Part shown: piece after piece, positions 1 to 64,000 of the stretch
How the letters are laid out: each line of letters opens with the position of its first letter
How positions within the stretch are numbered: position 1 is the first letter of the stretch
Source: Eledone cirrhosa
Taxonomy: Eukaryota
Assembly: GCA_964016885.1 (NCBI GenBank)
Contig: OZ024741.1
Location: 87,730,001-87,794,000 of the forward strand
DNA length: 64,000 nucleotides
Direction: 5' to 3'
The notes under the pieces: generated by a model
Told to the model about the DNA's origin: nothing
What the model saw: the letters and a program-made list of their open reading frames with translations, nothing else
Database searches by the model: none
Made by a program: the position numbers and the translations under genes

Positions 1-469
1 CCGCTAATCCCAGACAGTCCCAGCGTGCATCTAAGATCCCGTTCCAGTCGCCCACTAACACTAACGAGCGGGATGTTCCAAGAAAGGTCTCCAGACGCCG
101 GAAGAAATCAGGCCGCCCTGCTCCTGTCGGGGCATAGACGGCCACTAGCCTGAAAGCTTGCCCGTCTCCGCTGGTCACGTCCAGCACCACAAACTTACCC
201 TCTGGGTCCAGGAAGATGGCCCGTATGGCGAGATCCAAACCTCTCCGAAAAAGCACAGCAACTCCTCCCCCCGATCCAGGACGGCTGGGAGATGCGTACA
301 CATCGTAGCCGCCGAAGATCGGTGCGAAGGCCCGTGCTTCGGAGATTCTGGTCTCGCTGATGGCCACTACATCTATGTTTAGTGACCTGAGGTCGTTGAG
401 CAGGTGACCCTGCTTCCATGACGACCCCAAGCCACGCGCATTTATGCTGCCTATTCTGAGTGAGGTCAT
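1..469 (-). CDS. Tx1 ORF2 N-terminus, apurinic-like endonuclease (partial)
   Basis: Motifs SINARGL, VAISET, VYAP and VGDWN read on the - strand; same protein as ORF 13774..15177. Confidence 0.88.
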   Translation of the reverse strand, partial: MTSLRIGSINARGLGSSWKQGHLLNDLRSLNIDVVAISETRISEARAFAPIFGGYDVYASPSRPGSGGGVAVLFRRGLDLAIRAIFLDPEGKFVVLDVTSGDGQAFRLVAVYAPTGAGRPDFFRRLETFLGTSRSLVLVGDWNGILDARWDCLGLA

Positions 470-504
470 GTTTAAAATAGGGTGGAAAAGATGGGAAAGA
501 CCAC

Positions 505-2551
505 TTACCGTACTTGATCGTCAGGTGAAGGGACCGTTGAATCGTCCCTTCGGCTGGTCGTCGGTTCTTCTATGAGTATGTCCGAATATACTCTCCGGTC
601 TCTGAAATCACCAACTGCGTTGGGGAATTTCGTTTTAATGTTTGTGTATTGTTTCTGTGCTATTTTTAGCAGTCTTATGTTAGTTGGCGTTTTGATTGGT
701 GCTGGTATTATGTAGTCGTGCTGTGAAATGTCTGTGTGTTCAATTATGTAAGTCATTAGTTTCTTGTGTGTATTTATTGCCGTGCATTTGTTTTTCTGGG
801 GGTGGGTGTGGTTCTGCTATTTTCTTGTCGTTGTTGCTGGGTGCGTGTGTTTTGTTGTTGTGTTTGCGATGTTGGTGCTTGTGGTGGTGGTGCTGAAGGT
901 GTTGTTGTTGTTGGCGGTGGGGTTGTCGCCGGTGGTGATGGTGGTGCTAGTGTGGGTGGTGATGGTGTTGGTGATGTTGCTGCTGTGAGTCTCTTTGCAG
1001 TAGCCTTTACCCTTTTTTCATTTCTTTCCTCCTTTTTCGAAGGCGACGATGCGCTGCTTCTGCGTTTGTGCCTTCTTACGACCTTTTGCCATCCCTCTCC
1101 CACCTCACACTCCATGTCTGATTCTGTGAGGTCGGGGAGGGGTACCAGCTCCACTCTTTCACTTGTTGTTGGTGATGTTTGCACTGGAGTCTCTGTTGCA
1201 GCTGCATTTGGTATTACTGTTGTTGTTGTTAATACTTCCACTGCTGCTGCTGTTTTTGATTTCCGTGGCGTGGGTATGGGTGCCACGGACCTATCGTTCC
1301 TGGTTGCCGCTTGTCCTGTTGCTGATAGCCGTGAATCCGGTTTCGGAAGGAGGGGGGTTTTCTCCTTTCTCAGGGTCTTCTCGTTGCAGAAGGCCCTGAG
1401 GTGAGTCTTCGATCCACAGCGAAAGCATTTCGGGCGTTTGCCCTCAACACTTATGGGCAGTTGAGTGCCGTTATCGAAGTCTATCACATCCGGGATAGCT
1501 TCGATGCACTCCTGGTTGGTTTGGATTAACATCTCAATGGAGGTGCCGACCCAATCTTCTCTTACTTTTTCTGTACTTGCAGTACAGTTGTTTTGTCCTC
1601 AATTCCGACGAGGACAGACGCGACCAGCCAAGAAGGGGCCATCCCGGAGGGGACGTGGGTCAGTTTGACCCTCACAATTTTTTGCCCGCAGTAGGAGGGC
1701 ACCAACACCATTTCCTCGCTCCTTAGGATCACTAAGGATTGAGCCTTTGCCTCCTGGGGTGTGGCAAAAAGCACGTCTACGGTGGCATATTTCTTGCCTC
1801 GGGTGATGTGCGTTTTCCGCTGCCACACAGACCCTAAGGCTTTTTGTATTTGAGCCTCTGTGGCTCTTTCAACCCTACGGGATTTTGTGGTTACTGTACG
1901 GTACGTGACCGTACAGTGCTGTTGGGTTTCGAAAAATGTTTCGGCTGCCTTGCAGATTGCTCGGTGTCCGGTTTTTGTCACTTTCTTCTTCGCTTCCTCT
2001 AATTCCTCATTCGTTATGAGGATGGTTTCCAGGTTCTTTGCGATACCTGCAAACGAGATTGGTTTTTCTTTGCTGCTGTTGTTGTTGTTGTTGTTGTCGT
2101 CAGAGCTGCTGTTACTTTTGTTGTTGCTACAGGTACTACGACTACTGCCGCCGCCGCTGTTGCTGTGGTTGTTGTTGTTGTTGCTGCTGCTTCTGTTGTT
2201 GTTGCTGCTAATGCTGTTGTTGTTTATGCTGCTACTGATGCTGTTGCGGCTGCTACTGTTGTTTTCCTTGTCACTGTTGCTGCTGCTGCTGTTATTACGG
2301 CTGCTACTGCTATTATTCCTGACGTCAGACGAATGAAATGGGTTTTCATATTTCCCGCACACCTTTTTCGTCGTTGTCGTCGTCGTCGTGGAGAAATCTT
2401 GCACACTTTGCACGTGATTTTTCTTTTCTGGCGTCGCTTGCGAAAGAGAAGGGAGGGAGAGAGACAATCTTCTCTCTGCTGTAGTGACGATTGAGGAAGA
2501 AGAAGACGGAATGAGTGGGAGTGACCTATGAAAATTCTTTTTCGTAGCCAT
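505..2551 (-). pseudogene. Tx1 ORF1 (gag-like; RRM-like core, CCHC knuckle, low-complexity linkers), two frameshifts
   Basis: ORFs 1562..2584, 774..1532 and 505..756 join into one protein. Knuckle CFRCGSKTHLRAFC. Core homologous to 15697..17259. Likely start MATKK at 2551. Confidence 0.82.
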
Positions 2552-2780
2552 GTTTTTTTTTTGTTTAAAATAAATATTGGGCACAAAACCCCAATAAGCG
2601 GTTATTTAACCCGAAGGGCCAAATAACGGGCAGAAAGACCCCTCTCACGAGGAGGAGGGTGTTTTTGTCTACAATTTGGTTAAAGTTTTAAACAATTTAC
2701 AATTGTTATAGCGGTCAAAATTTACAATACCTTACAGAGCCGAGCCTCCGTCAACCATAGCATTCAATAATAATAATAAT

Positions 2781-3440
2781 GTTTTCTTTATTAACCACAA
2801 GGGTTTACATAAAGTAGACATTAAAGACAGTACAGGACAATACAGGACGGTACAAATGGGCATTTCTGCATGTAAAAAAAACAGAGGATGTAATAAAATA
2901 ACAAAGAAAAATTCCCCAATAGGGGGGAGACTTCCGAGGGACATTTGTGGAGAAAGCCCATTAAAAGACCACAGTGACCCTGACCACCAGGGCAAGTGCC
3001 CTCTCCCAGTTTTCCACCTTTAATTTAGAGACACATACTCAGAGTAGGCCCATTCACTTAGGCTAAAGGAAGAGGGCGGGGAAATCCTCACGATGGACTC
3101 AGCTGATAGCTGGATCCGTCCTACACGTGACAGCAGGTGTTCGACATAAACCCACAAGTCAGCAATGCTCGGACACTGGACGAGTGCGTGCAGGATGGTT
3201 TCGTCGCCCTGCGCGCATCTCGGACATGCCCGGCTGACGGCACCTCCATGCCTGTAGAGTTTATCCCGAACTGGCAAAGCTCCCCGGTAGCACTGCCAGG
3301 CCAGGGATTTCTGGAAGTTGTCCATAGCCCCCGGCCCGAAAGTCCTTCCGAAGAGATTGGCTAGTTGATTTTCGTCGACGCCTAGAGTTTCTCCAAGTAC
3401 ATCGTCACTCTTCCCCTCCACTAATCCTCTATAGAACGCC
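2781..3440 (-). mobile_element. 5'-truncated Tx1 3' fragment with an internal deletion of about 220 bp
   Basis: Matches 11516-12389 (ORF2 C-terminal CPRC...H...C and the 3' UTR) but lacks about 11791-12008. Flanked by (AAT)n on both sides. Confidence 0.9.

Positions 3441-3536
<96 letters not shown>
3441..3536. repeat. (AAT)32 microsatellite, target or tail tract
   Basis: Read directly. Confidence 0.97.
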
Positions 3537-3537
<1 letters not shown>

Positions 3538-3667
3538 GAACAGCAAGAACCCTCCGATACGTCCTGAATATCTGAGGCTGCAGGTAGTGGCTTGATATTC
3601 AATCCAACGGACTTTCCAGTTAACCAACATCAATGACTGAGATTCAAGGAATAACAATAACAATAAC

Positions 3668-3765
<98 letters not shown>

Positions 3766-3766
3766 G
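3537..3766 (+). mobile_element. R4/Dong family B extreme 3' fragment with (AAC/AAT)n tail
   Basis: GTARTLRYVLNI* and 3' UTR match about 22403-22516, followed by about 115 bp of AAT-type tail. Confidence 0.9.
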
Positions 3767-4705
3767 GGAAGAAGACGCACGAGGTGGTAGAAGGTCATGA
3801 AATCGCTCCTCTTAAGTTTTTGATTTTTAACATATTTAAATCAATTGTGAAATAACAATTCTTAGTACAAATGTTGCATAAACCACCGAATCAGGTCCCA
3901 TAAAGTTTCGGATCCATATTATATTGTTGTATCGCTCAAATATTCAATTTTGTATTATATATTTTGTATTCAAAAAAAGAAAATGGTTATAAATGGGAAA
4001 AAAACACCCTCTGTCTACACTATATAGAACAGCCAAATAACAGCAATTTCACCAACACCAGAAACTTGATACACCACCTATCCCATCACACTAAATATAA
4101 CAGCCAGATAACGGCAATTTCACCAGCATCATGATAATAATTACTATTATTATTGTCTCAAATTTTAAAAAAATGTTTAATTCCAATTTTACGGGAATAT
4201 GTCAACACAAAATATAATAAAAATATATATTAAACATACGAACACAAACTCATAGATACTACATATCAGTAACCACAACGCCACCGCTGCCACCACCCCA
4301 CCCCATCCATCATTGCTACCACTATCCCATCGTCGCCGCCACCACTCCTTCAATGCTACCACCACTATTCCCCTGTTAACTTGAGAGAGAAAGGGGAAGG
4401 TGGCGGTATCACTAGACAAGGGAGAGGCTAGCAAAAGATATAAATAGATTGACTTAGTGACCTGGCCACCGGCCAAACGTCAACATCAACAACTATGGGA
4501 CTGCTGGCTCACCCCTTCCTCACCAACAATATAAAAAGCCCCGGCACCACCACCGACATAGCCAACAACAATAACAGCCAACTACAACAAAAAGTATATT
4601 ATATTATTGTAATACACTGGGTGATTGCTGGCCTTGTGCCTGGAGTGGAGACAATTATTAATAATTTCATTCTTAAGCCACGCAATGCTCACATTAAGGA
4701 ACCAC

Positions 4706-7700
4706 TCATGATAATAACAATTTAAAAAAACAACAAAAAGAAAACCCCGTGACCAAGAAATACCGGGATGGCGGCCGGCGGGGAATAGCCGTGTCTCTAG
4801 GGGAGAACGACCCCTCTAGTCTTGGTTGACACTCGTTCTAGAAGTGGTAACACGAAATGATTACCCCTTGGCGGATAAGGATAAAACGCGACAAAATAAA
4901 GTAAATGTCTAATGATAAAATCTCATTCCGGATCGGCCGTCACCCGGGTAAAAAAGGGCCGCGTCCCTCAGAGAGGAACCAGACTGGGGTCGAAAAATCA
5001 GCTAATGGTTCAAACCTTCCCATCACTTCGGAGCTGGAGACCTCCCATAACCGGAATACTCCTACTGTTGGCCCTCCATGCTCACCACCAAGAAATCCAA
5101 AGAAAAAGAGAGAAAAATGGTCAAGGGAAGATAATAAAGAAGTCCTTGAGGCTTTCTACACTGCCATGTACTACCCATCAAATACATCGAATACAGAACA
5201 GACATATATCAACTGGAAAAAGAAACATCCCGAAAACAGAGGCTATATTGACAATAACAAACTAGCCAATATACGAAGAAATATTGTAAGAAAAAAGTTA
5301 CTAACTGATATAGAAATTGATCAGATCAAGCTATTAGCACAAAGTCAGCGAAGGGAAAATGAAACATGTGTCAGTGAAAACGAGGTAAACTGTAACACTT
5401 CGAACCCCAGGGTTGGGGCGGAATCACTGGCAACAGAACAAATTAAAGAAAGGATCGAAAAAGTGGAGGGAGTGCATGCTCAGGATGAAACTCCAAATGA
5501 AAATAATGAGATCGTAAATGAGAATGAGCTTGCCAACTTGAAGGATGAAATTATGATCGAATGGATGAAAATGAAAGAATCTGACATGGGGCAACGAGAC
5601 ACCCTCCCTAAAATCCAGAACTCCAAACAGAACCAAAAGATAATACACAAGACTAACATAATTCTCAAAAACATTATCATCACAAACAAATTAAACATTA
5701 CTGATTTAAATCATCTCTATTATGCATCGGCTAAAGTCACCACTCACTTATGTGGAGGGAAGATGAAAAAACAAAGGAATTCCCACAAGAAATCTACTTG
5801 GCAAGAGAACATCAATCGCCAAATAAACCTTCTCCGATCTGACATAGAAATTTTAACAAACTATAAAGTAGGTGAACATGTTAAACAAACTAAACTTAGA
5901 AAATTGAAAAAAAAGTACAGTATAAAATCAACATGTGACATAGACATGCTGATAGAAATAATCAAGCAAAAAGTGTCGGCCAAAGCTGCTCGTATAAGGC
6001 GCTTTGAAAAACGATCTAGATTCTATAAGGACAATAATATGTTCAAAAACAACCAAAGAAACTTCTACAGAAAAATTGGTAAGTCAACAATAACTGCTAA
6101 ATCAATACCACCCAAGGAGGAAGTGCAAGAATTCTGGGAAAAGATCTGGGCCGAAGAAAAAGTTCATAACATACATGCCCCATGGATAGACAGACAAATG
6201 AAAGATACAGCTCACCTTGAGGAACAAACATGGGAAAATATAACAGTTGAACAGTTGCGCTTGGCTCTAAGAAAAACCAGCAAATGGAAATCCCCAGGAA
6301 AAGACAAAATACAAAACTTTTGGATAAATGCTTTCACAGTGTCTCATGAGCTGTTAGCCCAACTTTACAATGAAATAGTTAAGGAGCCAGAAAAGATACC
6401 ATCATGGCTAGTTAACGGCATTACATTCCTGCTTCCGAAGAATGATGAGACAAACAATCCCAAAAATTACAGACCGATAACTTGCTTGACCACAATGTAT
6501 AAAATTTTAACATCAGTCCTAACTGTACACATATGACCACCTGATAACAAATGACCTATTTCCCATTGAGCAGAAAGGGTGTAAACGAGGCTCATATGGC
6601 TGTAAGGATCAGCTTCTGGTTAACAAAATGATACTGGAATATTGTCATAATAGACACAAAAATCTATCGATTGTTTGGATAGATTATAAAAAAGCATTCG
6701 ATAGTTTGCCACACAGTTGGATTGAAAAATGTTTAGAGGATTTTCAAAATATCCCCCGTTGTCAGGAGGTTTTTGTCATTCAGTATGAAGACATGGAAAA
6801 CGACACTCCTTTTGAATAGTGAAACAAAATCACTGGAAGCTGGAGAAGTTAATATTAATTGTTGAATTTTTCAGGGTGACTCTTTATCACCGCTTTTATT
6901 CTGCATCGCACTTATACCATTAAGTAAAATGCTCAATGAAACAAAACATGGATATAAAGTCTATGACAAAACCATTAATCACCTGTTCTACATGGATGAC
7001 CTGAAACTATTTGCAAAAAATGATGAACAATTGCAAGGGCTATTATCCACTGTGAAGCAGTTCAGTGATGACATTAAAATGGAGTTTGGACTAGATAAAT
7101 GCGCCAAAGCAACGTTCACCAGAGGAAAGCTGCTGAAGAGTTCAGACATTAATCTTGATCGGGGGAACGTGATAAGAGAACTTGATCAAGAAAAAACTTA
7201 CAAATATCTAGGTGTTTGTGAAGGAGACGGAATCAAGCACTCGACAATGAGGGAAAGGATAAGGAAAGAATGTTACCGCAGAGTAAGAGCAATCTTAAGA
7301 ACGGAATTGAATGCAAGGAATAGGATCGATGCCATAAACACGCTTGCCATACCAGTAGTAACCTACAGTTACAATGTCATCAACTGGTCAAGCACAGAGA
7401 TCCGTAGGCTCGATACAAAAATTCGAAAATTCTTAACCATGCACAGAATGCATCACCCTAAGGCAGATATAGATAGAATATATCTCCCTAGGAAAGAAGG
7501 AGGACGTGGGTTAATCCAGTTAGACATTGCGTTGAAAACTGCAACAATTGGATTATCTACATATCTAAGGGAATCACATGATTGGATGATCAAACTCGTT
7601 TTGAAACACGAAAGCATCAAAAGATCATATTCCATTACAAAAGATGCACAAAGATACAGTAATGGACTACAAATTTCAGAAGTCCCATTTACTGCTGAAA

Positions 7701-8700
7701 TGGAAAACACAGAAAAAGCAAAGCAGGTAAAAGTAACTGCAAAGAAAGAACTGCTACAGAAACTGGCTAAGAAATGGCAAGAAAAGCCTCTGTATGGAAA
7801 ATACCCAGAGCGAGCTAACAATCCTGATGTTGACAAAACTTTAACCCATCAGTGGTTGGCATCCTCTGGACTGAAATCGGAGACTGAAGGACTGATTATA
7901 TCGGCACAAGATCAGTGTCTGCCAACAAAAAATTACCAAGCCAACATAATAAAAAATGGGTGCAGCCCATTATGCCGTGTATGCAAAAAACAACCAGAGA
8001 CCATTGACCATATAATTTCAATGTGCAGTCCTATAGCTCCAACCGAATACCTAAACAGGCATGACAGAGCTGCACAATACATACATTGGATAATGTGTAA
8101 GCATTTTGACCTGCCCCATCAAAAGAATTGGTGGGAGCATCAACCACCTCCCATACTTGAAAAAGATCACATCTCAATCTTGTGGAACTTTAGCATCCAA
8201 ACAGAACGAAAAATAGATGCAAATAGACCTGATATAATATTGAAGGACTTTCAAAAGAGGGTATGCCTGCTAATTGATATGTCTGTTCCAATAGACAAGA
8301 ATGTATCTATAAAAACATTTGAAAAATTGAGCAAGTATAAGGATCTGGAGATAGAAATTGGAAAAATGTGGAAATTGAGAACTAAAACAATACCAGTGGT
8401 TGTAGGCGCTCTGGGAATGATACCTAAGGGTCTAATGACTACTTATCGCAAATCCCAGGAAACCCGCGTATAGGAGAAATACAAAAGATAGTACTAATGG
8501 GAACTGCCCATATACTAAGGAAGATTCTGTCAATATAAGTACATCACAAGTCTAAACACTAAAGATGCATGTGTGAATATGTATGTTCTTTCTTGAACAT
8601 GGCGGACCTTGTTGTCTCTTGAGGTCACTGGTTGTGACTTGGTGATAACTCGTATGAACATAAAGCAAGATAAATGCAACTGTAATAATAATAATAATAA
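4706..8700 (+). mobile_element. R4/Dong-clade retrotransposon family A, near full length, with (TAA)n tail
   Basis: Single-ORF RT-RLE layout. The 3' UTR ends ...gataaatgcaactg then (TAA)n, the same as 18779. The 5' boundary is approximate. Confidence 0.9.
4905..8538 (+). pseudogene. Dong-A polyprotein: N-terminal Myb-like region, reverse transcriptase, CCHC finger and restriction-like endonuclease; disrupted
   Basis: KWSREDNKEVLEAFY; KSPGKDKI; NYRPITCL; IDYKKAFDS; LFYMDDLKLF; CRVCKKQPETIDHIISMC; RHD; RPDIILKD...LIDMSVP...KLSKY. Breaks near 6536, 6740, 6862 and 8430. Confidence 0.9.
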
Positions 8701-8707
8701 TGATAAT

Positions 8708-9029
8708 GTAAAAAGGATTTGGAATTGCCATGAAGGTAAAAAGGATTTGGAACTGCCATGAAGTCAAAGTGATCCCGATTGTCATAGGCGCACTAGGGAC
8801 TATCACAAAAAGTTTCCAGGGATGGTTAAAGAAAATTGGCCCCTTCACGCTTTTTGGAACGCTTCAAAAGGCATGCTTGCTGGGAACAGCAAGAACCCTC
8901 CGATACGTCCTGAATATCTGAGGCTGCAGGTAGTGGCTTGATATTCATTTCAACAAACTTTCCAGTTAACTAACATCAATGACTGAGACTCAAAGAGTAA
9001 TAACAATAATAATAATAATAATAATAATA
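8708..9029 (+). mobile_element. Dong-B 3' fragment with a duplicated 28-bp 5' end and tail
   Basis: VKRIWNCHEVKVIPIVIGALG...YVLNI* plus 3' UTR. gtaaaaaggatttggaaYtgccatgaag occurs twice in tandem. Confidence 0.88.
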
Positions 9030-11515
9030 ATGTTCGACAACAACCAGAAGATGCTGTTTGGACAGCTTGAAGGGAAAGAAAGAGGCAACGACTTGATCCC
9101 TGAGGCGGAACAAACTAAAACATTCTGGAGAGGAATATAGGAGCAGGATGTTAAACATAATGACCAGGCAGTGTGGATTGAGACAGTACAGAAGGAGATT
9201 AGTGAACAGGCATACCAACAAACTGATTTGAGTATCACAGTTGAAACTCTTAAGGGGCAGGCCAAAAAACTAACCAACTGGAAATCACCAGGCCCAGATG
9301 GTGTGCAGGGGTATTGGATTAAAAATATAACATCCCTCCACCCGAAACTGACAACCATGTTCAATGACTGCTTGATGTCAGGTGAGGTACCAGAGTGGTT
9401 GACAAAAGGTACCACAGTTCTGATAATGAAAGACCGAATCAAGGGTAATGATGTTACCAACTATAGACCTATCACATGTCTGTCCGTAATGTGGAAACTG
9501 TTGACAAGCATTATGTCTGAGGAAATCTACCATCACCTCCACACAAACAACTTGTTACCGGACGAACAGAAAGGATGCCGAAAGAAGTCACGTGGTACAA
9601 AGGACCAGTTACTTATTGATAAGATGGTAATGAGGAATTGTAAGAGGAGACACACTGGTCTTGCCATGGGATGGATAGACTACAAAAAGGCATTTGACAT
9701 GGTGCCTCATTCTTGGATCACCAAAAGCCTGGAGATCTTCAAGGTGGCAGATAACATCAGACAGTTGTTGGGCAAAAGTATGAAGTCCTGGGAAACAGAG
9801 TTAACATCAACTGGAGAATCCTTGGGAAGCGTGAAGATCAAGAGAGGTATCTTCCAGGGAGATAGTCTGTCCCCTCTGTTGTTTGTCCTTGTCCTGGTGC
9901 CCCTGACCAGTGTTGAGAGCAGGATACAGGTTGGGAAAGGGAGGGCTTACCTCAATCACCTCCTCTTCATGGACGATCTTAAGCTCTTCGGGAAGAGTGA
10001 GAAGGAGTTGGATGTGCTTGTTGACACTGTCCGTATTTTCACCAATGATATATGTATGCAATTTGGTATTAGTAAGTGTGGAGTCATTGTGATGAAGAAG
10101 GGTAAGTTGAGCAGAAGTAACGGAATCCAGGTACTAACGGGTGAGATGATAAAGGAAATTGACTCTGAAGAAGGATACAAGTATTTGGGCGTTCTGGAGG
10201 CTGATGACATCAAGAACAGAAAAATGAAGGAATTGATAAGAACTGAATACATTCGGAGAGTAAGGAGCGTATTAAAGTCACATCTGAACAGTAGGAATGC
10301 CATAAGTGCAGTAAATTCCCGAGCTGTGTCTATTATTAGGTACAGTGCGGGAATTCTGAGATGGAATGTTGCTGAACAGAAAGAAATGGATAGGAAGACT
10401 AGGAAGCTATTGACTATCTACAACATGTTCCACAAGAGGAGTGATGTCGATAGACTCTACTTAAGGAGATCTGAGGGTGGAAGAGGTCTTATCAGCATAG
10501 AGGACTGTGTTCAGATGGAGAAAAACAACCTACACAAATACGTGACTGATAGTAAGGAGCCAATGCTCAGAACTGTACTGAAGGAGGGGACAATAGGCCA
10601 GGGGATGTCCAAGGAGGAAATAACATCAAGGAGAAAGAGCAGCCTTCAGGAAAAATCCCTTCATAGTACCTTCTTTGAGAAAACTGAATTTAGAGATCCA
10701 CAGACACGGAACTGCTTGAAAAGAGGAGACCTTAAAAAGGCTACAGAAGGAATGTTAATGGCTGCGCATGAGCAGGCCCTTAAAACGAAGTGGTTGAAAC
10801 ACCATATTTACAAGGAGGAGGCTAGCCCACTGTGCAGGATCTGTGGAGAGAGAGAGGAGACTGTGGCTCACATTGTATCCGAGTGCAAACACCTAGCCCA
10901 GACTCACTATAAGGGCTGGAGACATGATGTGGTGGGCAGGGTGATCCACTGGCACCTGTGCAAAGTAAACAATTTACCACATTCTGAGAAGTGGTATGAG
11001 CATAGGCCAGAGGCGGTGATAGAGAACAATCAGGTGAAGGTGCTGTGGGATTTTAGGATACAGACGGACAAAAAACTGGAACACAATAGACCTGACCTGG
11101 TGGTTGTGGACAAAGAAAAATGATCGTGTCTGATTGTGGAAGTGGCCTGCCCTTTCGACACGAGAGTGCAAGAGAAGGAGAGGGAGAAAATTAATCGATA
11201 CCAGGACCTAAAGTGGGAGGTGAAAAGGATTTGGAACTGCCATGAAGTCAAAGTGATCCCGATTGTCATAGGCGCACTGGGGACTATCTCCAAAAGTTTC
11301 CAGGGATGGTTAAAGAAAATCGGCCCCTTCACGCGTTTTGGAACGCTTCAAAAGGCATGCTTGCTTGGAACAGCAAGAACCCTCCGATACGTCCTGAATA
11401 TTTGAGGCTGCAGGTAGTGGCTTGATATTCATTCCAACGGACTTTCCAGTTAACCAACATCAATGACTGAGATTCAAGGAATAACAACATTAATAATAAT
11501 AATAATAATAATAAT
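9030..11515 (+). mobile_element. Dong-B 5'-truncated copy (RT-RLE, with stop codons and a small deletion) plus tail
   Basis: ORFs 9171..11123 and 11136..11405: LLFMDDLKLF, CRICGEREETVAHIVSEC, RHD, RPDLVVVD. Starts at the position matching about 20054 of the full copy. Confidence 0.92.
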
Positions 11516-11758
11516 GTTTTCTTTATTAACCACAAGGGTTCACATAAAGTAGACATTAAGGACAGTACAGGACAATACAGGACGGTACAAAAGGGCATTT
11601 CTGCGTGTAAAAAAACAGAGCTTGAAATAAAATAACAAAGAAAAATTCCCCAATAGGGGGGAGACTTCCAAGGGACATTTGTGGAGAAAGCCCATTAAAA
11701 GACCACAGTGGCCCTGACCACCAGGGCAAGTGCCCTCTCCCAGTTTTCCACCTTTAAT

Positions 11759-14700
11759 TTACAGACACATACTCAGAGAAGGCCCATTCATTCGGGCCAT
11801 ACTTGCTTCTCTCACCCATCTTTCAACAAAATGCTGGGAAGAGAGCACTTCCCTCTCTACCCTGATTTTCCTTTTCAAATGAAATTTGAAAAAGTTAATC
11901 AGGGCATCACCGAAGAGGTAAGTGCTCGTCTTCAGCCCTTTCAAACGTGTCCACCATACTATCTCTTTCGCCATGGCCACCAGACAGATAAAAACTGCCT
12001 GCCCTTCCAGGCTAAAGGAAGGGGGCGGGGCAATCCTCACGATGGACTCAGCTGATAGCTGGATAGGTCCTACACGTGACAGCAGGTGTTCGACATAAAC
12101 CCACAAGTCAGCAATGCTTGGACACTGGACGAGTGCGTGCAGGACGGTTTCGTCGCCCTGCGCGCATCTCGGACATGTCCGGCTGACGGCACCTCCATGC
12201 CTGTAGAGTTTATCCCGAACTGGCAAAGCTCCTCGGTAGCACTGCCAGGCCAGGGATTTCTGGAAGTTGTCCATAGGCCCCGGCCCGAAAGTCCTTCCGA
12301 AGAGATTGGCTAGTTGATTTTCGTCGACGCCTAGAGTTTCTCCAAGTACGTCGTCGCTCTTCCCCTCCACTAATCCCCTATAGAACGCCAAGGTGGAGTT
12401 TCCACCGATCACATTGCCCGATTGGTCGAGGGCTGTGAGCGCCTGAAGACATTCCAGTCTCCAAGCGCTCCCTCTCGGTCTTCGCTTGACCCAGGACTGC
12501 AGCTCCGTCAAGGAGACGAGCTGGGGAAAAACGTGTCTTGCAAACGGCGACCACACCTGATCACCGTCGAGGAAGAGGTGGAGATGTCGTAGCCTGAGCG
12601 CGTGTCTGCGCATCATCAACCACGGCATGCCCATCCCTCCACGTAGCGGGTGTTGACAGCAGATGGACCGCCTGACCATCGGAGCGCGTCCCTTCCACAA
12701 GAAGCGAAAGAGCAAACGCTCCAGCGCAGTCAGGCGGGGCTTAGGACAAGGTACGACGGTCAGGCGGTAGTAGATGACGGATGCGATGTACGCATTCGCC
12801 ACCTCCGCTCGACCTTTCAGGGATAGCTTCCTCTCGGCCCATTTCTGGGTGAGAGAAGCCACCCTGCTCGTCACCTCGTCCCAGTTTTTGTCCGTCTGGA
12901 GGTCTGGACCGAACCAGACCCCTAGCAATTTAACAGGTCCGTCCGTCCAGCGCCCGACGACGCTGTTGGATGGCATGGACCTGCCTCTCCAGGTGCCGAG
13001 CTGCAGGCCCACTGACTTATCCTGGTTGATCATTGCTCCTGTCACCGCTTCGTATTCTCTTAGTGTAGTGCCGATCGCCTCGATGTGTTTGGCGTTCGAC
13101 ACCACTACGGTGACATCGTCGGCATATGCTGACACGGATCTTCCGCATCCTAGTTCGCGCGGGACCCCCCTCAACGTCTCCAGTTTGTGCAGTAATGGCT
13201 CGAGAGTCAATACGTACAATAGGGACGAGAGGGGACATCCCTGGCGGACCGAGCGCATGATGTTGAACGGTTCCGAAAGGTGACCGTTCACTCTCACTAC
13301 AGAGCAGATGTCGCTGTGCATGGCAGCGATCCAGCCTCTGAAGACGGGCCCAAAGCCAGCCGCCCTCAGGACTGCCGCTAGGTAACGATGGTCGACCCTA
13401 TCGAAGGCTTTCGACTGATCTAAATTGATCAAAGACCCACCCGTGCCAGGTTCCCTAGCTACCCTCTCTATGATGTATCGCATGAGGTGGAGGTTGTCGT
13501 GGATGGATCTATCGGGAATGGCGCATGTCTGTGCCTCTCCCACCAGACCACCAACGACAAGCGCCAACCTCTTTGCTAGCACCTTGGCCAAAATCTTGAA
13601 CTCTGTGTTTAGCAGAGTTATGGGCCTAAAATTATCTGTGTTATCCCCCTTGTTCGGATCCTTTCTCACCAGCGCCACCGCTCCTCGGCTCACAGAGCTG
13701 GGAATTCTCCCGTTCTGTTGCCAGTTGCAGTAGACGTCCGCCAAGAGGCCTCCGAACAAGTTTGGCATTTGTACTAAAGTTCATAGGGCAGACCATCCAA
13801 ACCAGGCGATTTACCCCTTGTGCAACTAGTCATTGCATCCCGTACTTCAGCGGTTGTTATCGTCTTTTCGCAACACTCCGCCTCAGTGGCCGAAAGCTGC
13901 GGCAGTCCGTCGAGGTAGACACTAAAGTCCATCCCTCGATCCGGCCCGCCACTGCCCCCGAACAGTTGAGCGAAGTGTCGCTGAAAAGCTTCACACATTT
14001 TCCCGGGATCGAGTAGCATGCGCCCGTCGTGGTCCATCAAAGACCGGATCGTGGATTTGTTGCCACGACGCGCCTCCGCCACTCGGGCCCATTGAACGGC
14101 TTTCGTCCCCTCGTGTCTGAGAGCACGCACCCTAGCTCTGACAACGCAGCCTTCGTGCTTTGCATTGAAGAATTGGTCAAGGGCCAATTTCGCCGCAAGT
14201 ACGTCGGTCGCGATGCCTTTGCTAAGCGCCTCATCTAATTTTCTAACTAATTCTTCCTCTGCTCTATTTTTCTCTATTGCTAAAGTCTTACTAAACCTAA
14301 TGGACTCTATTCTAATTGCTCTTTTCAGAGAAAACCACCACTTGTTGTTGACGATGGCCCCCGTCAACGCCCGCTTAACTAGTTCGCTAATCCGGTCTCT
14401 GTAGGCCTTGCGCGCTGGTAAGGACGCGTTTAGCTTCCAGTAGCCGGGTCCTCGTCTATAAAGCCTATCTAAGTCAAGCACACAGATCACGAATTTGTGG
14501 TCCGTGTAGCTGACTATCTTGAATTGTGGACAGCCTATGCTAGACCTATCTATTTCCCTACAAAATACTCTATCTAGATATGATCTGGATGACCCTATGC
14601 GATTTGTCCAAGTCCACATTGGTACATTCGGGAAATCCATTCGGTACCTGTCAGACAGTTCAAAACGTCTGAGCAGGTTGGTGAGACTCTTGCACCCTCC

Positions 14701-15177
14701 TTCCCTATCCACTAATCCCACACAATCCCAGCGTGCATCTAAGATCCCGTTCCAGTCGCCCACTAACACTAAAGAGCGGGACGTTCCAAGAAAGGTCTCC
14801 AGACGCCGGAAGAAATCAGGCCGCCCTGCTCCTGTTGGGGCATAGACGGCCACTAACCTGAAAGCTTGCCCGTCTCCGCTGGTCACGTCCAGCACCACCA
14901 ACTTACCTTCTGGGTCCAGGAAGATGGCCCGTATGGCAAGATCCAAACCTCTCCGAAAAAGCACAGCAACTCCTCCCCCCGATCCCGGACGGCTGGGAGA
15001 TGCGTACACATCGTAGCCGCCGAAGATCGGTGCGAAAGCCTGTGTTTCGGAGATTCTGGTCTCGCTGATGGCCACTACATCTATGTTTAGTGACCTGAGG
15101 TCGTTGAGCAGGTGGCCCTGCTTCCATGACGACCCCAAGCCACGCGCATTTATGCTGCCTATTCTGAGTGAGGTCAT
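11759..15177 (-). pseudogene. Tx1 ORF2: APE endonuclease, reverse transcriptase and C-terminal zinc finger; one 1-nt frameshift near 13774
   Basis: ORFs 13774..15177 (SINARGL, GDWN, SYLDR, TDHK) and 11759..13768 (NFRPITLLN, DQSKAFDRV, RQGCPLS, AYADD, CPRC...H...C). Confidence 0.93.
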
Positions 15178-15211
15178 GTTGAAAAGGAGTGGAAAAGATG
15201 GGAAAGACCAC

Positions 15212-17208
15212 TTACCTTACTTCTCGTAGGGGAAGGACGGCTTTTCCATCCTTTTCACTGCTTGTGGCCTCCTCAGGAAGGATGTCCTTATAAATCCTCC
15301 TGGAGAGTGCTTGTCGGAAGTCTCCGATGTCTTTGGGGAATTTTTGTTTTAGTGTCATGTACGTTTTCTGTGTGATGCGAGTGATTTGTATGTGTGGCGC
15401 TGGTGTGAATTTTGGGGTTGTTGTGTAGTCTTTTTCTGTGATGCTGGTGTTGTGTTGGATGTAGTATAATAATTGCTTGTTGTTCAAATTTAATGCTGTG
15501 TAGTGTGTATCGTTTTGGTTGTTTTGTTTTGTTTGCGTTTGTTGTGGGTTTGTTTCTGTTTCGCATTTTGGTGACTTTTGTGGTGTAGGTGATGGTGGTG
15601 CTGGGGATAATGATGGTGATGGTGTTGGTGTTTGGGTTGATGGGGTTGGTGATGCTGGTGTGGATGGTGGCATATCTGTCCTAACTTTTTTGTTTCTTAG
15701 TTTATTTGTTTCCCTCTGTATTTTGTTTTTGGAGGGGGAAGGAAGAGAATTTTTTCTTTTTTGGTTTCTTTTTTTTTTCCGGATATCGTTTCCCACTCCT
15801 CGTCGTCACAATCTGTCTCCAGTTGTGATAGGCCGGGGAGTGGAAAATCCTCCACAGCCGTTAGTTTTGGTTGTGGTGTGGTGGATGGTGTAGGCGCTGG
15901 TGCTAGTTCTGAAGCGTTGGGTGGTGGTGGTGTTGGTTTTGCTGGTGGTGGTAGTGGTGTTGGTTTTGCTACTGTTGCTGGGGTTGTTGCTGTTATAGTT
16001 GCTTCTGTTGTTGCTGCTACAGTTGTTGCTGCCATCTCTGCTACTGGTGGTGTTGATGGTTGTGTCACTGGGGTGGGTAGGAGAGGTGGCCTCAACCTTT
16101 TAGCCTGAGGGCAGAAAGCCCTTAGGTGGGTTCCTTCACCACAAACGACACACCTAGGTCTTCTGCCCTCGACAATTACCGTGAGGTGGCTGCCGTCAGT
16201 GAGGTCTATTACCTCTGGGATCTCCTCAATGCTTTTTTGGTCCGCTTGGATCAGGAGCTCCATCCCAGATCCGGACCAGTTTTCCTGCTTTTCTTTTGCT
16301 ACTGCTATTATTTTCGTGTTGGCTTCGATGCCAGCGAGGACAGCCGCTATTAGCCAGGGAATTTCGATGGCCGGTGGAACGTGGGTCACCCTGATCTTTA
16401 CGAGTCTCTGGCCACAATAGCTTGGGACGAGTGTGAGGTCGTCACTTTTTAATGGGGCCATGGAGTGTTCTCTAGCCTCCTCTGGTGTTTCGAAGAACAC
16501 ATCCACGGTTCCATACTTTTGCCCACGTCTGATGTGGGTTTTTCTTGCCCACACATGTCCCAAAGCTTTTTGGATTTGGGACTCGGATGCCCGTTCCACT
16601 CGGCGCGATTTTACATTTATTGTTCTATACGACACGGTGCACAGGCGCCGATGCTCCATTTTATTAGGTGGGGGGGTGAGGCTGACCCTGTACCCATCTT
16701 TCTTTACCATTTGTTTGGCATTTTCTAAATCTTCTTGAGTTACCGTGAACGCTTCGAATTGTTTTGCTACGATGGCGAAACTGAGGGTCGGTTTTATAAT
16801 GTCATTGTTGTTGTTGTTGCTATCGTTAATATTAATTTTATTTTCAGTTGTGGTGGTGGTGACGTCAGTCGTCTTTGGTGGGGAAGAGTCCATTTTGCTT
16901 GATTTCATTTCGACATCACGAGTTAATTTATTTTTTTCTTCTTTTGTTTCTGTTGTCGCGGTGGTGGTGGTGGTGGTGGTGGTGGTGGTTGTCGCGGTGG
17001 TGGTGGTGGTGGTGGAGGCTTTAACACCTGCAGTCATTGGTAATGGCGGGAAATGAATGTCTGCCTGAGACAAATTTAAAATATTGCTACTGCTTATATT
17101 TTTTTTTGTGTTGGCAAACGTAGTAACATTTACAATGGTGGTGTCGGTGTGAGGTGTTATTTTGTGAGGAAGGCTTTCAGCTGCTTCGTGCAGAGGTGAA
17201 GTAGCCAT
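15212..17208 (-). pseudogene. Tx1 ORF1 (gag-like with CCHC knuckle); one frameshift in an A-run near 15780
   Basis: ORFs 15697..17259 and 15212..15796. Knuckle CVVCGEGTHLRAFC. Likely start MATSP at 17208. Confidence 0.85.
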
Positions 17209-17417
17209 TTTTTTTTCAAAGAAATTTTTGATAATAATAAAAGTTAAAATTTTGGGCACAAGGCCCCAATCTTTTTAGGTGTCCTTTTCGGAAAACAATG
17301 TATGTGTGCTTATAAACAGTTAACAATAAAATTTTCCATAAATGGCAATTTTTAAACAAACGGAAATAACAAACCTTTGCGGAGCTCACGATAATACGAT
17401 TTCCTACGTAGGTCGCC

Positions 17418-17477
<60 letters not shown>

Positions 17478-17480
<3 letters not shown>

Positions 17481-18777
17481 TGGTCAAGCACAGAGATCCG
17501 TAGGCTCGATACAAAAATTCGAAAATTCTTAACCATGCACAGAATGCATCACCCTAAGGCAGATATAGATAGAATATATCTCCCTAGGAAAGAAGGAGGA
17601 CGTGGGTTAATCCAGTTAGACATTGCGTTGAAAACTGCAACAATTGGATTATCTACATATCTAAGGGAATCACATGATTGGATGATCAAACTCGTTTTGA
17701 AACACGAAAGCATCAAAAGATCATATTCCATTACAAAAGATGCACAAAGATACAGTAATGGACTACAAATTTCAGAAGTTCCATTTACTGCTGAAATGGA
17801 AAACACAGAAAAAGCAAAGCAGGTAAAAGTAACTGCAAAGAAAGAACTGCTACAGAAACTGGTTAAGAAATGGCAAGAAAAGCCTCTGTATGGAAAATAC
17901 CCAGAGCGAGCTAACAATCCTGATGCTGACAAAACTTTAACCCATCAGTGGTTGGCATCCTCTGGACTGAAATCGGAGACTGAAGGACTGATTATATCAG
18001 CACAAGATCAGTGTCTGCCAACAAAAAATTACCAAGCCAACATAATAAAAAATGGATGCAGCCCATTATGCCGTGTATGCAAAAAACAACCAGAGACCAT
18101 TGACCATATAATTTCAATGTGCAGTCCTATAGCTCCAACCGAATACCTAAACAGGCATGACAGAGCTGCACAATACATACATTGGATAATGTGTAAGCAT
18201 TTTGACCTGCCCCATCAAAAGAATTGGTGGGAGCATCAACCACCTCCCATACTTGAAAAAGATCACATCTCAATCTTGTGGAACTTTAGCATCCAAACAG
18301 ACCGAAAAATAGATGCAAATAGACCTGATATAATATTGAAGGACTTTAAAAAGAGGGTATGCTTGCTAATTGATATGTCTGTTCCAATAGACAAGAATGT
18401 ATCTATAAAAACATTTGAAAAATTGAGCAAGTATAAGGACCTGGAGATAGAAATTGGAAAAATGTGGAAATTGAGAACTAAAACAATACCAGTGGTTGTA
18501 GGCGCTCTGGGAATGATACCTAAGGGTCTAATGATTACTTATCGCAAATCCCAGGAAACCCGCGTATAGGAGAAATACAAAAGATAGTACTAATGGGAAC
18601 TGCCCATATACTAAGGAAGATTCTGTCAATATAAGTACATCACAAGTCTAAACACTAAAGATGCATGTGTGAGCATGTATGTTCTTTCCTGAACATGGCG
18701 GACCTTATTGTCTCTTGAGGTCACTGGTTGTGACTTGGTGATAACTCGTATGAACATAAAGCAAGATAAATGCAACT

Positions 18778-18832
<55 letters not shown>
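17478..18832 (+). mobile_element. Dong-A 5'-truncated copy plus (TAA)n tail
   Basis: Near-identical to 7382-8683 (ORF 17535..18569). Preceded by (AAT)20 at 17418-17477. Confidence 0.92.
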
Positions 18833-18835
<3 letters not shown>

Positions 18836-21800
18836 AATAATAACAATGAAACTTATGCTTATTCATTTTGGGGGCCCTTTCTGCCCGTGTGTTTGTTTGT
18901 TTATGTGTGTCCGTATACAGCGTGGTGATAATGCCACACAAGGGCCAAGTGGGATGGCGGATCCACAGATGGCTATGTAAACATACATTCGCCAATCCTC
19001 GATAAGAGTGTTTAAATATCGAACATAAACAGTTCGAATAACGGTGAAATGGAGACTAGAACGTCATGTGACAGACTCTCACCCAACAGGTGCCCCCTGG
19101 CTCAGCAGCAGGAACCTGACTGTCAACCAAATACTGCTGATGTTGGAGGAAGAAGAAGAAGGAAAGGGGCCAGAACCAACTGGACGAAAGAATTGAATAG
19201 AACTGTTATGCAATGCTACCTGAAAAGTAACCCCAAGGAGAGGGGCTACAGGAGACGGATGCATAACATCTGGAACGAGATTGGTTTATTTAAATTAGAT
19301 GAACAAAAATTGGCCGGGCAGGCTCGGGTAATAAGAACTAATGGGTGGATAAGCGAGCTGGAACTGGAGGAACTGAGCAGAGAGAATGGCTTGGAGATGG
19401 CGGGTGTAGTATGCCAGACAAGCGAGCCGGCGGGAAATGAAGGTGAGGAGGTCCTGAGAACGGAGGAACCACCCGAAGCAGACAATGATCTGAATACTGA
19501 GATAAATAATACCTGGAACAGAGATACGGCCACTGAGGAGATGAATGCTGACGGGCTAGGACAAGATTCGGTTGACATCCTAAATTTAGTGGTAGATGAG
19601 TTGAACAATGATAGTGGGAGACCTATGAACCTAAGATTTGTAGACAGGAAAAAGTTAAAAGAAACAACAGCTAAGGTAAACAAAGTCATCCCATACCTTG
19701 AGGCGAGGAGTCTTCACCAGTGCAACAATATCCTCAAAGCAACAGCAAATACGGTGAGGAAACTACTTGGTATAAAAGCGAGAGGAAACAACAGACAAGA
19801 AAGAGCAGAGCCGTGATGGAAGAAGCGACTGAGTGGGCAAATCGGGGAAATGAGAAATGACATAGGAAAGCTTGAGTCACTACTGAATGGGACACTAAAA
19901 AACATAGGCACTAAAAATAGACTGGAAATAAAATACAAAACTAGGAGTAAAAAGCTAAATATTATCATAGAGGAATTGAAGCAACGCATTGTAGCAAAGA
20001 GTGCCAAAATCAGGCGATACGAGAACAGAGTCAGTCAGTATAAACAGAACCGCATGTTCGACAACAACCAGAAGATGCTGTTTGGACAGCTTGAGGGGAA
20101 AGAAAGAGGCAACGACTTGATCCCTGGGGCGGAACAAGCTAAAACATTCTGGAGAGGAATATGGGAGCAGGATGTTAGACACAATGCCCAGGCAGGGTGG
20201 ATTGAGACAGTACAGAGGGAGATCGGTGAGCAGGCACAGCAACAGACTGATTTGAGTATCACAGTTGAAACTCTTAAGGGGCAAGCCAAAAAACTAACCA
20301 ACTGGAAATCACCAGGCCCAGATGGTGTGCAGGGGTATTGGATTAAACATTTAACATCCCTCCACCCGAAGCTGACGGCCATGTTCAATGACTGCTTGGT
20401 GTCGGGTGAGGTGCCAGAGTGGTTGACAAAAGGTACCACAGTTCTGATAATGAAAGACCGAATCAAGGGTAATGATGTTACCAACTATAGACCTATCACA
20501 TGTCTGCCCGTAATGTGGAAACTGTTGACGAGCATTGTGTCTGAGGAAATCTACCATCACCTCCACACAAACAACTTGTTGCCGGACGAACAGAAAGGAT
20601 GCCGAAAGAAGTCACGTGGTACAAAGGACCAGTTGCTTATTGATAAGATGGTAATGGGGAATTGCAGGAGGAGACACACTGATCTTGCCATGGGATGGAT
20701 AGACTACAGAAAGGCATTTGACATGGTGCCTCATTCCTGGATCACCAAAAGCCTGGAGATCTTCAGGGTGGCAGATAACATCAGACAGTTGCTGGGCAGG
20801 AGTATGGGGTCCTGGGAGACAGAGTTGACATCAACTGGAGTATCCTTGGGAAGCGTGAAGATCAAGAGAGGTATCTTCCAGGGAGATAGCCTGTCCCCTC
20901 TGTTGTTTGTCCTTTCCCTGATGCCCTTGACCATTATGCTGCGAAAAGTGAGAGCAGGATACAAGTTGGGAAGGGGAGAGCTTACCATCAATCACCTCCT
21001 CTTCATGGACGATCTTAAGCTCTTCGGGAAAAGTGAGAAGGAGTTGGATGTGCTTGTTGACATTGTCCGTATTTTCAGCAGTGATATATGTATGCAGTTT
21101 GGTATTGGTAAATGTGGAGTCATTGTGATGAGGAGGGGTAGGTTGAGCAGAAGTAACGGGATCCAGATACCAACAGGTGAGATGATAAAGGAAATTGACT
21201 CTGAGGAAGGATACAAGTATTTGGGCGTTCTGGAGGCTGATGGCATAAAGAACAAAAAAATGAAGGAATTGTTAAGAACTGAATACATTCGGAGAGTAAG
21301 GAGCGTATTGAAGTCACATCTGAACAGCAGAAATGCCATAAGCGCAGTAAATTCCCGAGCTGTGTCTATTATTAGGTACAGTGCGGGAATTCTGAGATGG
21401 AATGTTGCTGAACAAAAAGAAATGGATAGGAAGACTAGGAAGCTATTGACTATCTACAACATGTTCCACAAGAGGAGTGATGTCGATAGACTCTACCTAA
21501 GGAGATCTGAGGGTGGAAGAGGTCTTATCAGCATAGAGGACTGTGTTCAGATGGAGAAAAACAACCTATACAAATACGTGACCTATAGTAAGGAGCCAAT
21601 GCTCAGAGCTGTACTGAAGGAGGGGACAGTAGGCCAGGGGATATCCAAGGAGGAAATAACATCAAGGAGGAAGAGCAGCCTTAAGGGAAAATCCCTTCAT
21701 AGTACCTTCTTTGAGAAAACTGAATTTAGAGATCCACAGACATGGAACTGGTTGAGAAGAGGAGACCTCAAAAAGGCTACAGAAGGAATGCTAATGGCTG

Positions 21801-22527
21801 CGCAGGAGCAGGCCCTCAAAACGAAGTGGTTGAAGCACCATATCTACAAGGAGGAGGCTAGCCCACTGTGCAGGATCTGTGGAGAGAGAGAGGAGACTGT
21901 GGCTCACATTGTGTCCGAGTGTAAACACCTAGCCCAGACCCACTATAAGGGCTGTAGACACGATGTGATGGGCAGGGTGATCCACTGGCACCTGTGCAAA
22001 GTAAACAATCTACCACATTCTGAGAAATGGTATGAGCATAGGCCAGAGACGGTGATGGAGAACAGTCAGGTGAAGGTGCTGTGGGATTTTAGGATACAGA
22101 CGGACAAAAAACTGGAACACAATAGACCTGACCTGGTGGTTGTGGACAAAGAAAAAAGATCGTGCCTGATTGTGGATGTGGCCTGCCCGTTCGACACGAG
22201 AGTGCAAGAGAAGGAGAGGGAGAAAATTAACCGATACCAGGACCTAAAGTGGGAGGTGAAAAGGATTTGGAACTGCCATGAAGTCAAAGTGATCCCGATT
22301 GTCATAGGCGCACTGGGGACTATCTCCAAAGGTTTCCAGGGATGGTTAAAGAAAATCGGCCCCTTCACGCTTTTTGGAACGCTTCAAAAGGCATGCTTGC
22401 TTGGAACGGCAAGAACCCTCCGATACGTCCTGAATATCTGAGGCTGCAGGTAGTGGCTTGATATTCAATCCAACGGACTTTCCAGTTAACCAACATCAAT
22501 GACTGAGATTCAAGGAATAACAATAAC

Positions 22528-22587
<60 letters not shown>
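18833..22587 (+). mobile_element. Dong-B apparently full-length element plus tail
   Basis: 5' UTR, long RT-RLE ORF, short 3' UTR ending gattcaagg, then (AAT)n. Confidence 0.93.
19049..22441 (+). pseudogene. Dong-B polyprotein (about 1130 aa) with a single in-frame TGA at 19814
   Basis: ORFs 19049..19816 and 19850..22441 are in the same frame (EP*WKKR, probably Trp). NWTKELNRTVMQCY Myb-like region, FMDD RT motif, CCHC finger and PD..D endonuclease. Confidence 0.92.
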
Positions 22588-22591
<4 letters not shown>

Positions 22592-25146
22592 GAGGAACTG
22601 AAGCAACGCATTGTAGCAAAGAGTGCAAAAATCAGGCGATACGAGAACAGAGTCAGTCAGTACAAACAGAACCGCATTTTCGACAACAACCAGAAGATGC
22701 TGTTTGGACAGCTTGAGGGGAAAGAAAGAGGCAACGACTTGATCCCGGGGGCGGAGCAAACTAAAACATTCTGGAGAGGAATATGGGAGCAGGATGTTAG
22801 ACATAATGTCCAGGCAGGGTGGATTGAGACAGTACAGAGGGAGATCGCTGAGCAGGCACACCAACAAACTGATTTGAGTATCACAGTTGAAACTCTTAAG
22901 GGGCAGGCCAAAAAACTAACCAACTGGAAATCACCAGGCCCAGATGGTGTGCAGGGGTATTGGATTAAAAATTTAACATCCCTCCACCCGAAGCTGACGG
23001 CCATGTTCAATGACTGCTTGGTTTCGGGTGAGGTGCCAGAGTGGTTGACAAAAGGTACCACAGTTCTGATAATGAAAGACCGAATCAAGGGTAATGATGT
23101 TACCAACTATAGACCTATCACATGTCTGTCCGTAATGTGGAAACTGTTGACGAGCATTGTGTCTGAGGAAATCTACCATCACCTCCACACAAACAACTTG
23201 TTACCGGACGAACAGAAAGGATGCCGAAAGAAGTCACGTGGTACAAAGGACCAGTTACTTATTGATAAGATGGTAATGGGGAATTGCAGGAGGAGACACA
23301 CTGATCTTGCCATGGGATGGATAGACTACAGAAAGGCATTTGACATGGTGCCTCATTCTTGGATCACCAAAAGCCTGGAGATCTTCAGGGTGGCAGATAA
23401 CATCAGACAGTTGCTGGGCAGGAGTATGGGGTCCTGGGAGACGGAGTTGACATCAACTGGAGTATCCTTGGGAAGCGTGAAGATCAAGAGAGGTATCTTC
23501 CAGGGAGATAGCCTGTCCCCTCTGTTGTTTGTCCTTGCCCTGATGCCCTTGACCATTATGCTGCGAAAAGTGAGAGCAGGATACAAGTTGGGAAAGGGAG
23601 AGCTTACCATCAATCACCTCCTCTTCATGGACGATCTTAAGCTCTTCGGGAAAAGTGAGAAGGAGTTGGATGTGCTTGTTGACACTGTCCGTATTTTCAG
23701 CAGTGATATATGTATGCAGTTTGGTATTAGTAAATGTGGAGTCATTGTTATGAGGAGGGGTAGGTTGAGCAGAAGTAACGGGATCCAGATACCAACAGGT
23801 GAGATGATAAAGGACATTGACTCTGAGGAAGGATACAAGTATTTGGGCGTTCTGGAGGCTGATGGCATAAAGAACAAAAAAATGAAGGAATTGTTAAGAA
23901 CTGAATACATTCGGAGAATAAGGAGCGTATTGAAGTCACATCTGAACAGCAGAAATGCCATAAGCGCAGTAAATTCCCGAGCTGTGTCTATTATTAGGTA
24001 CAGTGCGGGAATTCTGAGATGAAATGTTGCTGAACAAAAAGAAATGGATAGGAAGACTAGGAAGCTATTGACTATCTACAACATGTTCCACAAGAGGAGT
24101 GATGTCGATAGACTCTACCTAAGGAGATCTGAGGGTGGAAGAGGTCTTATCAGCATAGAGGACTGTGTTCAGATGGAGAAAAACAACCTATACAAATACG
24201 TGACCTATAGTAAGGAGCCAATGCTCAGAACTGTACTGAAGGAGGGGACAGTAGGCCAGGGGATGTCCAAAGAGGAAATAACATCAAGGAGGAAGAGCAG
24301 CCTTAAGGGAAAATCCCTTCATAGTAACTTCTTTGAGAAAACTGAATTTAGAGATGCACAGACATGGAACTGGTTAAGAAGAGGAGACCTCAAAAAGGCT
24401 ACAGAAGGAATGCTAATGGCTGCGCAGGAACAGGCCCTCAAAACGAAGTGGTTGAAGCACCATATTTACAAGGAGGAGGCTAGCCCACTGTGCAGGATCT
24501 GTGGAGAGAGAGAGGAGACTGTGGCTCACATTGTGTCCGAGTGTAAACACCTAGCCCAGACCCACTATAAGGGCTGGAGACACGATGTGATGGGCAGGGT
24601 GATCCACTGGCACCTGTGCAAAGTAAACAATTTACTACATTCTGAGAAATGGTATGAGCATAGGCCAGAGGCGGTGATGGAGAACAATCAGGTGAAGGTG
24701 CTGTAGGATTTTAGGATACAGACGGACAAAAAACTGGAACACAATAGACCTGACCTGGTGGTTGTGGACAAAGAAAAAAGATCGTGTCTGATTGTGGATG
24801 TGGCCTGCCCTTTCGACACGAGAGTGCAAGAGAAGGAGAGGGAGAAAATTAACCGATACCAGGACCTAAAGTGGGAGGTGAAAAGGATTTGGAACTGCCA
24901 TGAAGTCAAAGTGATCCCGATTGTCATAGGCGCACTGGGGACTATCTCCAAAAGTTTCCAGGGATGGTTAAAGAAAATCGGCCCCTTCACGCTTTCTGGA
25001 ACGCTTCAAAAGGCATGCTTGCTTGGAACAGCAAGAACCCTCCGATACGTCCTGAATATCTGAGGCTGCAGGTAGTGGCTTGATATTCATTCCAACGGAC
25101 TTTCCAGTTAACCAACATCAATGACTGAGATTCAAGGAATAACAAC

Positions 25147-25200
<54 letters not shown>
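22588..25200 (+). mobile_element. Dong-B 5'-truncated copy (stops at 24020 and 24704) plus (AAT)n tail
   Basis: Highly similar to 19967-22516. ORFs 22499..24022, 24044..24706 and 24758..25063. Confidence 0.92.
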
Positions 25201-25699
25201 TTTTACGTTGATGGCTTTTTATAATCGTTATGATTAAATTTTTGATTTTTTAAAAAGAATTGTTGATAAAGAATGTGAAGATATTGGAAGTGGAATAGAA
25301 AAGCAAATACCATTTAACTTTCTAATATTTTAAATAAATTAAATAAAGTCATCCATAACACTTAACGTCAAGCACCACATGACACCCCATTTTCAAGACA
25401 TTCTTGAAAATACTAAACATCACACAAACTAGTAAAATCTATGGTGAATTTTCACAACGATATGTCTTCAATGGGAAATAATATAAACATTTGAATTAAC
25501 AAACCCGTTTTAAGATATTCTCTGCTAAATTATTACAGAATGTTACGATGTAAAATTAAGGGAACAGATGTTCTCATTAAAGTAAAGTAAATAAAATGAC
25601 ATATATTAGCAATATATCAATTTGAAAACATTATTCAGACTCTTAATTATTACCATATCTACAGGCATTTATGTCTTAACATGTTTCACTGGCATTGAA

Positions 25700-28600
25700 A
25701 GAAGACATAGCAACCTCATTGCAGATTAACCCCCAGGCTGAATTGTCAGCTGGGTGGCAATCTCATTTTTCGCCCCCACAGGGGCAAAAATTTAATTTAA
25801 AAACACTGTCCAAAAATGTTTAATATTTTGCCATCAACAATGGCTAGCGTACAAGGAACGCTAGCGAACGTTGAGGAAGGAAAAAGAAAGAGTGAAATAG
25901 ACTTTAACGTTGATATGTGCTCTGCCTGTATCAATGTAGCTGACAACAAAGTTTTGTTTCACGAAAGTGAAGTATACAATAAAAACAAAATTGAACTACA
26001 CAGTGTACAACAGACACCAAAAGACAACAGAAAATATAACAATTGACAAAACTACAAACGGAAAAACTGACAACCACAACAACAACAACACAAAAAAATC
26101 TTTTACAGAAACAGTCACAAATGAAATGGATTTTAAGGTTACCTCAAACTCTGCATGTATCGGCGTCACTATGGAAGCCAATAAGGACAACAAGGTTTTG
26201 TTTCACGAAAATGATGTATGTAATAAAAACAAAATTGAACCACACAGTGTACAACAGACACCAAAAACAACAGAAAAAAACAACAGAAAATAAAACAACT
26301 GACACAACTACAAACGGAAAAACCGACAACCACAACAACAACAACAACACCAAAAAAATAACTTTTCTACAAACAGTCATGAACAAACAAGATTTCAAGG
26401 ATCTCGATATCTCCAATGCGAGACAGATGCTCTCTGAAGCAAAGGAGTTTATAATTTTCGTAGAAAACGGTGGATTTAAAATAAACTCACTCCCAGAAAT
26501 TCGTCTTGAAACACTTCGAAGGACAGTTCCCTTCTGAACTGTTTTAAACGAAACAAGAAAACCGGCATTCGTCAGTCAAGGGGAAATTGAAGCAACCTTG
26601 AAGGAGATATTGCCAAACATAGACTTTATGCAGAGGGTCAAACAGTGTGGGAGTATTTCGGTACTCCTCAAAAGCGAGGCCCTCGCACAAAAATATTCCG
26701 TGACACCAATACTGTCAAAAAAATACACCTTTTTCCCTACATACCTGGGAAAAAAGAACTAAAAAAATAAAAATTACCAACATACCACCAAAAATTAATA
26801 TTTGGTGGATATTGGCAGGTTTTTTAGAGGAGGGACCGGACACCATTCTCTCTACCAAGAAGTCAACCCGACACACGTGGTCTGGTACAAATTTGGAGAT
26901 TCTAGTTCAAATGAGGCTGGAGAGAATCTCCAAAATAACCGAAAGCGTGCTGGTCGACAACAACAGCCACATCAACATTTCGACAGAAGGAGGAAGACCA
27001 CACTGCTTCCGATGTAACTGTACATCGCATCTAAAGGCCTCCTGCCCTTTACAGACACATTTTTAAAAAACAACCCCCCAAAAATACTGTTACCAACACC
27101 ACCACAACAACAACAACACACAAAACAAGCAAACGCACCAAAACAAACAGCCACTCAACCAACAACAGCAGGAAAAACACAAACAACTCCCCCGAAGAAC
27201 ACAGTCCCATCCCATCCCACTCCATCCAACACTGCCACAAACACACACACAAACACACCATCACCACATAACATACTCCCACCGCAAACTCCTGATGACG
27301 AATCATCGTCAGACGAGGCTACTTCTTCATCCCCAAGTGAAGATGAAGGACAGCCTCGAAAATAAAAAAAAACAAAAAAAGAGGCACCGCAAAGCCACAA
27401 AATCAACAATCACCAACACCAACACACAACCACCGACACAAACAACAACACAAACAACACCACAATCACCCCCCCCCCCCCCTATCAGCAAAACAAACAC
27501 CAACACCAACCCAAACACAAGCACCCACCATAAAAAGAAAACTCCCGGACGAACAACAAACTAGAACAACACAACAAAAACACAAACAACAATACGCATA
27601 CATCAACACCAACATCAAGAATTTGATGGAGGTCATCTCCAAAAACCCCAAGTTGGAGGAGACGGAGGGTAAAACTTTCGTTAAAGCAGAATCGTCTCCA
27701 CACCTCAAACTGATAAGAGTTTCCATGGAAACATATAGCGAACTAAAAACTGAATTTTCGCAGGACGTGGGCAACCCCTGTAAAAAAAACCATAAACCGC
27801 GTCCTGTTAAAATGTTTCCCCACCCCACCAACACCCCCACCAGCACCCAAATGGAGATTGAACAACCCGATCTCCAGGAAACGAAAAGGTAAGGGCACCT
27901 TTTCGTCCTTTTTCGCCAACTCTTCTCCACCAACATGGCTAATTTACGAGTTGGACGCGTGAATGTGATGGCCTAGGGATGCCCTGGGAACAGAGCCAAC
28001 TTTTAAACGACCTTAGGTCACGCGGTATGGATGTGATAGCATCACCGAGTCCAGGATCCACAACAGGCAGCAACTAACCCCCATCTTCAATGACTTTGAG
28101 ATCTACGCATCTCTCTGTCAACCAGGAGGTGGAGGGGGAGTGGCTGTCATGTTTCGGAAAAACCTGGACCTCGAAGTACAGCAAGTACACTTGGACCCGG
28201 AGGATAGACTGGTAGTCCTAGACGTGAACAGTGTTGGAGGTGGAGCCTTCAGACTGGTGGCCGTTTATGATCCGACTGGGCAATCGCGGCCAGACTTCTT
28301 TAAGCGTCTAGAGTCTTTTCTGGGAACGTCTCTCTCCTTGCTGTTAGTGGGGGACTGGAATGGTATCCTTGACGCACGATGGGACTATGTAGGATCACAT
28401 CCCAGTAGAGGGGGGTGCAACAGCCTCAAAAGTTTAATCGGCCAATTCCAACTGGCCGATAGATATCGACTGGATTTCCCGACTGCACCACGGTGGACGT
28501 GGACAAACTTCAGCGGGATATCTAGATCGTATTTACACAGGTTCTTTGTTAGAGAGAGAGAGACAAGAAGATGTTAAGCTGTCCACAAATGCACATTGTT

Positions 28601-30888
28601 GCCTATTCAGACCACAAACTAGCCATCTGCATAGTCAACCGTGATCGAATACATAGACAAGGACTCGGATACTGGAAGCTGAACGTGTCGCTACCGACAC
28701 GTAAAGCCTACAGTGAACGGATAAGTAGATTAGTTAAGCAACGATTGACGGGAGCCATCGTCAACAATAGATGGTGGTACTCCCTCAAGAAAGCAATTAG
28801 AGTAGAGTCGATAGACTTTAGCAGAGAGTTAGCCTTAGAAAAAAACAAAACAGAAACGGAACTAGTAGCCAAGATAGTGGAGGCGCTTAGGAGTGGCAAC
28901 GTAGCTAGAGTGCTAGCAACGTGAACGGCACTGGACCAGTTCTTCGACGCGAAACACGAAGGCTGCGTGGTCAGAAGTAAATCACGTGCTCTAGGAAACG
29001 AGGGATCAAAAGCTGTTAGCTAGGCCCGAGTGGCAGAGGCGAAAAGTGGCAACAAGTCCACGATTCGGTCTTTGAAAGACCAAAAGGGACGCGTGCTACT
29101 TGACCCCAAGCGGATGTGCACGGCCTTTCAGCGGCACTTTGCGCAACTGTTCGAGCAGACTGGCGGTGCGTCGAATGGACTTCGGTTCATACCTCGACGG
29201 CCTGTCGCGTCTCTCGAGCATGGACGCCGAGTTCTGCGAAAGACCGATCACAGCCACTGAGACACGGTACGCTCTGTGCCGCTGCGGGAAACGCAAATCA
29301 CCCGGTCTAGATGGTCTACCCTATAAGTTTTACATAGGCATGCCGGACTTGTTCTCTGGCGTCCTAGAAGCCGTCTACTGCAACTGGCAGCAGAACCGGA
29401 GAATTCCCAGTTCTGCAGGCAGGGGCGTAGTAACACTGATCAGGAAAGACGAGAACAAGGGGGACGAACTAAGCAACTTTAGGCCCATAACTCTTTTCAA
29501 CACAGAGTTAAAGATTTTGGCCAAGGTGTTGGCAACGAGGTTAACGCTTGTCGTCGAGAACCTGGTAGGGAAAGCGCAAACGTGCGCAATCCCCACCAGG
29601 TCCATACACGACAACCTCCACCTCATGCGATACATCATAGAGAGAGTGGGGTGTAAAACCGGCTTCGGTGGGGCTCTGATCAATTTAGATCAGTCTAAGG
29701 CATTCGATAGGGTCGACCATCGATACTTGGAAGCGGTTCTCAAGGCGGCCGGTTTCCGACCCGTCTTCAGAGGCTGGATTGCCGCAATGCACACCAACAT
29801 CTGCTCGATCAAGGTGAACGGCTACCTATCGGAGCCGTTCGCAATCACGCATTCCATCCGACAGCGATGCCCTCTCTCCTCCATTCTGTACGTACTGACT
29901 CTAGAGCCACTACTGCGGAAGTTGGAGCTGCTGCAGGGCATACCGTTGGAACCGGAACTGCGGAAAGCGGCGTCGGCTTATGCCGACGACGTCACAGTAA
30001 TGGTGTCGGAAACCTCGGAAATCGGGGCGATCGGCAACTTACTGCAGGAATACGAAAGGCTCACGGGAGCAAAACTGAACCCGGACAAGTCTGTCGGTTT
30101 GCAACTCGGAACGTGGAGAGGCAAACCGATGTCGTCCGACAGTGAACACCGTACCAAGATGGAACGCATGCTCTTCCAGTTCCTTTGGTGAGGAGATCCG
30201 TCTGCTGTCAGCACCCTTTCCAACGGAGGGCTGGGAATGCCGTGGCTGATGATGCGCAAACATGTGCTGAAGCTACGGCATCTACAGGTAGTCCTCACCG
30301 ACCCCCAACCGGTGTGGGCACCGTTTGTGAGACAGCCCTTCCCGCAACTTGTCTCGCTGACGGAGCTGCGGTCCTGGGTCAAGCAGAGACCGAAGAAGAT
30401 GGGCGCCTGGCACATTGAATGCGCTCAGGCGCTCACAGTTCTCTGTCAAGCGGGCACAGCAATCAGTGGAGACTCCACTTCGACATTCTATAGAGGTTAG
30501 TACGTCACAAAGACGACGACGTGCTCGGAGAGACTCTAGGCGTCGAATACGACGAACTCACCAGTCTGTTTAGTAGGACTTTCCGCCCGGGACCTATGGA
30601 CAACTTCCGGAGGTCCATGGCCTGGCAGTGCTACCGAGGAGCTCTACCAGTTCATAACAAGATCTACAGGCACGGACGCCCCGGCAGGGATCCTTCCAAG
30701 AGGACGTGCCCAAGATGCGGGCAGGACATTGAAACTATCTTGTACGCAATTGTACACTGCCCGGGCGTAACCGACGCAGAACAACTGCTGTCGCGTATGG
30801 GACAAATCCAGTTGACTGCCGAGTCCATAGTAAGGATCAAACCGCCAACTTCTTTCAAAAACGAAAGAGAAGCGGTTTTCCTCTGTAT
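25700..30888 (+). mobile_element. Older, decayed Tx1-clade element copy c (ORF1 about 25840-27892; ORF2 from 27935)
   Basis: Knuckle CFRCNCTSHLKASC; APE fragments (VGDWNGILDARWD, SDHK); RT (NFRPITLFN, DQSKAFDRV, AYADD); CPRC. Many frameshifts, a deletion near 30145, and the 3' end is replaced by a SINE. Confidence 0.88.
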
Positions 30889-31041
30889 TGAGTTCAAATC
30901 CAGCCACGGTTAGCCATGCCTTCCATCATTACGGGGTCTATAAAATAAAGTATCAATAACGCACTGCAGTCGATTTAATCGACTTTCTCCCTCCCTTTTC
31001 CTTTCAAATTGCTGGTCTTGTGCCACAAAGTAGAAACAATT
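30889..31041 (+). mobile_element. tRNA-derived SINE (octopus-type), 5'-truncated
   Basis: B-box gagttcaaatc plus the ...cggggtc(g)ataaaataaagta... core shared with many copies in the window. Confidence 0.75.
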
Positions 31042-31259
31042 TTAATGTTCAAGATACCTAAGAACGCTGTTTCATATAAAGTATTTAGCGAATTATGATC
31101 CATACTATCTTCTGTCTATTCCTCACATACACATATAAATGTACATATACAACCATACATATACTGTTTATTGTCATTCGCGGTCGTTTCAACTATATTC
31201 TGCCATTCCGGTTATGTTAACCTTAATCATATTAATATGGTGCTTGTGTGACAAGATGA

Positions 31260-31565
31260 CAATTTAGGTTTATTAATCAATGTAAAGTAAAATATATATT
31301 GGGCAGTATCTAAGAAAAACAGAACAAACAATTAAAGGGAACATAAAAGGAAGAAAAATAAATAAAAAGGAGAAAAAGAAAAGGAAAGAAGGATCAAACA
31401 ACGAAAGAAAGGGAGAGGAGGAGGTACAGTCACTACACCCCAGTCAGAGCTGTGCCTTAGTCGCACCCCGCGGACAAAATGGCAAGAGCGTTACTGCGGA
31501 GAATGGCCAGAGACACCCGCTGCAACAGCCACCCCACCTTACAGGGCTCCCTCATCCTTTTGAGA
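31260..31565 (-). mobile_element. CRE-like (RLE) non-LTR retrotransposon 3' remnant
   Basis: The - strand reads ...REPCKVGWLLQRVSLAILRSNALAILSAGCD* (stop at 31457), resembling the FQRLSxAxxRGNAxxxL C-terminus of CRE-type elements. A pyrimidine-rich 3' UTR and AATAAA follow. Confidence 0.6.
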
Positions 31566-31599
31566 ATGGACAAGGTGTATATTCTACAGAAACAACTGT

Positions 31600-33030
31600 A
31601 ATGTGCTAGGTTCTAACTACAAGGGAAATACACTCACAACGTAAAAAAATTTTCAAGTGAATATATTTATGCAAATGCTTTTTTCTTTTAAGCTCCTTCA
31701 TTTTACACATCGAACACAAAACGGAGTAAAGAAGGATATGTGCTCCTGGTGAAGGCTTCCGGAATACCACATTTGATAACGCTTTGGGAAGATTCTATAG
31801 GATTTATAACTGGCAAGAAGAATGTTTCTACTTAAGAATACTTTTTATGAATTTAGAGGGCCAAAGTCATTTGGCAATCTCCGAATAGTGGTTGACCATG
31901 TATTTGCTACATGTTTGAGGTGAGAGATACTGAAAAAATATAATTGAAATTAAGCAAGATTGATAAATGCAGTTGCTTCACAATCACCTTCAAAATCCCG
32001 AAGCCTTCTTACACTTCTTATCAAAACAATGAGGAGTGTTATTTCCTAATGTTCTACGATTAAAATTTTGAGGTACTCATTTGAAAATTATAAGCATCAA
32101 GTTTAGCCACATAATCCTGAAATATTCATTGATATCAGTGATGCTAGCTGCTACATGGCTCTAATTGCCATTTCGACAATGGGTAGAGACAAATTTCATA
32201 AATTAGATAAATATGTACTACTTCGGATTAACCGGCTTTAGTGGAACTAAAAAAAATAAAAGAAAGTCCAACATGGTAAGTCCAACAATGTTAATTCTCT
32301 CAGCTAAAAATGAACCTGCGATACTTTATGATCAAAGAGTCTTCGACAATTCTTGACCATATTTGCAACAAAAAAGTGAAATTTTCGTTTTCGATGCACC
32401 TGGAGCAACAGGAAATAAGCTTTCTATAGCTGGTTTAAGTAAGGAAATAGGGGAAAATTCCAATGGCTATTGTACCTTCCACTCTTGCTGCTTCTTTACT
32501 GCTTGGAAGAAAAACAGCTCACAGTACATTCAAGCTGCAATTGATCCTCCCTACCGATGATACAACATGTAATATTAACAAAGGAATGGAAGCAACAGAA
32601 GAGTTAAAATAATTGTTTCTACTTTTGGCATAAGGCCAGCAATTATTCCAGTGTATTACTGGTACTTTATTTTATCGACCCCGTAAGGATGAAAGGCAAA
32701 GTTAACCTCGGCGGGATTTGAACTCAGACCATAAAGGGCCGTAACTCTTTGCTGCAAAGCATAGTGTCCGACCCTCTACCGATACTGCCAATCCACCAAG
32801 AGTTAAAATGATATTGGACGATAACTGAAGATGATTGCACTATGTCCTAAGTTGCTTTTGAGGTTTTAGATTAGACGTATGAGGATATGAGAAAAATAAA
32901 TGTTTTTTTTTCATGCAGAAACAACAGTCTTAGTAAGATATGTTCATTAAACACTTATAGTTATTTTCAATGGAACAAGAGCTGATCAACTCAGCTGTTT
33001 GAAATCATTCCTTTTGCGGAAGCATATTAA
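31600..33030 (+). pseudogene. Decayed Helitron Rep/Pif1-helicase coding remnant
   Basis: Across frameshifts it reads GRFY...ECFYLRILFMN..GPKSFGNLRIV; IFVFDAPGATG (Walker A); AASLLLGRKTAHSTFKL; DDCTMS..AFEVLD; ADQL.CLKS. Interrupted by a SINE. Confidence 0.75.
32612..32797 (-). mobile_element. SINE with 12-bp TSD aagagttaaaat
   Basis: Reverse complement of the SINE consensus; TSD at about 32599 and 32798. Confidence 0.85.
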
Positions 33031-33784
33031 CACGTTGTCTACCATAAGATCCCCCGGAGGGTCATGCTAGTATCTATGTAGGACCTACACGATTATCCGG
33101 TGGGTTGTTCTATTTTTGTTAGTATGAAAAAAATAACAGTTATATCTCTAAAAATTTATGGACAACCTACAAGTGGGATCTTAGGTGTAATATGAACTTA
33201 AGTAGCAAACGGCCATCCGGTAAGTCGTGAGTAAAATGAGTTCTCTATGTGATATAGTAAACAATATGGTAATCATATTAAAATAAATTACGAAATAATA
33301 TAGGGACCCTGGGACAAAACGGGAAATGAGGGTTGGGAGCCAACATTAAGAAACAATTCCTGGAAACAAACATAAGAGTAGACACTGAAGTGCTTTTACT
33401 ATGAAATTTTTGAAACTTAGAGAAGGGCCTGATTAATATAAGGACATATCTCTGACTGATAATAGGTCTTTGATGTTATCAGCTGACAGCCTAAAATTTT
33501 ATAAAAACGTGTTGTGAAAGAGTAATGCTTTCCCTTACCAATAAGTCTGTTAACATAACCAATGAAGGGAATTTCAACAATTGCATGCCGATGGAATTGC
33601 ATATAATTTTGTAAACGCTATTTTAGATACCAAGCAAACTATGAACTTCCCAACAAATTCATCAATAGCCTGAAATCATATGGTGTATCAACATATGCAT
33701 CCATACTAATGAAAGAATCGCAAATTCTTCTTCGGAATCTGAATGTTATACGTTTCTACAATGGAACCAAAATAGTAATCAAGC

Positions 33785-33924
33785 AACTGAAGCCATATCC
33801 TAATGAAGCAAAACTGTTGACAGGTTGACTTGATGGCCACGATGTGTTTATTTTGGAATAAACACATCGTGGCTATCAAGTCAACTTGTCAATAGTGTTG
33901 CTTCATCAAGATATGGCTTCAGTT
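33785..33924. repeat. Near-perfect hairpin with arms of about 68 bp
   Basis: aactgaagccatatc...gatgtgtttatt ttgg aataaacacatc...gatatggcttcagtt. Confidence 0.85.
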
Positions 33925-34048
33925 CCATTATTTCCAGTAACACCCTAACATATATGTTTTACCATGTCCATAAAAGATTTCAGGGCTAAACGTTGAAAAA
34001 GGCTGGTTTACAACAATTATAGTCCCTATCCCACGAGTTGAGGTGTCG

Positions 34049-34160
34049 AATAGGCTGAGTCATTAGAACGTTGGATAGAGTTCTTTACGGTATTCATTCC
34101 AGCCTTCTGCTCTCACTTCAAATCCTGCCGAGGTGAAATTTGCCTTTCATCTGTTTGAGG
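34049..34160 (+). mobile_element. Diverged partial SINE
   Basis: ttcaaatcctgccgaggtgaaatttgcctttcatc core. Confidence 0.55.
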
Positions 34161-34453
34161 TGGATACACAAATACTACTGTAATTCTTTCTTTATATCTC
34201 TTTTTCACTTCCTTTCTCTCACTTTCTATGCTTCTCTGGAAGAAACCTGCTGTATTGAGGCTTGGAGAGGGGATGGACGCCCCCAGATTTAAAAATGCCC
34301 TCATGAGTTACGGGTTCATACATACACCCCACGAGTTGACGCCCAAATCACCCTATATTCATATACTCCACAAAGGAAAACAAAAAACATTTTCTATCAA
34401 AATATTTTACAATTATATAAGTACATTAATTCAAGGCATTAATTAAATACGAT

Positions 34454-34643
34454 AAGGGCGGTAAATTGGCAGTATCGGTAGAGGGTCGGACGCCATGCTT
34501 TCTAGCATAGTTACGTCCCTTTACAGTCTGAGTTCAAATCCCGCCGAGGTTAACTTTGCCTTTCATCCTTACGGGGTCGATAAAATAAAGTACCAGTAAT
34601 GCACTGGGTAATTGCTGGCTTTGTGCCTAAAGTAGAAACAATT
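34454..34643 (+). mobile_element. SINE, full length
   Basis: gggcggtaaattggcag head, gagttcaaatccc B-box and gtagaaacaatt end. aattaaatacgata flanks both sides. Confidence 0.85.
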
Positions 34644-36064
34644 AATTAAATACGATATCAAATATCTGTCTATTTAGTGCGGACCACGTCAGGTGTTTCA
34701 GCAAGTACTTGTACACACACACACACGCACATACACACACGCGCTCACGCTCACATACACATATACACACACACGTATATGTATGTATATGTGACCGACA
34801 CAAATAAGACCACCAAAACTGCAGTAGAGTCAAATTTAATAAAAGAAATCACACTGCATTATCCTTCGTGCAAGGTAACAAGGACCGCATTCAAGCCTTA
34901 GGTAAAGGTTCCCGTTTGAAAATATATTGCAGTCTCAATCTAAAGTCGTAAAAACTGAAGATGGGCCTGCAACCTGTCATGGGAAGCGTGGGGTGGATGC
35001 ATAAATGTTGCATGTCCAGAGATCTCAAAATGGGTCCAGAAGAGAGCAGACAATAACTAAATTACGTGTCTGCTAATATTAAGACTCTTAGCAAACGGTG
35101 TACATATAGACATATAAACACTTTGTCTCCATATACAAATGGTGTATATATAGACATTTAAACACCTTGTTACTATATATAAACTACTTTTAGTCTTTTG
35201 CTAGAAATTCATTATCGACTCATTGTCCTATTTAACAGTCCATAAAGTTACATGTGTCTCGTAAATTGGATAGACTAATTTGCATATACGTCTTCTTTTC
35301 AGCTAGTTTGATTAATGAATTACTGATACACCAAGAGAATTCCAGAGAACCACCAATTGTAATTTCTTTCGGTAATATACTGTACAATGATGACTCAGCA
35401 GAAAAACGTACGGTGAGATGAAAGGAGTGAAAAGGAATAGTGGCTAGATAGGGATGAAGGTGGTGATGTCTTATTTTTACTCTTAGAAATGAAGGAAATA
35501 AATTTCATTAATTCAAAAGTTCATATTCAACTATAGAAGATAGAAAAAAAGAAAGAAAAAAAGGTGGAGAAATGAAAAAAAAAGAAGCGGGAGAGAGAAA
35601 TGAGGGAGGAGAAAGCTTTGTTTACACTCTTGGCTAGTTAGTACACCTGTAACTCGCCGACAATATGGCGAACGCATGCCAGTGATGATCATCACTGATA
35701 AGCCATACCACATTTCAGGGCTTCTTTCTCAAGTCTAATGCCATCGTCCCGATATAGCGAGGGTAGAAGTTTCGAATCTATACTACTGACTAGATATTAT
35801 GGGAGGAAGACAATGTGTTGGCGAGTCTAATTCGAAATGTTATTTTTATTTTATTTAACTTTTTTTCCTTTTTAAAATTTTTTACAATTACTTTTCTCAC
35901 TAGATCTTTTTGATTACTAACTGTAAGGAGTACTCGATACTTCTTCTAGTCTGTCATGGCTTACTAGCTCTATACGGATGTTTAAATTGAATAAATAAAT
36001 AGTGGAATGTTATCGTGACGCTAGCAGACGTCTAGCCAATACACGCTCCCTTCTATCTACCGTT

Positions 36065-36215
36065 CACCAGCCAATCAACCAACCAACCAACCAGCCAACC
36101 AGCTAATCAACCAACCAACCAACTAGCCAATCAACCAACCAACCAACCAGCCAACCAGCCAATCAACCAACCAACCAACCAACCAGCCAATCAACCAACT
36201 AACTAGCTAACCAGC
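36065..36215. repeat. (AACC)n-based repeat with periodic agccaatc units
   Basis: Read directly. Confidence 0.85.
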
Positions 36216-36556
36216 CAGTCTATCAATCGCATGCGTTTGCAATATCATAATGACACAAAGAAAGAGAAAAAGAAAATTGAAAGAAATGAAAGAAAGAATG
36301 CAGAGGGGACCGCCACAGGAGGTAGTCATTTAACATTAATGTTACGTTCGCCTATTTTAATCCATTTTGCTTCCAATCAACTTGGTTAAAGTCTATATTT
36401 GATGATTTTTTTTTTAGAATTCTATACTTTAAAAAATTACGATTTTTTATCACACGTTTTTATCATGCATCAGGTAAAGAAAAACAAAATGCTATCCATA
36501 TCACTTTTTAACATTCATCAGCTATTAACAAGAGGTAATACATATGTATATGTATA

Positions 36557-36672
36557 TTGGCAGAGTACTTTGCTTTGTGGTATTCGTTCCGGCTGTCTGC
36601 TCTCCGAGTTCAAATCACGCCGAAGTTAACTTTGCCTTTCATCTTTTCGAGGTCGATAAAAAGAGTACCAGT
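36557..36672 (+). mobile_element. SINE (partial)
   Basis: gagttcaaatcacgccgaagttaactttgcctttcatc core. Confidence 0.7.
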
Positions 36673-37018
36673 CTAGTATCTCTCTCTTACTTTCATTCTC
36701 TCACTCTCATTTCTCTGGAAGAAATCTGTTGTATTCAGACCTGGAGAGGGATGGGATCCACCAAGTTTAAAATGCCCAAGAAACGCTGTATGTCAATACG
36801 GCACCTCTACGACTCCACACACACACACATATACACACACACATATAGATATATAGATATATAGATATATAGATATATATATATATATATATCATATTAT
36901 ATCTATCTATCTATATATATAAATGAAGGTATAAACCCGAACGTGACACCTAGTGGTTTCGGCTTTTATGTAGCAAGCCTTCCCAAAAGTATAGGTTTAT
37001 ATCTCCTTTATACCCAAC

Positions 37019-37170
37019 TAGCATTGTGGTTAGTGTTCAGTTTATGATCGTAAGGTGGGAAGTTTGATTTCTGGCGGCGCATTTTGTCCATGATTAAGAT
37101 ACTTTATTTCACGTTACTCGACTCCACTCAGCTGGCAAAAATGAGTTGTACCGGTCATAAGCTGTGTCAT
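37019..37170 (+). mobile_element. Second tRNA-type SINE family (partial)
   Basis: tgtggttag A-box-like head and atactttatttcacgttactc...ccactcagctggcaaaaatgagttgtac, the reverse complement of part of 55680-55780. Confidence 0.55.
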
Positions 37171-38516
37171 GTCGATCAAACAACTAACTCTCATCGTTGA
37201 AACCAATGGAGGTCAATACCAATTGGTTATAATACCTCATTTTCCTAAATGTATTTGTGTCCGATGATTAGGTTTGAGTCGTGAAGTTTAGAACTTTCCT
37301 ATTTACATAGGAATTTGTAAATTACATTAGTTGTCTGAAGAACGTTCTGTGACGTGGAGGCTTATGGTTGCGTGTTTACTAGAATGTTTTAAATATGGCG
37401 TTTTGGGAATTTTATTCTTCCTATAAGCTTGTGATGTTTTGTTCTGTTTGATGAGATTTTCTATCGACGTATTCATCCATTCTGTACCAGAATGGATTTG
37501 GTTCATGTAGTATAGTATATGTGTGATTGGTAGATTTTTATCAGGTGTCGCAGGCCTGTCAACTCTCTCTGTCCGACGGAGAGAGCTCCCTCCTACTTTG
37601 GGATGGGTGAGAGATATCTTCTCTTGTGAAAATGGGTATAGCTTTCATTATGTAAAATCTCCCCATTTTGCCTCATTTCTCACCATTTTGGGGCACTTTT
37701 TTTCATGGTACTTCCCGTTTGGGTTTTTAAAGGTTGGCAGGTCTGGTGTCGTATCTGTCATTTCTGTTTTAGATTTTGGTTTACTAATGTTTTCGAGATC
37801 ATTATTAACTCCTTGAATTTTCTATTCCAAAGTATCTTTCTGGATGAAAATTTCAAGATTCTTCTCAGAAGGAATATCACGACCACGATTTTATATCTCT
37901 GTGGTCACTCACTATCGCCATGCCTATATAAGCATTTGTTGGTATTTCTTATTTTACAGATGTACTATATGAGTTATTTGTTTTGCCTACGTTTACATCT
38001 AAAATTGGGGGGGGGGGGCGTTGTCGGAATTTAACTTGAAATATTATCACCTATTTCCGGCATCGTCTGCTCTCAGCAGATTGAATATCACTGATTGTCA
38101 TTAAAGTCTTTATTACGCAGTTCTTATATATTCGTTGTATGTTAGGACTACGCTGATTGAAAGATTTGAGAACAGAATTATTTTCAAAATCTTCGTGTCT
38201 ATCCGCCCGTTTCTGTGTGTCTGTCATGACGAACACATCATCGGGTACTAGGCATAGATGGTATGGTTGTGTTCAGGGATAACTTTGTGTATTACGTGTA
38301 TATTTATTATTTCGGGAACATTAGAATTTCTATATCCATGGTGGAAATGTTGACACATTTTTAATTTCTGGTAGAATTTCTAAGTGTATATTGTTTTATG
38401 ATCCCATACAGTTTAATGATACCGTGAGTTAGAGAATTAATTTGGGAGAGGTTATTCTTTTGGGGAATCTCTCCGTTCCCATCAATGTATGCAAGTCTAA
38501 TCTCTTCTTCTATATC

Positions 38517-38680
38517 AGTCATGGGCAAACTGCGGCTCGCGAGCCGTATACGGGTCGTTTGGCTTTCTGAATGGCACGCCTAATTTCAAAATTGTCTTTA
38601 ATTATTTTAGTAGTGCGGCTTGCCTTATGATGAGCCACATCCTATGCGGCCAACTGTTTGAAAAAGGTTGCCCGTGCTTG
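38517..38680. mobile_element. hAT (Charlie-like) MITE
   Basis: Imperfect TIRs cagtcatgggcaaact / aggttgcccgtgcttg and a near 8-bp TSD ttctatat / ttatatat. Confidence 0.65.
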
Positions 38681-39192
38681 TTATATATATATATTAGAAA
38701 GGAAAAACTCTTATTTGTGTGTATATAGTAGTAATTAGTTTAATTTTTAGCTGTACAGTATTATCTTTCTTAGTGTTGATAAAGTTTCTGTTTTATTGAC
38801 TTTTTTTGTTCAGATTACTCTTATCACTTTTACACTTTTAAATTTTGTCGATGTTTTTCTGATCGTATAGATTTTGTTGGAGTTTCATGCTAGATACGGC
38901 TTTTTGTGTGTTTGTATGTTTATTGCTTCATAAGTCTCCATGTTTATCCCTTGTTTGTATTTAAAAAAATCTCTGAAGATTGATGAAGCAGTTTTAGTGC
39001 GACTAATTTTCAGCTTTCATCGTATTAACTCTTTCGTTACAATTATTCTAACGAAAAATACTAAGATTTTCAAATAATCTTGAAGATTATTAAAACTTTG
39101 GAACTTAGTAATGTAACTAACCTTTACATTATCAAGCTGGTATTTCGAACATGGTTCTTAAATAGATTGATAATGGGAAGGTTTTAGACAAA

Positions 39193-39640
39193 TACTAGCA
39201 GAAAGGCCCGGCGTTGCTCGGGATTCTAAACATAGATTGGCATGTTTATCCCTCCTTTCTGAAACAGTTTCGTCGTATGTTAACCAATTGATGCATAAGT
39301 CCTAATAAAAACTGAAGTCGCCTTGGGTGAATAGGCAAATAATTTTCCATTAAGATTTTTCAAAAGTATGTAATTGCGTTCCCTCTCTTTTTTGTTGTTG
39401 TTTTTGCTGCTGTTGGTGTGATAGCAGCCGTTGGTCGTACTACTAACACAGTCTCGTCCTTCTTTAGCCAGTCGTATATATCCCATTCTGCCTCGTCAGT
39501 AATGAGAACAATATTTGCTCTAGTGTTCTTATATATTTGATATATATTTATCCTTATCGAGCCTCGTGAAATAAATACGTTTGTTTATATTTTGTTATTG
39601 TGTATGCAAAAATATATGTACACGAATATATAATTATATA
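39193..39640 (-). mobile_element. Non-autonomous Helitron-like element, 3' end at 39193
   Basis: The - strand ends with a cccgagcaacgccggg hairpin plus ctgCTAGt. An internal block is shared with 48178-48340 and 52460-52630. Confidence 0.6.
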
Positions 39641-40067
39641 TACTAGCAGTGTATCCCGGTGTTGCACGGGTAAGAACATTGGTAATAGCACCTCCAATGA
39701 GAAACATTTATTTGTGAGTGCCTGTTAAAACTCACGAAAATATACCGACAGGAAACTTGTTTTATTTGGAGAAAATTAAGAAGTTGAAAGTACAGTTTAG
39801 CTGTCTACATGCATTGTTCATAGAAATATTGTTGAGCCCCTTCTTTTCATACTCCTCTGTTTTGGCCTTTTGGAGTAAATGTAAAAGAGAAAGTCACAGG
39901 TTAAGTTGGCAGAAGGTTCCAGTGTCATAGCAGTAAGGCGTAGGCTACTTACCTCAAAAGTTCATTCGCACTCTTTCCACTAAGTTACTCTTTCTCTCTA
40001 TCCCTCTCGGTGCAGTCTCTTGCGAATTTCTCGCGTAGGCCTGGTGTAGATTTGCCACCTCTGTCCA
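39641..40067 (-). mobile_element. Non-autonomous Helitron-like element, copy 1 of a duplicated block, interrupted by a LINE
   Basis: Hairpin plus CTAG terminus; highly similar to 42052-42468. Confidence 0.65.
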
Positions 40068-41395
40068 GGTTTTTCTTGGTGTACCTCTACTGGTATTTCC
40101 TAGCACTTCTTTACCTATCGGTCATCATCGATGCGCATCACATGTTCATACCAACGCAGTCTTCTCTCCTGCATACCACCTCGGATTTCTATTAAAGCCA
40201 GTTTCTCCCCCAATTCACCCAAGCTCTGCCTTTCTCTCACATTTACATTGCACATCCAACGGGACATGGCTGCTTCATTTCTCTCTGTTTTACGCAGTCA
40301 CTACCCACGTTTCACTACCATGCAGCATCTCACTTTAAACACAGGCGTCATACAGTCGAACGTTTTTACGTAGGGAAAAACCTTTTGTTGCCAACAGTGG
40401 GTGCAGTTCTCTAAACTTCTTCCATCCTATCCTTATTTTAGCTATTATGCTCTCAGAGCACCGTCCTCCGCTGCTAATTATGTCACCTAAGGAGCAGAAG
40501 CTATCAGCCACTTCTATGGATCATTCCTGTGACTTGAAGAGTTTTATGTCACTGGTGCTCTTTCCGTCGATTACTCCTGTGCATCTTCTATAAACAAAAC
40601 CTTCCTTTTCTGTTAATCTACCCGTTATGCCACTACATCTCTTGTGTACACCATATGGAGTTTATACCTAATCCTTTTCTACATATTGAGCAGGGACACT
40701 TTCCTGAAGGAATCAGGGTCTTATCTTCTCTCCTACTCACTAGCACTTTAGTTTTGGCTAAGTTTATTCTTAGACCCTTTGATTCCAAATTCCGTTTCCA
40801 CAAATATAACTTATTTGTTAGTTCTTTTATAGATTCGGCTATAAGGACCAAATCATCTGCATAGAGAAGTTCCTCTTTATTATAGCCTGGAGAACTATGA
40901 TGAACAGTAGTGGGCTAAGAACCGAACCTTGATGAACTCCTACCTGTATCTTGAATACCTCACTAAACTCACTTCCTACTCTCACTTTACTGTACATGGT
41001 ATGCACTGCTCTCACAAGCCATTCTTCTAAACCTAATTTCCTTAAGGACCACTAGATAATGGATTGACAATTCAAAGCCTTTCTAGATCAACAAAAGTGA
41101 AGTATAGCAGCTTGTACTTGGCTAGGAACGTTTCTTGCAGTTGCCTCACTCAGAAGAGGGCATATCTAGTACTTTTTTTCAGACATGAAATCAAACTGCA
41201 TTTCATCTATTTTGACCCTTTCTGTTACTTTCATAACTTAATCCATTAGCTTTATTCCTCTATACATGCTCCTTTCTAGAGCATCATCTTTACCCTTGTG
41301 GCAATTTATGATTGTACGGCTGCACCAGTCATTGGAGATATGACTCCATCCTGTATTACCTGATCGTCTATGCAGGTTACTAGTTCAACTCCTAC
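40068..41395 (-). pseudogene. Decayed RTE-type LINE reverse transcriptase fragment
   Basis: The - strand reads VGVHQGSVLSPLLFIIVLQA, ELLYADDLVLIAES...GLRINLAKTKVL and a Cys-rich insert CPCSICRKG. Confidence 0.75.
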
Positions 41396-41446
41396 TGCTC
41401 ACACACACACACACACACACTCTCTCTCTCTCTATCTATCTATCTA

Positions 41447-41482
<36 letters not shown>

Positions 41483-41536
41483 GCTCTCTTTCTCCCTCTC
41501 ACACACACACACACACTATATATATATATATAGTAA

Positions 41537-41729
41537 TAATTGTTTCTACGTTAGGCACAAGGCCAGCAATTACTCAGTGCATTACTGGTACTTTATTTTA
41601 TCGACCCCGTAAGGATGAAAGGCAAAGATAACCTTGGCGGGATTTGAACTCAGAATGGCAAGGGCCGTAACTCTATACGTCAAAGCTTGGCGTCCGACTC
41701 TCTACTAATACTGCCAATCCACCGCCCTT
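41537..41729 (-). mobile_element. SINE with TSD tatatagtaataat
   Basis: Full reverse-complement consensus with direct repeats on both flanks. Confidence 0.85.
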
Positions 41730-42051
41730 ATATATAGTAATAATAATAATAAATTTGAAGACTAAAATCCAAAGAGGGCTCGATAAGGATAAATATATAT
41801 CAAATATATAAGAACCCTATATATATATGTTTGCTTGGTGAGTGCTTTACAACTACTAAAATGTGTTTCTAAGGATGTTCAAATATATGTTGTAAATGTT
41901 TCACCGTGAAAAAGTTATTAAAATGGCGGCAATCTCCTAAAAAATTATACAGAATTATTTTTGATGTGGCGTGTTAGCCCAGAAAGACCGATAATTTGGC
42001 AAAGTCCAAAGATGACTGAAAATTCTTGTTGTATATATATATATATATATA

Positions 42052-42700
42052 TACTAGCAGTGTATTCTGGCGTTGCACGGGTAAGAACATTGGTAATAGC
42101 ACCTCCAATGAGAAACGTTTATTTGTGAGTGCCTGTTAAAACTCACGAAAATATACCGACAGGAAACTTGTTTTATTTGGAGAAAATTAAGAAGTTGAAA
42201 GTACAGTTTAGCTGTCTACGTCCATTGTTCATAGAAATATTGTTGAGCCCGTTCTTTTCATACTCCTCTGTTTTGGCCTTTTGGAGTAAATGTGAAAGAG
42301 AAAGTCACAGGTTAAGTTGGCAGAATGTTCCAGCGTCATAGCAGTAAGGCGTAGCCTACTTACCTCAACAGTTCATTTGCACTCTTTCCACTAAGTTACT
42401 TTTTCTATCTATCCCACTCGGTGCAGTCCCTTGCGAATTTCTCGCGTAGGCCTGGTGTAGATTTGCACCCGATCCATCTACCCGATGCACATGTCCGCTT
42501 TGTACGGATTTTGGTGGAAGGAATGACCAGCAGTACGTTATTCGGTGTTATTACGAAAAGGTGTAGCAGAGAATCCCGCATGAACTAACAACTCGGGAGG
42601 AAACTGCTTACCTCGAAGATTCATTCGCCATCGTTCTTGTCAACGCTCCGTTTAGTTGGTATTTGTTGGTCTACAGTTAGATGAATGTCGCACAAAGGGT
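42052..42700 (-). mobile_element. Non-autonomous Helitron-like element, copy 2
   Basis: Same terminus and first ~415 bp as 39641-40067, then continues. Distal boundary approximate. Confidence 0.6.
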
Positions 42701-42984
42701 TAATATTTATTGGCAAGAAGTTTTTTGAATAATAAAAGACGGGTTAAAGCGACCTGCAATGTATCTGTGTGTGTATATATATATATACATATATATATGT
42801 GTGTGTGTGTATGTATACATATATATATATATATGTGTGTGTGTGTATGTATGTATGTATGTATGTATATATATATATATGTGTGTGTGTGTGTATGTGT
42901 GTGTGTATTTATACATATATTTTTATGTGTATATTTATATATATGTATAAGTGTATATATATATATGTGTATATGTGTTTGTAT

Positions 42985-44322
42985 CTTTTTCGCCTTAACT
43001 CTCCTGCTCTGAGCCGGTGCTACAGTAAAGCCAGAGTCCTGGTGTTTCTCCAGTGCAAGGCGCATACAATAGTCCACTACGATGATAAAAAGGTAGGGAG
43101 CCAATGTATCTCCCTGGAGCACTCCAGCCAGTATCTCAAAGAACTCTGTCATCCAATCAGGTGTAATGACTTGGGCGTTGGTGTTGGTGTAGAGCAGTGA
43201 TATCAGGTCCGCTATCTTCTTGGGGATTCCATAAGCCTGTAAGATCAGACAGTGACGGTCCACAGAATCAAAGGCCTTCCTAAAATCAATGAAAACGATG
43301 ACCGCAGGAAGGCACTCTGCTCTATCTCCCTCTAATATCCTCCTCAGCATCAGGACGTGACTGGTGGTTGATCTTCTCTCTCTCTGAAGCCGTTCTGGTT
43401 GTCCCTGAGCTTCTTCTCCATCTCAGGCTGGATCCTGTTAAAAATCATCCTGTTGAGGGTCTTTGCCACAAGTGACGTCAGTGAGATCCCCCTGTAGGAC
43501 TCTGGCTTTACTGTAGCACCGGCTCAGAACAGGAGAGTTAAGGCGAAAAAGATATCGGATGCTGAATTTGCCGACGACATAGTTTTGGTGACAAATACAG
43601 TGGAGGCAGAGGATTTGATACAGGAGGTTGAGACTGTGTCGATGAGTGTGGGGCTGAGAATGAATGAGACTAAAACTAAATATCTGGTAGAGAATGTTGA
43701 GAATCCAGAGGGGATCACTAATGTAGGTGGGAAGCCGCTAGAATTGTTTGAGGACTTCCTGTATTTGGGAGCAAAGATTGGGAATACGGAAGATGATGTG
43801 GTTGAGAGGAAGAGCAAAGCCTGGGCAGCGTGCCACAGCTTGAGATCGGTGTGGAAGTCGGACCTTCGTAAAGACCTGAAAATCCGCCTCTTCATTGCTG
43901 TAGTGGAGTCTGTGCTGCTGTACGGGTCTGAGACTTGGACACTGACCAAGAATCTCACTCAGATGGTGGATGGGTGCTACACGAGAATGCTGAGGATGGT
44001 TCTGAATATTAATCAGTATACACTGAGGATGAAAAACTCAGAGCTGTATGGGAGCATCCCAAAAGTCAGCTCAAAAGTGACACAGAGGAGACTGAGGTTA
44101 GCTGGACATGCTCACCGACATCCAGAGTTGACATTGCACTCAGTGGTCCAGTAGGAGCCCCTATATGGACACACTGGAAAAGGAATACCAAGGTTAACGT
44201 ATGTTGATGCCCTAAGGACAGACACTGGTCTGTTGGAGACACAGGACATGGCAGCGATAATGAGGGACAGAGACCGCTGGAGAGAACTCGTCCATGGATA
44301 CGGGAATTTTACCCGCCCTAGA
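42985..44322 (+). mobile_element. RTE-clade LINE, 5'-truncated with an inverted 5' segment and a 12-bp TSD
   Basis: 42985-43495 on - (IDFRKAFDSV, GVLQGDTLAPYLF) and 43496-44322 on + (EFADD, LLYGSETW). TSD atgtgtttgtat at 42973 and 44323. Confidence 0.85.
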
Positions 44323-44393
44323 ATGTGTTTGTATATGTATATATATATATGGTGCATGTGTTTCTTATTGGCAACATGACCCTCCCAAAGTAT

Positions 44394-44798
<405 letters not shown>

Positions 44799-45061
44799 AA
44801 TGTAGCGAAGATACTACGTCAGCAATAACGTGTTCGTCAGAATGTCGTTATGCAGACAGCCATACATACAGACAGATATTATAAGTGCTCGACGGAGATC
44901 GATAACCGGCGCCTAACACCCCTTTAACAACAGAAACATTGAAAAATAAAAGCTGCAGTTATTATCTTTAGACCGCAATGAATATATAAATGTAAGTTTG
45001 AAGTCAATCAGAGTAGAAATGTATAGACTTTGCAAAAATGAGGACACACACACGCACGCGT

Positions 45062-45110
<49 letters not shown>

Positions 45111-45373
45111 AACAGACAACAACAGTTTTATATATATGTATAGATAGGGTGGCTCATGTTGCTAATAAAATCACACGCACCAGTTAAGTTTCAATTCAGT
45201 TTTATTTTTATATACATATATTCATGCATATATGCACAGAAACACACTCACATACACATATATATATACGAGTGTATGTGTTTATGTGTATGTGTGTCTG
45301 TCTGTCTGTGTGTATGTATCCTAAATTATAATGAACCTAGTCTAAAATGATTAGTAATATTGTAGAACATATT

Positions 45374-45590
45374 AGAGCGGTGGATTGGAAGTATCGGTAA
45401 CGCGTCGGACAACATGCTATATGGCATAGGGTTACGCCCCTTTACGATCTGAATTCAAATCCTGCCGACGTTAGCTTTACCTTTCATTCTTACGGGGTCG
45501 ATAAAATAAAGTACCATTAATGTACTGGGGTCGCTTTAATCGACTTAGCCCTCCCCAAAATTGTTGGCCTTGTGCCTAAATCAGAAACCA
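45374..45590 (+). mobile_element. SINE, full length, with TSD aatattgKagaacatatt
   Basis: Consensus match with flanking direct repeats. Confidence 0.85.
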
Positions 45591-47557
45591 ATATTGGAGA
45601 ACATATTCGCTCAAAATCTACGCCATCCTACCCTCTGCATTTCTCATCCACTACAATCATTCCCTCTTCTACTCTTTGTCTTTACCGTCTTTCAAAATCT
45701 TTGGATTTGATGACAACATTGTTATAGAAATTATAATTTAAAAAATATCGAAGGAAACATTGGTCACTGGAGAATTTATAGCCAATGCCTTCCATCGCTT
45801 TCGAGATTAAATGTGTAATTTACAGAAAATCAAAGTATTTTCACATTTCATCATTTTACAACTTTTGATTTTTCTAATTTATTCATTATGATCTTTCTTT
45901 ATAAATGTTAGTTATTTCAGTAATATTTCGTTTCCATATTTCTTGAAAATGTTTAACAAAAATGGTGAGGTGGTGTTGATTACAAGTATGCTATTTGTTG
46001 AGGGAGCTTTTGTTGCTACGAACAACCACGTACAGACTTTGTGGTTGTGTACAGTTGACAAGTTGAAGCAAGTGTTATAAAGGGAATTATTTTGATAGAA
46101 AGCGAAACTATTACATGCGCTGTATAGTAATATTAAATATAAATTTATAATTCAACCCCCACTGTAGTGGATTTGACACAACAGAACCGAATGAATTAAA
46201 GAATTTTTTTTGTTTTTAATACTGACTGAATCAAAAGAATTAAGTTTCAGTGAAAAAGTCATTCATATTCATTAAATAATAATTTCAAAGTTGGCATCTG
46301 AGATGAAAGCTATAGTACCTGACACAGTCGTAGGTTACTTTGATAAAATTGCTCACAAAAGAGATGGTAGTCTCCAGAGGATTGATCTGTTATACACTGT
46401 TTATCTCATCATTTGTATTATGTGCCACTGTTTCCCTAGGAGGATCATGGGTTATAGACTAGTTTAAAAAGGATTGAAAACTGCACACTTTCATCCACTG
46501 GCCTTTACAGTTATTGACCTCAAGTTCGTCAAAGTGATTTTAAAACTACCATGAAGGGTAAGTAACACATGTAACATGCTTTAGATCTACACACAAAATT
46601 AGATCACAATCAGCTCGTCCTTGAAAAGAAATCCAACCATAATATGAGTAGAAACATATCAGGGTCTGTATGATGATGTAGCACAATCAATGCATTGCGA
46701 TATTCATCTTTCCAGTTAGGATTCCCTTCGATTCTACAATGAGCGATTCTAGAATTTGACAACTATGGTTCGGTTTACTGATCCTAAAAATCTTCATATG
46801 TATCAACATATTGAGCTACTTTCCACATTCAACCGCGAACAATTGATAATTGATAATACAGTTAATTTGAACGCTGAAGATACTATGTACATGTTTTCCA
46901 ATCCTTACTGACAAGACTGACCAATAAATATATCAGTTGAAAGGACAGAATATTTGCAATGGCAAAGTGTAATTTGAAGAAACCAGCTACCAAGTCTGAA
47001 ACAATGAAATAGAGGAACAAAGTCTCCCAAAACATACTAGAGCATCAAGTATCAAAGTCTGAGGAGAAACGATAGTAGCGGCTGACCACACTTTCACAAG
47101 CTGAAGAAAATCGATCTACTCTGGAGTTTCCTCATCGAAGAAATTCTCACTTTGTTCAAAGTACTGAACAGAGAAGGGGGGGGGGGGAGAAGGCAAAATT
47201 AGCTGGCAAAGAGACTGCACTAAGTGAGCAATCTGATTCCCGGGATACTCTGAGATTTGCAAAAATCACTGCATGATTCAATACTCGTATCAAGATTTTC
47301 ATCTAGGTTTTGTCTTGAATACAGACAAGTACAGGAGGCCATCAGTTGTCTACTGCAGAATATTCAACTTGCTCATTACCTGTGAAGATTTTGAAGTTTA
47401 TTAATCCTCAAAAACCGAGAGTTTCCCTAATGGGAACTAACACGAGCCTAACATGTAATATATTATTCTCTTCAGAATTCACTGAATATATTCGGAGTAT
47501 AACGTATGGCGTGATTTCTACTCTCTTGTTTTTTTTTATATGCAATAATGAGGAATA

Positions 47558-47710
47558 AGGCGGAGTATCGGCAGAGTTGTTAGAATGTCGGACAGAATGC
47601 ATCGCAATATTCGTTTCCGCTGTCTGCGCCCTGAGTTGAAACCCCGCCAAGGTTACTGTGCCTTTCATCCTTTCGAAGTCGATAAAAATGTACCAGTCCA
47701 ATACTGAGGT
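47558..47710 (+). mobile_element. SINE (diverged)
   Basis: aggcggagtatcggcagag head and tgcctttcatcctttcgaagtcgataaaa core. Confidence 0.7.
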
Positions 47711-48662
47711 GGATTCTTCTTCTATATCTCTTTCTCACTTCGTCACTTCCTCTCTATTACCCTCTTTGGAAATTGTCTGCATTCAGGCCTGGAGACTAAA
47801 ATTATTACAATTGTATTTATTTTGTAGATATCTATATTACTAAAACAGAGAATGTTTGTTTGTCTGTCTGCCTGTCCAATCACTAAAACTCGAGAACCAC
47901 CCAACCGAGTTTTTTCAAACTTTACACATATAATACTTATGATCCCGTGCGTGTTTTGAGCAAAAGAATTTCAAATTTTCAATGCCCTAGGCACTGCATT
48001 AGGCGGTTTAGCGATCTCTGTCTATAATTCTTAGTCTTTCTCTTTTTAGATAGATACATAGATATAACGTCGTGCCCTTATAATATCTGTCTGTATGCCT
48101 CACTGTCTGCATTACGTCATTATGACGCGATCAGTGTGTGTGTGTATATATGTATATATAGTGTGTGTATATATATATACTAGCAGAATGGTCCGGCGTT
48201 ACTCGGGATTAGCTCTAGGGTTCTTATATATTTGACATATATTTATCCTTATTGAGCCTCGTGAAATAAATACGTTTATTTATATTTTGTTATTGTGTAT
48301 GCAAAAATATCTGTACACGAATATATAATTATATATATATCTCTTTATAATATATAACCAGCAATTTCTCTGTCTGTCTGTCCGACAGTGAAAACACGTG
48401 CGCGCGTGGTTGCTATCTCTCTCTCTCTCCAGCTATCCCTCTCTTTTAGTCTGTCTGTTTCTCTCACTCTCACTCTTTCTCTTTGTAACACACTAACATT
48501 CCTCCCCTCTATCGCTGTGACGAATGGGGAGATGGAGGATGAGGAGGAGGAGGAGGAGGAGGGGGGAGGAGGAGGAGGGGGGGAGGAGGAGAGAGTCACT
48601 TCGTCACTTCACCTCTGCCTTTCTTTCTCTCCCCTCTCACTCCCTCATTACGTACAGACATT

Positions 48663-48853
48663 AGGGCGGTGGATTGGCAAAATCTGTAGAGAGTCGGATA
48701 CCATGCTTCATAGCATGGAGTTACGTCCCTTTACGGTCTGATTCAAATACCGCCGAGGTTAACTTTGCCTTTCATCCTCACGGGGTCGATAAAATAAAGT
48801 ACCAGTAATGTACTGGGTAATTGCTGGCCTTGTGCCAAAAGTAGAAACAATTA
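48663..48853 (+). mobile_element. SINE, full length
   Basis: Consensus match. Confidence 0.85.
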
Positions 48854-48972
48854 TTAGGAACATTGCTTCATTTTTACATATCTAAGCATTAGTAAAATAA
48901 CTAATAATTTCAAGAGTAATTTTTCAATTCCAATTGTTATGAACAGCAAAACATTAGTAATAATTTTGTTCT

Positions 48973-49171
48973 AAGAAATATATATACATTTCTGTGTGTG
49001 TAATATATATATATACACACAGAAATATATATACATTTCTGTGTGTGTAATATATATATATATACACACACAGAAATATATATATATACACACAGAAATA
49101 TATATACATTTCTGTGTGTGTAATATATATATATATACACACACAGAAATATATATACATTTCTGTGTGTG

Positions 49172-49238
<67 letters not shown>

Positions 49239-49247
49239 GAAATATAT
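48973..49247. repeat. Minisatellite of self-complementary units of about 45 bp (acacagaaatatatatacatttctgtgtgt)
   Basis: Four to five copies read directly. Confidence 0.8.
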
Positions 49248-50241
49248 GGGCATTTCTCTGTTTGTCTGTCTGTCTGTCTGTCCTTCCCTAAAACTCAAAT
49301 GTAGGTGCTACAGAAATATTACCTTCCCATTCCTTTCTCCACTTTGGTACTACCAAGAGAAACACTGTCGCTATGGAAACATTACCTTCCCCTCTTCACT
49401 GACTTTGATCACTGAGGCCGAGGGAATCGCTGGTTGCTATAGAGACACCTTGCACAAGCCAGAAGTAACCAGTTCGAGGCGGTTCTGACTTGACACCATG
49501 CCAAGTCTACTTATAATATATAATGGGCATTTCTCTGTTTGTTTGTCTGTCTGTCCGTCTGTAAAAAATGCCAAGGAAACAAATAGACGCGGTTTCAAAT
49601 CTCTATGCTTTTCAAATTCATTACATTAATCTTTATTTATACGTTTCGCTTTACGAGTGTTTCGACTTACGAGTGTTTCGGCTTACGAGTGTTTCGGCTT
49701 ATCATTATATATAAACGTTTCTATTTCCATCGTTTTATCGTAAACGTTTATATATTTCCATCGTTATATCATAACGTTTATGTATCATAACGCTTATATT
49801 TCCGTCACTAATCTCTTTTTCTCCTTTTTCGTTTTAACGTATATTTATTTCAAAAATTTCACCGTATAGATAACATATATATTTATACATGCATAAAAGA
49901 CACACCGAGAGACGGTGAAAATGTGGTGCCGAAAACATTTCTCATCCAAATCTCAACAATATCAGTATATACACTAGATTTGCTAGCAGAAAACCGCCCA
50001 CCGGGTGGTTTTCTGCTAGTATATATATATAATTCTTTATCTCTCTTCTTGTCTGTCTGTTCCTATGCATTCTCAAACGGCTGGACCAAATCAAATCAAA
50101 TTTTACAAGGTGATAGTATTAGACCCCAGGAGTGTCAACATGTAATTTTTATTTTCATTTGGATTAAAACAATATAACACTTTATCTAAAATAACATTTC
50201 TATAGTGAACCATAGTAAACAACCACCACGACGTCACATTT

Positions 50242-50339
<98 letters not shown>

Positions 50340-51563
50340 AGTGTATGTGTGTGTGTGTATGCGTGTGTCTGTATAAGTGAGTGTATGTGTGATAATTTTT
50401 ATTTTCATTTGGATTATGAATATGTATGTGTCTGTAGGTACGTTATTAAATACACGCACACATCTACACGTGTAGCTACTGACAGAAAAATGAGGTGAAA
50501 TGCTCTGCGTGAATGTATGTCCGTATGTCTTAGTATATGTATTTGCGTGAGTGTGTAGCAACAATTTATTCATTTGGATACCAACAAGAAATTACACAAT
50601 GAATATTGTTTACCCTAAGGTGCTTCAAGATTGACAGATTTTCATTTCTAAATTCTATTATCATAACAATTTTGATATTTTTAAAATAAAATATAGATAT
50701 TCTGAAATAATTATGAGAAAAAAAAACATATCTTCATATTTATTGTTTACTAATCTGAATAAGAACAGCAGTAACCCAGGCAACGCCAGGTAATTCAGCT
50801 AGTCTATATATCTAAAACAGAGAATGTCTGTCTGTCTGTCTGTCAGCTCACTAAAACTTGAGAACCACCCAACCGATTGTTTTCAAACTTTACACATGTA
50901 ACCTTTATGGTCCTGTGAGTGTTTTGAGCAAAATATATTTCAAATTTGTAATGCCCTAGGGACCGCATTAGGCGATTTAGTGATCTCTCTCTATAATTCT
51001 TAGTCTTTCTTTTTAGATAGATACATAGATATAACGTTGCGCCCTTATAATATCTGTCTGTATGTTTGGCTGTCTGCATTACGTCATTATGACGCGATCG
51101 GTGTGTGTGTGTGTGTGGGTGTGTATATATATGTATCGTAATGCATACAGCAAGACATATAGCTTTCCTTCCCCTCTTCCAGCATCTCTCTCTCCCGCTA
51201 TCCCCCTCTTTTAGTCTGTCTGTTTCTTTCACTCTCACTCTTTCTCTTTATAACTCACTCACATTAATACTAAAGGGTTAAGGTATTGTTCTCAAAATAA
51301 ATAATATTAAATCTATGAGATTTTTATATTATGTGAGATAAAGCCTTTACAATGAAAATAATATAGTATATATAGAGTAATGTAAATGCTAAAGGGTTAA
51401 TTCCATCAGACCATGTGAGAAAGTTTATAATCACTGACGCACACATACACACGCATACAAACGCACACAAACTCAAACACACACGCGCGCACGTACACAC
51501 ACACTCAATAGTTATTCCACTGTCATGTATCTTTGACGCATACAACTCTCAAAAGACGGCGGC

Positions 51564-51632
<69 letters not shown>

Positions 51633-52400
51633 CCGCTATCCCCCTCTTTTAGTCTGTCTGTTTCTTTCACTCTCACTCTTTCTCTCTGTAACTCGTTCAC
51701 ATTTCTACCCTCTATCGAAAAACGCTGTGACGAATGGGAGAAGGAGGAGGAGTAGAGAGCCATTTCTTCACTTCGCCTCTCCGTTTCTTTCTCTCCCCTC
51801 TCACTCCCTCATTATGTACAGACATTGGCCACTTCACTAATTCGATCCCTAGGTCAGAATAATTTGAAATTTTTTTTTTGCTCAAAACACTTCCGGGGCC
51901 ATACGGGTTACATGTGTAAAGTTTGAAAAAAACGGTTAGGTACTTATCGAGTTTTAGGGAAACAGACACACAGACAGACATCCTCTGTTTTATATATATA
52001 GATATTCTTTTGCCAGGGAACGTCTTCACGAACCAAAGTATCGTCTTCCTGTCTTCCTTCGGCTGCAACGCTTTTCGAAATATTTACATCTGCATCCAAA
52101 AATTGATTTATTTAGTTTCAGAAGATCCCGTTAAAGGTGAAAGCAGCGATTCTTTGCTTAAATTTTAATATGTTATTTTAATATAGATATTCGTGTACAG
52201 ATATTTTTGCATAGACAAACACAAAATATAAACAAAAAAGGCCGGCGATTACATAATCACATGCATCACTGACAGATATTTTTGCATACACAAAAACATT
52301 TCGAAATATTTACTTCTGCGTTCACAGATTGATTTTTTTTTAGTTTCAGAAGATCCCGTTATGGGTGAAAGCAGCGATTCTTTGCTTAAACTTTAATCTG

Positions 52401-52462
<62 letters not shown>

Positions 52463-52719
52463 GTGTACAGATATTTTTGCATACACAATAACAAAACATA
52501 TTTTTGCATACACAATAACAAAATATAAGCAAACGTATTTATTTCACGAGGTTCGATAAGGATACATATATATCAAATATATAAGAACCCTAGAGCAAAT
52601 CCCGAGCAACGCCGGGCCATTCTGCTAGTAATTTACTATAATGAATACAATTATATTTCCTTTGTAGATATATGAGGCATATGACCAGATCTTTTCATTA
52701 TTATGATAAGAACAGCATT

Positions 52720-52730
52720 TCTTCTTCTTC

Positions 52731-52796
<66 letters not shown>

Positions 52797-53340
52797 TTTG
52801 CCTACTTGAAGGGTCCTCAAACCCGTCTTCCAGCGAGTCCTGTCAGAAGAAAATGTCTCGAATTGATCTGGTTGAATCCCCAAGTAAGACCAGCTGAGTA
52901 CATGGATGTTATGCGACTATCTTGCTCAGGGTTTATCCTTGGGCCTATTGCCGGTTTGGTTTTTGCCTATAAAATATGTCCAGCGATTCTTTCCCGAGGC
53001 ATTCTGACTACATGTCCTATCGGAACTGTGTTCTCTCAATTTGGAAAAGTTACGACTCTCTGATCTTTGAGGTATGTAATCTATCGAGTAACGTTACTCT
53101 AAAGAGCCCCCGGAGGAACCTCATTTCGGTCGCTTATATTCGCGATTGTGTTCTTTCAGTCATTACCCAAGATTCACGACCATAGGTAAGGATTGGCATG
53201 AAGACCGAATTGACGATAGCGAGTTTGGCTTTTACACCGACTTCCTTTCTGATGACTGAATGCTGAAGTTGGTGCATTATTGCTCCACCCCCTGCAATTC
53301 TTGCACTTAATTCAGCCTCTTGTAACGAATCGAGCATATC
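52720..53340 (-). mobile_element. RTE-type LINE 3' fragment with (AAT)n(AAG)n tail
   Basis: KLAIVNSVFMPILTYGRESWVMT on the - strand; (TTA)n at 52731-52796. Confidence 0.7.
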
Positions 53341-54094
53341 TAGTTTTTAAAGTAAAGTTTCTTATCTGAACTAATGATCTAGGACTACGATGATACAAGA
53401 GATGACCATAGGTTGTAGCTTTTGTTTCCTTGTATATGGTTTTAGAGATTTCTTTTGGTTATGGTAATATTTTGTTCAAGGTGCGTTTGGATTTTGATCT
53501 GTGCAAGGGTTATGCAACGTGCAACTTTTATAGTTTTATTGAGTGCAAGCCATGTTCTGCACACACAGTTTCATGTACCATTCCAGAATCATTGAAATGG
53601 ATTTCTTCTCGAAGTATTATGAGGATAAGCACACATGGTAAACCTCTTTTCGGAACCCTGTTGTATAATTGAAAGCTAAGTGTTTCCAAATATTTCTCTT
53701 TGTATTTCCATCCAGTAAAGCTCGTAGGTTCAGGTTAAAACACTCGCAACTAAATCTGGTTTGTCTGACGTTAGTTGTGGTAAAAAGTTGTTCTCTGGAA
53801 ATTCAGGACACTTAACATTACTAATCATATTAACAAAAAGATGAGAAGAGTATATTTTCATACAACTATATAATCATGGTATGTTTTCTCATATGTCTTG
53901 CTGTGTCTTGGAAAGAAAGTGGCGAAATTACTGTTCGGCTAATTTGCCTTAAAAAAAAAAATTAAAACAGGGCATAGGTTGTTTTTTTTACTGTTTAGTG
54001 AGAGTGTGGGCACTATCCATGACATTTTACAGGAATTTCGAGACTGGTGGGTGAAAGTCAGAACGCTATTCTTAAATCGGAGACCTGGCTTTTA

Positions 54095-54468
54095 TGCTGG
54101 CAACGAAGTGGACTTTGCTAAAGAGAGCCAATGTAACAAATGTGGCGTTAAAACGGACGACGGATTGAGTATACTACCCCAGTCGATAATAATGGGATTT
54201 GAAATCAAAACGCGGAGATCAGGAAAAAATAACACAAAGTATTTTGTCCTACGTTCATAAGATTTTGTCAATCCACTACCTATAACTCTGCCAATCCGCT
54301 GCCTACTACTCTGCCAATTGACTGCCCACGACCCTGCCAATTTACTGCCTATTACTCTGCCAATTCCTTGTCTATGACTCTGTCAATTCGCTGCCTATTA
54401 CTCTGCCAATTTACTGCCTTTGACTCTGCCAATTCACTGCCTATGGTTCTGCCAATTTACTGCCAATT
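54095..54468 (-). mobile_element. Diverged SINE whose ~25-bp head is tandemly amplified (54270-54468)
   Basis: About eight units of actctgccaattYRctgcctat, the reverse complement of the SINE head taggcggcggattggcagagt. Confidence 0.7.
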
Positions 54469-54740
54469 AAACGAGAAAAATCCCATAGAAAACACAACTT
54501 AAGCTGTTAATAAAGACTTTTAACAATGTAACTAATAAAATACCCGATATAAACACGCAATTTTAATCTAATAAAGAACAAGTAATTTTAACAAAATAAA
54601 AATTTAAAAATAAAATTAAAATAATGATACTAACATACATTTTAATCTGTTGATTAACGAATAATTTGAACAAAGAAAAATAACAAAATACAAAATACAA
54701 CCACACATTGTTTTATTTTTGCATCATTGATATGCCACAT

Positions 54741-54900
54741 TAGGCGGCGAATTGGCAAAGCCGTTACTACGTCAGATAAAATTATTTGCAGCATTAGTTT
54801 CTGTTCTCTGCGCTCTAAGTTCAAATTCAACAGAAGTCAACTTCATCTTTCATCCTTTCGAAGTCGATAAAAAAGTACCCATCCAGTCCTGGGATCGATT
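54741..54900 (+). mobile_element. SINE (diverged)
   Basis: taggcggcgaattggc head and aagttcaaattc box. Confidence 0.7.
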
Positions 54901-55290
54901 TTTCCCCTATATATCTTTCTCACTACCCCCACTCTGTCTCTCTTTCTATGGAAGAAATCGACTGTGTTTAGACCTGGAAAGGGGATGGATTCCGTCATGT
55001 TTAAAATGACCAGAACATGCTGTATGTCGTTAAGGCGTGCCAAGGACTCTATCAGGAGTTACGAGTCTATGCATGCATACATATTGTACTTGTGCAGTCG
55101 TCAATAAACAAACTGTTGCAGATATGTAGCGAACAACCCATCTGATGTTCTTCACATTGCTCTATATTTACATTTGGCAGTTGACTATGTCTTCTAGAAT
55201 TATTTTAGTCTGAAGCTCAGTATTCACCGAATCAACAAACGCCAGGGATTGACCGAACAGGGAGCTATAGGAAAAGAAATTATTCTTTTT

Positions 55291-55460
55291 AACATTGGCT
55301 CAAGGCCAGCAATTTGGAGGAAGAGGAAAGTCAATTATAATGACCCCAGTACTTAACTGGTACTTTATGTTATCGAACCTGGAAGAATGAAAGGCAAAGT
55401 TGACCTCGATGGGATTTGAACTTAGAACAGGAACTAATATAGCAAATAATATTATCCGAC
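55291..55460 (-). mobile_element. SINE (diverged)
   Basis: aaggccagcaatt...gaaaggcaaagttgacctcgatgggatttgaact. Confidence 0.7.
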
Positions 55461-55486
55461 GAAGTATATATGTGTGTGTGTGTGTG

Positions 55487-55785
55487 TAGGGGAAGGAGTG
55501 TTGGGCCTCAGTCGTTTCCAACGGTGGGTGTTCCAGGATATTCAATCAAAGGGACAGCCTGTTCGTAAAATTAACGTGCGAGTGGCTGAACATTCCACAG
55601 ATACGTATACCATTAATGTAATTTCTAGAGACATTCAACATGACACGGTGTGCAACAAGACTGACCCTTTGAACTTCAGGCGTAACTCAATTTTTTTCCA
55701 ACTGAGTGGATTAGAGCAACGTGAAATAAAGTGTCTTGTTGAAGGACAAAACGCTTCGCAGGAAATCGAAATCATGATCTTATAA
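55487..55785 (-). mobile_element. Second SINE family copy
   Basis: Reverse complement of the motifs at 37019-37170. Confidence 0.55.
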
Positions 55786-57235
55786 GGCGAAAAATTAAAA
55801 ATCTTTGTGGTGTTTGTACTATTTCTTTGTGTGCTGAGTTCAAATGTTGCTGAGGTAAATTTATCATTTATTCTTTCAGGGTCGATAAATAAAGTGCTAT
55901 TCTGGAGTCATAGTTTGGCAGGATTGTTATAGTATCAGACGGTGTTCTTTACCCTTGGCGTTTTGAGCTCAACTGCGACGACACAGGGACCAAGCAGTGT
56001 CGACCCTTGGGTTTCCCTTGGACAAAATTGGTGATGTGGAGAGGAGAGGCTGTTGGTCGGCTCTTTGGAAAAAATCTTTTTAAATACATGATCATTCATG
56101 ACCGATGGGTGCATTTTTTTACACACGCGCTCTCACACGTACACAAACATACACTCACCCGCACACAAACTGATATACACGCATGCACACGTGTGTGTTG
56201 TCTATATCTATTTATGTGTGAGTGTATCTTTCCGCCATGTGTATCGGAGAAAGATGTAAACACCGGTTTTATATAAGCAAACCGTTGCTTTCAAAGGAAG
56301 TCTCTTGTGACATATATATTCCTCCCTGGTTGTGCAGAAAATCTCTTGTTATTCTCGCTAGTGACCCATGCTATATTCCCCACAAAATGTTATATAAAAT
56401 AAATTAATATAAAATAAACATTCTCTAATGAAAGAACTACGCAATGAAAACCAGAATTTATTAAACTGACTATTCTTCTTCCATTTGAACCAAAAATTTA
56501 CAAAGTAATTGATATGCTCTTTCCTGCTTTAAACAATTCTGTCCATTATGTATACACCATTAATATTCTGTATGTGTGGTTGTATATACAGACACACATA
56601 CACATGCTTTGAAGAGGATCTTTCAAAAGAGATAATCAAACATGATCGATGTGTGTGTTTTTTTCTACACACACACACACATGCGCGTGCATGCACAAAA
56701 CGCACACACACACACATGCGCACACGCAAACATACACACACGCACATACACACTCTCACATGTAATTATTTCCTTGAGTATTTGTTGTTATTCTATGTCC
56801 AATTTCTACACTTTGTACAATGCCCTTTCAAATTCTAATGATAATAGCTGCCGTTCTGAGACAATGAATTCCAGATATATCGACTCGTGGTGCTTTTATA
56901 CAATGACCATAGATTCCTTATAAATATATATATATATACTATCAGAAAAACAACCAGAAGGGTGGTTTTCTGATATCATGTGTAGTGTGAATATTGATAT
57001 TATACACAAATATATATGCATGTAGATATTCCTCTAACCGGAAGTGTTGACATTTGAAAATGTTAAAGAGCTGAATCTTTAAATAAGCTATAAAATATAT
57101 TTAATCAACAGCCACGAAATTTAGCACATAAATTATGTAATATTCATTCATTGTTTATTCTAAGTAATCCAAATTATTTTACAAATGGGGTAAAAAAATA
57201 TATTCTGGACGCAGTCCCGCACTCCTTTCTTTATT

Positions 57236-57312
<77 letters not shown>

Positions 57313-57317
57313 ATATA

Positions 57318-57475
57318 CAGTGAAATTCCGTTATAACGGAATTCACGGGATATAAAAATATTCGTTGTAACGAAAAATTCTTTATAACGAGATCGACCGA
57401 GACAAATCGAGTGTTTGTTCGGGGATTGAAAAAAAATTCGTTATAATGGTATTCGTTATAACGGAATTTTACCTG
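57318..57475. mobile_element. Tc1/mariner-pogo-type MITE
   Basis: TA|cagtgaaattccgttataacg ... cgttataacggaattttacctg|TA, with internal cgttataacg repeats. Confidence 0.75.
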
Positions 57476-57649
57476 TATATATATATATATGGATATATAT
57501 GTGGATAATTACATGCATACATTTATTTTTTTTAATTAATTGAGTTCTTTACACGAGGAATTGATATTGGTTTTGTAATAACTAATTAACCCGCGTGTGT
57601 TTTATATTTTACTCTTAATTCGGCCGGAGATTTACATTCCCATTTGCCC

Positions 57650-58120
57650 TTTAAAGCATAACTTTCCGTATTTACTACGGTTACGAGATGCGGTTTCTTA
57701 TTCAGGTACAACCTCTGATTTTAGCCTAAGAAAATATCTATATGCATGTGTAATTTATATCTTTTTGATTTCCATGTGTCTAACACACGTGGAATTGCCA
57801 ACAAAGTCAGAAAACAGCACAGCTCCCATGACTTTCGGAAACATTTTTTCACGCTCAGAGTTACTGAAGCATGGAACAAACTACATCAGTTATTAGCTGT
57901 CGAGACACTACATCCTTTAAAACCTCCATGCTTCCTGAGATTCGCCAACACTATACCTGATATCCCCCCTCCATACACACGCACACATGTATTTCATGAC
58001 TCGTACACTGTTCCTTTTCCTGACATTTGTACGTTATTCTAAGTACTATACATGCACCTTTGATGAGTTGTAGTGCACCTGAGCACTGTACACAATAATT
58101 TCGTTATTATTATTATTATT
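57650..58120 (+). mobile_element. CR1-clade LINE 3' end with short (TTA)n tail
   Basis: NTRGIANKVRKQ...RKHFFTLRVTEAWNKL, a typical CR1 ORF2 C-terminus. Confidence 0.7.
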
Positions 58121-58459
58121 TAATATGTGTTTCAACATATGATTTCACGTCAAGAATCTTGCAAAACATATACAAAAAAGAAAGATAAATAGATAAACTG
58201 GCAGACAGAAGAATAACTACATGGACTGAAAGACGAACGTATGGGTAGACATATAGAGAGGGAGGTAGATGCAGAAGCAGACAGACGGAGATACAAAAAG
58301 GAGCCTTGTTTTGCGCATGCGCTGACTACCTGACATCAGTTAAATCTTGCTCAATCCGAAGCATGCGTTCTTGGAAGGCATGGCAGACATTTTTAGACTT
58401 GAATTAAAAAAATGTATCTTCTTCTCCCACTTATTCCTGAGAGGGCCGTGGAGGCAGAG

Positions 58460-58460
58460 T

Positions 58461-58521
<61 letters not shown>

Positions 58522-58555
58522 CGCAGCATCGAACACCTTACTACTACTACTACTA

Positions 58556-58644
<89 letters not shown>

Positions 58645-58675
58645 CGCAGCATCGAACACCTTACTACTACTACTA

Positions 58676-58743
<68 letters not shown>

Positions 58744-59000
58744 TTGTTGTGAAAGAGTCATTTCTCAATCTTGGCGCAAAACCAATTTTTTATCCACATG
58801 ACCTCTACCGACCAATCAAAATTGTTTTGACCATAATTTTTGCTGGAGCCACTTTTCTAACATTTTAACATAAAAACAGTCTTGGCGCAAAATCAACTTT
58901 TTACATTCACATGACCTCTACCGACCAATCAAAATTGTTTTGACCACAAGCATTTTTGCAACACAAAAATAACGCTGGAGCCATTTTTTTAACATAAAAA
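58460..59000. repeat. Duplicated compound microsatellite ((AC)n(AT)n-ttgtcgcagcatcgaacacct-(TAC)n) and an adjacent ~115-bp tandem duplication
   Basis: Read directly. Confidence 0.8.
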
Positions 59001-59219
59001 CAGGTAGAATTCCCAAAACTAATCAGATCAGAGCAAACAGCACGGACACTCTATCTCAAAATTATTTTTGAAAAGCATTTAGAAATGCGCAACCGGTAAA
59101 AACTTAAAAACTTTAAACCACAACTGAATACTAACCCATACAATCACTAATACTCTTTTATTCCTAATTAAACCATTTTTCAACTGTGAACAATTTGTCA
59201 GCATTTTCTATTCCGTTTA

Positions 59220-59293
<74 letters not shown>

Positions 59294-59689
59294 TATATAA
59301 TGACTGTTCACACTATATGCGAATGAGCATAACCAGTCGATTTTTCATACGCCAAATCCATATAAGTTTTAGCATATTTTGTTTTAGTAGCGAGTGAGTA
59401 AATGTCACTGATGACGGATAAAAATCCAGAAACAGCCCCTTGGCATGGTCACCGTTACTGCGATAGTTGGGACATGATCACAGCTTATAAAAAAAATGCA
59501 TAGCCATACTCTCTTATTATACATAACATATCGTATATGGTTTCATATACAACCCTATGATGAAGCCCATTATGTGTGTGCCACTTCTAATATATATATA
59601 TATATCCGTACATATATATATATATATACACACACATATATACATACACACACACGTTTAAATATATAAATATATATGTATATATATAC

Positions 59690-59754
<65 letters not shown>

Positions 59755-59759
<5 letters not shown>

Positions 59760-60046
59760 GTAATCTGAGTTTTTCGAATATTAATAATAACATTCGATTC
59801 GTTTGCAATAACGCAAACAAGCCTCAATTTTATAGCCATGTCAATAGAATGAACCCTTCATTCTTGCTCTTGTGTTGGTATGATAAAGGGTGATACCCAG
59901 AAACATTAGTATCTGCAGTTCTGTTCACATGCCAACACACGAGCAAGAATGAAGGGTTCATTCTATTGACATGGCTATAAAATTGAGGCTTGTTTGCGTA
60001 ATTGCAAACGAATAGAATGTTATTATAAAACCTAGATTACATTTAT
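59755..60046. repeat. Long inverted repeat (arms about 125 bp, spacer about 50 bp); MITE or foldback-like
   Basis: taaatgtaatct...cttgctcttgtgttgg / ccaacacacgagcaag...agattacattta. Confidence 0.85.
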
Positions 60047-60246
60047 TGTATTCAGCCATGTAGAGCGAAAAATTTTCTTTTATATATATATATATATTTA
60101 TTAAAATAACAGATTAAAGTTAAGCAAAGAATCGCAGCTTTCACCCTTAACGGGATCTTCTGAAACTCAGAACTATTTGATATATATTTATCCTTATCGA
60201 GCCCTCTTTGGATTTTAGTCTTCACATTTATTATTATTACTATTAT

Positions 60247-60289
<43 letters not shown>

Positions 60290-60296
<7 letters not shown>

Positions 60297-61115
60297 ATGT
60301 ATACGTACATACATATATGTATACAGACGTACAGTAGTATGTATACATATATACATGCACACATATATATATGCACGTATCGGTTTACCGAACATTTATT
60401 ATAATGCTCGGTTTGTTTGTTTGTAAACAAACAAACAGCCCGAATTACGCCGTACAGTGTTTAGGCAACCACGTCACCTTTTTGTTCAACACTGACACAG
60501 GAACGATGTACTAGTTTCAAGCTTATTAGCTATCGTCAGCATCGTATACCTTCCTGCCAGATGGTTGAACGTCTGAAAGTATATACTTTCCTTATGCATA
60601 TTAACGGCTGAGCAGCCTAATTTGCATATCGAGTGAGTTCAGTCGGCGGGGCACACCGAAAACGATAAATGGAATAGAATGAAACGAAATTTCCTTTCTC
60701 ACTCTTAGTACGGCACTTACTTAAATGTAAGTATGTATGTATACGTACATAAATATATGTATACAGACGTACAGTAGTATGTATATATATACATACATGC
60801 ACACATATATATATGCAAGTATCGGTTTACCGAACATTTATTATAATGCTCGGTTTGTAAACAAACAAACAGCCCGAATTACGCCTACAGTGTTTAGGCA
60901 ACCACGTCACCTTTTTGTTCAATACTGACACAGGAACGACGTACTAATTCGGGCTGTTTGTTTACAAACAAACAAACCGAGCATTATAATAAATGTTCGG
61001 TAAACCGATACGTGCATATATATGTGTGTGCGTGTATGTATATATATACATACTACTGTACGTCTGTATACATATATGTATGTACGTATACATACATGCT
61101 TACATTTAAGTAAGT
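60290..61115. repeat. Dispersed repeat in direct (60290, 60720) and inverted (60946-61112) copies; another copy at 63770-64000
   Basis: Shared ggtttaccgaacatttattataatgctcgg...aaacaaacagcccgaatta block. Confidence 0.8.
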
Positions 61116-61134
61116 TCCAAAGTGGAACATGTGG

Positions 61135-61630
61135 AGAGTATATAGTCACGATTGACGGGGTACACATTCAAGAGGACGCCTGGCCGGGCCACCATGGGTC
61201 ATGGCACCGTGGTTGGGGTGTGCTGTTCTATATGTTTGGGGTATCGGACCGGGCGACCGTGGGCCCCGTGTTAGCCGGTCCCGGCCTAGGCGATGTATCT
61301 GCCCAATGCTGCGTGCTCAGTCAGGTGCGCCCCTGGTTACATATGTTTGCCACACGGGTCGCACAATGTCATCGGGGCTTGGCGTGAGGTCCCCTAATCC
61401 CGTTGGGCCGTTCGGGTCTGTGCGTACCCGTTCCCATGCCCCCGGCCTGCGTCACCCGGAGGATTCCATGCTGCAAATGTGCATCTTCTCTGGTGTCTGC
61501 AGGTCATGATAATTGCAGACTTCAGGTTGACTCCGTCATCTTTCAGTCTGACTATCTTCCAGCCGAATATGCCCTCGCATGGCGAACGATACTCCATTCC
61601 AGGGCGTACGGAGTGCCTTGGTCTTTCAGG
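61135..61630 (-). mobile_element. GC-rich decayed retroelement-like fragment, unclassified
   Basis: Sharp GC island in AT-rich DNA, with weak resemblance to L1/Tx1 C-terminal sequence (AWERVR...DIVRPVW). Confidence 0.3.
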
Positions 61631-62189
61631 TATACACATATACGTAAATACATATAAACGCACGTACACACAAACATACGCATACAATCGTACGGCCACT
61701 CATACAAATACGTATATACATACACGCATGAATATACACAAATACACACACACATATATACAATATTAAGATGAAGTATGCTCTACATGCGGAGAGAGCT
61801 ACTGAACAAACTATCTGAACACTGCCCGAATTGCATGCACAAAAACTTTGCAACTTTCAAATACCTTAAGCCAGTGTTAATGCCAGATGGCTAAAAAAGA
61901 TTCCCTTTTTTTTTTTTAACAAAATACCCACTTCACCTCCTTCCCACCCTACCCCTACCTCCTCTCGACCCGAAACACGGCACTATGGTCATGTAAGTAC
62001 TTCTTACCTATCTGTTCTTTCCGCGTGTAGAGCGTACTTCATCTTCATACTGTATATATGTGTGTGTGTATTTGTGTATATTTATGAGTGTATGTACGTA
62101 CGTATTTGTATGAGTCGCCGTACGATTGTATGCGTATGTTTGTGTGTACGTGCGTTTATATGTATTTACGTATATGTGTATGTGTGTGT

Positions 62190-62190
<1 letters not shown>
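61631..62190. repeat. Inverted repeat pair (61631-61800 / 62012-62190) around a ~210-bp spacer
   Basis: aagatgaagtatgctctacatgcgga vs tccgcgtgtagagcgtacttcatctt, and the flanking arms match. Confidence 0.8.
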
Positions 62191-63790
<1,600 letters not shown>

Positions 63791-64000
63791 ATACATATAT
63801 ATATGTACGTATGGATTCACCGAACATTTATTATAATGCTCGGTGTGTTTGTAAACAAACATCCTGAATTAAGCCGTACAGTGTCTAGCAACCATCGTTG
63901 CTCATTTGTTCAACACTGACAAAGGAACGCTGTACTAGTTTCAAGCTTATTAGCTATCATCAGAACGTATACCTTCCTGCCAGATGATTGAACGTCTGAA

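What the first reader, a model, noticed from the sequence alone, without database searches (positions are those of the whole stretch)
1..25200. Self-feeding array of about 10 retrotransposons in (AAT)n with strict clade-specific polarity
Seen, in order: Tx1(-), Tx1 fragment(-), DongB fragment(+), a ~0.9-kb spacer, DongA(+), DongB fragment(+), DongB(+), Tx1(-), DongA(+), DongB(+), DongB(+). Every junction other than the spacer is an AAT-type tract. All 7 Dong pieces are on + and all 3 Tx1 pieces are on -. No SINE or dinucleotide microsatellite interrupts the array, unlike the rest of the window. Established: Dong elements target TAA repeats, and TRAS/SART insert in opposite orientations in insect telomeric repeats. 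Inference: each insertion leaves new AAT target, so three families from two endonuclease classes (RLE and APE) build a growing array like TRAS/SART, but in a microsatellite.
Basis: partly seen in the sequence, partly recalled or inferred. Interest (0 to 1): 0.78.

Follow-up and report, generated by a model that had tools for sequence, protein, structure and literature searches.

The report
Retrotransposon chain on shared AAT repeat
Two unrelated kinds of jumping gene sit in the same simple AAT repeat in fixed, opposite directions, at thousands of places in this animal genome, and this 28-kb chain is one ordinary example; each insertion likely leaves fresh repeat for the next, which gives a testable model of how such chains grow.

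Summary
Ten elements (7 Dong-like with restriction-like endonuclease on +, 3 Tx1-like with AP endonuclease on -) are joined by (AAT)5-32. Two corrections: the '0.9-kb spacer' is the 5' UTR of DongA, and the chain begins 3.2 kb upstream of the window, at an (AAG)n tract.

The locus is not special. The genome holds at least 12,364 Dong and 2,726 Tx1 3' ends, and longer chains (49-55 kb) exist. In C1:1-53.6 Mb, 128 of 184 3' ends have a same-polarity neighbour within 10 kb (null mean 6). Polarity holds genome-wide and follows from strand-specific priming on an asymmetric repeat.

Net new repeat arises: the window's tracts sum to 169 units, the longest single tract seen was 42. Truncated Tx1 copies and a likely partner SINE show 12-19 bp duplications, while 72 of 72 full-length Tx1 5' ends join in-phase ATT. 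The window's Dong copies are independent insertions; other chains also grew by tandem duplication.

Dong on TAA and opposite-strand TRAS/SART are known; an (ATT)n-targeting Tx1-like family was not found in nine searches. This scan noted the same system twice before on other DNA of this genome.

The parts
1..2765 (-). 5' part of a full-length Tx1-like element with the second 5' module ('Tx1b'): 5' UTR, frameshifted ORF1 (CCHC knuckle), start of ORF2. It continues about 3.2 kb upstream of the window to an AAT unit beside an (AAG)n tract.
2766..2780 (+). (AAT)5 junction, Tx1 5' end to Tx1 3' end
2781..3440 (-). 5'-truncated Tx1-like 3' fragment with an internal deletion of about 220 bp
3441..3536 (+). 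(AAT)32 junction, truncated Tx1 5' end to truncated DongB 5' end
3536..3667 (+). DongB 3' fragment with the AAC-variant tail shared by unlinked young copies
3668..3763 (+). (AAT)32 junction
3764..8683 (+).
8684..8701 (+). (AAT)6 junction
8702..9004 (+). DongB 3' fragment with a 28-bp tandem duplication at its 5' junction (8708-8763)
9005..9031 (+). (AAT)9 junction
9030..11487 (+). 5'-truncated DongB
11492..11515 (+). (AAT)8 tail-to-tail junction, DongB 3' end to Tx1 3' end
11516..17417 (-). Full-length Tx1-like element ('Tx1a'): ORF1 with CCHC knuckle; ORF2 with AP endonuclease, RT and zf-RVT, frameshifted near 13,780
17418..17477 (+). (AAT)20 head-to-head junction
17478..18779 (+). 5'-truncated DongA
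18780..18833 (+). (AAT)18 junction
18834..22527 (+). DongB lacking most of its 5' UTR; ORF with one stop at about 19,816, then RT, CCHC and PD..D..K endonuclease
22528..22590 (+). (AAT)21 junction
22583..25146 (+). 5'-truncated DongB, 98% identical to its neighbour but closer to copies on contig C1
25147..25200 (+). (AAT)18, right end of the chain

Best explanation
This is a chain of independent insertions by two unrelated sequence-specific non-LTR retrotransposon lineages that share the (AAT)n/(ATT)n microsatellite and read in opposite directions, and it likely grows because each insertion leaves usable repeat on both of its sides. Shown: Dong-like elements (restriction-like endonuclease) read along the AAT strand and Tx1-like elements (AP endonuclease) along the ATT strand, genome-wide; chains hold far more repeat units than any single tract; most long AAT tracts sampled are already bounded by these elements. 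Inferred from established target-primed reverse transcription: each enzyme nicks one chosen strand of the asymmetric repeat, which fixes its direction, so polarity needs no further cause. Inferred sources of new repeat: a 12-19 bp target-site duplication (4-6 units) on the Tx1 side, a short repeat tail copied with Dong, and slippage afterwards. Inferred and untested: full-length Tx1 cDNA carries upstream repeat from a read-through transcript and anneals to the target repeat, which would explain its exact 5' junctions. Chains then lengthen by preferential attachment, helped in places by tandem duplication.
For: Classes: Exo_endo_phos + RVT_1 + zf-RVT with L1 ORF2p as closest solved relative; RVT_1 + CCHC + RPD..D..K with R2 proteins as closest. 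Targeting at 5' ends, which no tail explains: Tx1a 30 of 30, Tx1b 20 of 20, 72 of 72 distinct full-length Tx1 5' ends with ATTATT in phase; full-length Dong 23 of 30 with AAT and 6 more with AAG; truncated-looking Dong 5' ends 57 of 86 with AAT, none with ATT. Polarity: among 320 de-duplicated tracts, Dong ends 171 on the AAT strand against 4 apparent exceptions, Tx1 ends 130 against 0. In complete position lists for C1:1-53.6 Mb, 24 of 25 Dong-Tx1 neighbours within 2 kb and 43 of 45 within 7 kb have the predicted orientation. Independence: the window's DongB copy ending at 22,527 is 99.8% like C1 copies and 98.0% like its neighbour; the two DongA copies likewise. New repeat: 169 units in the window against a longest pure run of 42 in 1.89 Mb fetched; duplications with non-repeat letters in 3 of 22 truncated Tx1 copies (13, 16, 17 bp) and 12 of 30 SINE copies; the AAC-variant DongB tail recurs at unlinked loci. 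Niche: 26,354 long AAT tract starts; 20 of the first 30 touch a Dong or Tx1 end and 15 do so on both sides.
Against: Tail-to-tail tracts are shorter (median 9.5, n=32) than head-to-head tracts (median 17, n=23; p=0.02), so simple 3'-tail addition is not the main source of repeat. Tracts between two elements are not significantly longer than free tracts (12 vs 7 units, p=0.08). 14 of 16 full-length Tx1 copies with an irregular 3' flank show no duplication of that flank, so duplication is not shown for full-length copies. 19 of 22 truncated copies show no clear duplication; several have another element at the 5' side. Identical truncations repeated in other chains show tandem duplication. One true inverted Dong 5' piece, and 5 of 136 neighbours within 10 kb have opposite polarity. 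Most flank samples are the first hits on C1, not random draws. No empty pre-insertion site was compared, no RNA was seen, and no read spans the chain.
Confidence: 0.8

Rival explanations
1. Targeting and polarity are real, but the elements add no repeat; split tracts regrow only by replication slippage, so the chain is fed by the host's polymerase.
For: Full-length Tx1 copies mostly lack a visible duplication; tail-to-tail tracts are short; tract lengths vary from 4 to about 40 units.
Against: Duplications of 13-17 bp in truncated Tx1 copies and 12-19 bp in SINE copies; variant Dong tails shared by unlinked copies; the excess of repeat on the 5' side is directional.
Confidence: 0.13
2. The window's chain is mainly a product of tandem duplication, unequal crossover or misassembly of a few insertions.
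For: Other chains repeat the same truncated piece (C1:55.442-55.456 Mb; C1:37.187 and 37.206 Mb); two adjacent Tx1 copies at C1:66.40 Mb are 99.5% alike. No public contig spans the stretch.
Against: All five DongB and both DongA pieces in the window have different 5' ends; the three DongB copies compared are 97-98% alike and closer to C1 copies; DongA likewise.
Confidence: 0.04
3. The AAT tracts are only the elements' own 3' tails; insertion is otherwise unspecific and neighbours are chance.
For: Both families end in the repeat; a SINE with an ATT-like tail inserts widely outside long tracts.
Against: 5' ends abut the repeat in phase (72 of 72), truncated 5' ends too; clustering is 128 of 184 against a null of 6.
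Confidence: 0.01
4. The chain is a functional chromosomal structure (subtelomere, centromere or piRNA master locus) kept by selection.
For: Dense two-strand element content could yield small RNAs; recalled as typical of piRNA clusters, not tested.
Against: The position is 87.7 Mb into a 416-Mb contig; similar chains are scattered (64 multi-end clusters in 53.6 Mb); flanks are ordinary dinucleotide-rich DNA.
Confidence: 0.02

Closest known systems
Dong (R4 clade): Bombyx Dong, DongAg, DongBg of the snail Biomphalaria (PMC3812793 passages; PMC3774820 passages and Discussion part 1)
   Same: Single ORF with RT, CCHC and restriction-like endonuclease; inserts in TAA/AAT repeats. Dong-R4 is reported as recently active in Octopus vulgaris (PMC13282606, Table 1 passage).
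   Different: Here two families (about 40% identical over the C-terminal half) with related 5' leaders share the tract with an APE element. No HDV-like ribozyme was detected (inconclusive). Clade placement by tree was not tested.
Microsatellite-specific Tx1 families: Kibi (TC)n, Koshi (TTC)n, crocodilian (TTCC)n/(TTTC)n families (PMC4494074 passages and section 15)
   Same: ORF1 with CCHC knuckle, ORF2 with APE and RT, strict microsatellite target. L1-Tx1 is reported as active in O. vulgaris (PMC13282606).
   Different: The target is (ATT)n, which I did not find in the text searched; Fig. 3 of PMC4494074 and Repbase list more targets and could not be seen. Copies are largely full length, with two exchangeable 5' modules.
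TRAS and SART in Bombyx (TTAGG)n (PMC10088271 passages)
   Same: Two families insert into one simple repeat in opposite orientations and build mixed arrays.
   Different: TRAS and SART are both R1-clade elements at telomeres; here the partners use different endonuclease classes at thousands of interstitial sites, with no telomerase to resupply target.
R2 elements whose RNA carries upstream 28S sequence (PMC3774820, Discussion part 1)
   Same: Model for uniform 5' junctions by annealing of cDNA to upstream target; fits 72 of 72 in-phase Tx1 5' junctions.
   Different: Shown there for an RLE element in rDNA; here it is only inferred, for an APE element in a microsatellite.

Membership tests
R4/Dong clade (DongA, DongB) | Single ORF: RT followed by CCHC and PD-(D/E)xK restriction-like endonuclease, no APE | tested here: met
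   RVT_1 and weak zf-RVT only; CCHC and RPD..D..K motifs in both; best PDB matches are R2 proteins, E 8e-31; an open 1,141-aa frame exists at C1:37.138 Mb
R4/Dong clade (DongA, DongB) | RT phylogeny groups with R4/Dong rather than NeSL, HERO, CRE or R2 | not tested
   No named reference came back; the label rests on architecture, target and recalled motif likeness
R4/Dong clade (DongA, DongB) | Insertion into TAA/AAT repeats (Dong lineage) | tested here: met
   30 of 30 DongB 3' ends; 23 of 30 full-length 5' ends plus 6 with AAG; 57 of 86 truncated-looking 5' ends
R4/Dong clade (DongA, DongB) | 5' HDV-like ribozyme (reported for Bombyx Dong; a trait, not a clade definition) | tested here: inconclusive
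   No Rfam match at E<=1 in window 1-31,500; my descriptor found none but had no positive control
Tx1 clade (L1 group) | Two ORFs; ORF1 with CCHC knuckle; ORF2 with APE, RT and C-terminal zinc finger | tested here: met
   closest solved relative is L1 ORF2p; open 1,152-aa frames at C1:37.13 and 37.19 Mb
Tx1 clade (L1 group) | RT phylogeny groups with Tx1L, Keno, Kibi, Koshi rather than L1 proper | not tested
   Homologues were almost all unnamed; the nearest named one is a hypothetical protein of Argonauta hians, 73%; the representatives search did not run
Tx1 clade (L1 group) | Sequence-specific target | tested here: met
   2,274 of 2,726 3' ends; 72 of 72 full-length 5' ends in phase
TRAS/SART-type telomeric array | Two families in one simple repeat, opposite orientations | tested here: met
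TRAS/SART-type telomeric array | Target is the telomeric repeat at chromosome ends | tested here: not met
   Target is AAT; the window lies at 87.7 Mb of a 416-Mb contig; chains are dispersed
TRAS/SART-type telomeric array | Both partners are R1-clade APE elements | tested here: not met
   One partner has a restriction-like endonuclease

The most novel reading that the evidence does not exclude
A self-renewing microsatellite niche: an RLE lineage, an APE lineage and a 60,000-copy SINE riding the APE lineage make most of this genome's long AAT microsatellites themselves. Full-length Tx1 copies do so by carrying upstream repeat on their RNA and pasting it in at the 5' junction, so target is manufactured by the retrotransposition reaction and chains grow without telomerase or any host repeat-maintenance system.
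Probability: 0.35. Interest if true: 0.68.

Novelty: new variant of a known kind. Interest (0 to 1): 0.47.

Why it matters
Microsatellite targeting by retrotransposons is catalogued but its mechanism is little studied. Here two enzyme classes converge on one repeat from opposite strands, with thousands of young copies, open reading frames and readable junctions. That makes three things testable: how an APE and an RLE each choose a strand of AAT/ATT, whether full-length integration uses repeat carried on the RNA, and whether long microsatellites in a genome can be largely products of their own parasites. The single locus has no special meaning; the value lies in the genome-wide system, which this scan has already flagged twice.

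Tried and rejected
DNA similarity search of the own genome with the DongB 3' end returned nothing because common words are skipped; exact patterns were used instead. 'Spacer is host DNA': rejected. 'Tandem duplication built the window's chain': rejected for the copies compared. 'Subtelomeric array': rejected. 'Tx1 also targets (AAG)n like Koshi': not supported; copies beside AAG have one ATT unit at the 3' end and pure ATT at the 5' end, so they sit at the edge of compound tracts. '3' tails are the main source of new repeat': not supported. Ribozyme in the 5' leaders: none found, inconclusive. Clade trees: no named references; the representatives search met a full queue three times. Sequencing runs: no RNA holder listed; contigs break at the repeats and none spans the stretch, so assembly of this locus is neither confirmed nor questioned by reads. 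A genome-wide count of very long AAT tracts is missing; the length ceiling rests only on the 1.89 Mb fetched. Kojima and Fujiwara 2004 (PMID 12949131) is not held; supplements of PMC4494074 could not be read. A sequence look-up in earlier findings gave nothing. One search timed out on a bad regular expression and was rerun.
Full report
Anatomy. Ten (AAT)n tracts of 5-32 units lie between positions 2,766 and 25,200, all on the + strand, and no dinucleotide run occurs before 28,551. The minus-strand elements encode an AP endonuclease, RT and zf-RVT, with L1 ORF2p the closest solved relative and a CCHC knuckle in ORF1. The plus-strand elements encode RT, CCHC and an RPD..D..K endonuclease, with R2 proteins closest. 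DongA and DongB are about 40% identical over the C-terminal half. The names Dong and Tx1 rest on architecture and target; no tree with named references was possible. The nearest named homologue of the Tx1 ORF2 is from Argonauta hians (73%), so the host is likely an octopod; that is inference.

Corrections. The 'spacer' is the DongA 5' UTR: it precedes Dong ORFs at unlinked loci, DongB has a related leader, and a 20-mer near its start has 630 exact copies. The chain begins 3.2 kb left of the window at an (AAG)n tract followed by one AAT unit. The two long Tx1 copies share ORF2 (95%) but not the 5' module; their ORF1 proteins are 35-52% identical, and both modules are common (1,571 and 2,459 exact 5' ends).

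The locus is one of many. The window lies at 87.73 Mb of a 416-Mb contig. Exact end counts are 9,992 DongB, 2,372 DongA and 2,726 Tx1 3' ends, all lower bounds, against 26,354 starts of AAT runs of eight or more units. Stretches chosen for hit density hold longer chains: C1:37.102-37.158 Mb and 37.169-37.217 Mb, 26.002-26.031 Mb, 66.40-66.43 Mb and 55.42-55.55 Mb. In 40 evenly picked 10-kb stretches, young Dong and Tx1 sequence covered about 18 of 400 kb, from a handful of stretches. Using the complete hit lists for C1:1-53.6 Mb, 128 of 184 3' ends have a same-polarity neighbour within 10 kb (null mean 6, maximum 19 in 1,000 draws), and 39 of 64 multi-end clusters mix the two classes.

Targeting. 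2,274 of 2,726 Tx1 3' ends abut three exact AAT units. Of the first 30, 28 abut a tract; across it lie a Dong end in 13, a Tx1 5' end in 7 and other DNA in 10. All 30 DongB 3' ends examined run into AAT; next come Tx1 3' ends in 10, Dong 5' ends in 11, a SINE in 2, another repeat in 2 and other DNA in 5. The 5' ends exclude a tail-only reading: 30 of 30 Tx1a and 20 of 20 Tx1b ends, and 72 of 72 distinct full-length Tx1 ends in all loci have ATTATT in phase. Full-length Dong ends have AAT in 23 of 30, AAG in 6 more, neither in 1. Truncated-looking Dong ends have AAT in 57 of 86, AAG in 1; many of the other 28 are internal breaks; none has ATT. Truncated-looking Tx1 ends have ATT in only 5 of 27, most of the rest being internal breaks.

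Polarity. Among 320 de-duplicated tracts, 171 Dong ends lie on the AAT strand and 4 appear opposite: two are a SINE matched to the SINE-like piece in the Dong leader, one is an internal run, one is a true inverted 5' piece. Tx1 ends are 130 to 0 and SINE ends 23 to 0 on the ATT strand. These loci were fetched by element and tract patterns, so the cleaner test is the list test: 24 of 25 Dong-Tx1 neighbours within 2 kb and 43 of 45 within 7 kb. Five of 136 neighbours within 10 kb disagree, and chains of opposite polarity can abut (C1:55.541 Mb). Fixed direction follows from established target-primed reverse transcription on a strand-asymmetric repeat and is not itself surprising.

Independent insertions. 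Over the last 500 bases, the window's three longer DongB copies are 97.2-98.0% alike, while each has closer matches on C1 (up to 99.8%; 40 of 54 ends aligned). The two DongA copies behave the same way. All seven Dong pieces have different 5' ends. Elsewhere duplication does contribute: the same truncated DongA plus Tx1 unit occurs twice at C1:55.442-55.456 Mb, a shared deletion recurs at C1:37.187 and 37.206 Mb, and two adjacent Tx1 copies are 99.5% alike. Public contigs do not span the stretch, so read-level validation is open.

Does the chain feed itself? The window's tracts sum to 169 pure units; the longest pure run in 1.89 Mb fetched is 42, so repeat has been created. Of the first 30 long tracts on C1, 20 touch a Dong or Tx1 end, 15 on both sides, and 6 touch no recognised element (first 11 Mb only). 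The supply of target is thus largely element-bounded, and random choice among long tracts would lengthen chains. For the source of new units I fetched 40 of the 100 Tx1 copies with an irregular 3' flank; 38 could be read. Three of 22 truncated copies have duplications with non-repeat letters (13, 16, 17 bp). A SINE with a similar 3' end (63,723 exact copies) shows 12-19 bp duplications starting in ATTAT in 12 of 30 copies and 8-10 bp in 4; that Tx1 mobilises it is inferred from the ends only. The AAC-variant DongB tail recurs at unlinked loci, so some tail units travel with the element.

A second rule appeared. All 16 full-length Tx1 copies in that set have ATT at the 5' junction, and 14 lack any copy of the irregular 3' flank; the other two fit a duplication with one mismatch. 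Four copies with CTT repeats at the 3' flank, and the window's first element, have no CTT at the 5' side. Head-to-head tracts are longer than tail-to-tail ones (17 vs 9.5 units, p=0.02), though the wider 5' versus 3' comparison is not significant (p=0.12). This fits the model for R2 elements whose RNA carries upstream target sequence and anneals to it (PMC3774820, Discussion part 1 read). For Tx1 it is inference; slippage is not excluded.

Relatives. Twenty listed runs from 15 studies hold part of the stretch. In two other organisms single contigs put AAT next to the Tx1 3' end, and one runs from the Tx1b 5' end into AAT: a weak hint that the habit is shared.

What is known. Dong targets TAA in Bombyx, Anopheles and the snail Biomphalaria; Kibi and Koshi target TC and TTC (PMC3812793 passages; PMC4494074 passages and section 15). 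TRAS and SART insert oppositely in telomeric repeat (PMC10088271 passages). Dong-R4 and L1-Tx1 are listed as recently active or expanded in cephalopods, with no target mentioned in the passages seen (PMC13282606 and PMC8967140). PMC4640811 and PMC8869645 were seen as passages. Nine searches showed no ATT-specific Tx1 family and no mixed RLE/APE microsatellite chain. However, Fig. 3 and supplements of PMC4494074, PMID 12949131 and Repbase could not be seen and may list one. Two earlier notes of this scan describe the same system on other pieces of this genome; I reached my reading, and had seen the SINE, before opening them.

Verdict. Real, well supported, genome-wide, and a new variant of known targeting habits. 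The locus is ordinary within its genome; the junction rules make the mechanism testable. Interest 0.47.

Noticed in passing
window 532-2765 versus 15237-17417: Two different 5' UTR/ORF1 modules on a 95%-identical Tx1 ORF2; both have thousands of copies, suggesting module exchange at the ORF1/ORF2 boundary.
   Followed up: partly
window about 25,800-30,855 (+): An older Tx1-like element, 70% identical to the chain's Tx1, lies 0.6 kb right of the chain on the + strand with no AAT tract at its ends; its 3' part is followed by a SINE. Two similar old copies lie 33 and 56 kb upstream of the window.
   Followed up: partly
L050:SINE; window about 4,600-4,660, 32,649, 34,529, 41,575: An abundant SINE of roughly 180-190 bases whose 3' end resembles the Tx1 3' end, with an ATT-like tail and 12-19 bp duplications; a 3' piece of it is embedded in the DongA 5' UTR.
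   Followed up: partly
L037, L041, L065, L095: At least four further Tx1-like 3' UTR variants end at AAT tracts in the same orientation, so the ATT-targeting group has several subfamilies.
   Followed up: partly
L080, L081, L137, L153; window 58,106: Another repeat ('repZ') ends at ATT tracts on the Tx1 strand; class unknown.
   Followed up: no
L038, L057, L077; window 41,751 and about 60,200: A repeat ('repY') begins after short AAT runs and often beside TA runs; class unknown.
   Followed up: no
L001:6628-6795; C1:37,170,785; C1:66,429,661; window 52,720-52,795: Compound (AAT)n(AAG)n tracts are common, often just 5' of full-length Dong, whose leader begins with a GAAGAAG-like motif; AAG runs may arise by slippage of that motif.
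   Followed up: no
L023, L024 (C1:28.015-28.018 Mb) and C1:45.777 Mb: Short Tx1 3' fragments recur at fixed spacing: two copies inside a minisatellite 2.5 kb apart, and three 3' ends 395 bp apart; likely amplified after insertion.
   Followed up: no
C1:55.541-55.542 Mb (L260): Two chains of opposite polarity meet through a rearranged junction without an AAT tract.
   Followed up: no
window 42,700-44,154 (-): Fragments of a different LINE reverse transcriptase (RTE-like by recalled motifs) broken by dinucleotide runs.
   Followed up: no
C1, positions: Full-length Dong 5' ends are unevenly spread along C1, denser at about 83-137 and 190-215 Mb.
   Followed up: no

Follow-up and report, generated by a model that had tools for sequence, protein, structure and literature searches.

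The two L1/Tx1-like LINE copies described here, a and b, have nearly identical ORF2 and spacer sequences, whereas their ORF1 and 5' UTR sequences are deeply diverged, and the change point between the two parts lies at the ORF1 stop. Both copies are found in a 64,000-nt window of the Eledone cirrhosa contig OZ024741.1, which is the whole stretch of DNA that was analyzed. This mosaic is probably explained by one young octopod ORF2 family carrying 5' halves from two long-split sister families, with one copy being a recombinant formed by a reverse transcription or cDNA switch at a stop/donor motif.

Layout and class of the LINE copies

Copy a occupies positions 1 to 2765 on the minus strand and runs off the left edge of the window. 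It comprises the first 156 codons of ORF2, encoding an APE endonuclease (1 to 469; ATG at 467 to 469), a pyrimidine-rich spacer (470 to 504; fraction, 0.76), ORF1 (505 to 2551), and a 5' UTR (2552 to 2765). Its ORF1 has two RRM-like domains, recognized from their homology to b, a CX2CX4HX4C knuckle, and a C-terminal domain, with frame breaks near 1570 to 1590 and 765 to 775. The 5' UTR adjoins the (AAT)5 tail (2766 to 2780) of an upstream 5'-truncated fragment on the same strand (2781 to 3440), which belongs to the same ORF2 family as b (96 to 97% identity), keeps its 3' UTR, and has an internal deletion without GT-AG bounds.

Copy b (11516 to 17417, minus strand) extends from a 3' UTR with a terminal (ATT)n tail (11516 to 11758) through ORF2 (11759 to 15177; one frame break near 13775) to a region containing the spacer, the ORF1 stop (15212 to 15214), and a donor-like AAG/GTAAGT with its GT at 15215 to 15214 (15178 to 15216). 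Its ORF1 (15212 to 17208) has one frame break in a T run near 15771 to 15780, and its 5' UTR (17209 to 17417) adjoins (AAT)20 at 17418 to 17477. A decayed copy of a more distant family, copy c (25840 to 30886), lies in the opposite orientation on the plus strand and has ill-defined ends, with ORF1 starting at 25840, a donor-like GGTAAG at 27888, and the ORF2 ATG at 27935. (ATT)n repeats stand at the start of a, b, and the fragment and at the end of b and the fragment; target-site duplications are unreadable in the microsatellite around the copies. Dong-R4 elements are also present in the window alongside the L1/Tx1-like copies.

The ORF2 of copy b matched PF03372 (5e-14), PF00078 (4.9e-29), and PF13966 (3.4e-8) above the Pfam cut-off, which corresponds to the L1 superfamily layout of an N-terminal APE endonuclease, a reverse transcriptase (RT), and a C-terminal zinc-binding region (zf-RVT). 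Among the 10 sequences matched in all in a PDB comparison, human L1 ORF2p was the best (E ~1e-33), and the R2 proteins ranged from 1e-13 to 4e-16, so that the RT resembles L1 more than R2. An RRM plus a CCHC knuckle has been described for type I ORF1 of the Tx1 clade (PMC5203782). In agreement with this, the ORF1 model of copy b (pLDDT, 82.5) resembles tandem-RRM proteins, with a best E value of 5e-5 and low TM-scores, and shows two RRM folds and a CCHC knuckle. The CX2CX4HX4C motif is present in the ORF1s of a, b, and c, and the Atlas neighbors of copy b ORF1 are zf-CCHC and ZCCHC3-like proteins; a Pfam search of ORF1 gave nothing above the cut-off. The name Tx1 is a putative placing by domain layout, and named Tx1 references were absent among the 120 matches listed; the nearest named proteins came from Octopus and Argonauta. 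At an E value of ≤1e-3, the endonuclease and RT of b matched none of the 150 ORF1 homologues listed.

Change point at the ORF1 stop

The first-pass annotation had estimated about 15 differences in 470 nt of ORF2 (about 97% identity), and an ungapped comparison of 1 to 469 with 14709 to 15177 bore this out, with 15 mismatches in 469 nt. At the protein level, 151 of 156 residues are identical (pS, 0.081; pN, 0.015), and 10 of the 15 differences are synonymous (P = 0.0013), indicating purifying selection on the ORF2 of a. Because of this synonymous excess and because the divergence is similar in size to that between the ORF2s of b and the 3' fragment (pS, 0.063), the ORF2 of a is regarded as a separate family member and not a copy of b. 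Most of the spacer had also been described as shared. Indeed, 28 nt are identical (482 to 509 in a; 15189 to 15216 in b), a block that includes the ORF1 stop of a (505 to 507) and a donor-like GTAAGT (GT at 508 to 507), and the 12 nt adjoining the ORF2 ATG differ by three substitutions and one indel.

The same region bears on the integrity of the assembly. No read or contig spanning the junction was seen in a comparison based on b, as would be the case if copy a were an assembly chimera. However, such a chimera is very unlikely, since 15 ORF2 sites with an excess of synonymous changes separate a from b, the stop, spacer, and ATG stay in register across the join, the exact common block is only 28 nt, and the spacer indel of a relative to b (a T behind 15185) is also present in two contigs of run X1.

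On the other side of the stop, the ORF1 cores of a and b are identical at 120 of 229 residues (52%), close to the 50% first reported, and identity in three blocks is 88/167, 34/64, and 36/85. Differences were found at 44 of 61 four-fold degenerate sites in ORF1 versus 7 of 86 in ORF2 (Fisher P = 4e-16), and the silent sites of ORF1 are saturated, with dN well below dS. The two cores group together (97/94) among 21 rows. With this grouping and 52% amino acid identity, the ORF1s belong to homologous sister families and are not unrelated cassettes. Accordingly, the earlier description of a collapse of identity past the motif holds for the sharpness of the change but not for its depth; identity falls to ~57% at the nucleotide level, not to background, and ORF1 is homologous up to the stop. 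Similarly, the 5' UTRs, said to share only short motifs, are weakly alignable, with a local score of 52, whereas 500 base shuffles reached at most 47.

When a two-rate change-point model was fitted over positions 1 to 780 of a, the optimal breakpoints were 515 and 509; every position from 505 to 516 was within 2.6 log units, and position 470 was ~7 units worse. Differences occurred in 118 of 275 columns toward ORF1 and in 20 of 515 toward ORF2. The inferred recombination breakpoint interval of copy a, 505 to 516, lies at the ORF1 stop inside GGTAAG, and divergence along the copy changes in a step rather than a gradient. Such discordance on either side of one breakpoint is the pattern that marks an interfamily recombinant.

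Copy c was used to calibrate these divergences. Its ORF2 is ~70% identical to that of b at the nucleotide level, its ORF1 core shares 67 of 222 amino acids, and between b and c ORF1 has evolved at 2.5 to 3.6 times the rate of ORF2. On this scale, ORF1s as far apart as those of a and b predict 77 to 83% ORF2 identity, while 97% was observed, and fast evolution of ORF1 is thus no explanation. Although the higher rate speaks for it, the idea that ORF1 merely evolved faster without any recombination is hardly credible, being refuted by the silent sites (pS, 0.68 to 0.83 in ORF1 versus 0.08 in ORF2) and by the stepwise profile.

It is quite unlikely that copy a is instead an old-family element with a short b-family conversion tract covering the spacer and the start of the endonuclease, the rest of its ORF2 being old. 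A short tract is allowed by the fact that only 469 nt of this ORF2 lie in the window, with identity to b still high at position 1. Against it, those 469 nt contain no second breakpoint, and the sole 3' part beside a (2781 to 3440) is of the b family, though it is a separate insertion.

Donor-like motif and contig evidence

GGTAAG at the end of ORF1 is kept in three of three copies. By donor-site weights, the donor-like site tied for first among the 291 GT sites of b, ranked second among 121 in a, and came first among 237 in c. Removal of 52 to 53 nt would join ORF1 and ORF2 into a single reading frame, making this segment a candidate intron. It is distinctly improbable, however, that the stop/donor motif serves both as a conserved, functional 5' splice site and as a standing exchange point, with a fusion-making intron, an ORF2 that swaps among several ORF1 families, and proportions that vary between octopod species. 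The putative retained intron in that reading would measure 52 to 62 nt and run from the ORF1 stop through the spacer to include the ORF2 ATG, and the predicted fusion is in frame for a and b and, only if an A-run frame break is accepted, for c. No RNA structure was common to the three junctions (z, -1.5, -2.4, and -3.6), and their helices differ.

A splicing-linked route had been among the first suggestions for the exchange. The breakpoint does coincide with a strong donor-like site, but a join made by cis- or trans-splicing would lose the GT and what follows it, and both a and b keep the donor, spacer, and ORF2 ATG. The exact loss of a GT-AG segment that marks a spliced retrotransposed element (SpIRE) is seen at neither junction. 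In addition, ORF2 itself contains a donor match of the same strength at 14906, and spliced L1 copies are reported to be mostly dead ends (PMC5860796). Splicing is therefore an extremely unlikely origin of the join.

Contigs were compared with copy b, not copy a, as the reference, and contig depth does not represent copy number. ORF1b (the ORF1 of copy b) was covered by many variant contigs in run X1 and by pieces 96 to 100% alike in X4, X6, and X8. In X6, which carries another organism label, the ORF2 sites shown carried the other letter in 7 to 92 contigs and ORF1b sites in 0 to 4, with one site at 17, and summed depth dropped between the ORF2 start and 15230; this depth pattern faintly hints at other ORF1 partners in another organism. 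Run X8 had no depth step, which speaks against this hint; its bins without cover (4 of 30) carry no information. The end of one X4 contig at 15187 is compatible with a graph fork at the breakpoint but also with spacer variants, and this contig was set aside. Neither junction was bridged by any listed contig at 31 letters on each side, and no a-type loose end occurred among the 24 shown of 2,828. The 15 joints displayed, out of 562, included no 52-nt skip, which does not prove its absence.

Other searches were made with parts of the element. The sole metagenome-contig match to the junction 20-mer was judged to be chance, as blastn and tblastx found nothing resembling the window in this bacterial-looking contig. 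One 18-residue match from a related-locus scan was also judged to be chance, and the other such scans found no loci. Viral sequences searched with the ORF2-start motif and word-index searches with ORF1 gave no matches, and no ORF1-ORF2 fusion models were found, which is weak evidence.

Formation of the mosaic and its meaning

The explanation we favor, a switch during reverse transcription, would proceed as follows. The 5' half consists of the 5' UTR and ORF1, and those of a and b would derive from long-separated sister families. In the course of target-primed reverse transcription, the cDNA would first copy ORF2 and the spacer and would then move onto the RNA of the sister family or anneal to a sister copy already residing at the (AAT)n target. 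The switch would use the stop/donor motif common to the families, AAGTA-N-GGTAAG, in which 11 of 12 nt are alike in a and b. Since a crossover at the stop disrupts neither ORF1 and its stop nor the spacer and the start of ORF2, the product could keep replicating. The earlier picture of one ORF2 module paired with interchangeable ORF1 cassettes is upheld as to the recombinant join at the donor/stop motif, but the window shows one event, between homologous sister ORF1s.

Pairing of the spacer with the ORF1 tail, which ranks 2 of 33 windows in b and 20 of 34 in a, weakly suggests that the recombinant is copy a, with copy b keeping the native pairing; the spacer of c pairs equally well with the tail of b, and 92 of 1,000 synonymous recodings do as well. 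The data fit both an RNA-level switch and DNA-level recombination, with the switch being the most likely mechanism. A DNA-level mosaic would arise by deletion or ectopic crossover between head-to-tail sister-family neighbors in an (AAT)n array via the short motif. Several LINEs are indeed crowded in (AAT)n arrays, and same-orientation copies stand head to tail, the (ATT) tail of the 3' fragment adjoining the 5' end of a. This origin is nevertheless unlikely, as the join offers no more than 28 nt of homology, the ORF2 of a shows purifying selection, and chance DNA recombination has been argued to involve mostly dead copies (PMC3600994).

Recombination between L1 families is already known, and candidate mechanisms have been proposed (PMC3600994). 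In mouse L1MdTf and L1MdGf, as in a and b, the 5' part and ORF1 of one family stand on the 3' part of another, and a template switch or cDNA heteroduplex by which a young 3' end takes an older 5' end has been proposed (PMC3600994). However, the mouse breakpoints reported there fall within ORF2 or within the coiled coil, between families a few million years apart, whereas a and b join at the ORF1 stop, their ORF1s are only 52% identical, and silent sites are saturated. Horizontal ORF1 acquisition in CR1/L2 elements likewise involves differing ORF1 and ORF2 histories and RRM plus CCHC ORF1s, but the account in PMC4120745 concerns deep cross-clade trees without breakpoints, while the present case is recent, involves sister families, and is mapped to ~10 nt. 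Recruitment of 5' UTRs by mammalian L1 also provides a new 5' end with ORF2 retained (PMC5381506); here, in contrast, a short UTR (~210 nt) moved with the whole ORF1.

In Octopus vulgaris, 13 recently active L1-Tx1 families have been reported beside Dong-R4 (PMC13282606), and the LINE family of a and b may already be catalogued in that species' repeat library. The terms "chimer" and "recombin" are absent from the main text of that paper. Among the titles listed in our literature searches, none concerned ORF1 exchange in cephalopod LINEs or a donor at the ORF1 stop.

Shuffling of this sort is known from mammalian relatives, and a and b provide a clean, deep example. Here, a recent case outside mammals is described at breakpoint level, in which a LINE exchanged its entire 5' half for the 5' half of a family only 52% identical in ORF1 protein. 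By implication, the ORF2 of a and b operates with widely differing ORF1 proteins and promoters, and separate 5' lineages can be hidden within families that are delimited by RT alone. Use of the donor-like site, if it occurs, would be a previously unreported route to ORF2 expression. Should exchange recur at a single motif, octopus genomes would offer a natural setting in which to test whether turnover of ORF1 or of promoters is an escape from host control.

Non-LTR elements in the window

Non-LTR retrotransposons cluster in the left half of the window, within (AAT)n arrays. An APE-type LINE is represented in the window by three copies and one fragment. Copy b (17417-11516, minus strand) is full length, and copy a (minus strand) runs from 2765 off the left window edge 469 nt into ORF2. 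Copy c lies on the plus strand, with its ORF1 starting at 25840; it is decayed and belongs to a more distant family. The fragment, a 3' end at 2781-3440, is 96-97% identical to copy b. A domain search found APE, RT, and zf-RVT domains in the ORF2 of copy b, and its best solved-structure relative was human L1 ORF2p. In its predicted fold, ORF1 has a pair of RRM-like domains and, after them, a CCHC knuckle. This makes it a type I ORF1 (RRM plus CCHC), a kind linked with Tx1 (PMC5203782), and Tx1 membership of the LINE is suggested by domain layout.

Among the matches listed, the best named eukaryotic ORF2 relative was an Argonauta protein (69%). Of 9 ORF1 homologues checked, 7 bore Octopus or Argonauta names, and an octopod host is therefore probable. 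One protein, P0005, which is labelled as coming from a Herbaspirillum MAG, was 70% identical to the LINE ORF2 and probably represents host DNA in a bacterial bin. Four protein models (P0132, P0141, P0162, and P0237, one named Octopus sinensis) join an ORF1-core piece to unrelated domains and are either exonised parts of LINEs or artefacts of annotation. An internal duplication of about 140 nt (25942-26333, 84% alike) lies toward the 5' end of ORF1 in copy c.

A second kind of non-LTR element, with RT and ending in (AAT)n, occurs in several copies stacked head to tail on the plus strand (4905-11487 and 17478-25146); no APE match was found in the pieces scanned. Segments 17478-18779 and 7382-8683 are 99% identical, and 19969-22523 and 22591-25145 are 98% identical. 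From their TAA target, these are putative Dong-R4 elements. A dispersed SINE-like repeat family is found at 30883-31040 and at many sites from 32600 to 55500, and one copy truncates the 3' end of copy c.

Identity of copies a and b across the ORF1 stop

The first-pass annotation had proposed that copies a and b share a near-identical ORF2 with a swapped ORF1 and 5' UTR. The ORF2 starts indeed differ at only 15 of 469 nt (151 of 156 residues identical), and most of the inter-ORF spacer is common to both, with a 28-nt identical block that includes the ORF1 stop; three substitutions and one indel fall in the 12 nt adjoining the ORF2 ATG. The breakpoint fell, as proposed, at the donor-like GGTAAG overlapping the ORF1 stop (505-516 in copy a): the best change points were 515 and 509, and the ATG (470) was about 7 log units worse. 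In this fit, 118 of 275 columns differed upstream of the break versus 20 of 515 downstream. Identity does drop past the motif, although homology between the ORF1s persists through their final codon, with identities of 53%, 53%, and 42% in three blocks. The 5' UTRs showed the weak likeness described, yet their alignment scored slightly above all 500 shuffles.

Fast ORF1 evolution without recombination was ruled out by the silent-site contrast together with a calibration on copies b and c. Four-fold sites differed at 44 of 61 positions in ORF1 versus 7 of 86 in ORF2 (p=4e-16), pS was 0.68-0.83 versus 0.08, and dN in ORF1 was much lower than dS. ORF1 divergence between b and c was 2.5-3.6 times that of ORF2. 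On this ratio, the ORF2s of a and b should be 77-83% identical, whereas 97% was observed; the decay of copy c blurs the calibration, yet too little to close the gap. An ORF1 tree was built from 21 cores: those of the three copies plus the 18 homologues, out of 150, that had at least 170 aligned residues. It grouped a and b at 97/94, and the exchange was therefore between sister families. Because 10 of the 15 ORF2 differences were synonymous (26% expected, p=0.0013), the ORF2 of a was not copied from b. The a/b pair is very probably a real mosaic.

Formation of the join and the donor-like site

Three origins are described for mosaic L1s (PMC3600994): recombination at the DNA level, annealing of cDNA to a copy already resident where it inserts, and RT template switching. 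We infer one of the last two here. GGTAAG lies at the ORF1 stop in all three copies, and a and b also agree at five bases ahead of it; this motif would provide microhomology for a switch, and a crossover there would disrupt neither ORF, nor the stop, nor the ATG. Because the elements share (AAT)n targets and are stacked head to tail, sister families lie side by side, a setting in which a DNA-level deletion is also a possible source of the mosaic. The spacer can pair with the ORF1 tail of b and not of a, which may mark a as the recombinant, an uncertain reading weakened by controls. At 453-482 (minus strand), a-specific spacer bases are predicted to pair with the ORF2 start of copy a in an 8-bp stem whose loop contains the ATG; b folds differently.

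A splicing-linked origin of the join, also proposed earlier, is unlikely because donor and spacer are both still present. Scored as a splice donor, the site tied for the top rank among 291 GT sites in b, came second among 121 in a, and was the best of 237 in c. A second strong donor-like site lies within the endonuclease coding sequence of ORF2 (14906 in b, where it scores equally well, and 198 in a, minus strand) and is outside the five best sites in c. The first downstream AG, preceded by a pyrimidine tract, is at a distance of 52 nt in b and 53 nt in a, and removal of this segment is predicted to fuse the two ORFs in frame. The corresponding 62-nt segment of c has a poor GAG at its end and keeps the frame only if an alternative tail frame is used, one that aligned best to an Argonauta ORF1 tail (score 38, against at most 25 in the other 17 comparisons). 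Two of five homologues with this tail type end in Gly-Lys or Gly-Lys-Ser, compatible with a GGTAAG motif but unproven.

Several observations speak against splicing here. No ORF1-ORF2 fusion was present among 150 ORF1 homologues and no spliced genomic copy among the contig joints shown. Of the ORF2 homologues printed, 17 of 19 start with Met near the ATG of b, a start that automatic gene calls favor, and the other two are truncated. The ORF layout would be explained without splicing by reinitiation downstream of a short spacer, which is among the two routes described for L1 (PMC5381506). We consider the splicing reading of the donor-like site improbable. Separately, a T-rich tract ending in CAG, just below the acceptor filter, lies in the 3' UTR of b and in the fragment (11600-11640 and 2865-2905, minus strand). 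This tract could be an acceptor; if the ORF1 donor were spliced to it, the product would be an ORF1-only RNA with the 3' tail.

Public runs and known systems

The junction region of copy b is partly present in 20 of the 24 runs listed, from 16 studies, none of the matching runs being on record as RNA. Four runs (X1, X4, X6, and X8), all assembled contigs, were aligned to 13800-16950 at 85% likeness. X1 contigs fill 30 of 30 bins, and X1 may be the window's own sample. Pieces like the ORF1 of b (15187-16950), 96-100% alike, occur in X4, X6, and X8 under three organism labels, reflecting either close relatives or recent transfer. At the ORF2 start, summed contig depth falls from 704,000 to 283,000 in X1, from 545 to 76 in X4, and from 853,000 through 42,000 to 416 in X6, with no step in X8; contig depth is not copy number, and the 85% threshold also admits more distant ORF2 families. 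Ten of the 16 X6 bins over this ORF1 lie at 274-830 and the other six higher, up to 610,000, the highest being over GGT-rich sequence. One X6 contig has a depth of 12,440 over the spacer at 15185, and depth is 495 at 15230. This is a weak hint that, in the X6 organism, most copies with a b-type ORF2 lead into something other than the ORF1 of b. The T insertion behind 15185 that distinguishes the a-type spacer from b was found in two X1 contigs. Among the pieces listed, none bridged a junction by 31 letters on each side, the loose ends and joints displayed being a minor part; with contigs aligned to b, the copy a junction is thus without direct read support.

In mouse and horse L1, recombination between families and replacement of the 5' end have been established (PMC3600994; PMC5872511), and ORF1 transfer has been inferred in CR1/L2 (PMC4120745). 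In gastropods, ORF1 and ORF2 trees differ, without breakpoints (PMC11203168). Active L1-Tx1 and Dong-R4 families are described in Octopus vulgaris (PMC13282606); recombination goes unmentioned in its main text, and the a/b family may already be in its supplements. Compared with the mouse, horse, and CR1/L2 cases, the a/b pair is set apart by its depth (52% ORF1 identity), exact inter-ORF breakpoint, and host. The a/b mosaic is a further case of the already known inter-family recombination of LINEs.

Follow-up and report, generated by a model that had tools for sequence, protein, structure and literature searches.

Retrotransposons of the Ty1/Copia group, such as EVD in Arabidopsis and copia in Drosophila, make a GAG-only mRNA by means of a conserved U1 site, as described in passages of PMC5580714. 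The Tx1-like LINE analysed here resembles them in having a U1-type donor conserved after the structural gene and a putative intron of about 3 kb over the enzyme genes, and it would share with Drosophila copia the termination at the normal 3′ end and the use of the unspliced RNA as template (PMC5580714). The Ty1/Copia elements differ by their LTRs and by a single GAG-POL frame in which splicing is needed to stop GAG (PMC5580714), whereas in this LINE ORF1 has its own stop, the acceptor differs across families and splicing is a prediction. Human L1 belongs to the same L1 group of LINEs and its RNA has functional donors and acceptors; the events described in sections of PMC5860796 lie within the 5′ UTR or between the 5′ UTR and ORF1 and leave retrocopies, whereas the donor considered here lies at the ORF1 end. 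Those spliced retrocopies (SpIREs) amount to about 2% of full-length copies, and splicing is considered harmful to L1-group elements (PMC5860796). HAL1 (half-L1) is an ORF1-only product of an L1-group element, as we propose here, but HAL1 consists of amplified genomic families (PMC5753468, in part), whereas no ORF1-only family with the predicted junction was seen in this genome. Drosophila TART and HeT-A are non-LTR elements with spliced transcripts, as is predicted for this LINE; unlike the present element they are telomere-specific and jockey-type, and the TART introns lie in antisense RNA (parts of PMC1636488).

The window, the whole stretch of 64,000 nucleotides of Eledone cirrhosa DNA that was analysed, contains a full-length Tx1-like LINE of the L1 group (copy b, 11512–17417; all features are on the minus strand unless indicated) flanked by (ATT)n on both sides and belonging to a young family whose neighbours are about 98–99% identical. 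ORF2 (11759–15177, 1139 aa in intact copies, disrupted in copy b by a 1-nt loss near 13774) encodes the APE endonuclease, RT and zf-RVT (Pfam PF03372, PF00078 and PF13966) of a Tx1-clade ORF2, and its best PDB match was human L1 ORF2p (E 5e-52). ORF1 (15212–17208, frameshifted at the A-run 15763–15780) carries ZCCHC3-like RNA-binding domains and a CCHC knuckle. The CxxC-H-C residues were invariant in the ORF1 alignment, which fits the RNA-binding, CCHC-bearing ORF1 of the Tx1 clade; zf-CCHC was detected in two of the seven ORF1 members (best E 0.0046), and the Atlas clusters matched, zf-CCHC and ZCCHC3 RBD (score 0.91–0.94), are a lead only. The EN-RT-zinc ORF2, the CCHC ORF1 and the apparent insertion in microsatellites recall Kibi and Koshi of the Tx1 clade, which differ from the present element by their targets, here apparently (ATT)n and (TCTA)n (PMC4494074); the parts of PMC4494074 consulted do not mention that Tx1 RNA is spliced. 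One of these two repeats flanked the copies examined and tandem arrays were common, tail and target being taken together; the target preference defined in PMC4494074 calls for a repeat in more than 20% of flanks.

Three further copies in the window were compared with copy b. Copy a (1–2765), truncated by the window start, has another type of ORF1, and its spacer and ORF2 are nearly identical, base for base, to those of copy b. A separate 3′ end of the a/b family (2777–3442) is 5′-truncated and internally deleted, and a decayed family-c copy on the plus strand has no 3′ UTR within the window. In the tree, which holds elements of the E. cirrhosa genome only, a/b formed a nested clade; the matches retrieved included no named Tx1 reference. 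The ORF1 proteins were 27–55% identical between families.

The earlier note placed a splice donor on the ORF1 stop of three copies, and all three sites were reproduced (the slash marks the exon-intron boundary): GTA AG/G TAA GT in copy b (predicted donor AAG/GTAAGT, 15210–15218, intron G at 15215, overlapping the stop), GTA CG/G TAA GT in copy a (ACG/GTAAGT, 503–511, intron G at 508) and AAA AG/G TAA GG in the family-c copy (27886–27894, plus strand, intron G at 27889). As copies a and b share their spacer and ORF2 they are not independent. The GTAAGG is peculiar to the one family-c copy: GTAAGT stands at 25 of 30 loci of that family. The independent evidence comes instead from families c, d, f, g, h, i, j, k and m. 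AG/GTAAGT, or the variants GTGAGT or GTAGGT, was found at the ORF1 end in 11 of 11 lineages examined, the form AG/GTRRGT being present in a/b, c, d, f, g, h, i, j, k and m. The phase of the donor is 2 in a/b, c, i, j and m, 1 in d, g and h, and 0 in f and k, and the stop codon within it is TAA, TAG or TGA depending on the family. These three phases and three stop codons indicate a nucleotide-level signal rather than merely a stop codon, and the persistence of the donor through such changes suggests that U1 recruitment at this place benefits the element. The donor of copy b has 8 of 11 matches to U1 and ranked first of 291 GT sites; in six of seven families the donor gave the best pairing with the U1 of the genome itself among about 300 GT sites. 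Across six aligned families the donor 8-mer was invariant, as were only 15 of 90 flanking columns. The chance expectation of AGGTAAGT within a 50-nt spacer is 0.0008, and 3 consensus-compatible changes were counted at 8 sites against 12.6 expected at the mean ORF2 rate (P about 0.0015, a rough value). Judged from these comparisons, the ORF1 end carries more than a stop codon, namely a 5′ splice site of the U1 type that is conserved. It is conceivable that the motif instead binds a protein, or acts in the RNA to end ORF1 translation and restart it at ORF2, as it lies 28–46 nt before the ORF2 ATG beside a pyrimidine-rich spacer in every family (15178–15209 in copy b, the spacer sequence itself differing between families). 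The resemblance to a donor would then be coincidental, which is improbable, as the ORF1 frame of families f and k continues across the motif, and GTGAGT, GTAGGT and CG/GT, the variants that are tolerated, fit the 5′ splice-site consensus.

The acceptor proposed in the earlier note was a Y-tract-CAG/A in the 3′ UTR, at 11601 and at a second 3′ end at 2866. Both were recovered, the second in the separate truncated copy upstream of copy a. In copy b a U-rich tract, the TTTACACG motif (11604–11611) and the CAG (G at 11601) occupy positions 11601–11647. This polypyrimidine tract with its YAG ranked first of 125 YAGs in family b, the score being a simple home-made pyrimidine heuristic and not a trained splice model. 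Joined to the donor, the frame reads R-NALLYRPVLSCTVLNVYFM and then a stop, as predicted, and the putative last exon (11512–11600) contains this new stop at 11540–11542 and an AATAAA at 11522–11527. Of the two sites whose conservation across subfamilies was in question, the donor is kept and the acceptor is not. The CAG is private to a/b; sister families retain the U-tract and TTTACACG without the AG, and Y-tract-CAG is absent from the equivalent position in 30 of 30 loci of family d and likewise in c, g, i and m. Conservation of the 20-residue tail is limited to the young a/b family, and the alternation of TGA and TAA at the new stop, presented as a difference between two copies, does occur (27 and 53 of 91 a/b 3′ ends) and is variation within this one young family, older variants showing TCA or frame-shifting repeat changes. 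The GC content of the proposed intron 15215–11601, 54%, counts against splicing. YTRAY is the branch-point consensus. No such motif was present within 60 nt of 11601, a weak observation since metazoan branch points are degenerate. The whole 3′ UTR of family b folded no better than shuffled sequences (z −0.33); a conserved CCCC-TATT-GGGG hairpin (11648–11661), of whose four pairs two show a two-sided change, lies inside the intron of the earlier note.

A candidate for an older acceptor is the ORF2 stop. In 13 of 14 3′-end types this stop is part of a YTRTAG, usually with a G after it; TAA takes its place at 52 of 52 a/b ends and is the stop of copy b (11759–11761). With the same heuristic this TAG ranked between 5 and 14 among 104–122 YAGs. 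It is preceded by T-ending Pro and Ser/Thr codons, a combination seen in 2 of 189 adjacent four-fold pairs. Were the donor joined to the ORF2 stop, the frame of ORF1 would meet a new stop within three codons for 8 of 11 types, compared with 6 of 22 in the other frames and a background of 0.14 (Fisher p 0.017), the frame test having been devised after seeing the data and giving p 0.14 once related types are pooled. Types c and i would gain 27–32 residues, and for j1 the next 260 nt contain no stop. Retention of the TAG alone is not significant, two-fold codons being invariant 45% of the time, and the loss of the TAG and the gain of the CAG are a single event, which we count against our explanation. 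It is plausible from these patterns that the TAG was the older acceptor and was lost only in a/b, the lineage that carries the CAG at 11601.

We infer that U1 binds, and splicing occurs, at the ORF1-end donor, and we give a probability of about one in two to the reading in which splicing from this conserved site removes the spacer and ORF2 from some of the RNA. In this model the strong donor would cause the removal of both from a fraction of the transcripts, giving an ORF1-only mRNA alongside unspliced RNA, which alone would be copied into the genome. In most families the acceptor would likely be the ORF2 stop codon, YTRTAG/G, and a new in-frame stop would usually follow after 0–3 codons, leaving ORF1p nearly unchanged; in family a/b, where the TAG has become TAA, the CAG at 11601 would be used in its place. 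The spliced RNA would not be retrotransposed, as it would lack ORF2p in cis and, in a/b, the 3′ UTR hairpin as well. ORF2 would thus form an intron running from stop to stop, with its donor in the ORF1 end, its acceptor in the ORF2 stop and a new stop in the frame of ORF1 right at the start of the following exon, and a/b would have replaced the acceptor; this more detailed version is a tentative one. The suggestion that ORF2 lies within an intron would survive in this form, 11601 not being clade-wide. If true, splicing would switch the reverse transcriptase on or off, and a copia-like strategy would have arisen independently in a non-LTR element. Bicistronic LINEs already obtain an excess of ORF1p via inefficient translation of ORF2, so the need for splicing is unclear.

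ORF1-only elements such as HeT-A exist, and the earlier note suggested that mobile ORF1-only derivatives could arise by splicing. The genomic copies derive only from unspliced RNA. No processed copy, joined at 11601 or at any other of the acceptors considered, was present in the assembly: family b had none, compared with 2,561 unspliced junctions and 7,485 3′ ends, family g none versus 334, family d none among 9 variant matches and family c none in 25 of 77 matches inspected; the exon-exon junctions of families f and g were likewise absent from the genome, which thus has no junction copies of the HAL1 or SpIRE kind. Mobile ORF1-only derivatives are therefore not supported. A single ORF1-only deletion copy (L088) is joined via microhomology. 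Among the rejected candidates, L317 and L368 are microhomology deletions, and L365, in which a family-c ORF1 end is joined into ORF2, is one G short of an exact splice and was not counted. A second donor-like site, AAG/GTTTGT (17369–17377), lies 43 nt from the 5′ end of copy b, most families having a similar site between +23 and +43, and 25 of 25 matches to retrocopies spliced there were point variants.

The absence of processed copies, together with a donor conserved where the 11601 acceptor is not, would also be expected if the bound U1 snRNP had a mainly non-splicing role, keeping transcripts from being cleaved and polyadenylated too early within the A-rich ORF1 or aiding elongation or export. 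The full-length RNA would then be secured, and the CAG at 11601 would be a chance AG after a U-rich 3′ UTR element. Families a, b, c, f, g and h have an AATAAA in the 0.3–0.5 kb or so that precede the donor, and the additional donor-like site close to the 5′ end, for which no spliced retrocopy was found, would fit the same role. The major donor of HIV-1 suppresses an upstream poly(A) site, which we count in favour of such a role. Likewise, donor-bound U1 prevents premature termination in EVD (PMC5580714, in part). However, ORF1 of family d has neither AATAAA nor ATTAAA, ORF2 of family b has neither, and this role would not account for the resemblance of the ORF2 stop to an acceptor, for the short in-frame tails or for the top-ranked CAG in the sole TAG-less lineage. 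We consider a mainly non-splicing role possible but less probable than splicing.

Two other splicing schemes are weaker than removal of the spacer and ORF2. The donor might join an acceptor inside ORF2, where YAGs occur in six of six families at donor +1879, +2696, +2720 and +2839 (a weak candidate, TTTYCCNCAG, is at 12521–12530 in copy b, also in 6 of 6 families) and where synonymous conservation is marginally raised at +2726–2822 (z 3.77), or acceptors outside the element, in the next tandem copy or a host exon. The permutation p is only about 0.045 and recombination could be the cause, the product frame varies between families, and no retrocopy has such joins, so that we regard this scheme as quite improbable, even more so than a reinitiation signal. 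A 52-nt intron (15215–15164) joining ORF1 to ORF2 in frame, suggested by the first AG past the pyrimidine spacer in a/b, is very improbable and largely refuted: such a fusion transcript would supply RT in cis and should have left copies, of which none exists, and in families of phase 1 or 0 the two ORFs would not be joined in frame.

U1 recruitment at the ORF1/ORF2 boundary thus appears useful to the element, via splicing or transcript protection. With thousands of young copies in the genome, the splice ratio would set the amount of RT if splicing occurs, and reports of LINE expression in octopus tissues could partly reflect immobile RNA with ORF1 alone. The junctions are predicted to the nucleotide, and any RNA-seq data set of the species would serve to look for them. 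The predicted join was absent from the 15 of 594 joints listed for four contig sets of unspecified kind, which counts neither way, and contig depth cannot rank the parts of the element. A word-index protein search with the ORF1 ends gave no match; among the 150 listed of 906 profile matches (E ≤ 0.001), none of the 12 proteins with the C-terminal domain, none of them close to family b, had the NALLYRPV tail, and metagenome and viral contigs contained no confirmed loci of distant relatives. The ends of the RefSeq models XP_036364761.1 and XP_014781783.1, seen as protein and not traced to DNA, differ. The Argonauta hians ORF1 homologue GAB1605864.1 ends with EGKS before the stop and an ENA record with QGK before the stop, and both, known as proteins only, are compatible with a phase-1 donor.

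The full-length LINE, copy b, occupies positions 11512–17417 on the minus strand, in an assembly of 3.0 Gb. Its ORF2 carries endonuclease, RT and zf-RVT domains, with human L1 ORF2p as the best solved relative. ORF1 contains a CCHC knuckle and ZCCHC3-like features, and its named homologues are found in Octopus and Argonauta, which points to an octopod host. By the domain make-up of both frames, the element would fit Tx1. The family of copy b is young, with neighbours about 98–99% identical; the unspliced 18-mer at the ORF1 end and the 25-mer at the acceptor had 2,561 and 7,485 exact genome matches, respectively. In O. vulgaris, 13 L1-Tx1 families were recently active, according to a source whose available text lacks the term "splic" (PMC13282606).

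The earlier note had placed all of ORF2 inside a spliceosomal intron, from a donor at the ORF1 end (15215) to an acceptor in the 3' UTR (11601). All five splice-site positions and the joined reading frame were confirmed. The donor is real and unexpected, and it is conserved in 11 lineages (designated here by letters, a/b to m), but the paired acceptor exists only in a/b. In ORF1/ORF2 junctions taken from natural copies, the donor was present in 11 of 11 lineages, 28–46 nt upstream of the ORF2 ATG. Judged by open-frame length, the phase of the donor is 2 in a/b, c, i, j and m, 1 in d, g and h, where ORF1 ends GK*, and 0 in f and k (the latter represented by one copy), where ORF1 reads through the donor. 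It is GTGAGT with stop TGA in family i (one copy) and GTAGGT with stop TAG in family m (two tandem copies). In a six-family alignment, with an ORF2 nucleotide identity of 70–90%, AGGTAAGT was the sole invariant block at the junction, 15 of the 90 flanking columns being invariant. At eight nucleotide sites of the donor, 3 changes were observed versus approximately 12.6 expected at the mean ORF2 rate. Pairing with the genome's own U1 genes ranked the donor first among 288–319 GT sites in six of seven families; in a it came second. As read from the sequences, the stop codon alone cannot account for the donor conservation, and the site is shown at this level to be U1-type and frame-independent. 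The donor is indeed there in copies a, b and c; however, the GTAAGG of copy c is a change of its own, GTAAGT being the form at 25 of 30 loci of family c, and copies a and b have spacer and ORF2 in common. Three single copies (loci L283, L315 and L316) have lost the donor through short deletions. Families whose 5' UTRs are unrelated have a second donor-like site, 23–43 nt from the 5' end (window 17369–17377, minus strand; loci L190, L199, L297, L300 and L303). In c and h it is GTAAGT and in g GTGAGT, with weaker forms in a, b and f. None was seen in d.

By a simple pyrimidine heuristic, the 11601 acceptor came top of the 125 YAGs (candidate acceptor trinucleotides) in family b. Its CAG was kept in 86 of 91 a/b 3' ends, the remaining five coming from a search for exceptions. 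The site at 2866 is as claimed and belongs to a separate truncated copy. Sister family d has TTTACACGCAC where a/b has ...GCAG, and the AG was absent in 30 of 30 loci; no AG occurred between hairpin and AATAAA in families g, i and m or in the usual family-c 3' end. Conservation across subfamilies holds for the donor, found in all 11 lineages, but not for the CAG, missing from d, g, i, m and the usual c end. The putative 11601 acceptor is shown to be strong yet private to family a/b. Common to the families' 3' UTRs are a hairpin (4 pairs, two-sided changes in 2), a U-rich tract, TTTACWCG and CCCTTGTGG-AATAAA. The 20-residue tail of the joined frame is retained by most a/b copies, with the frame shifted or the stop lost in older variants. 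At loci L085, L086 and L087 (contig C27), a tandem amplification covers the final 96 nt of the 3' UTR of a/b, with units that begin about 10 nt upstream of the 11601-equivalent site.

Of 14 3'-end types, 13 had TAG as the ORF2 stop, in most cases with G and a purine-rich run directly after it; in a/b the stop was TAA at 52 of 52 ends. Family a/b has a nested position in the tree and is the sole lineage with CAG at 11601. The ORF2-stop TAG ranked 5–14 among 104–122 YAGs in five families. Joining the donor to it brought the ORF1 frame to a stop within 0–3 codons in d, e, f, g, h, j2, k and m, but gave none that early in c, i and j1. Such early stops occurred in 8 of 11 cases in the ORF1 frame; the other frames gave 6 of 22, and random YAGs 0.14. 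This frame test was post hoc, and p rose from 0.017 to 0.14 once related types were pooled. Between family f and families g and h, donor phase and ORF1-frame stop position are each off by one base. That the ORF2-stop TAG may have been an older acceptor is a lead, not proof.

We propose that U1 would bind the ORF1-end donor, that spacer and ORF2 would be spliced out to leave an ORF1-only mRNA, and that the acceptor in a/b would have moved from the ORF2 stop to 11601, a joint reading with a probability of about 0.5. Use in vivo of precisely 15215–11601 is tentative, at slightly under even odds. The main rival, in which the donor binds U1 and no splicing follows, is less likely; it would fit the donor-like site close to the 5' end and the AATAAA that six of seven families have upstream of the donor, but family d has no AATAAA there. 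If splicing were confirmed, the donor would act like the U1 and splicing switch of copia (PMC5580714). The feature is neither HAL1 (PMC5753468) nor SpIRE (PMC5860796). For another non-LTR element, Drosophila TART, introns are described in antisense RNA (PMC1636488). In the full-text literature, with most subscription papers and Repbase reports outside coverage, no ORF1-end donor or intron-enclosed ORF2 was described for Tx1 or L1 elements.

The search for processed copies excludes the mobile ORF1-only derivatives that had been suggested, the exact donor–11601 exon junction having 0 genome matches. Three patterns for the ORF1b end followed by anything except GTA, which miss joins with C at +15, gave 0, 1 and 1 matches, both deletions. 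Of 28 matches in which foreign sequence preceded the last exon, none was a donor join. Family g gave 0 spliced versus 334 unspliced matches, and junctions to the ORF2 stop, searched for in c and f/g, numbered 0 in each. Processed copies of family b have an upper bound of approximately 0.04% of 3' ends. The nine family-d candidates were six point variants and three unrelated repeats; in family c, the 25 of 77 matches inspected comprised 20 point variants, four unrelated sequences and one deletion, and 21 more were point variants as judged by matched letters. An ORF1-only copy at locus L088 (L088:3-1615) is not a splice product but arose by a microhomology deletion that starts within ORF1 and stops 4 nt short of the acceptor. 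The missing processed copies are still compatible with splicing, because a spliced RNA would have no ORF2p in cis, and the proteins of L1 act preferentially on the RNA that encodes them (PMC5860796). Stringent LINEs recognise a stem-loop (PMC3472496), which could be an added reason for spliced RNA remaining uncopied in a/b.

Full-length copies also occur in head-to-tail arrays with a period of 5.84–5.9 kb and (ATT)n between units (G000:C1:423365583-423418122; C1:66402378-66414202). A tandem array of 10 units belongs to family g, which has many intact ORF1 frames of 642 aa. Four mosaic copies (loci L170, L304, L395 and L413) take ORF1 or donor from one family and the 3' end from another, pointing to recombination between families. 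Insertion into microsatellites is known from the Tx1-clade LINEs Kibi and Koshi (PMC4494074). Members of the sister group c, i–m have (TCTA)n instead of (ATT)n both as their terminal sequence and as their target (window 25700–30900; loci L189–L208 and L395–L403), a target switch within the clade. Two further RT elements, in several copies, are also nested inside the same tracts of (ATT)n (window 4905–11123 and 17412–24706), and the window is therefore a pile-up of microsatellite-targeted retroelements. In six families, synonymous conservation is raised over an ORF2 stretch at 12390–12530 (minus strand), which may be an RNA element overlapping the frame or a block that has recombined.
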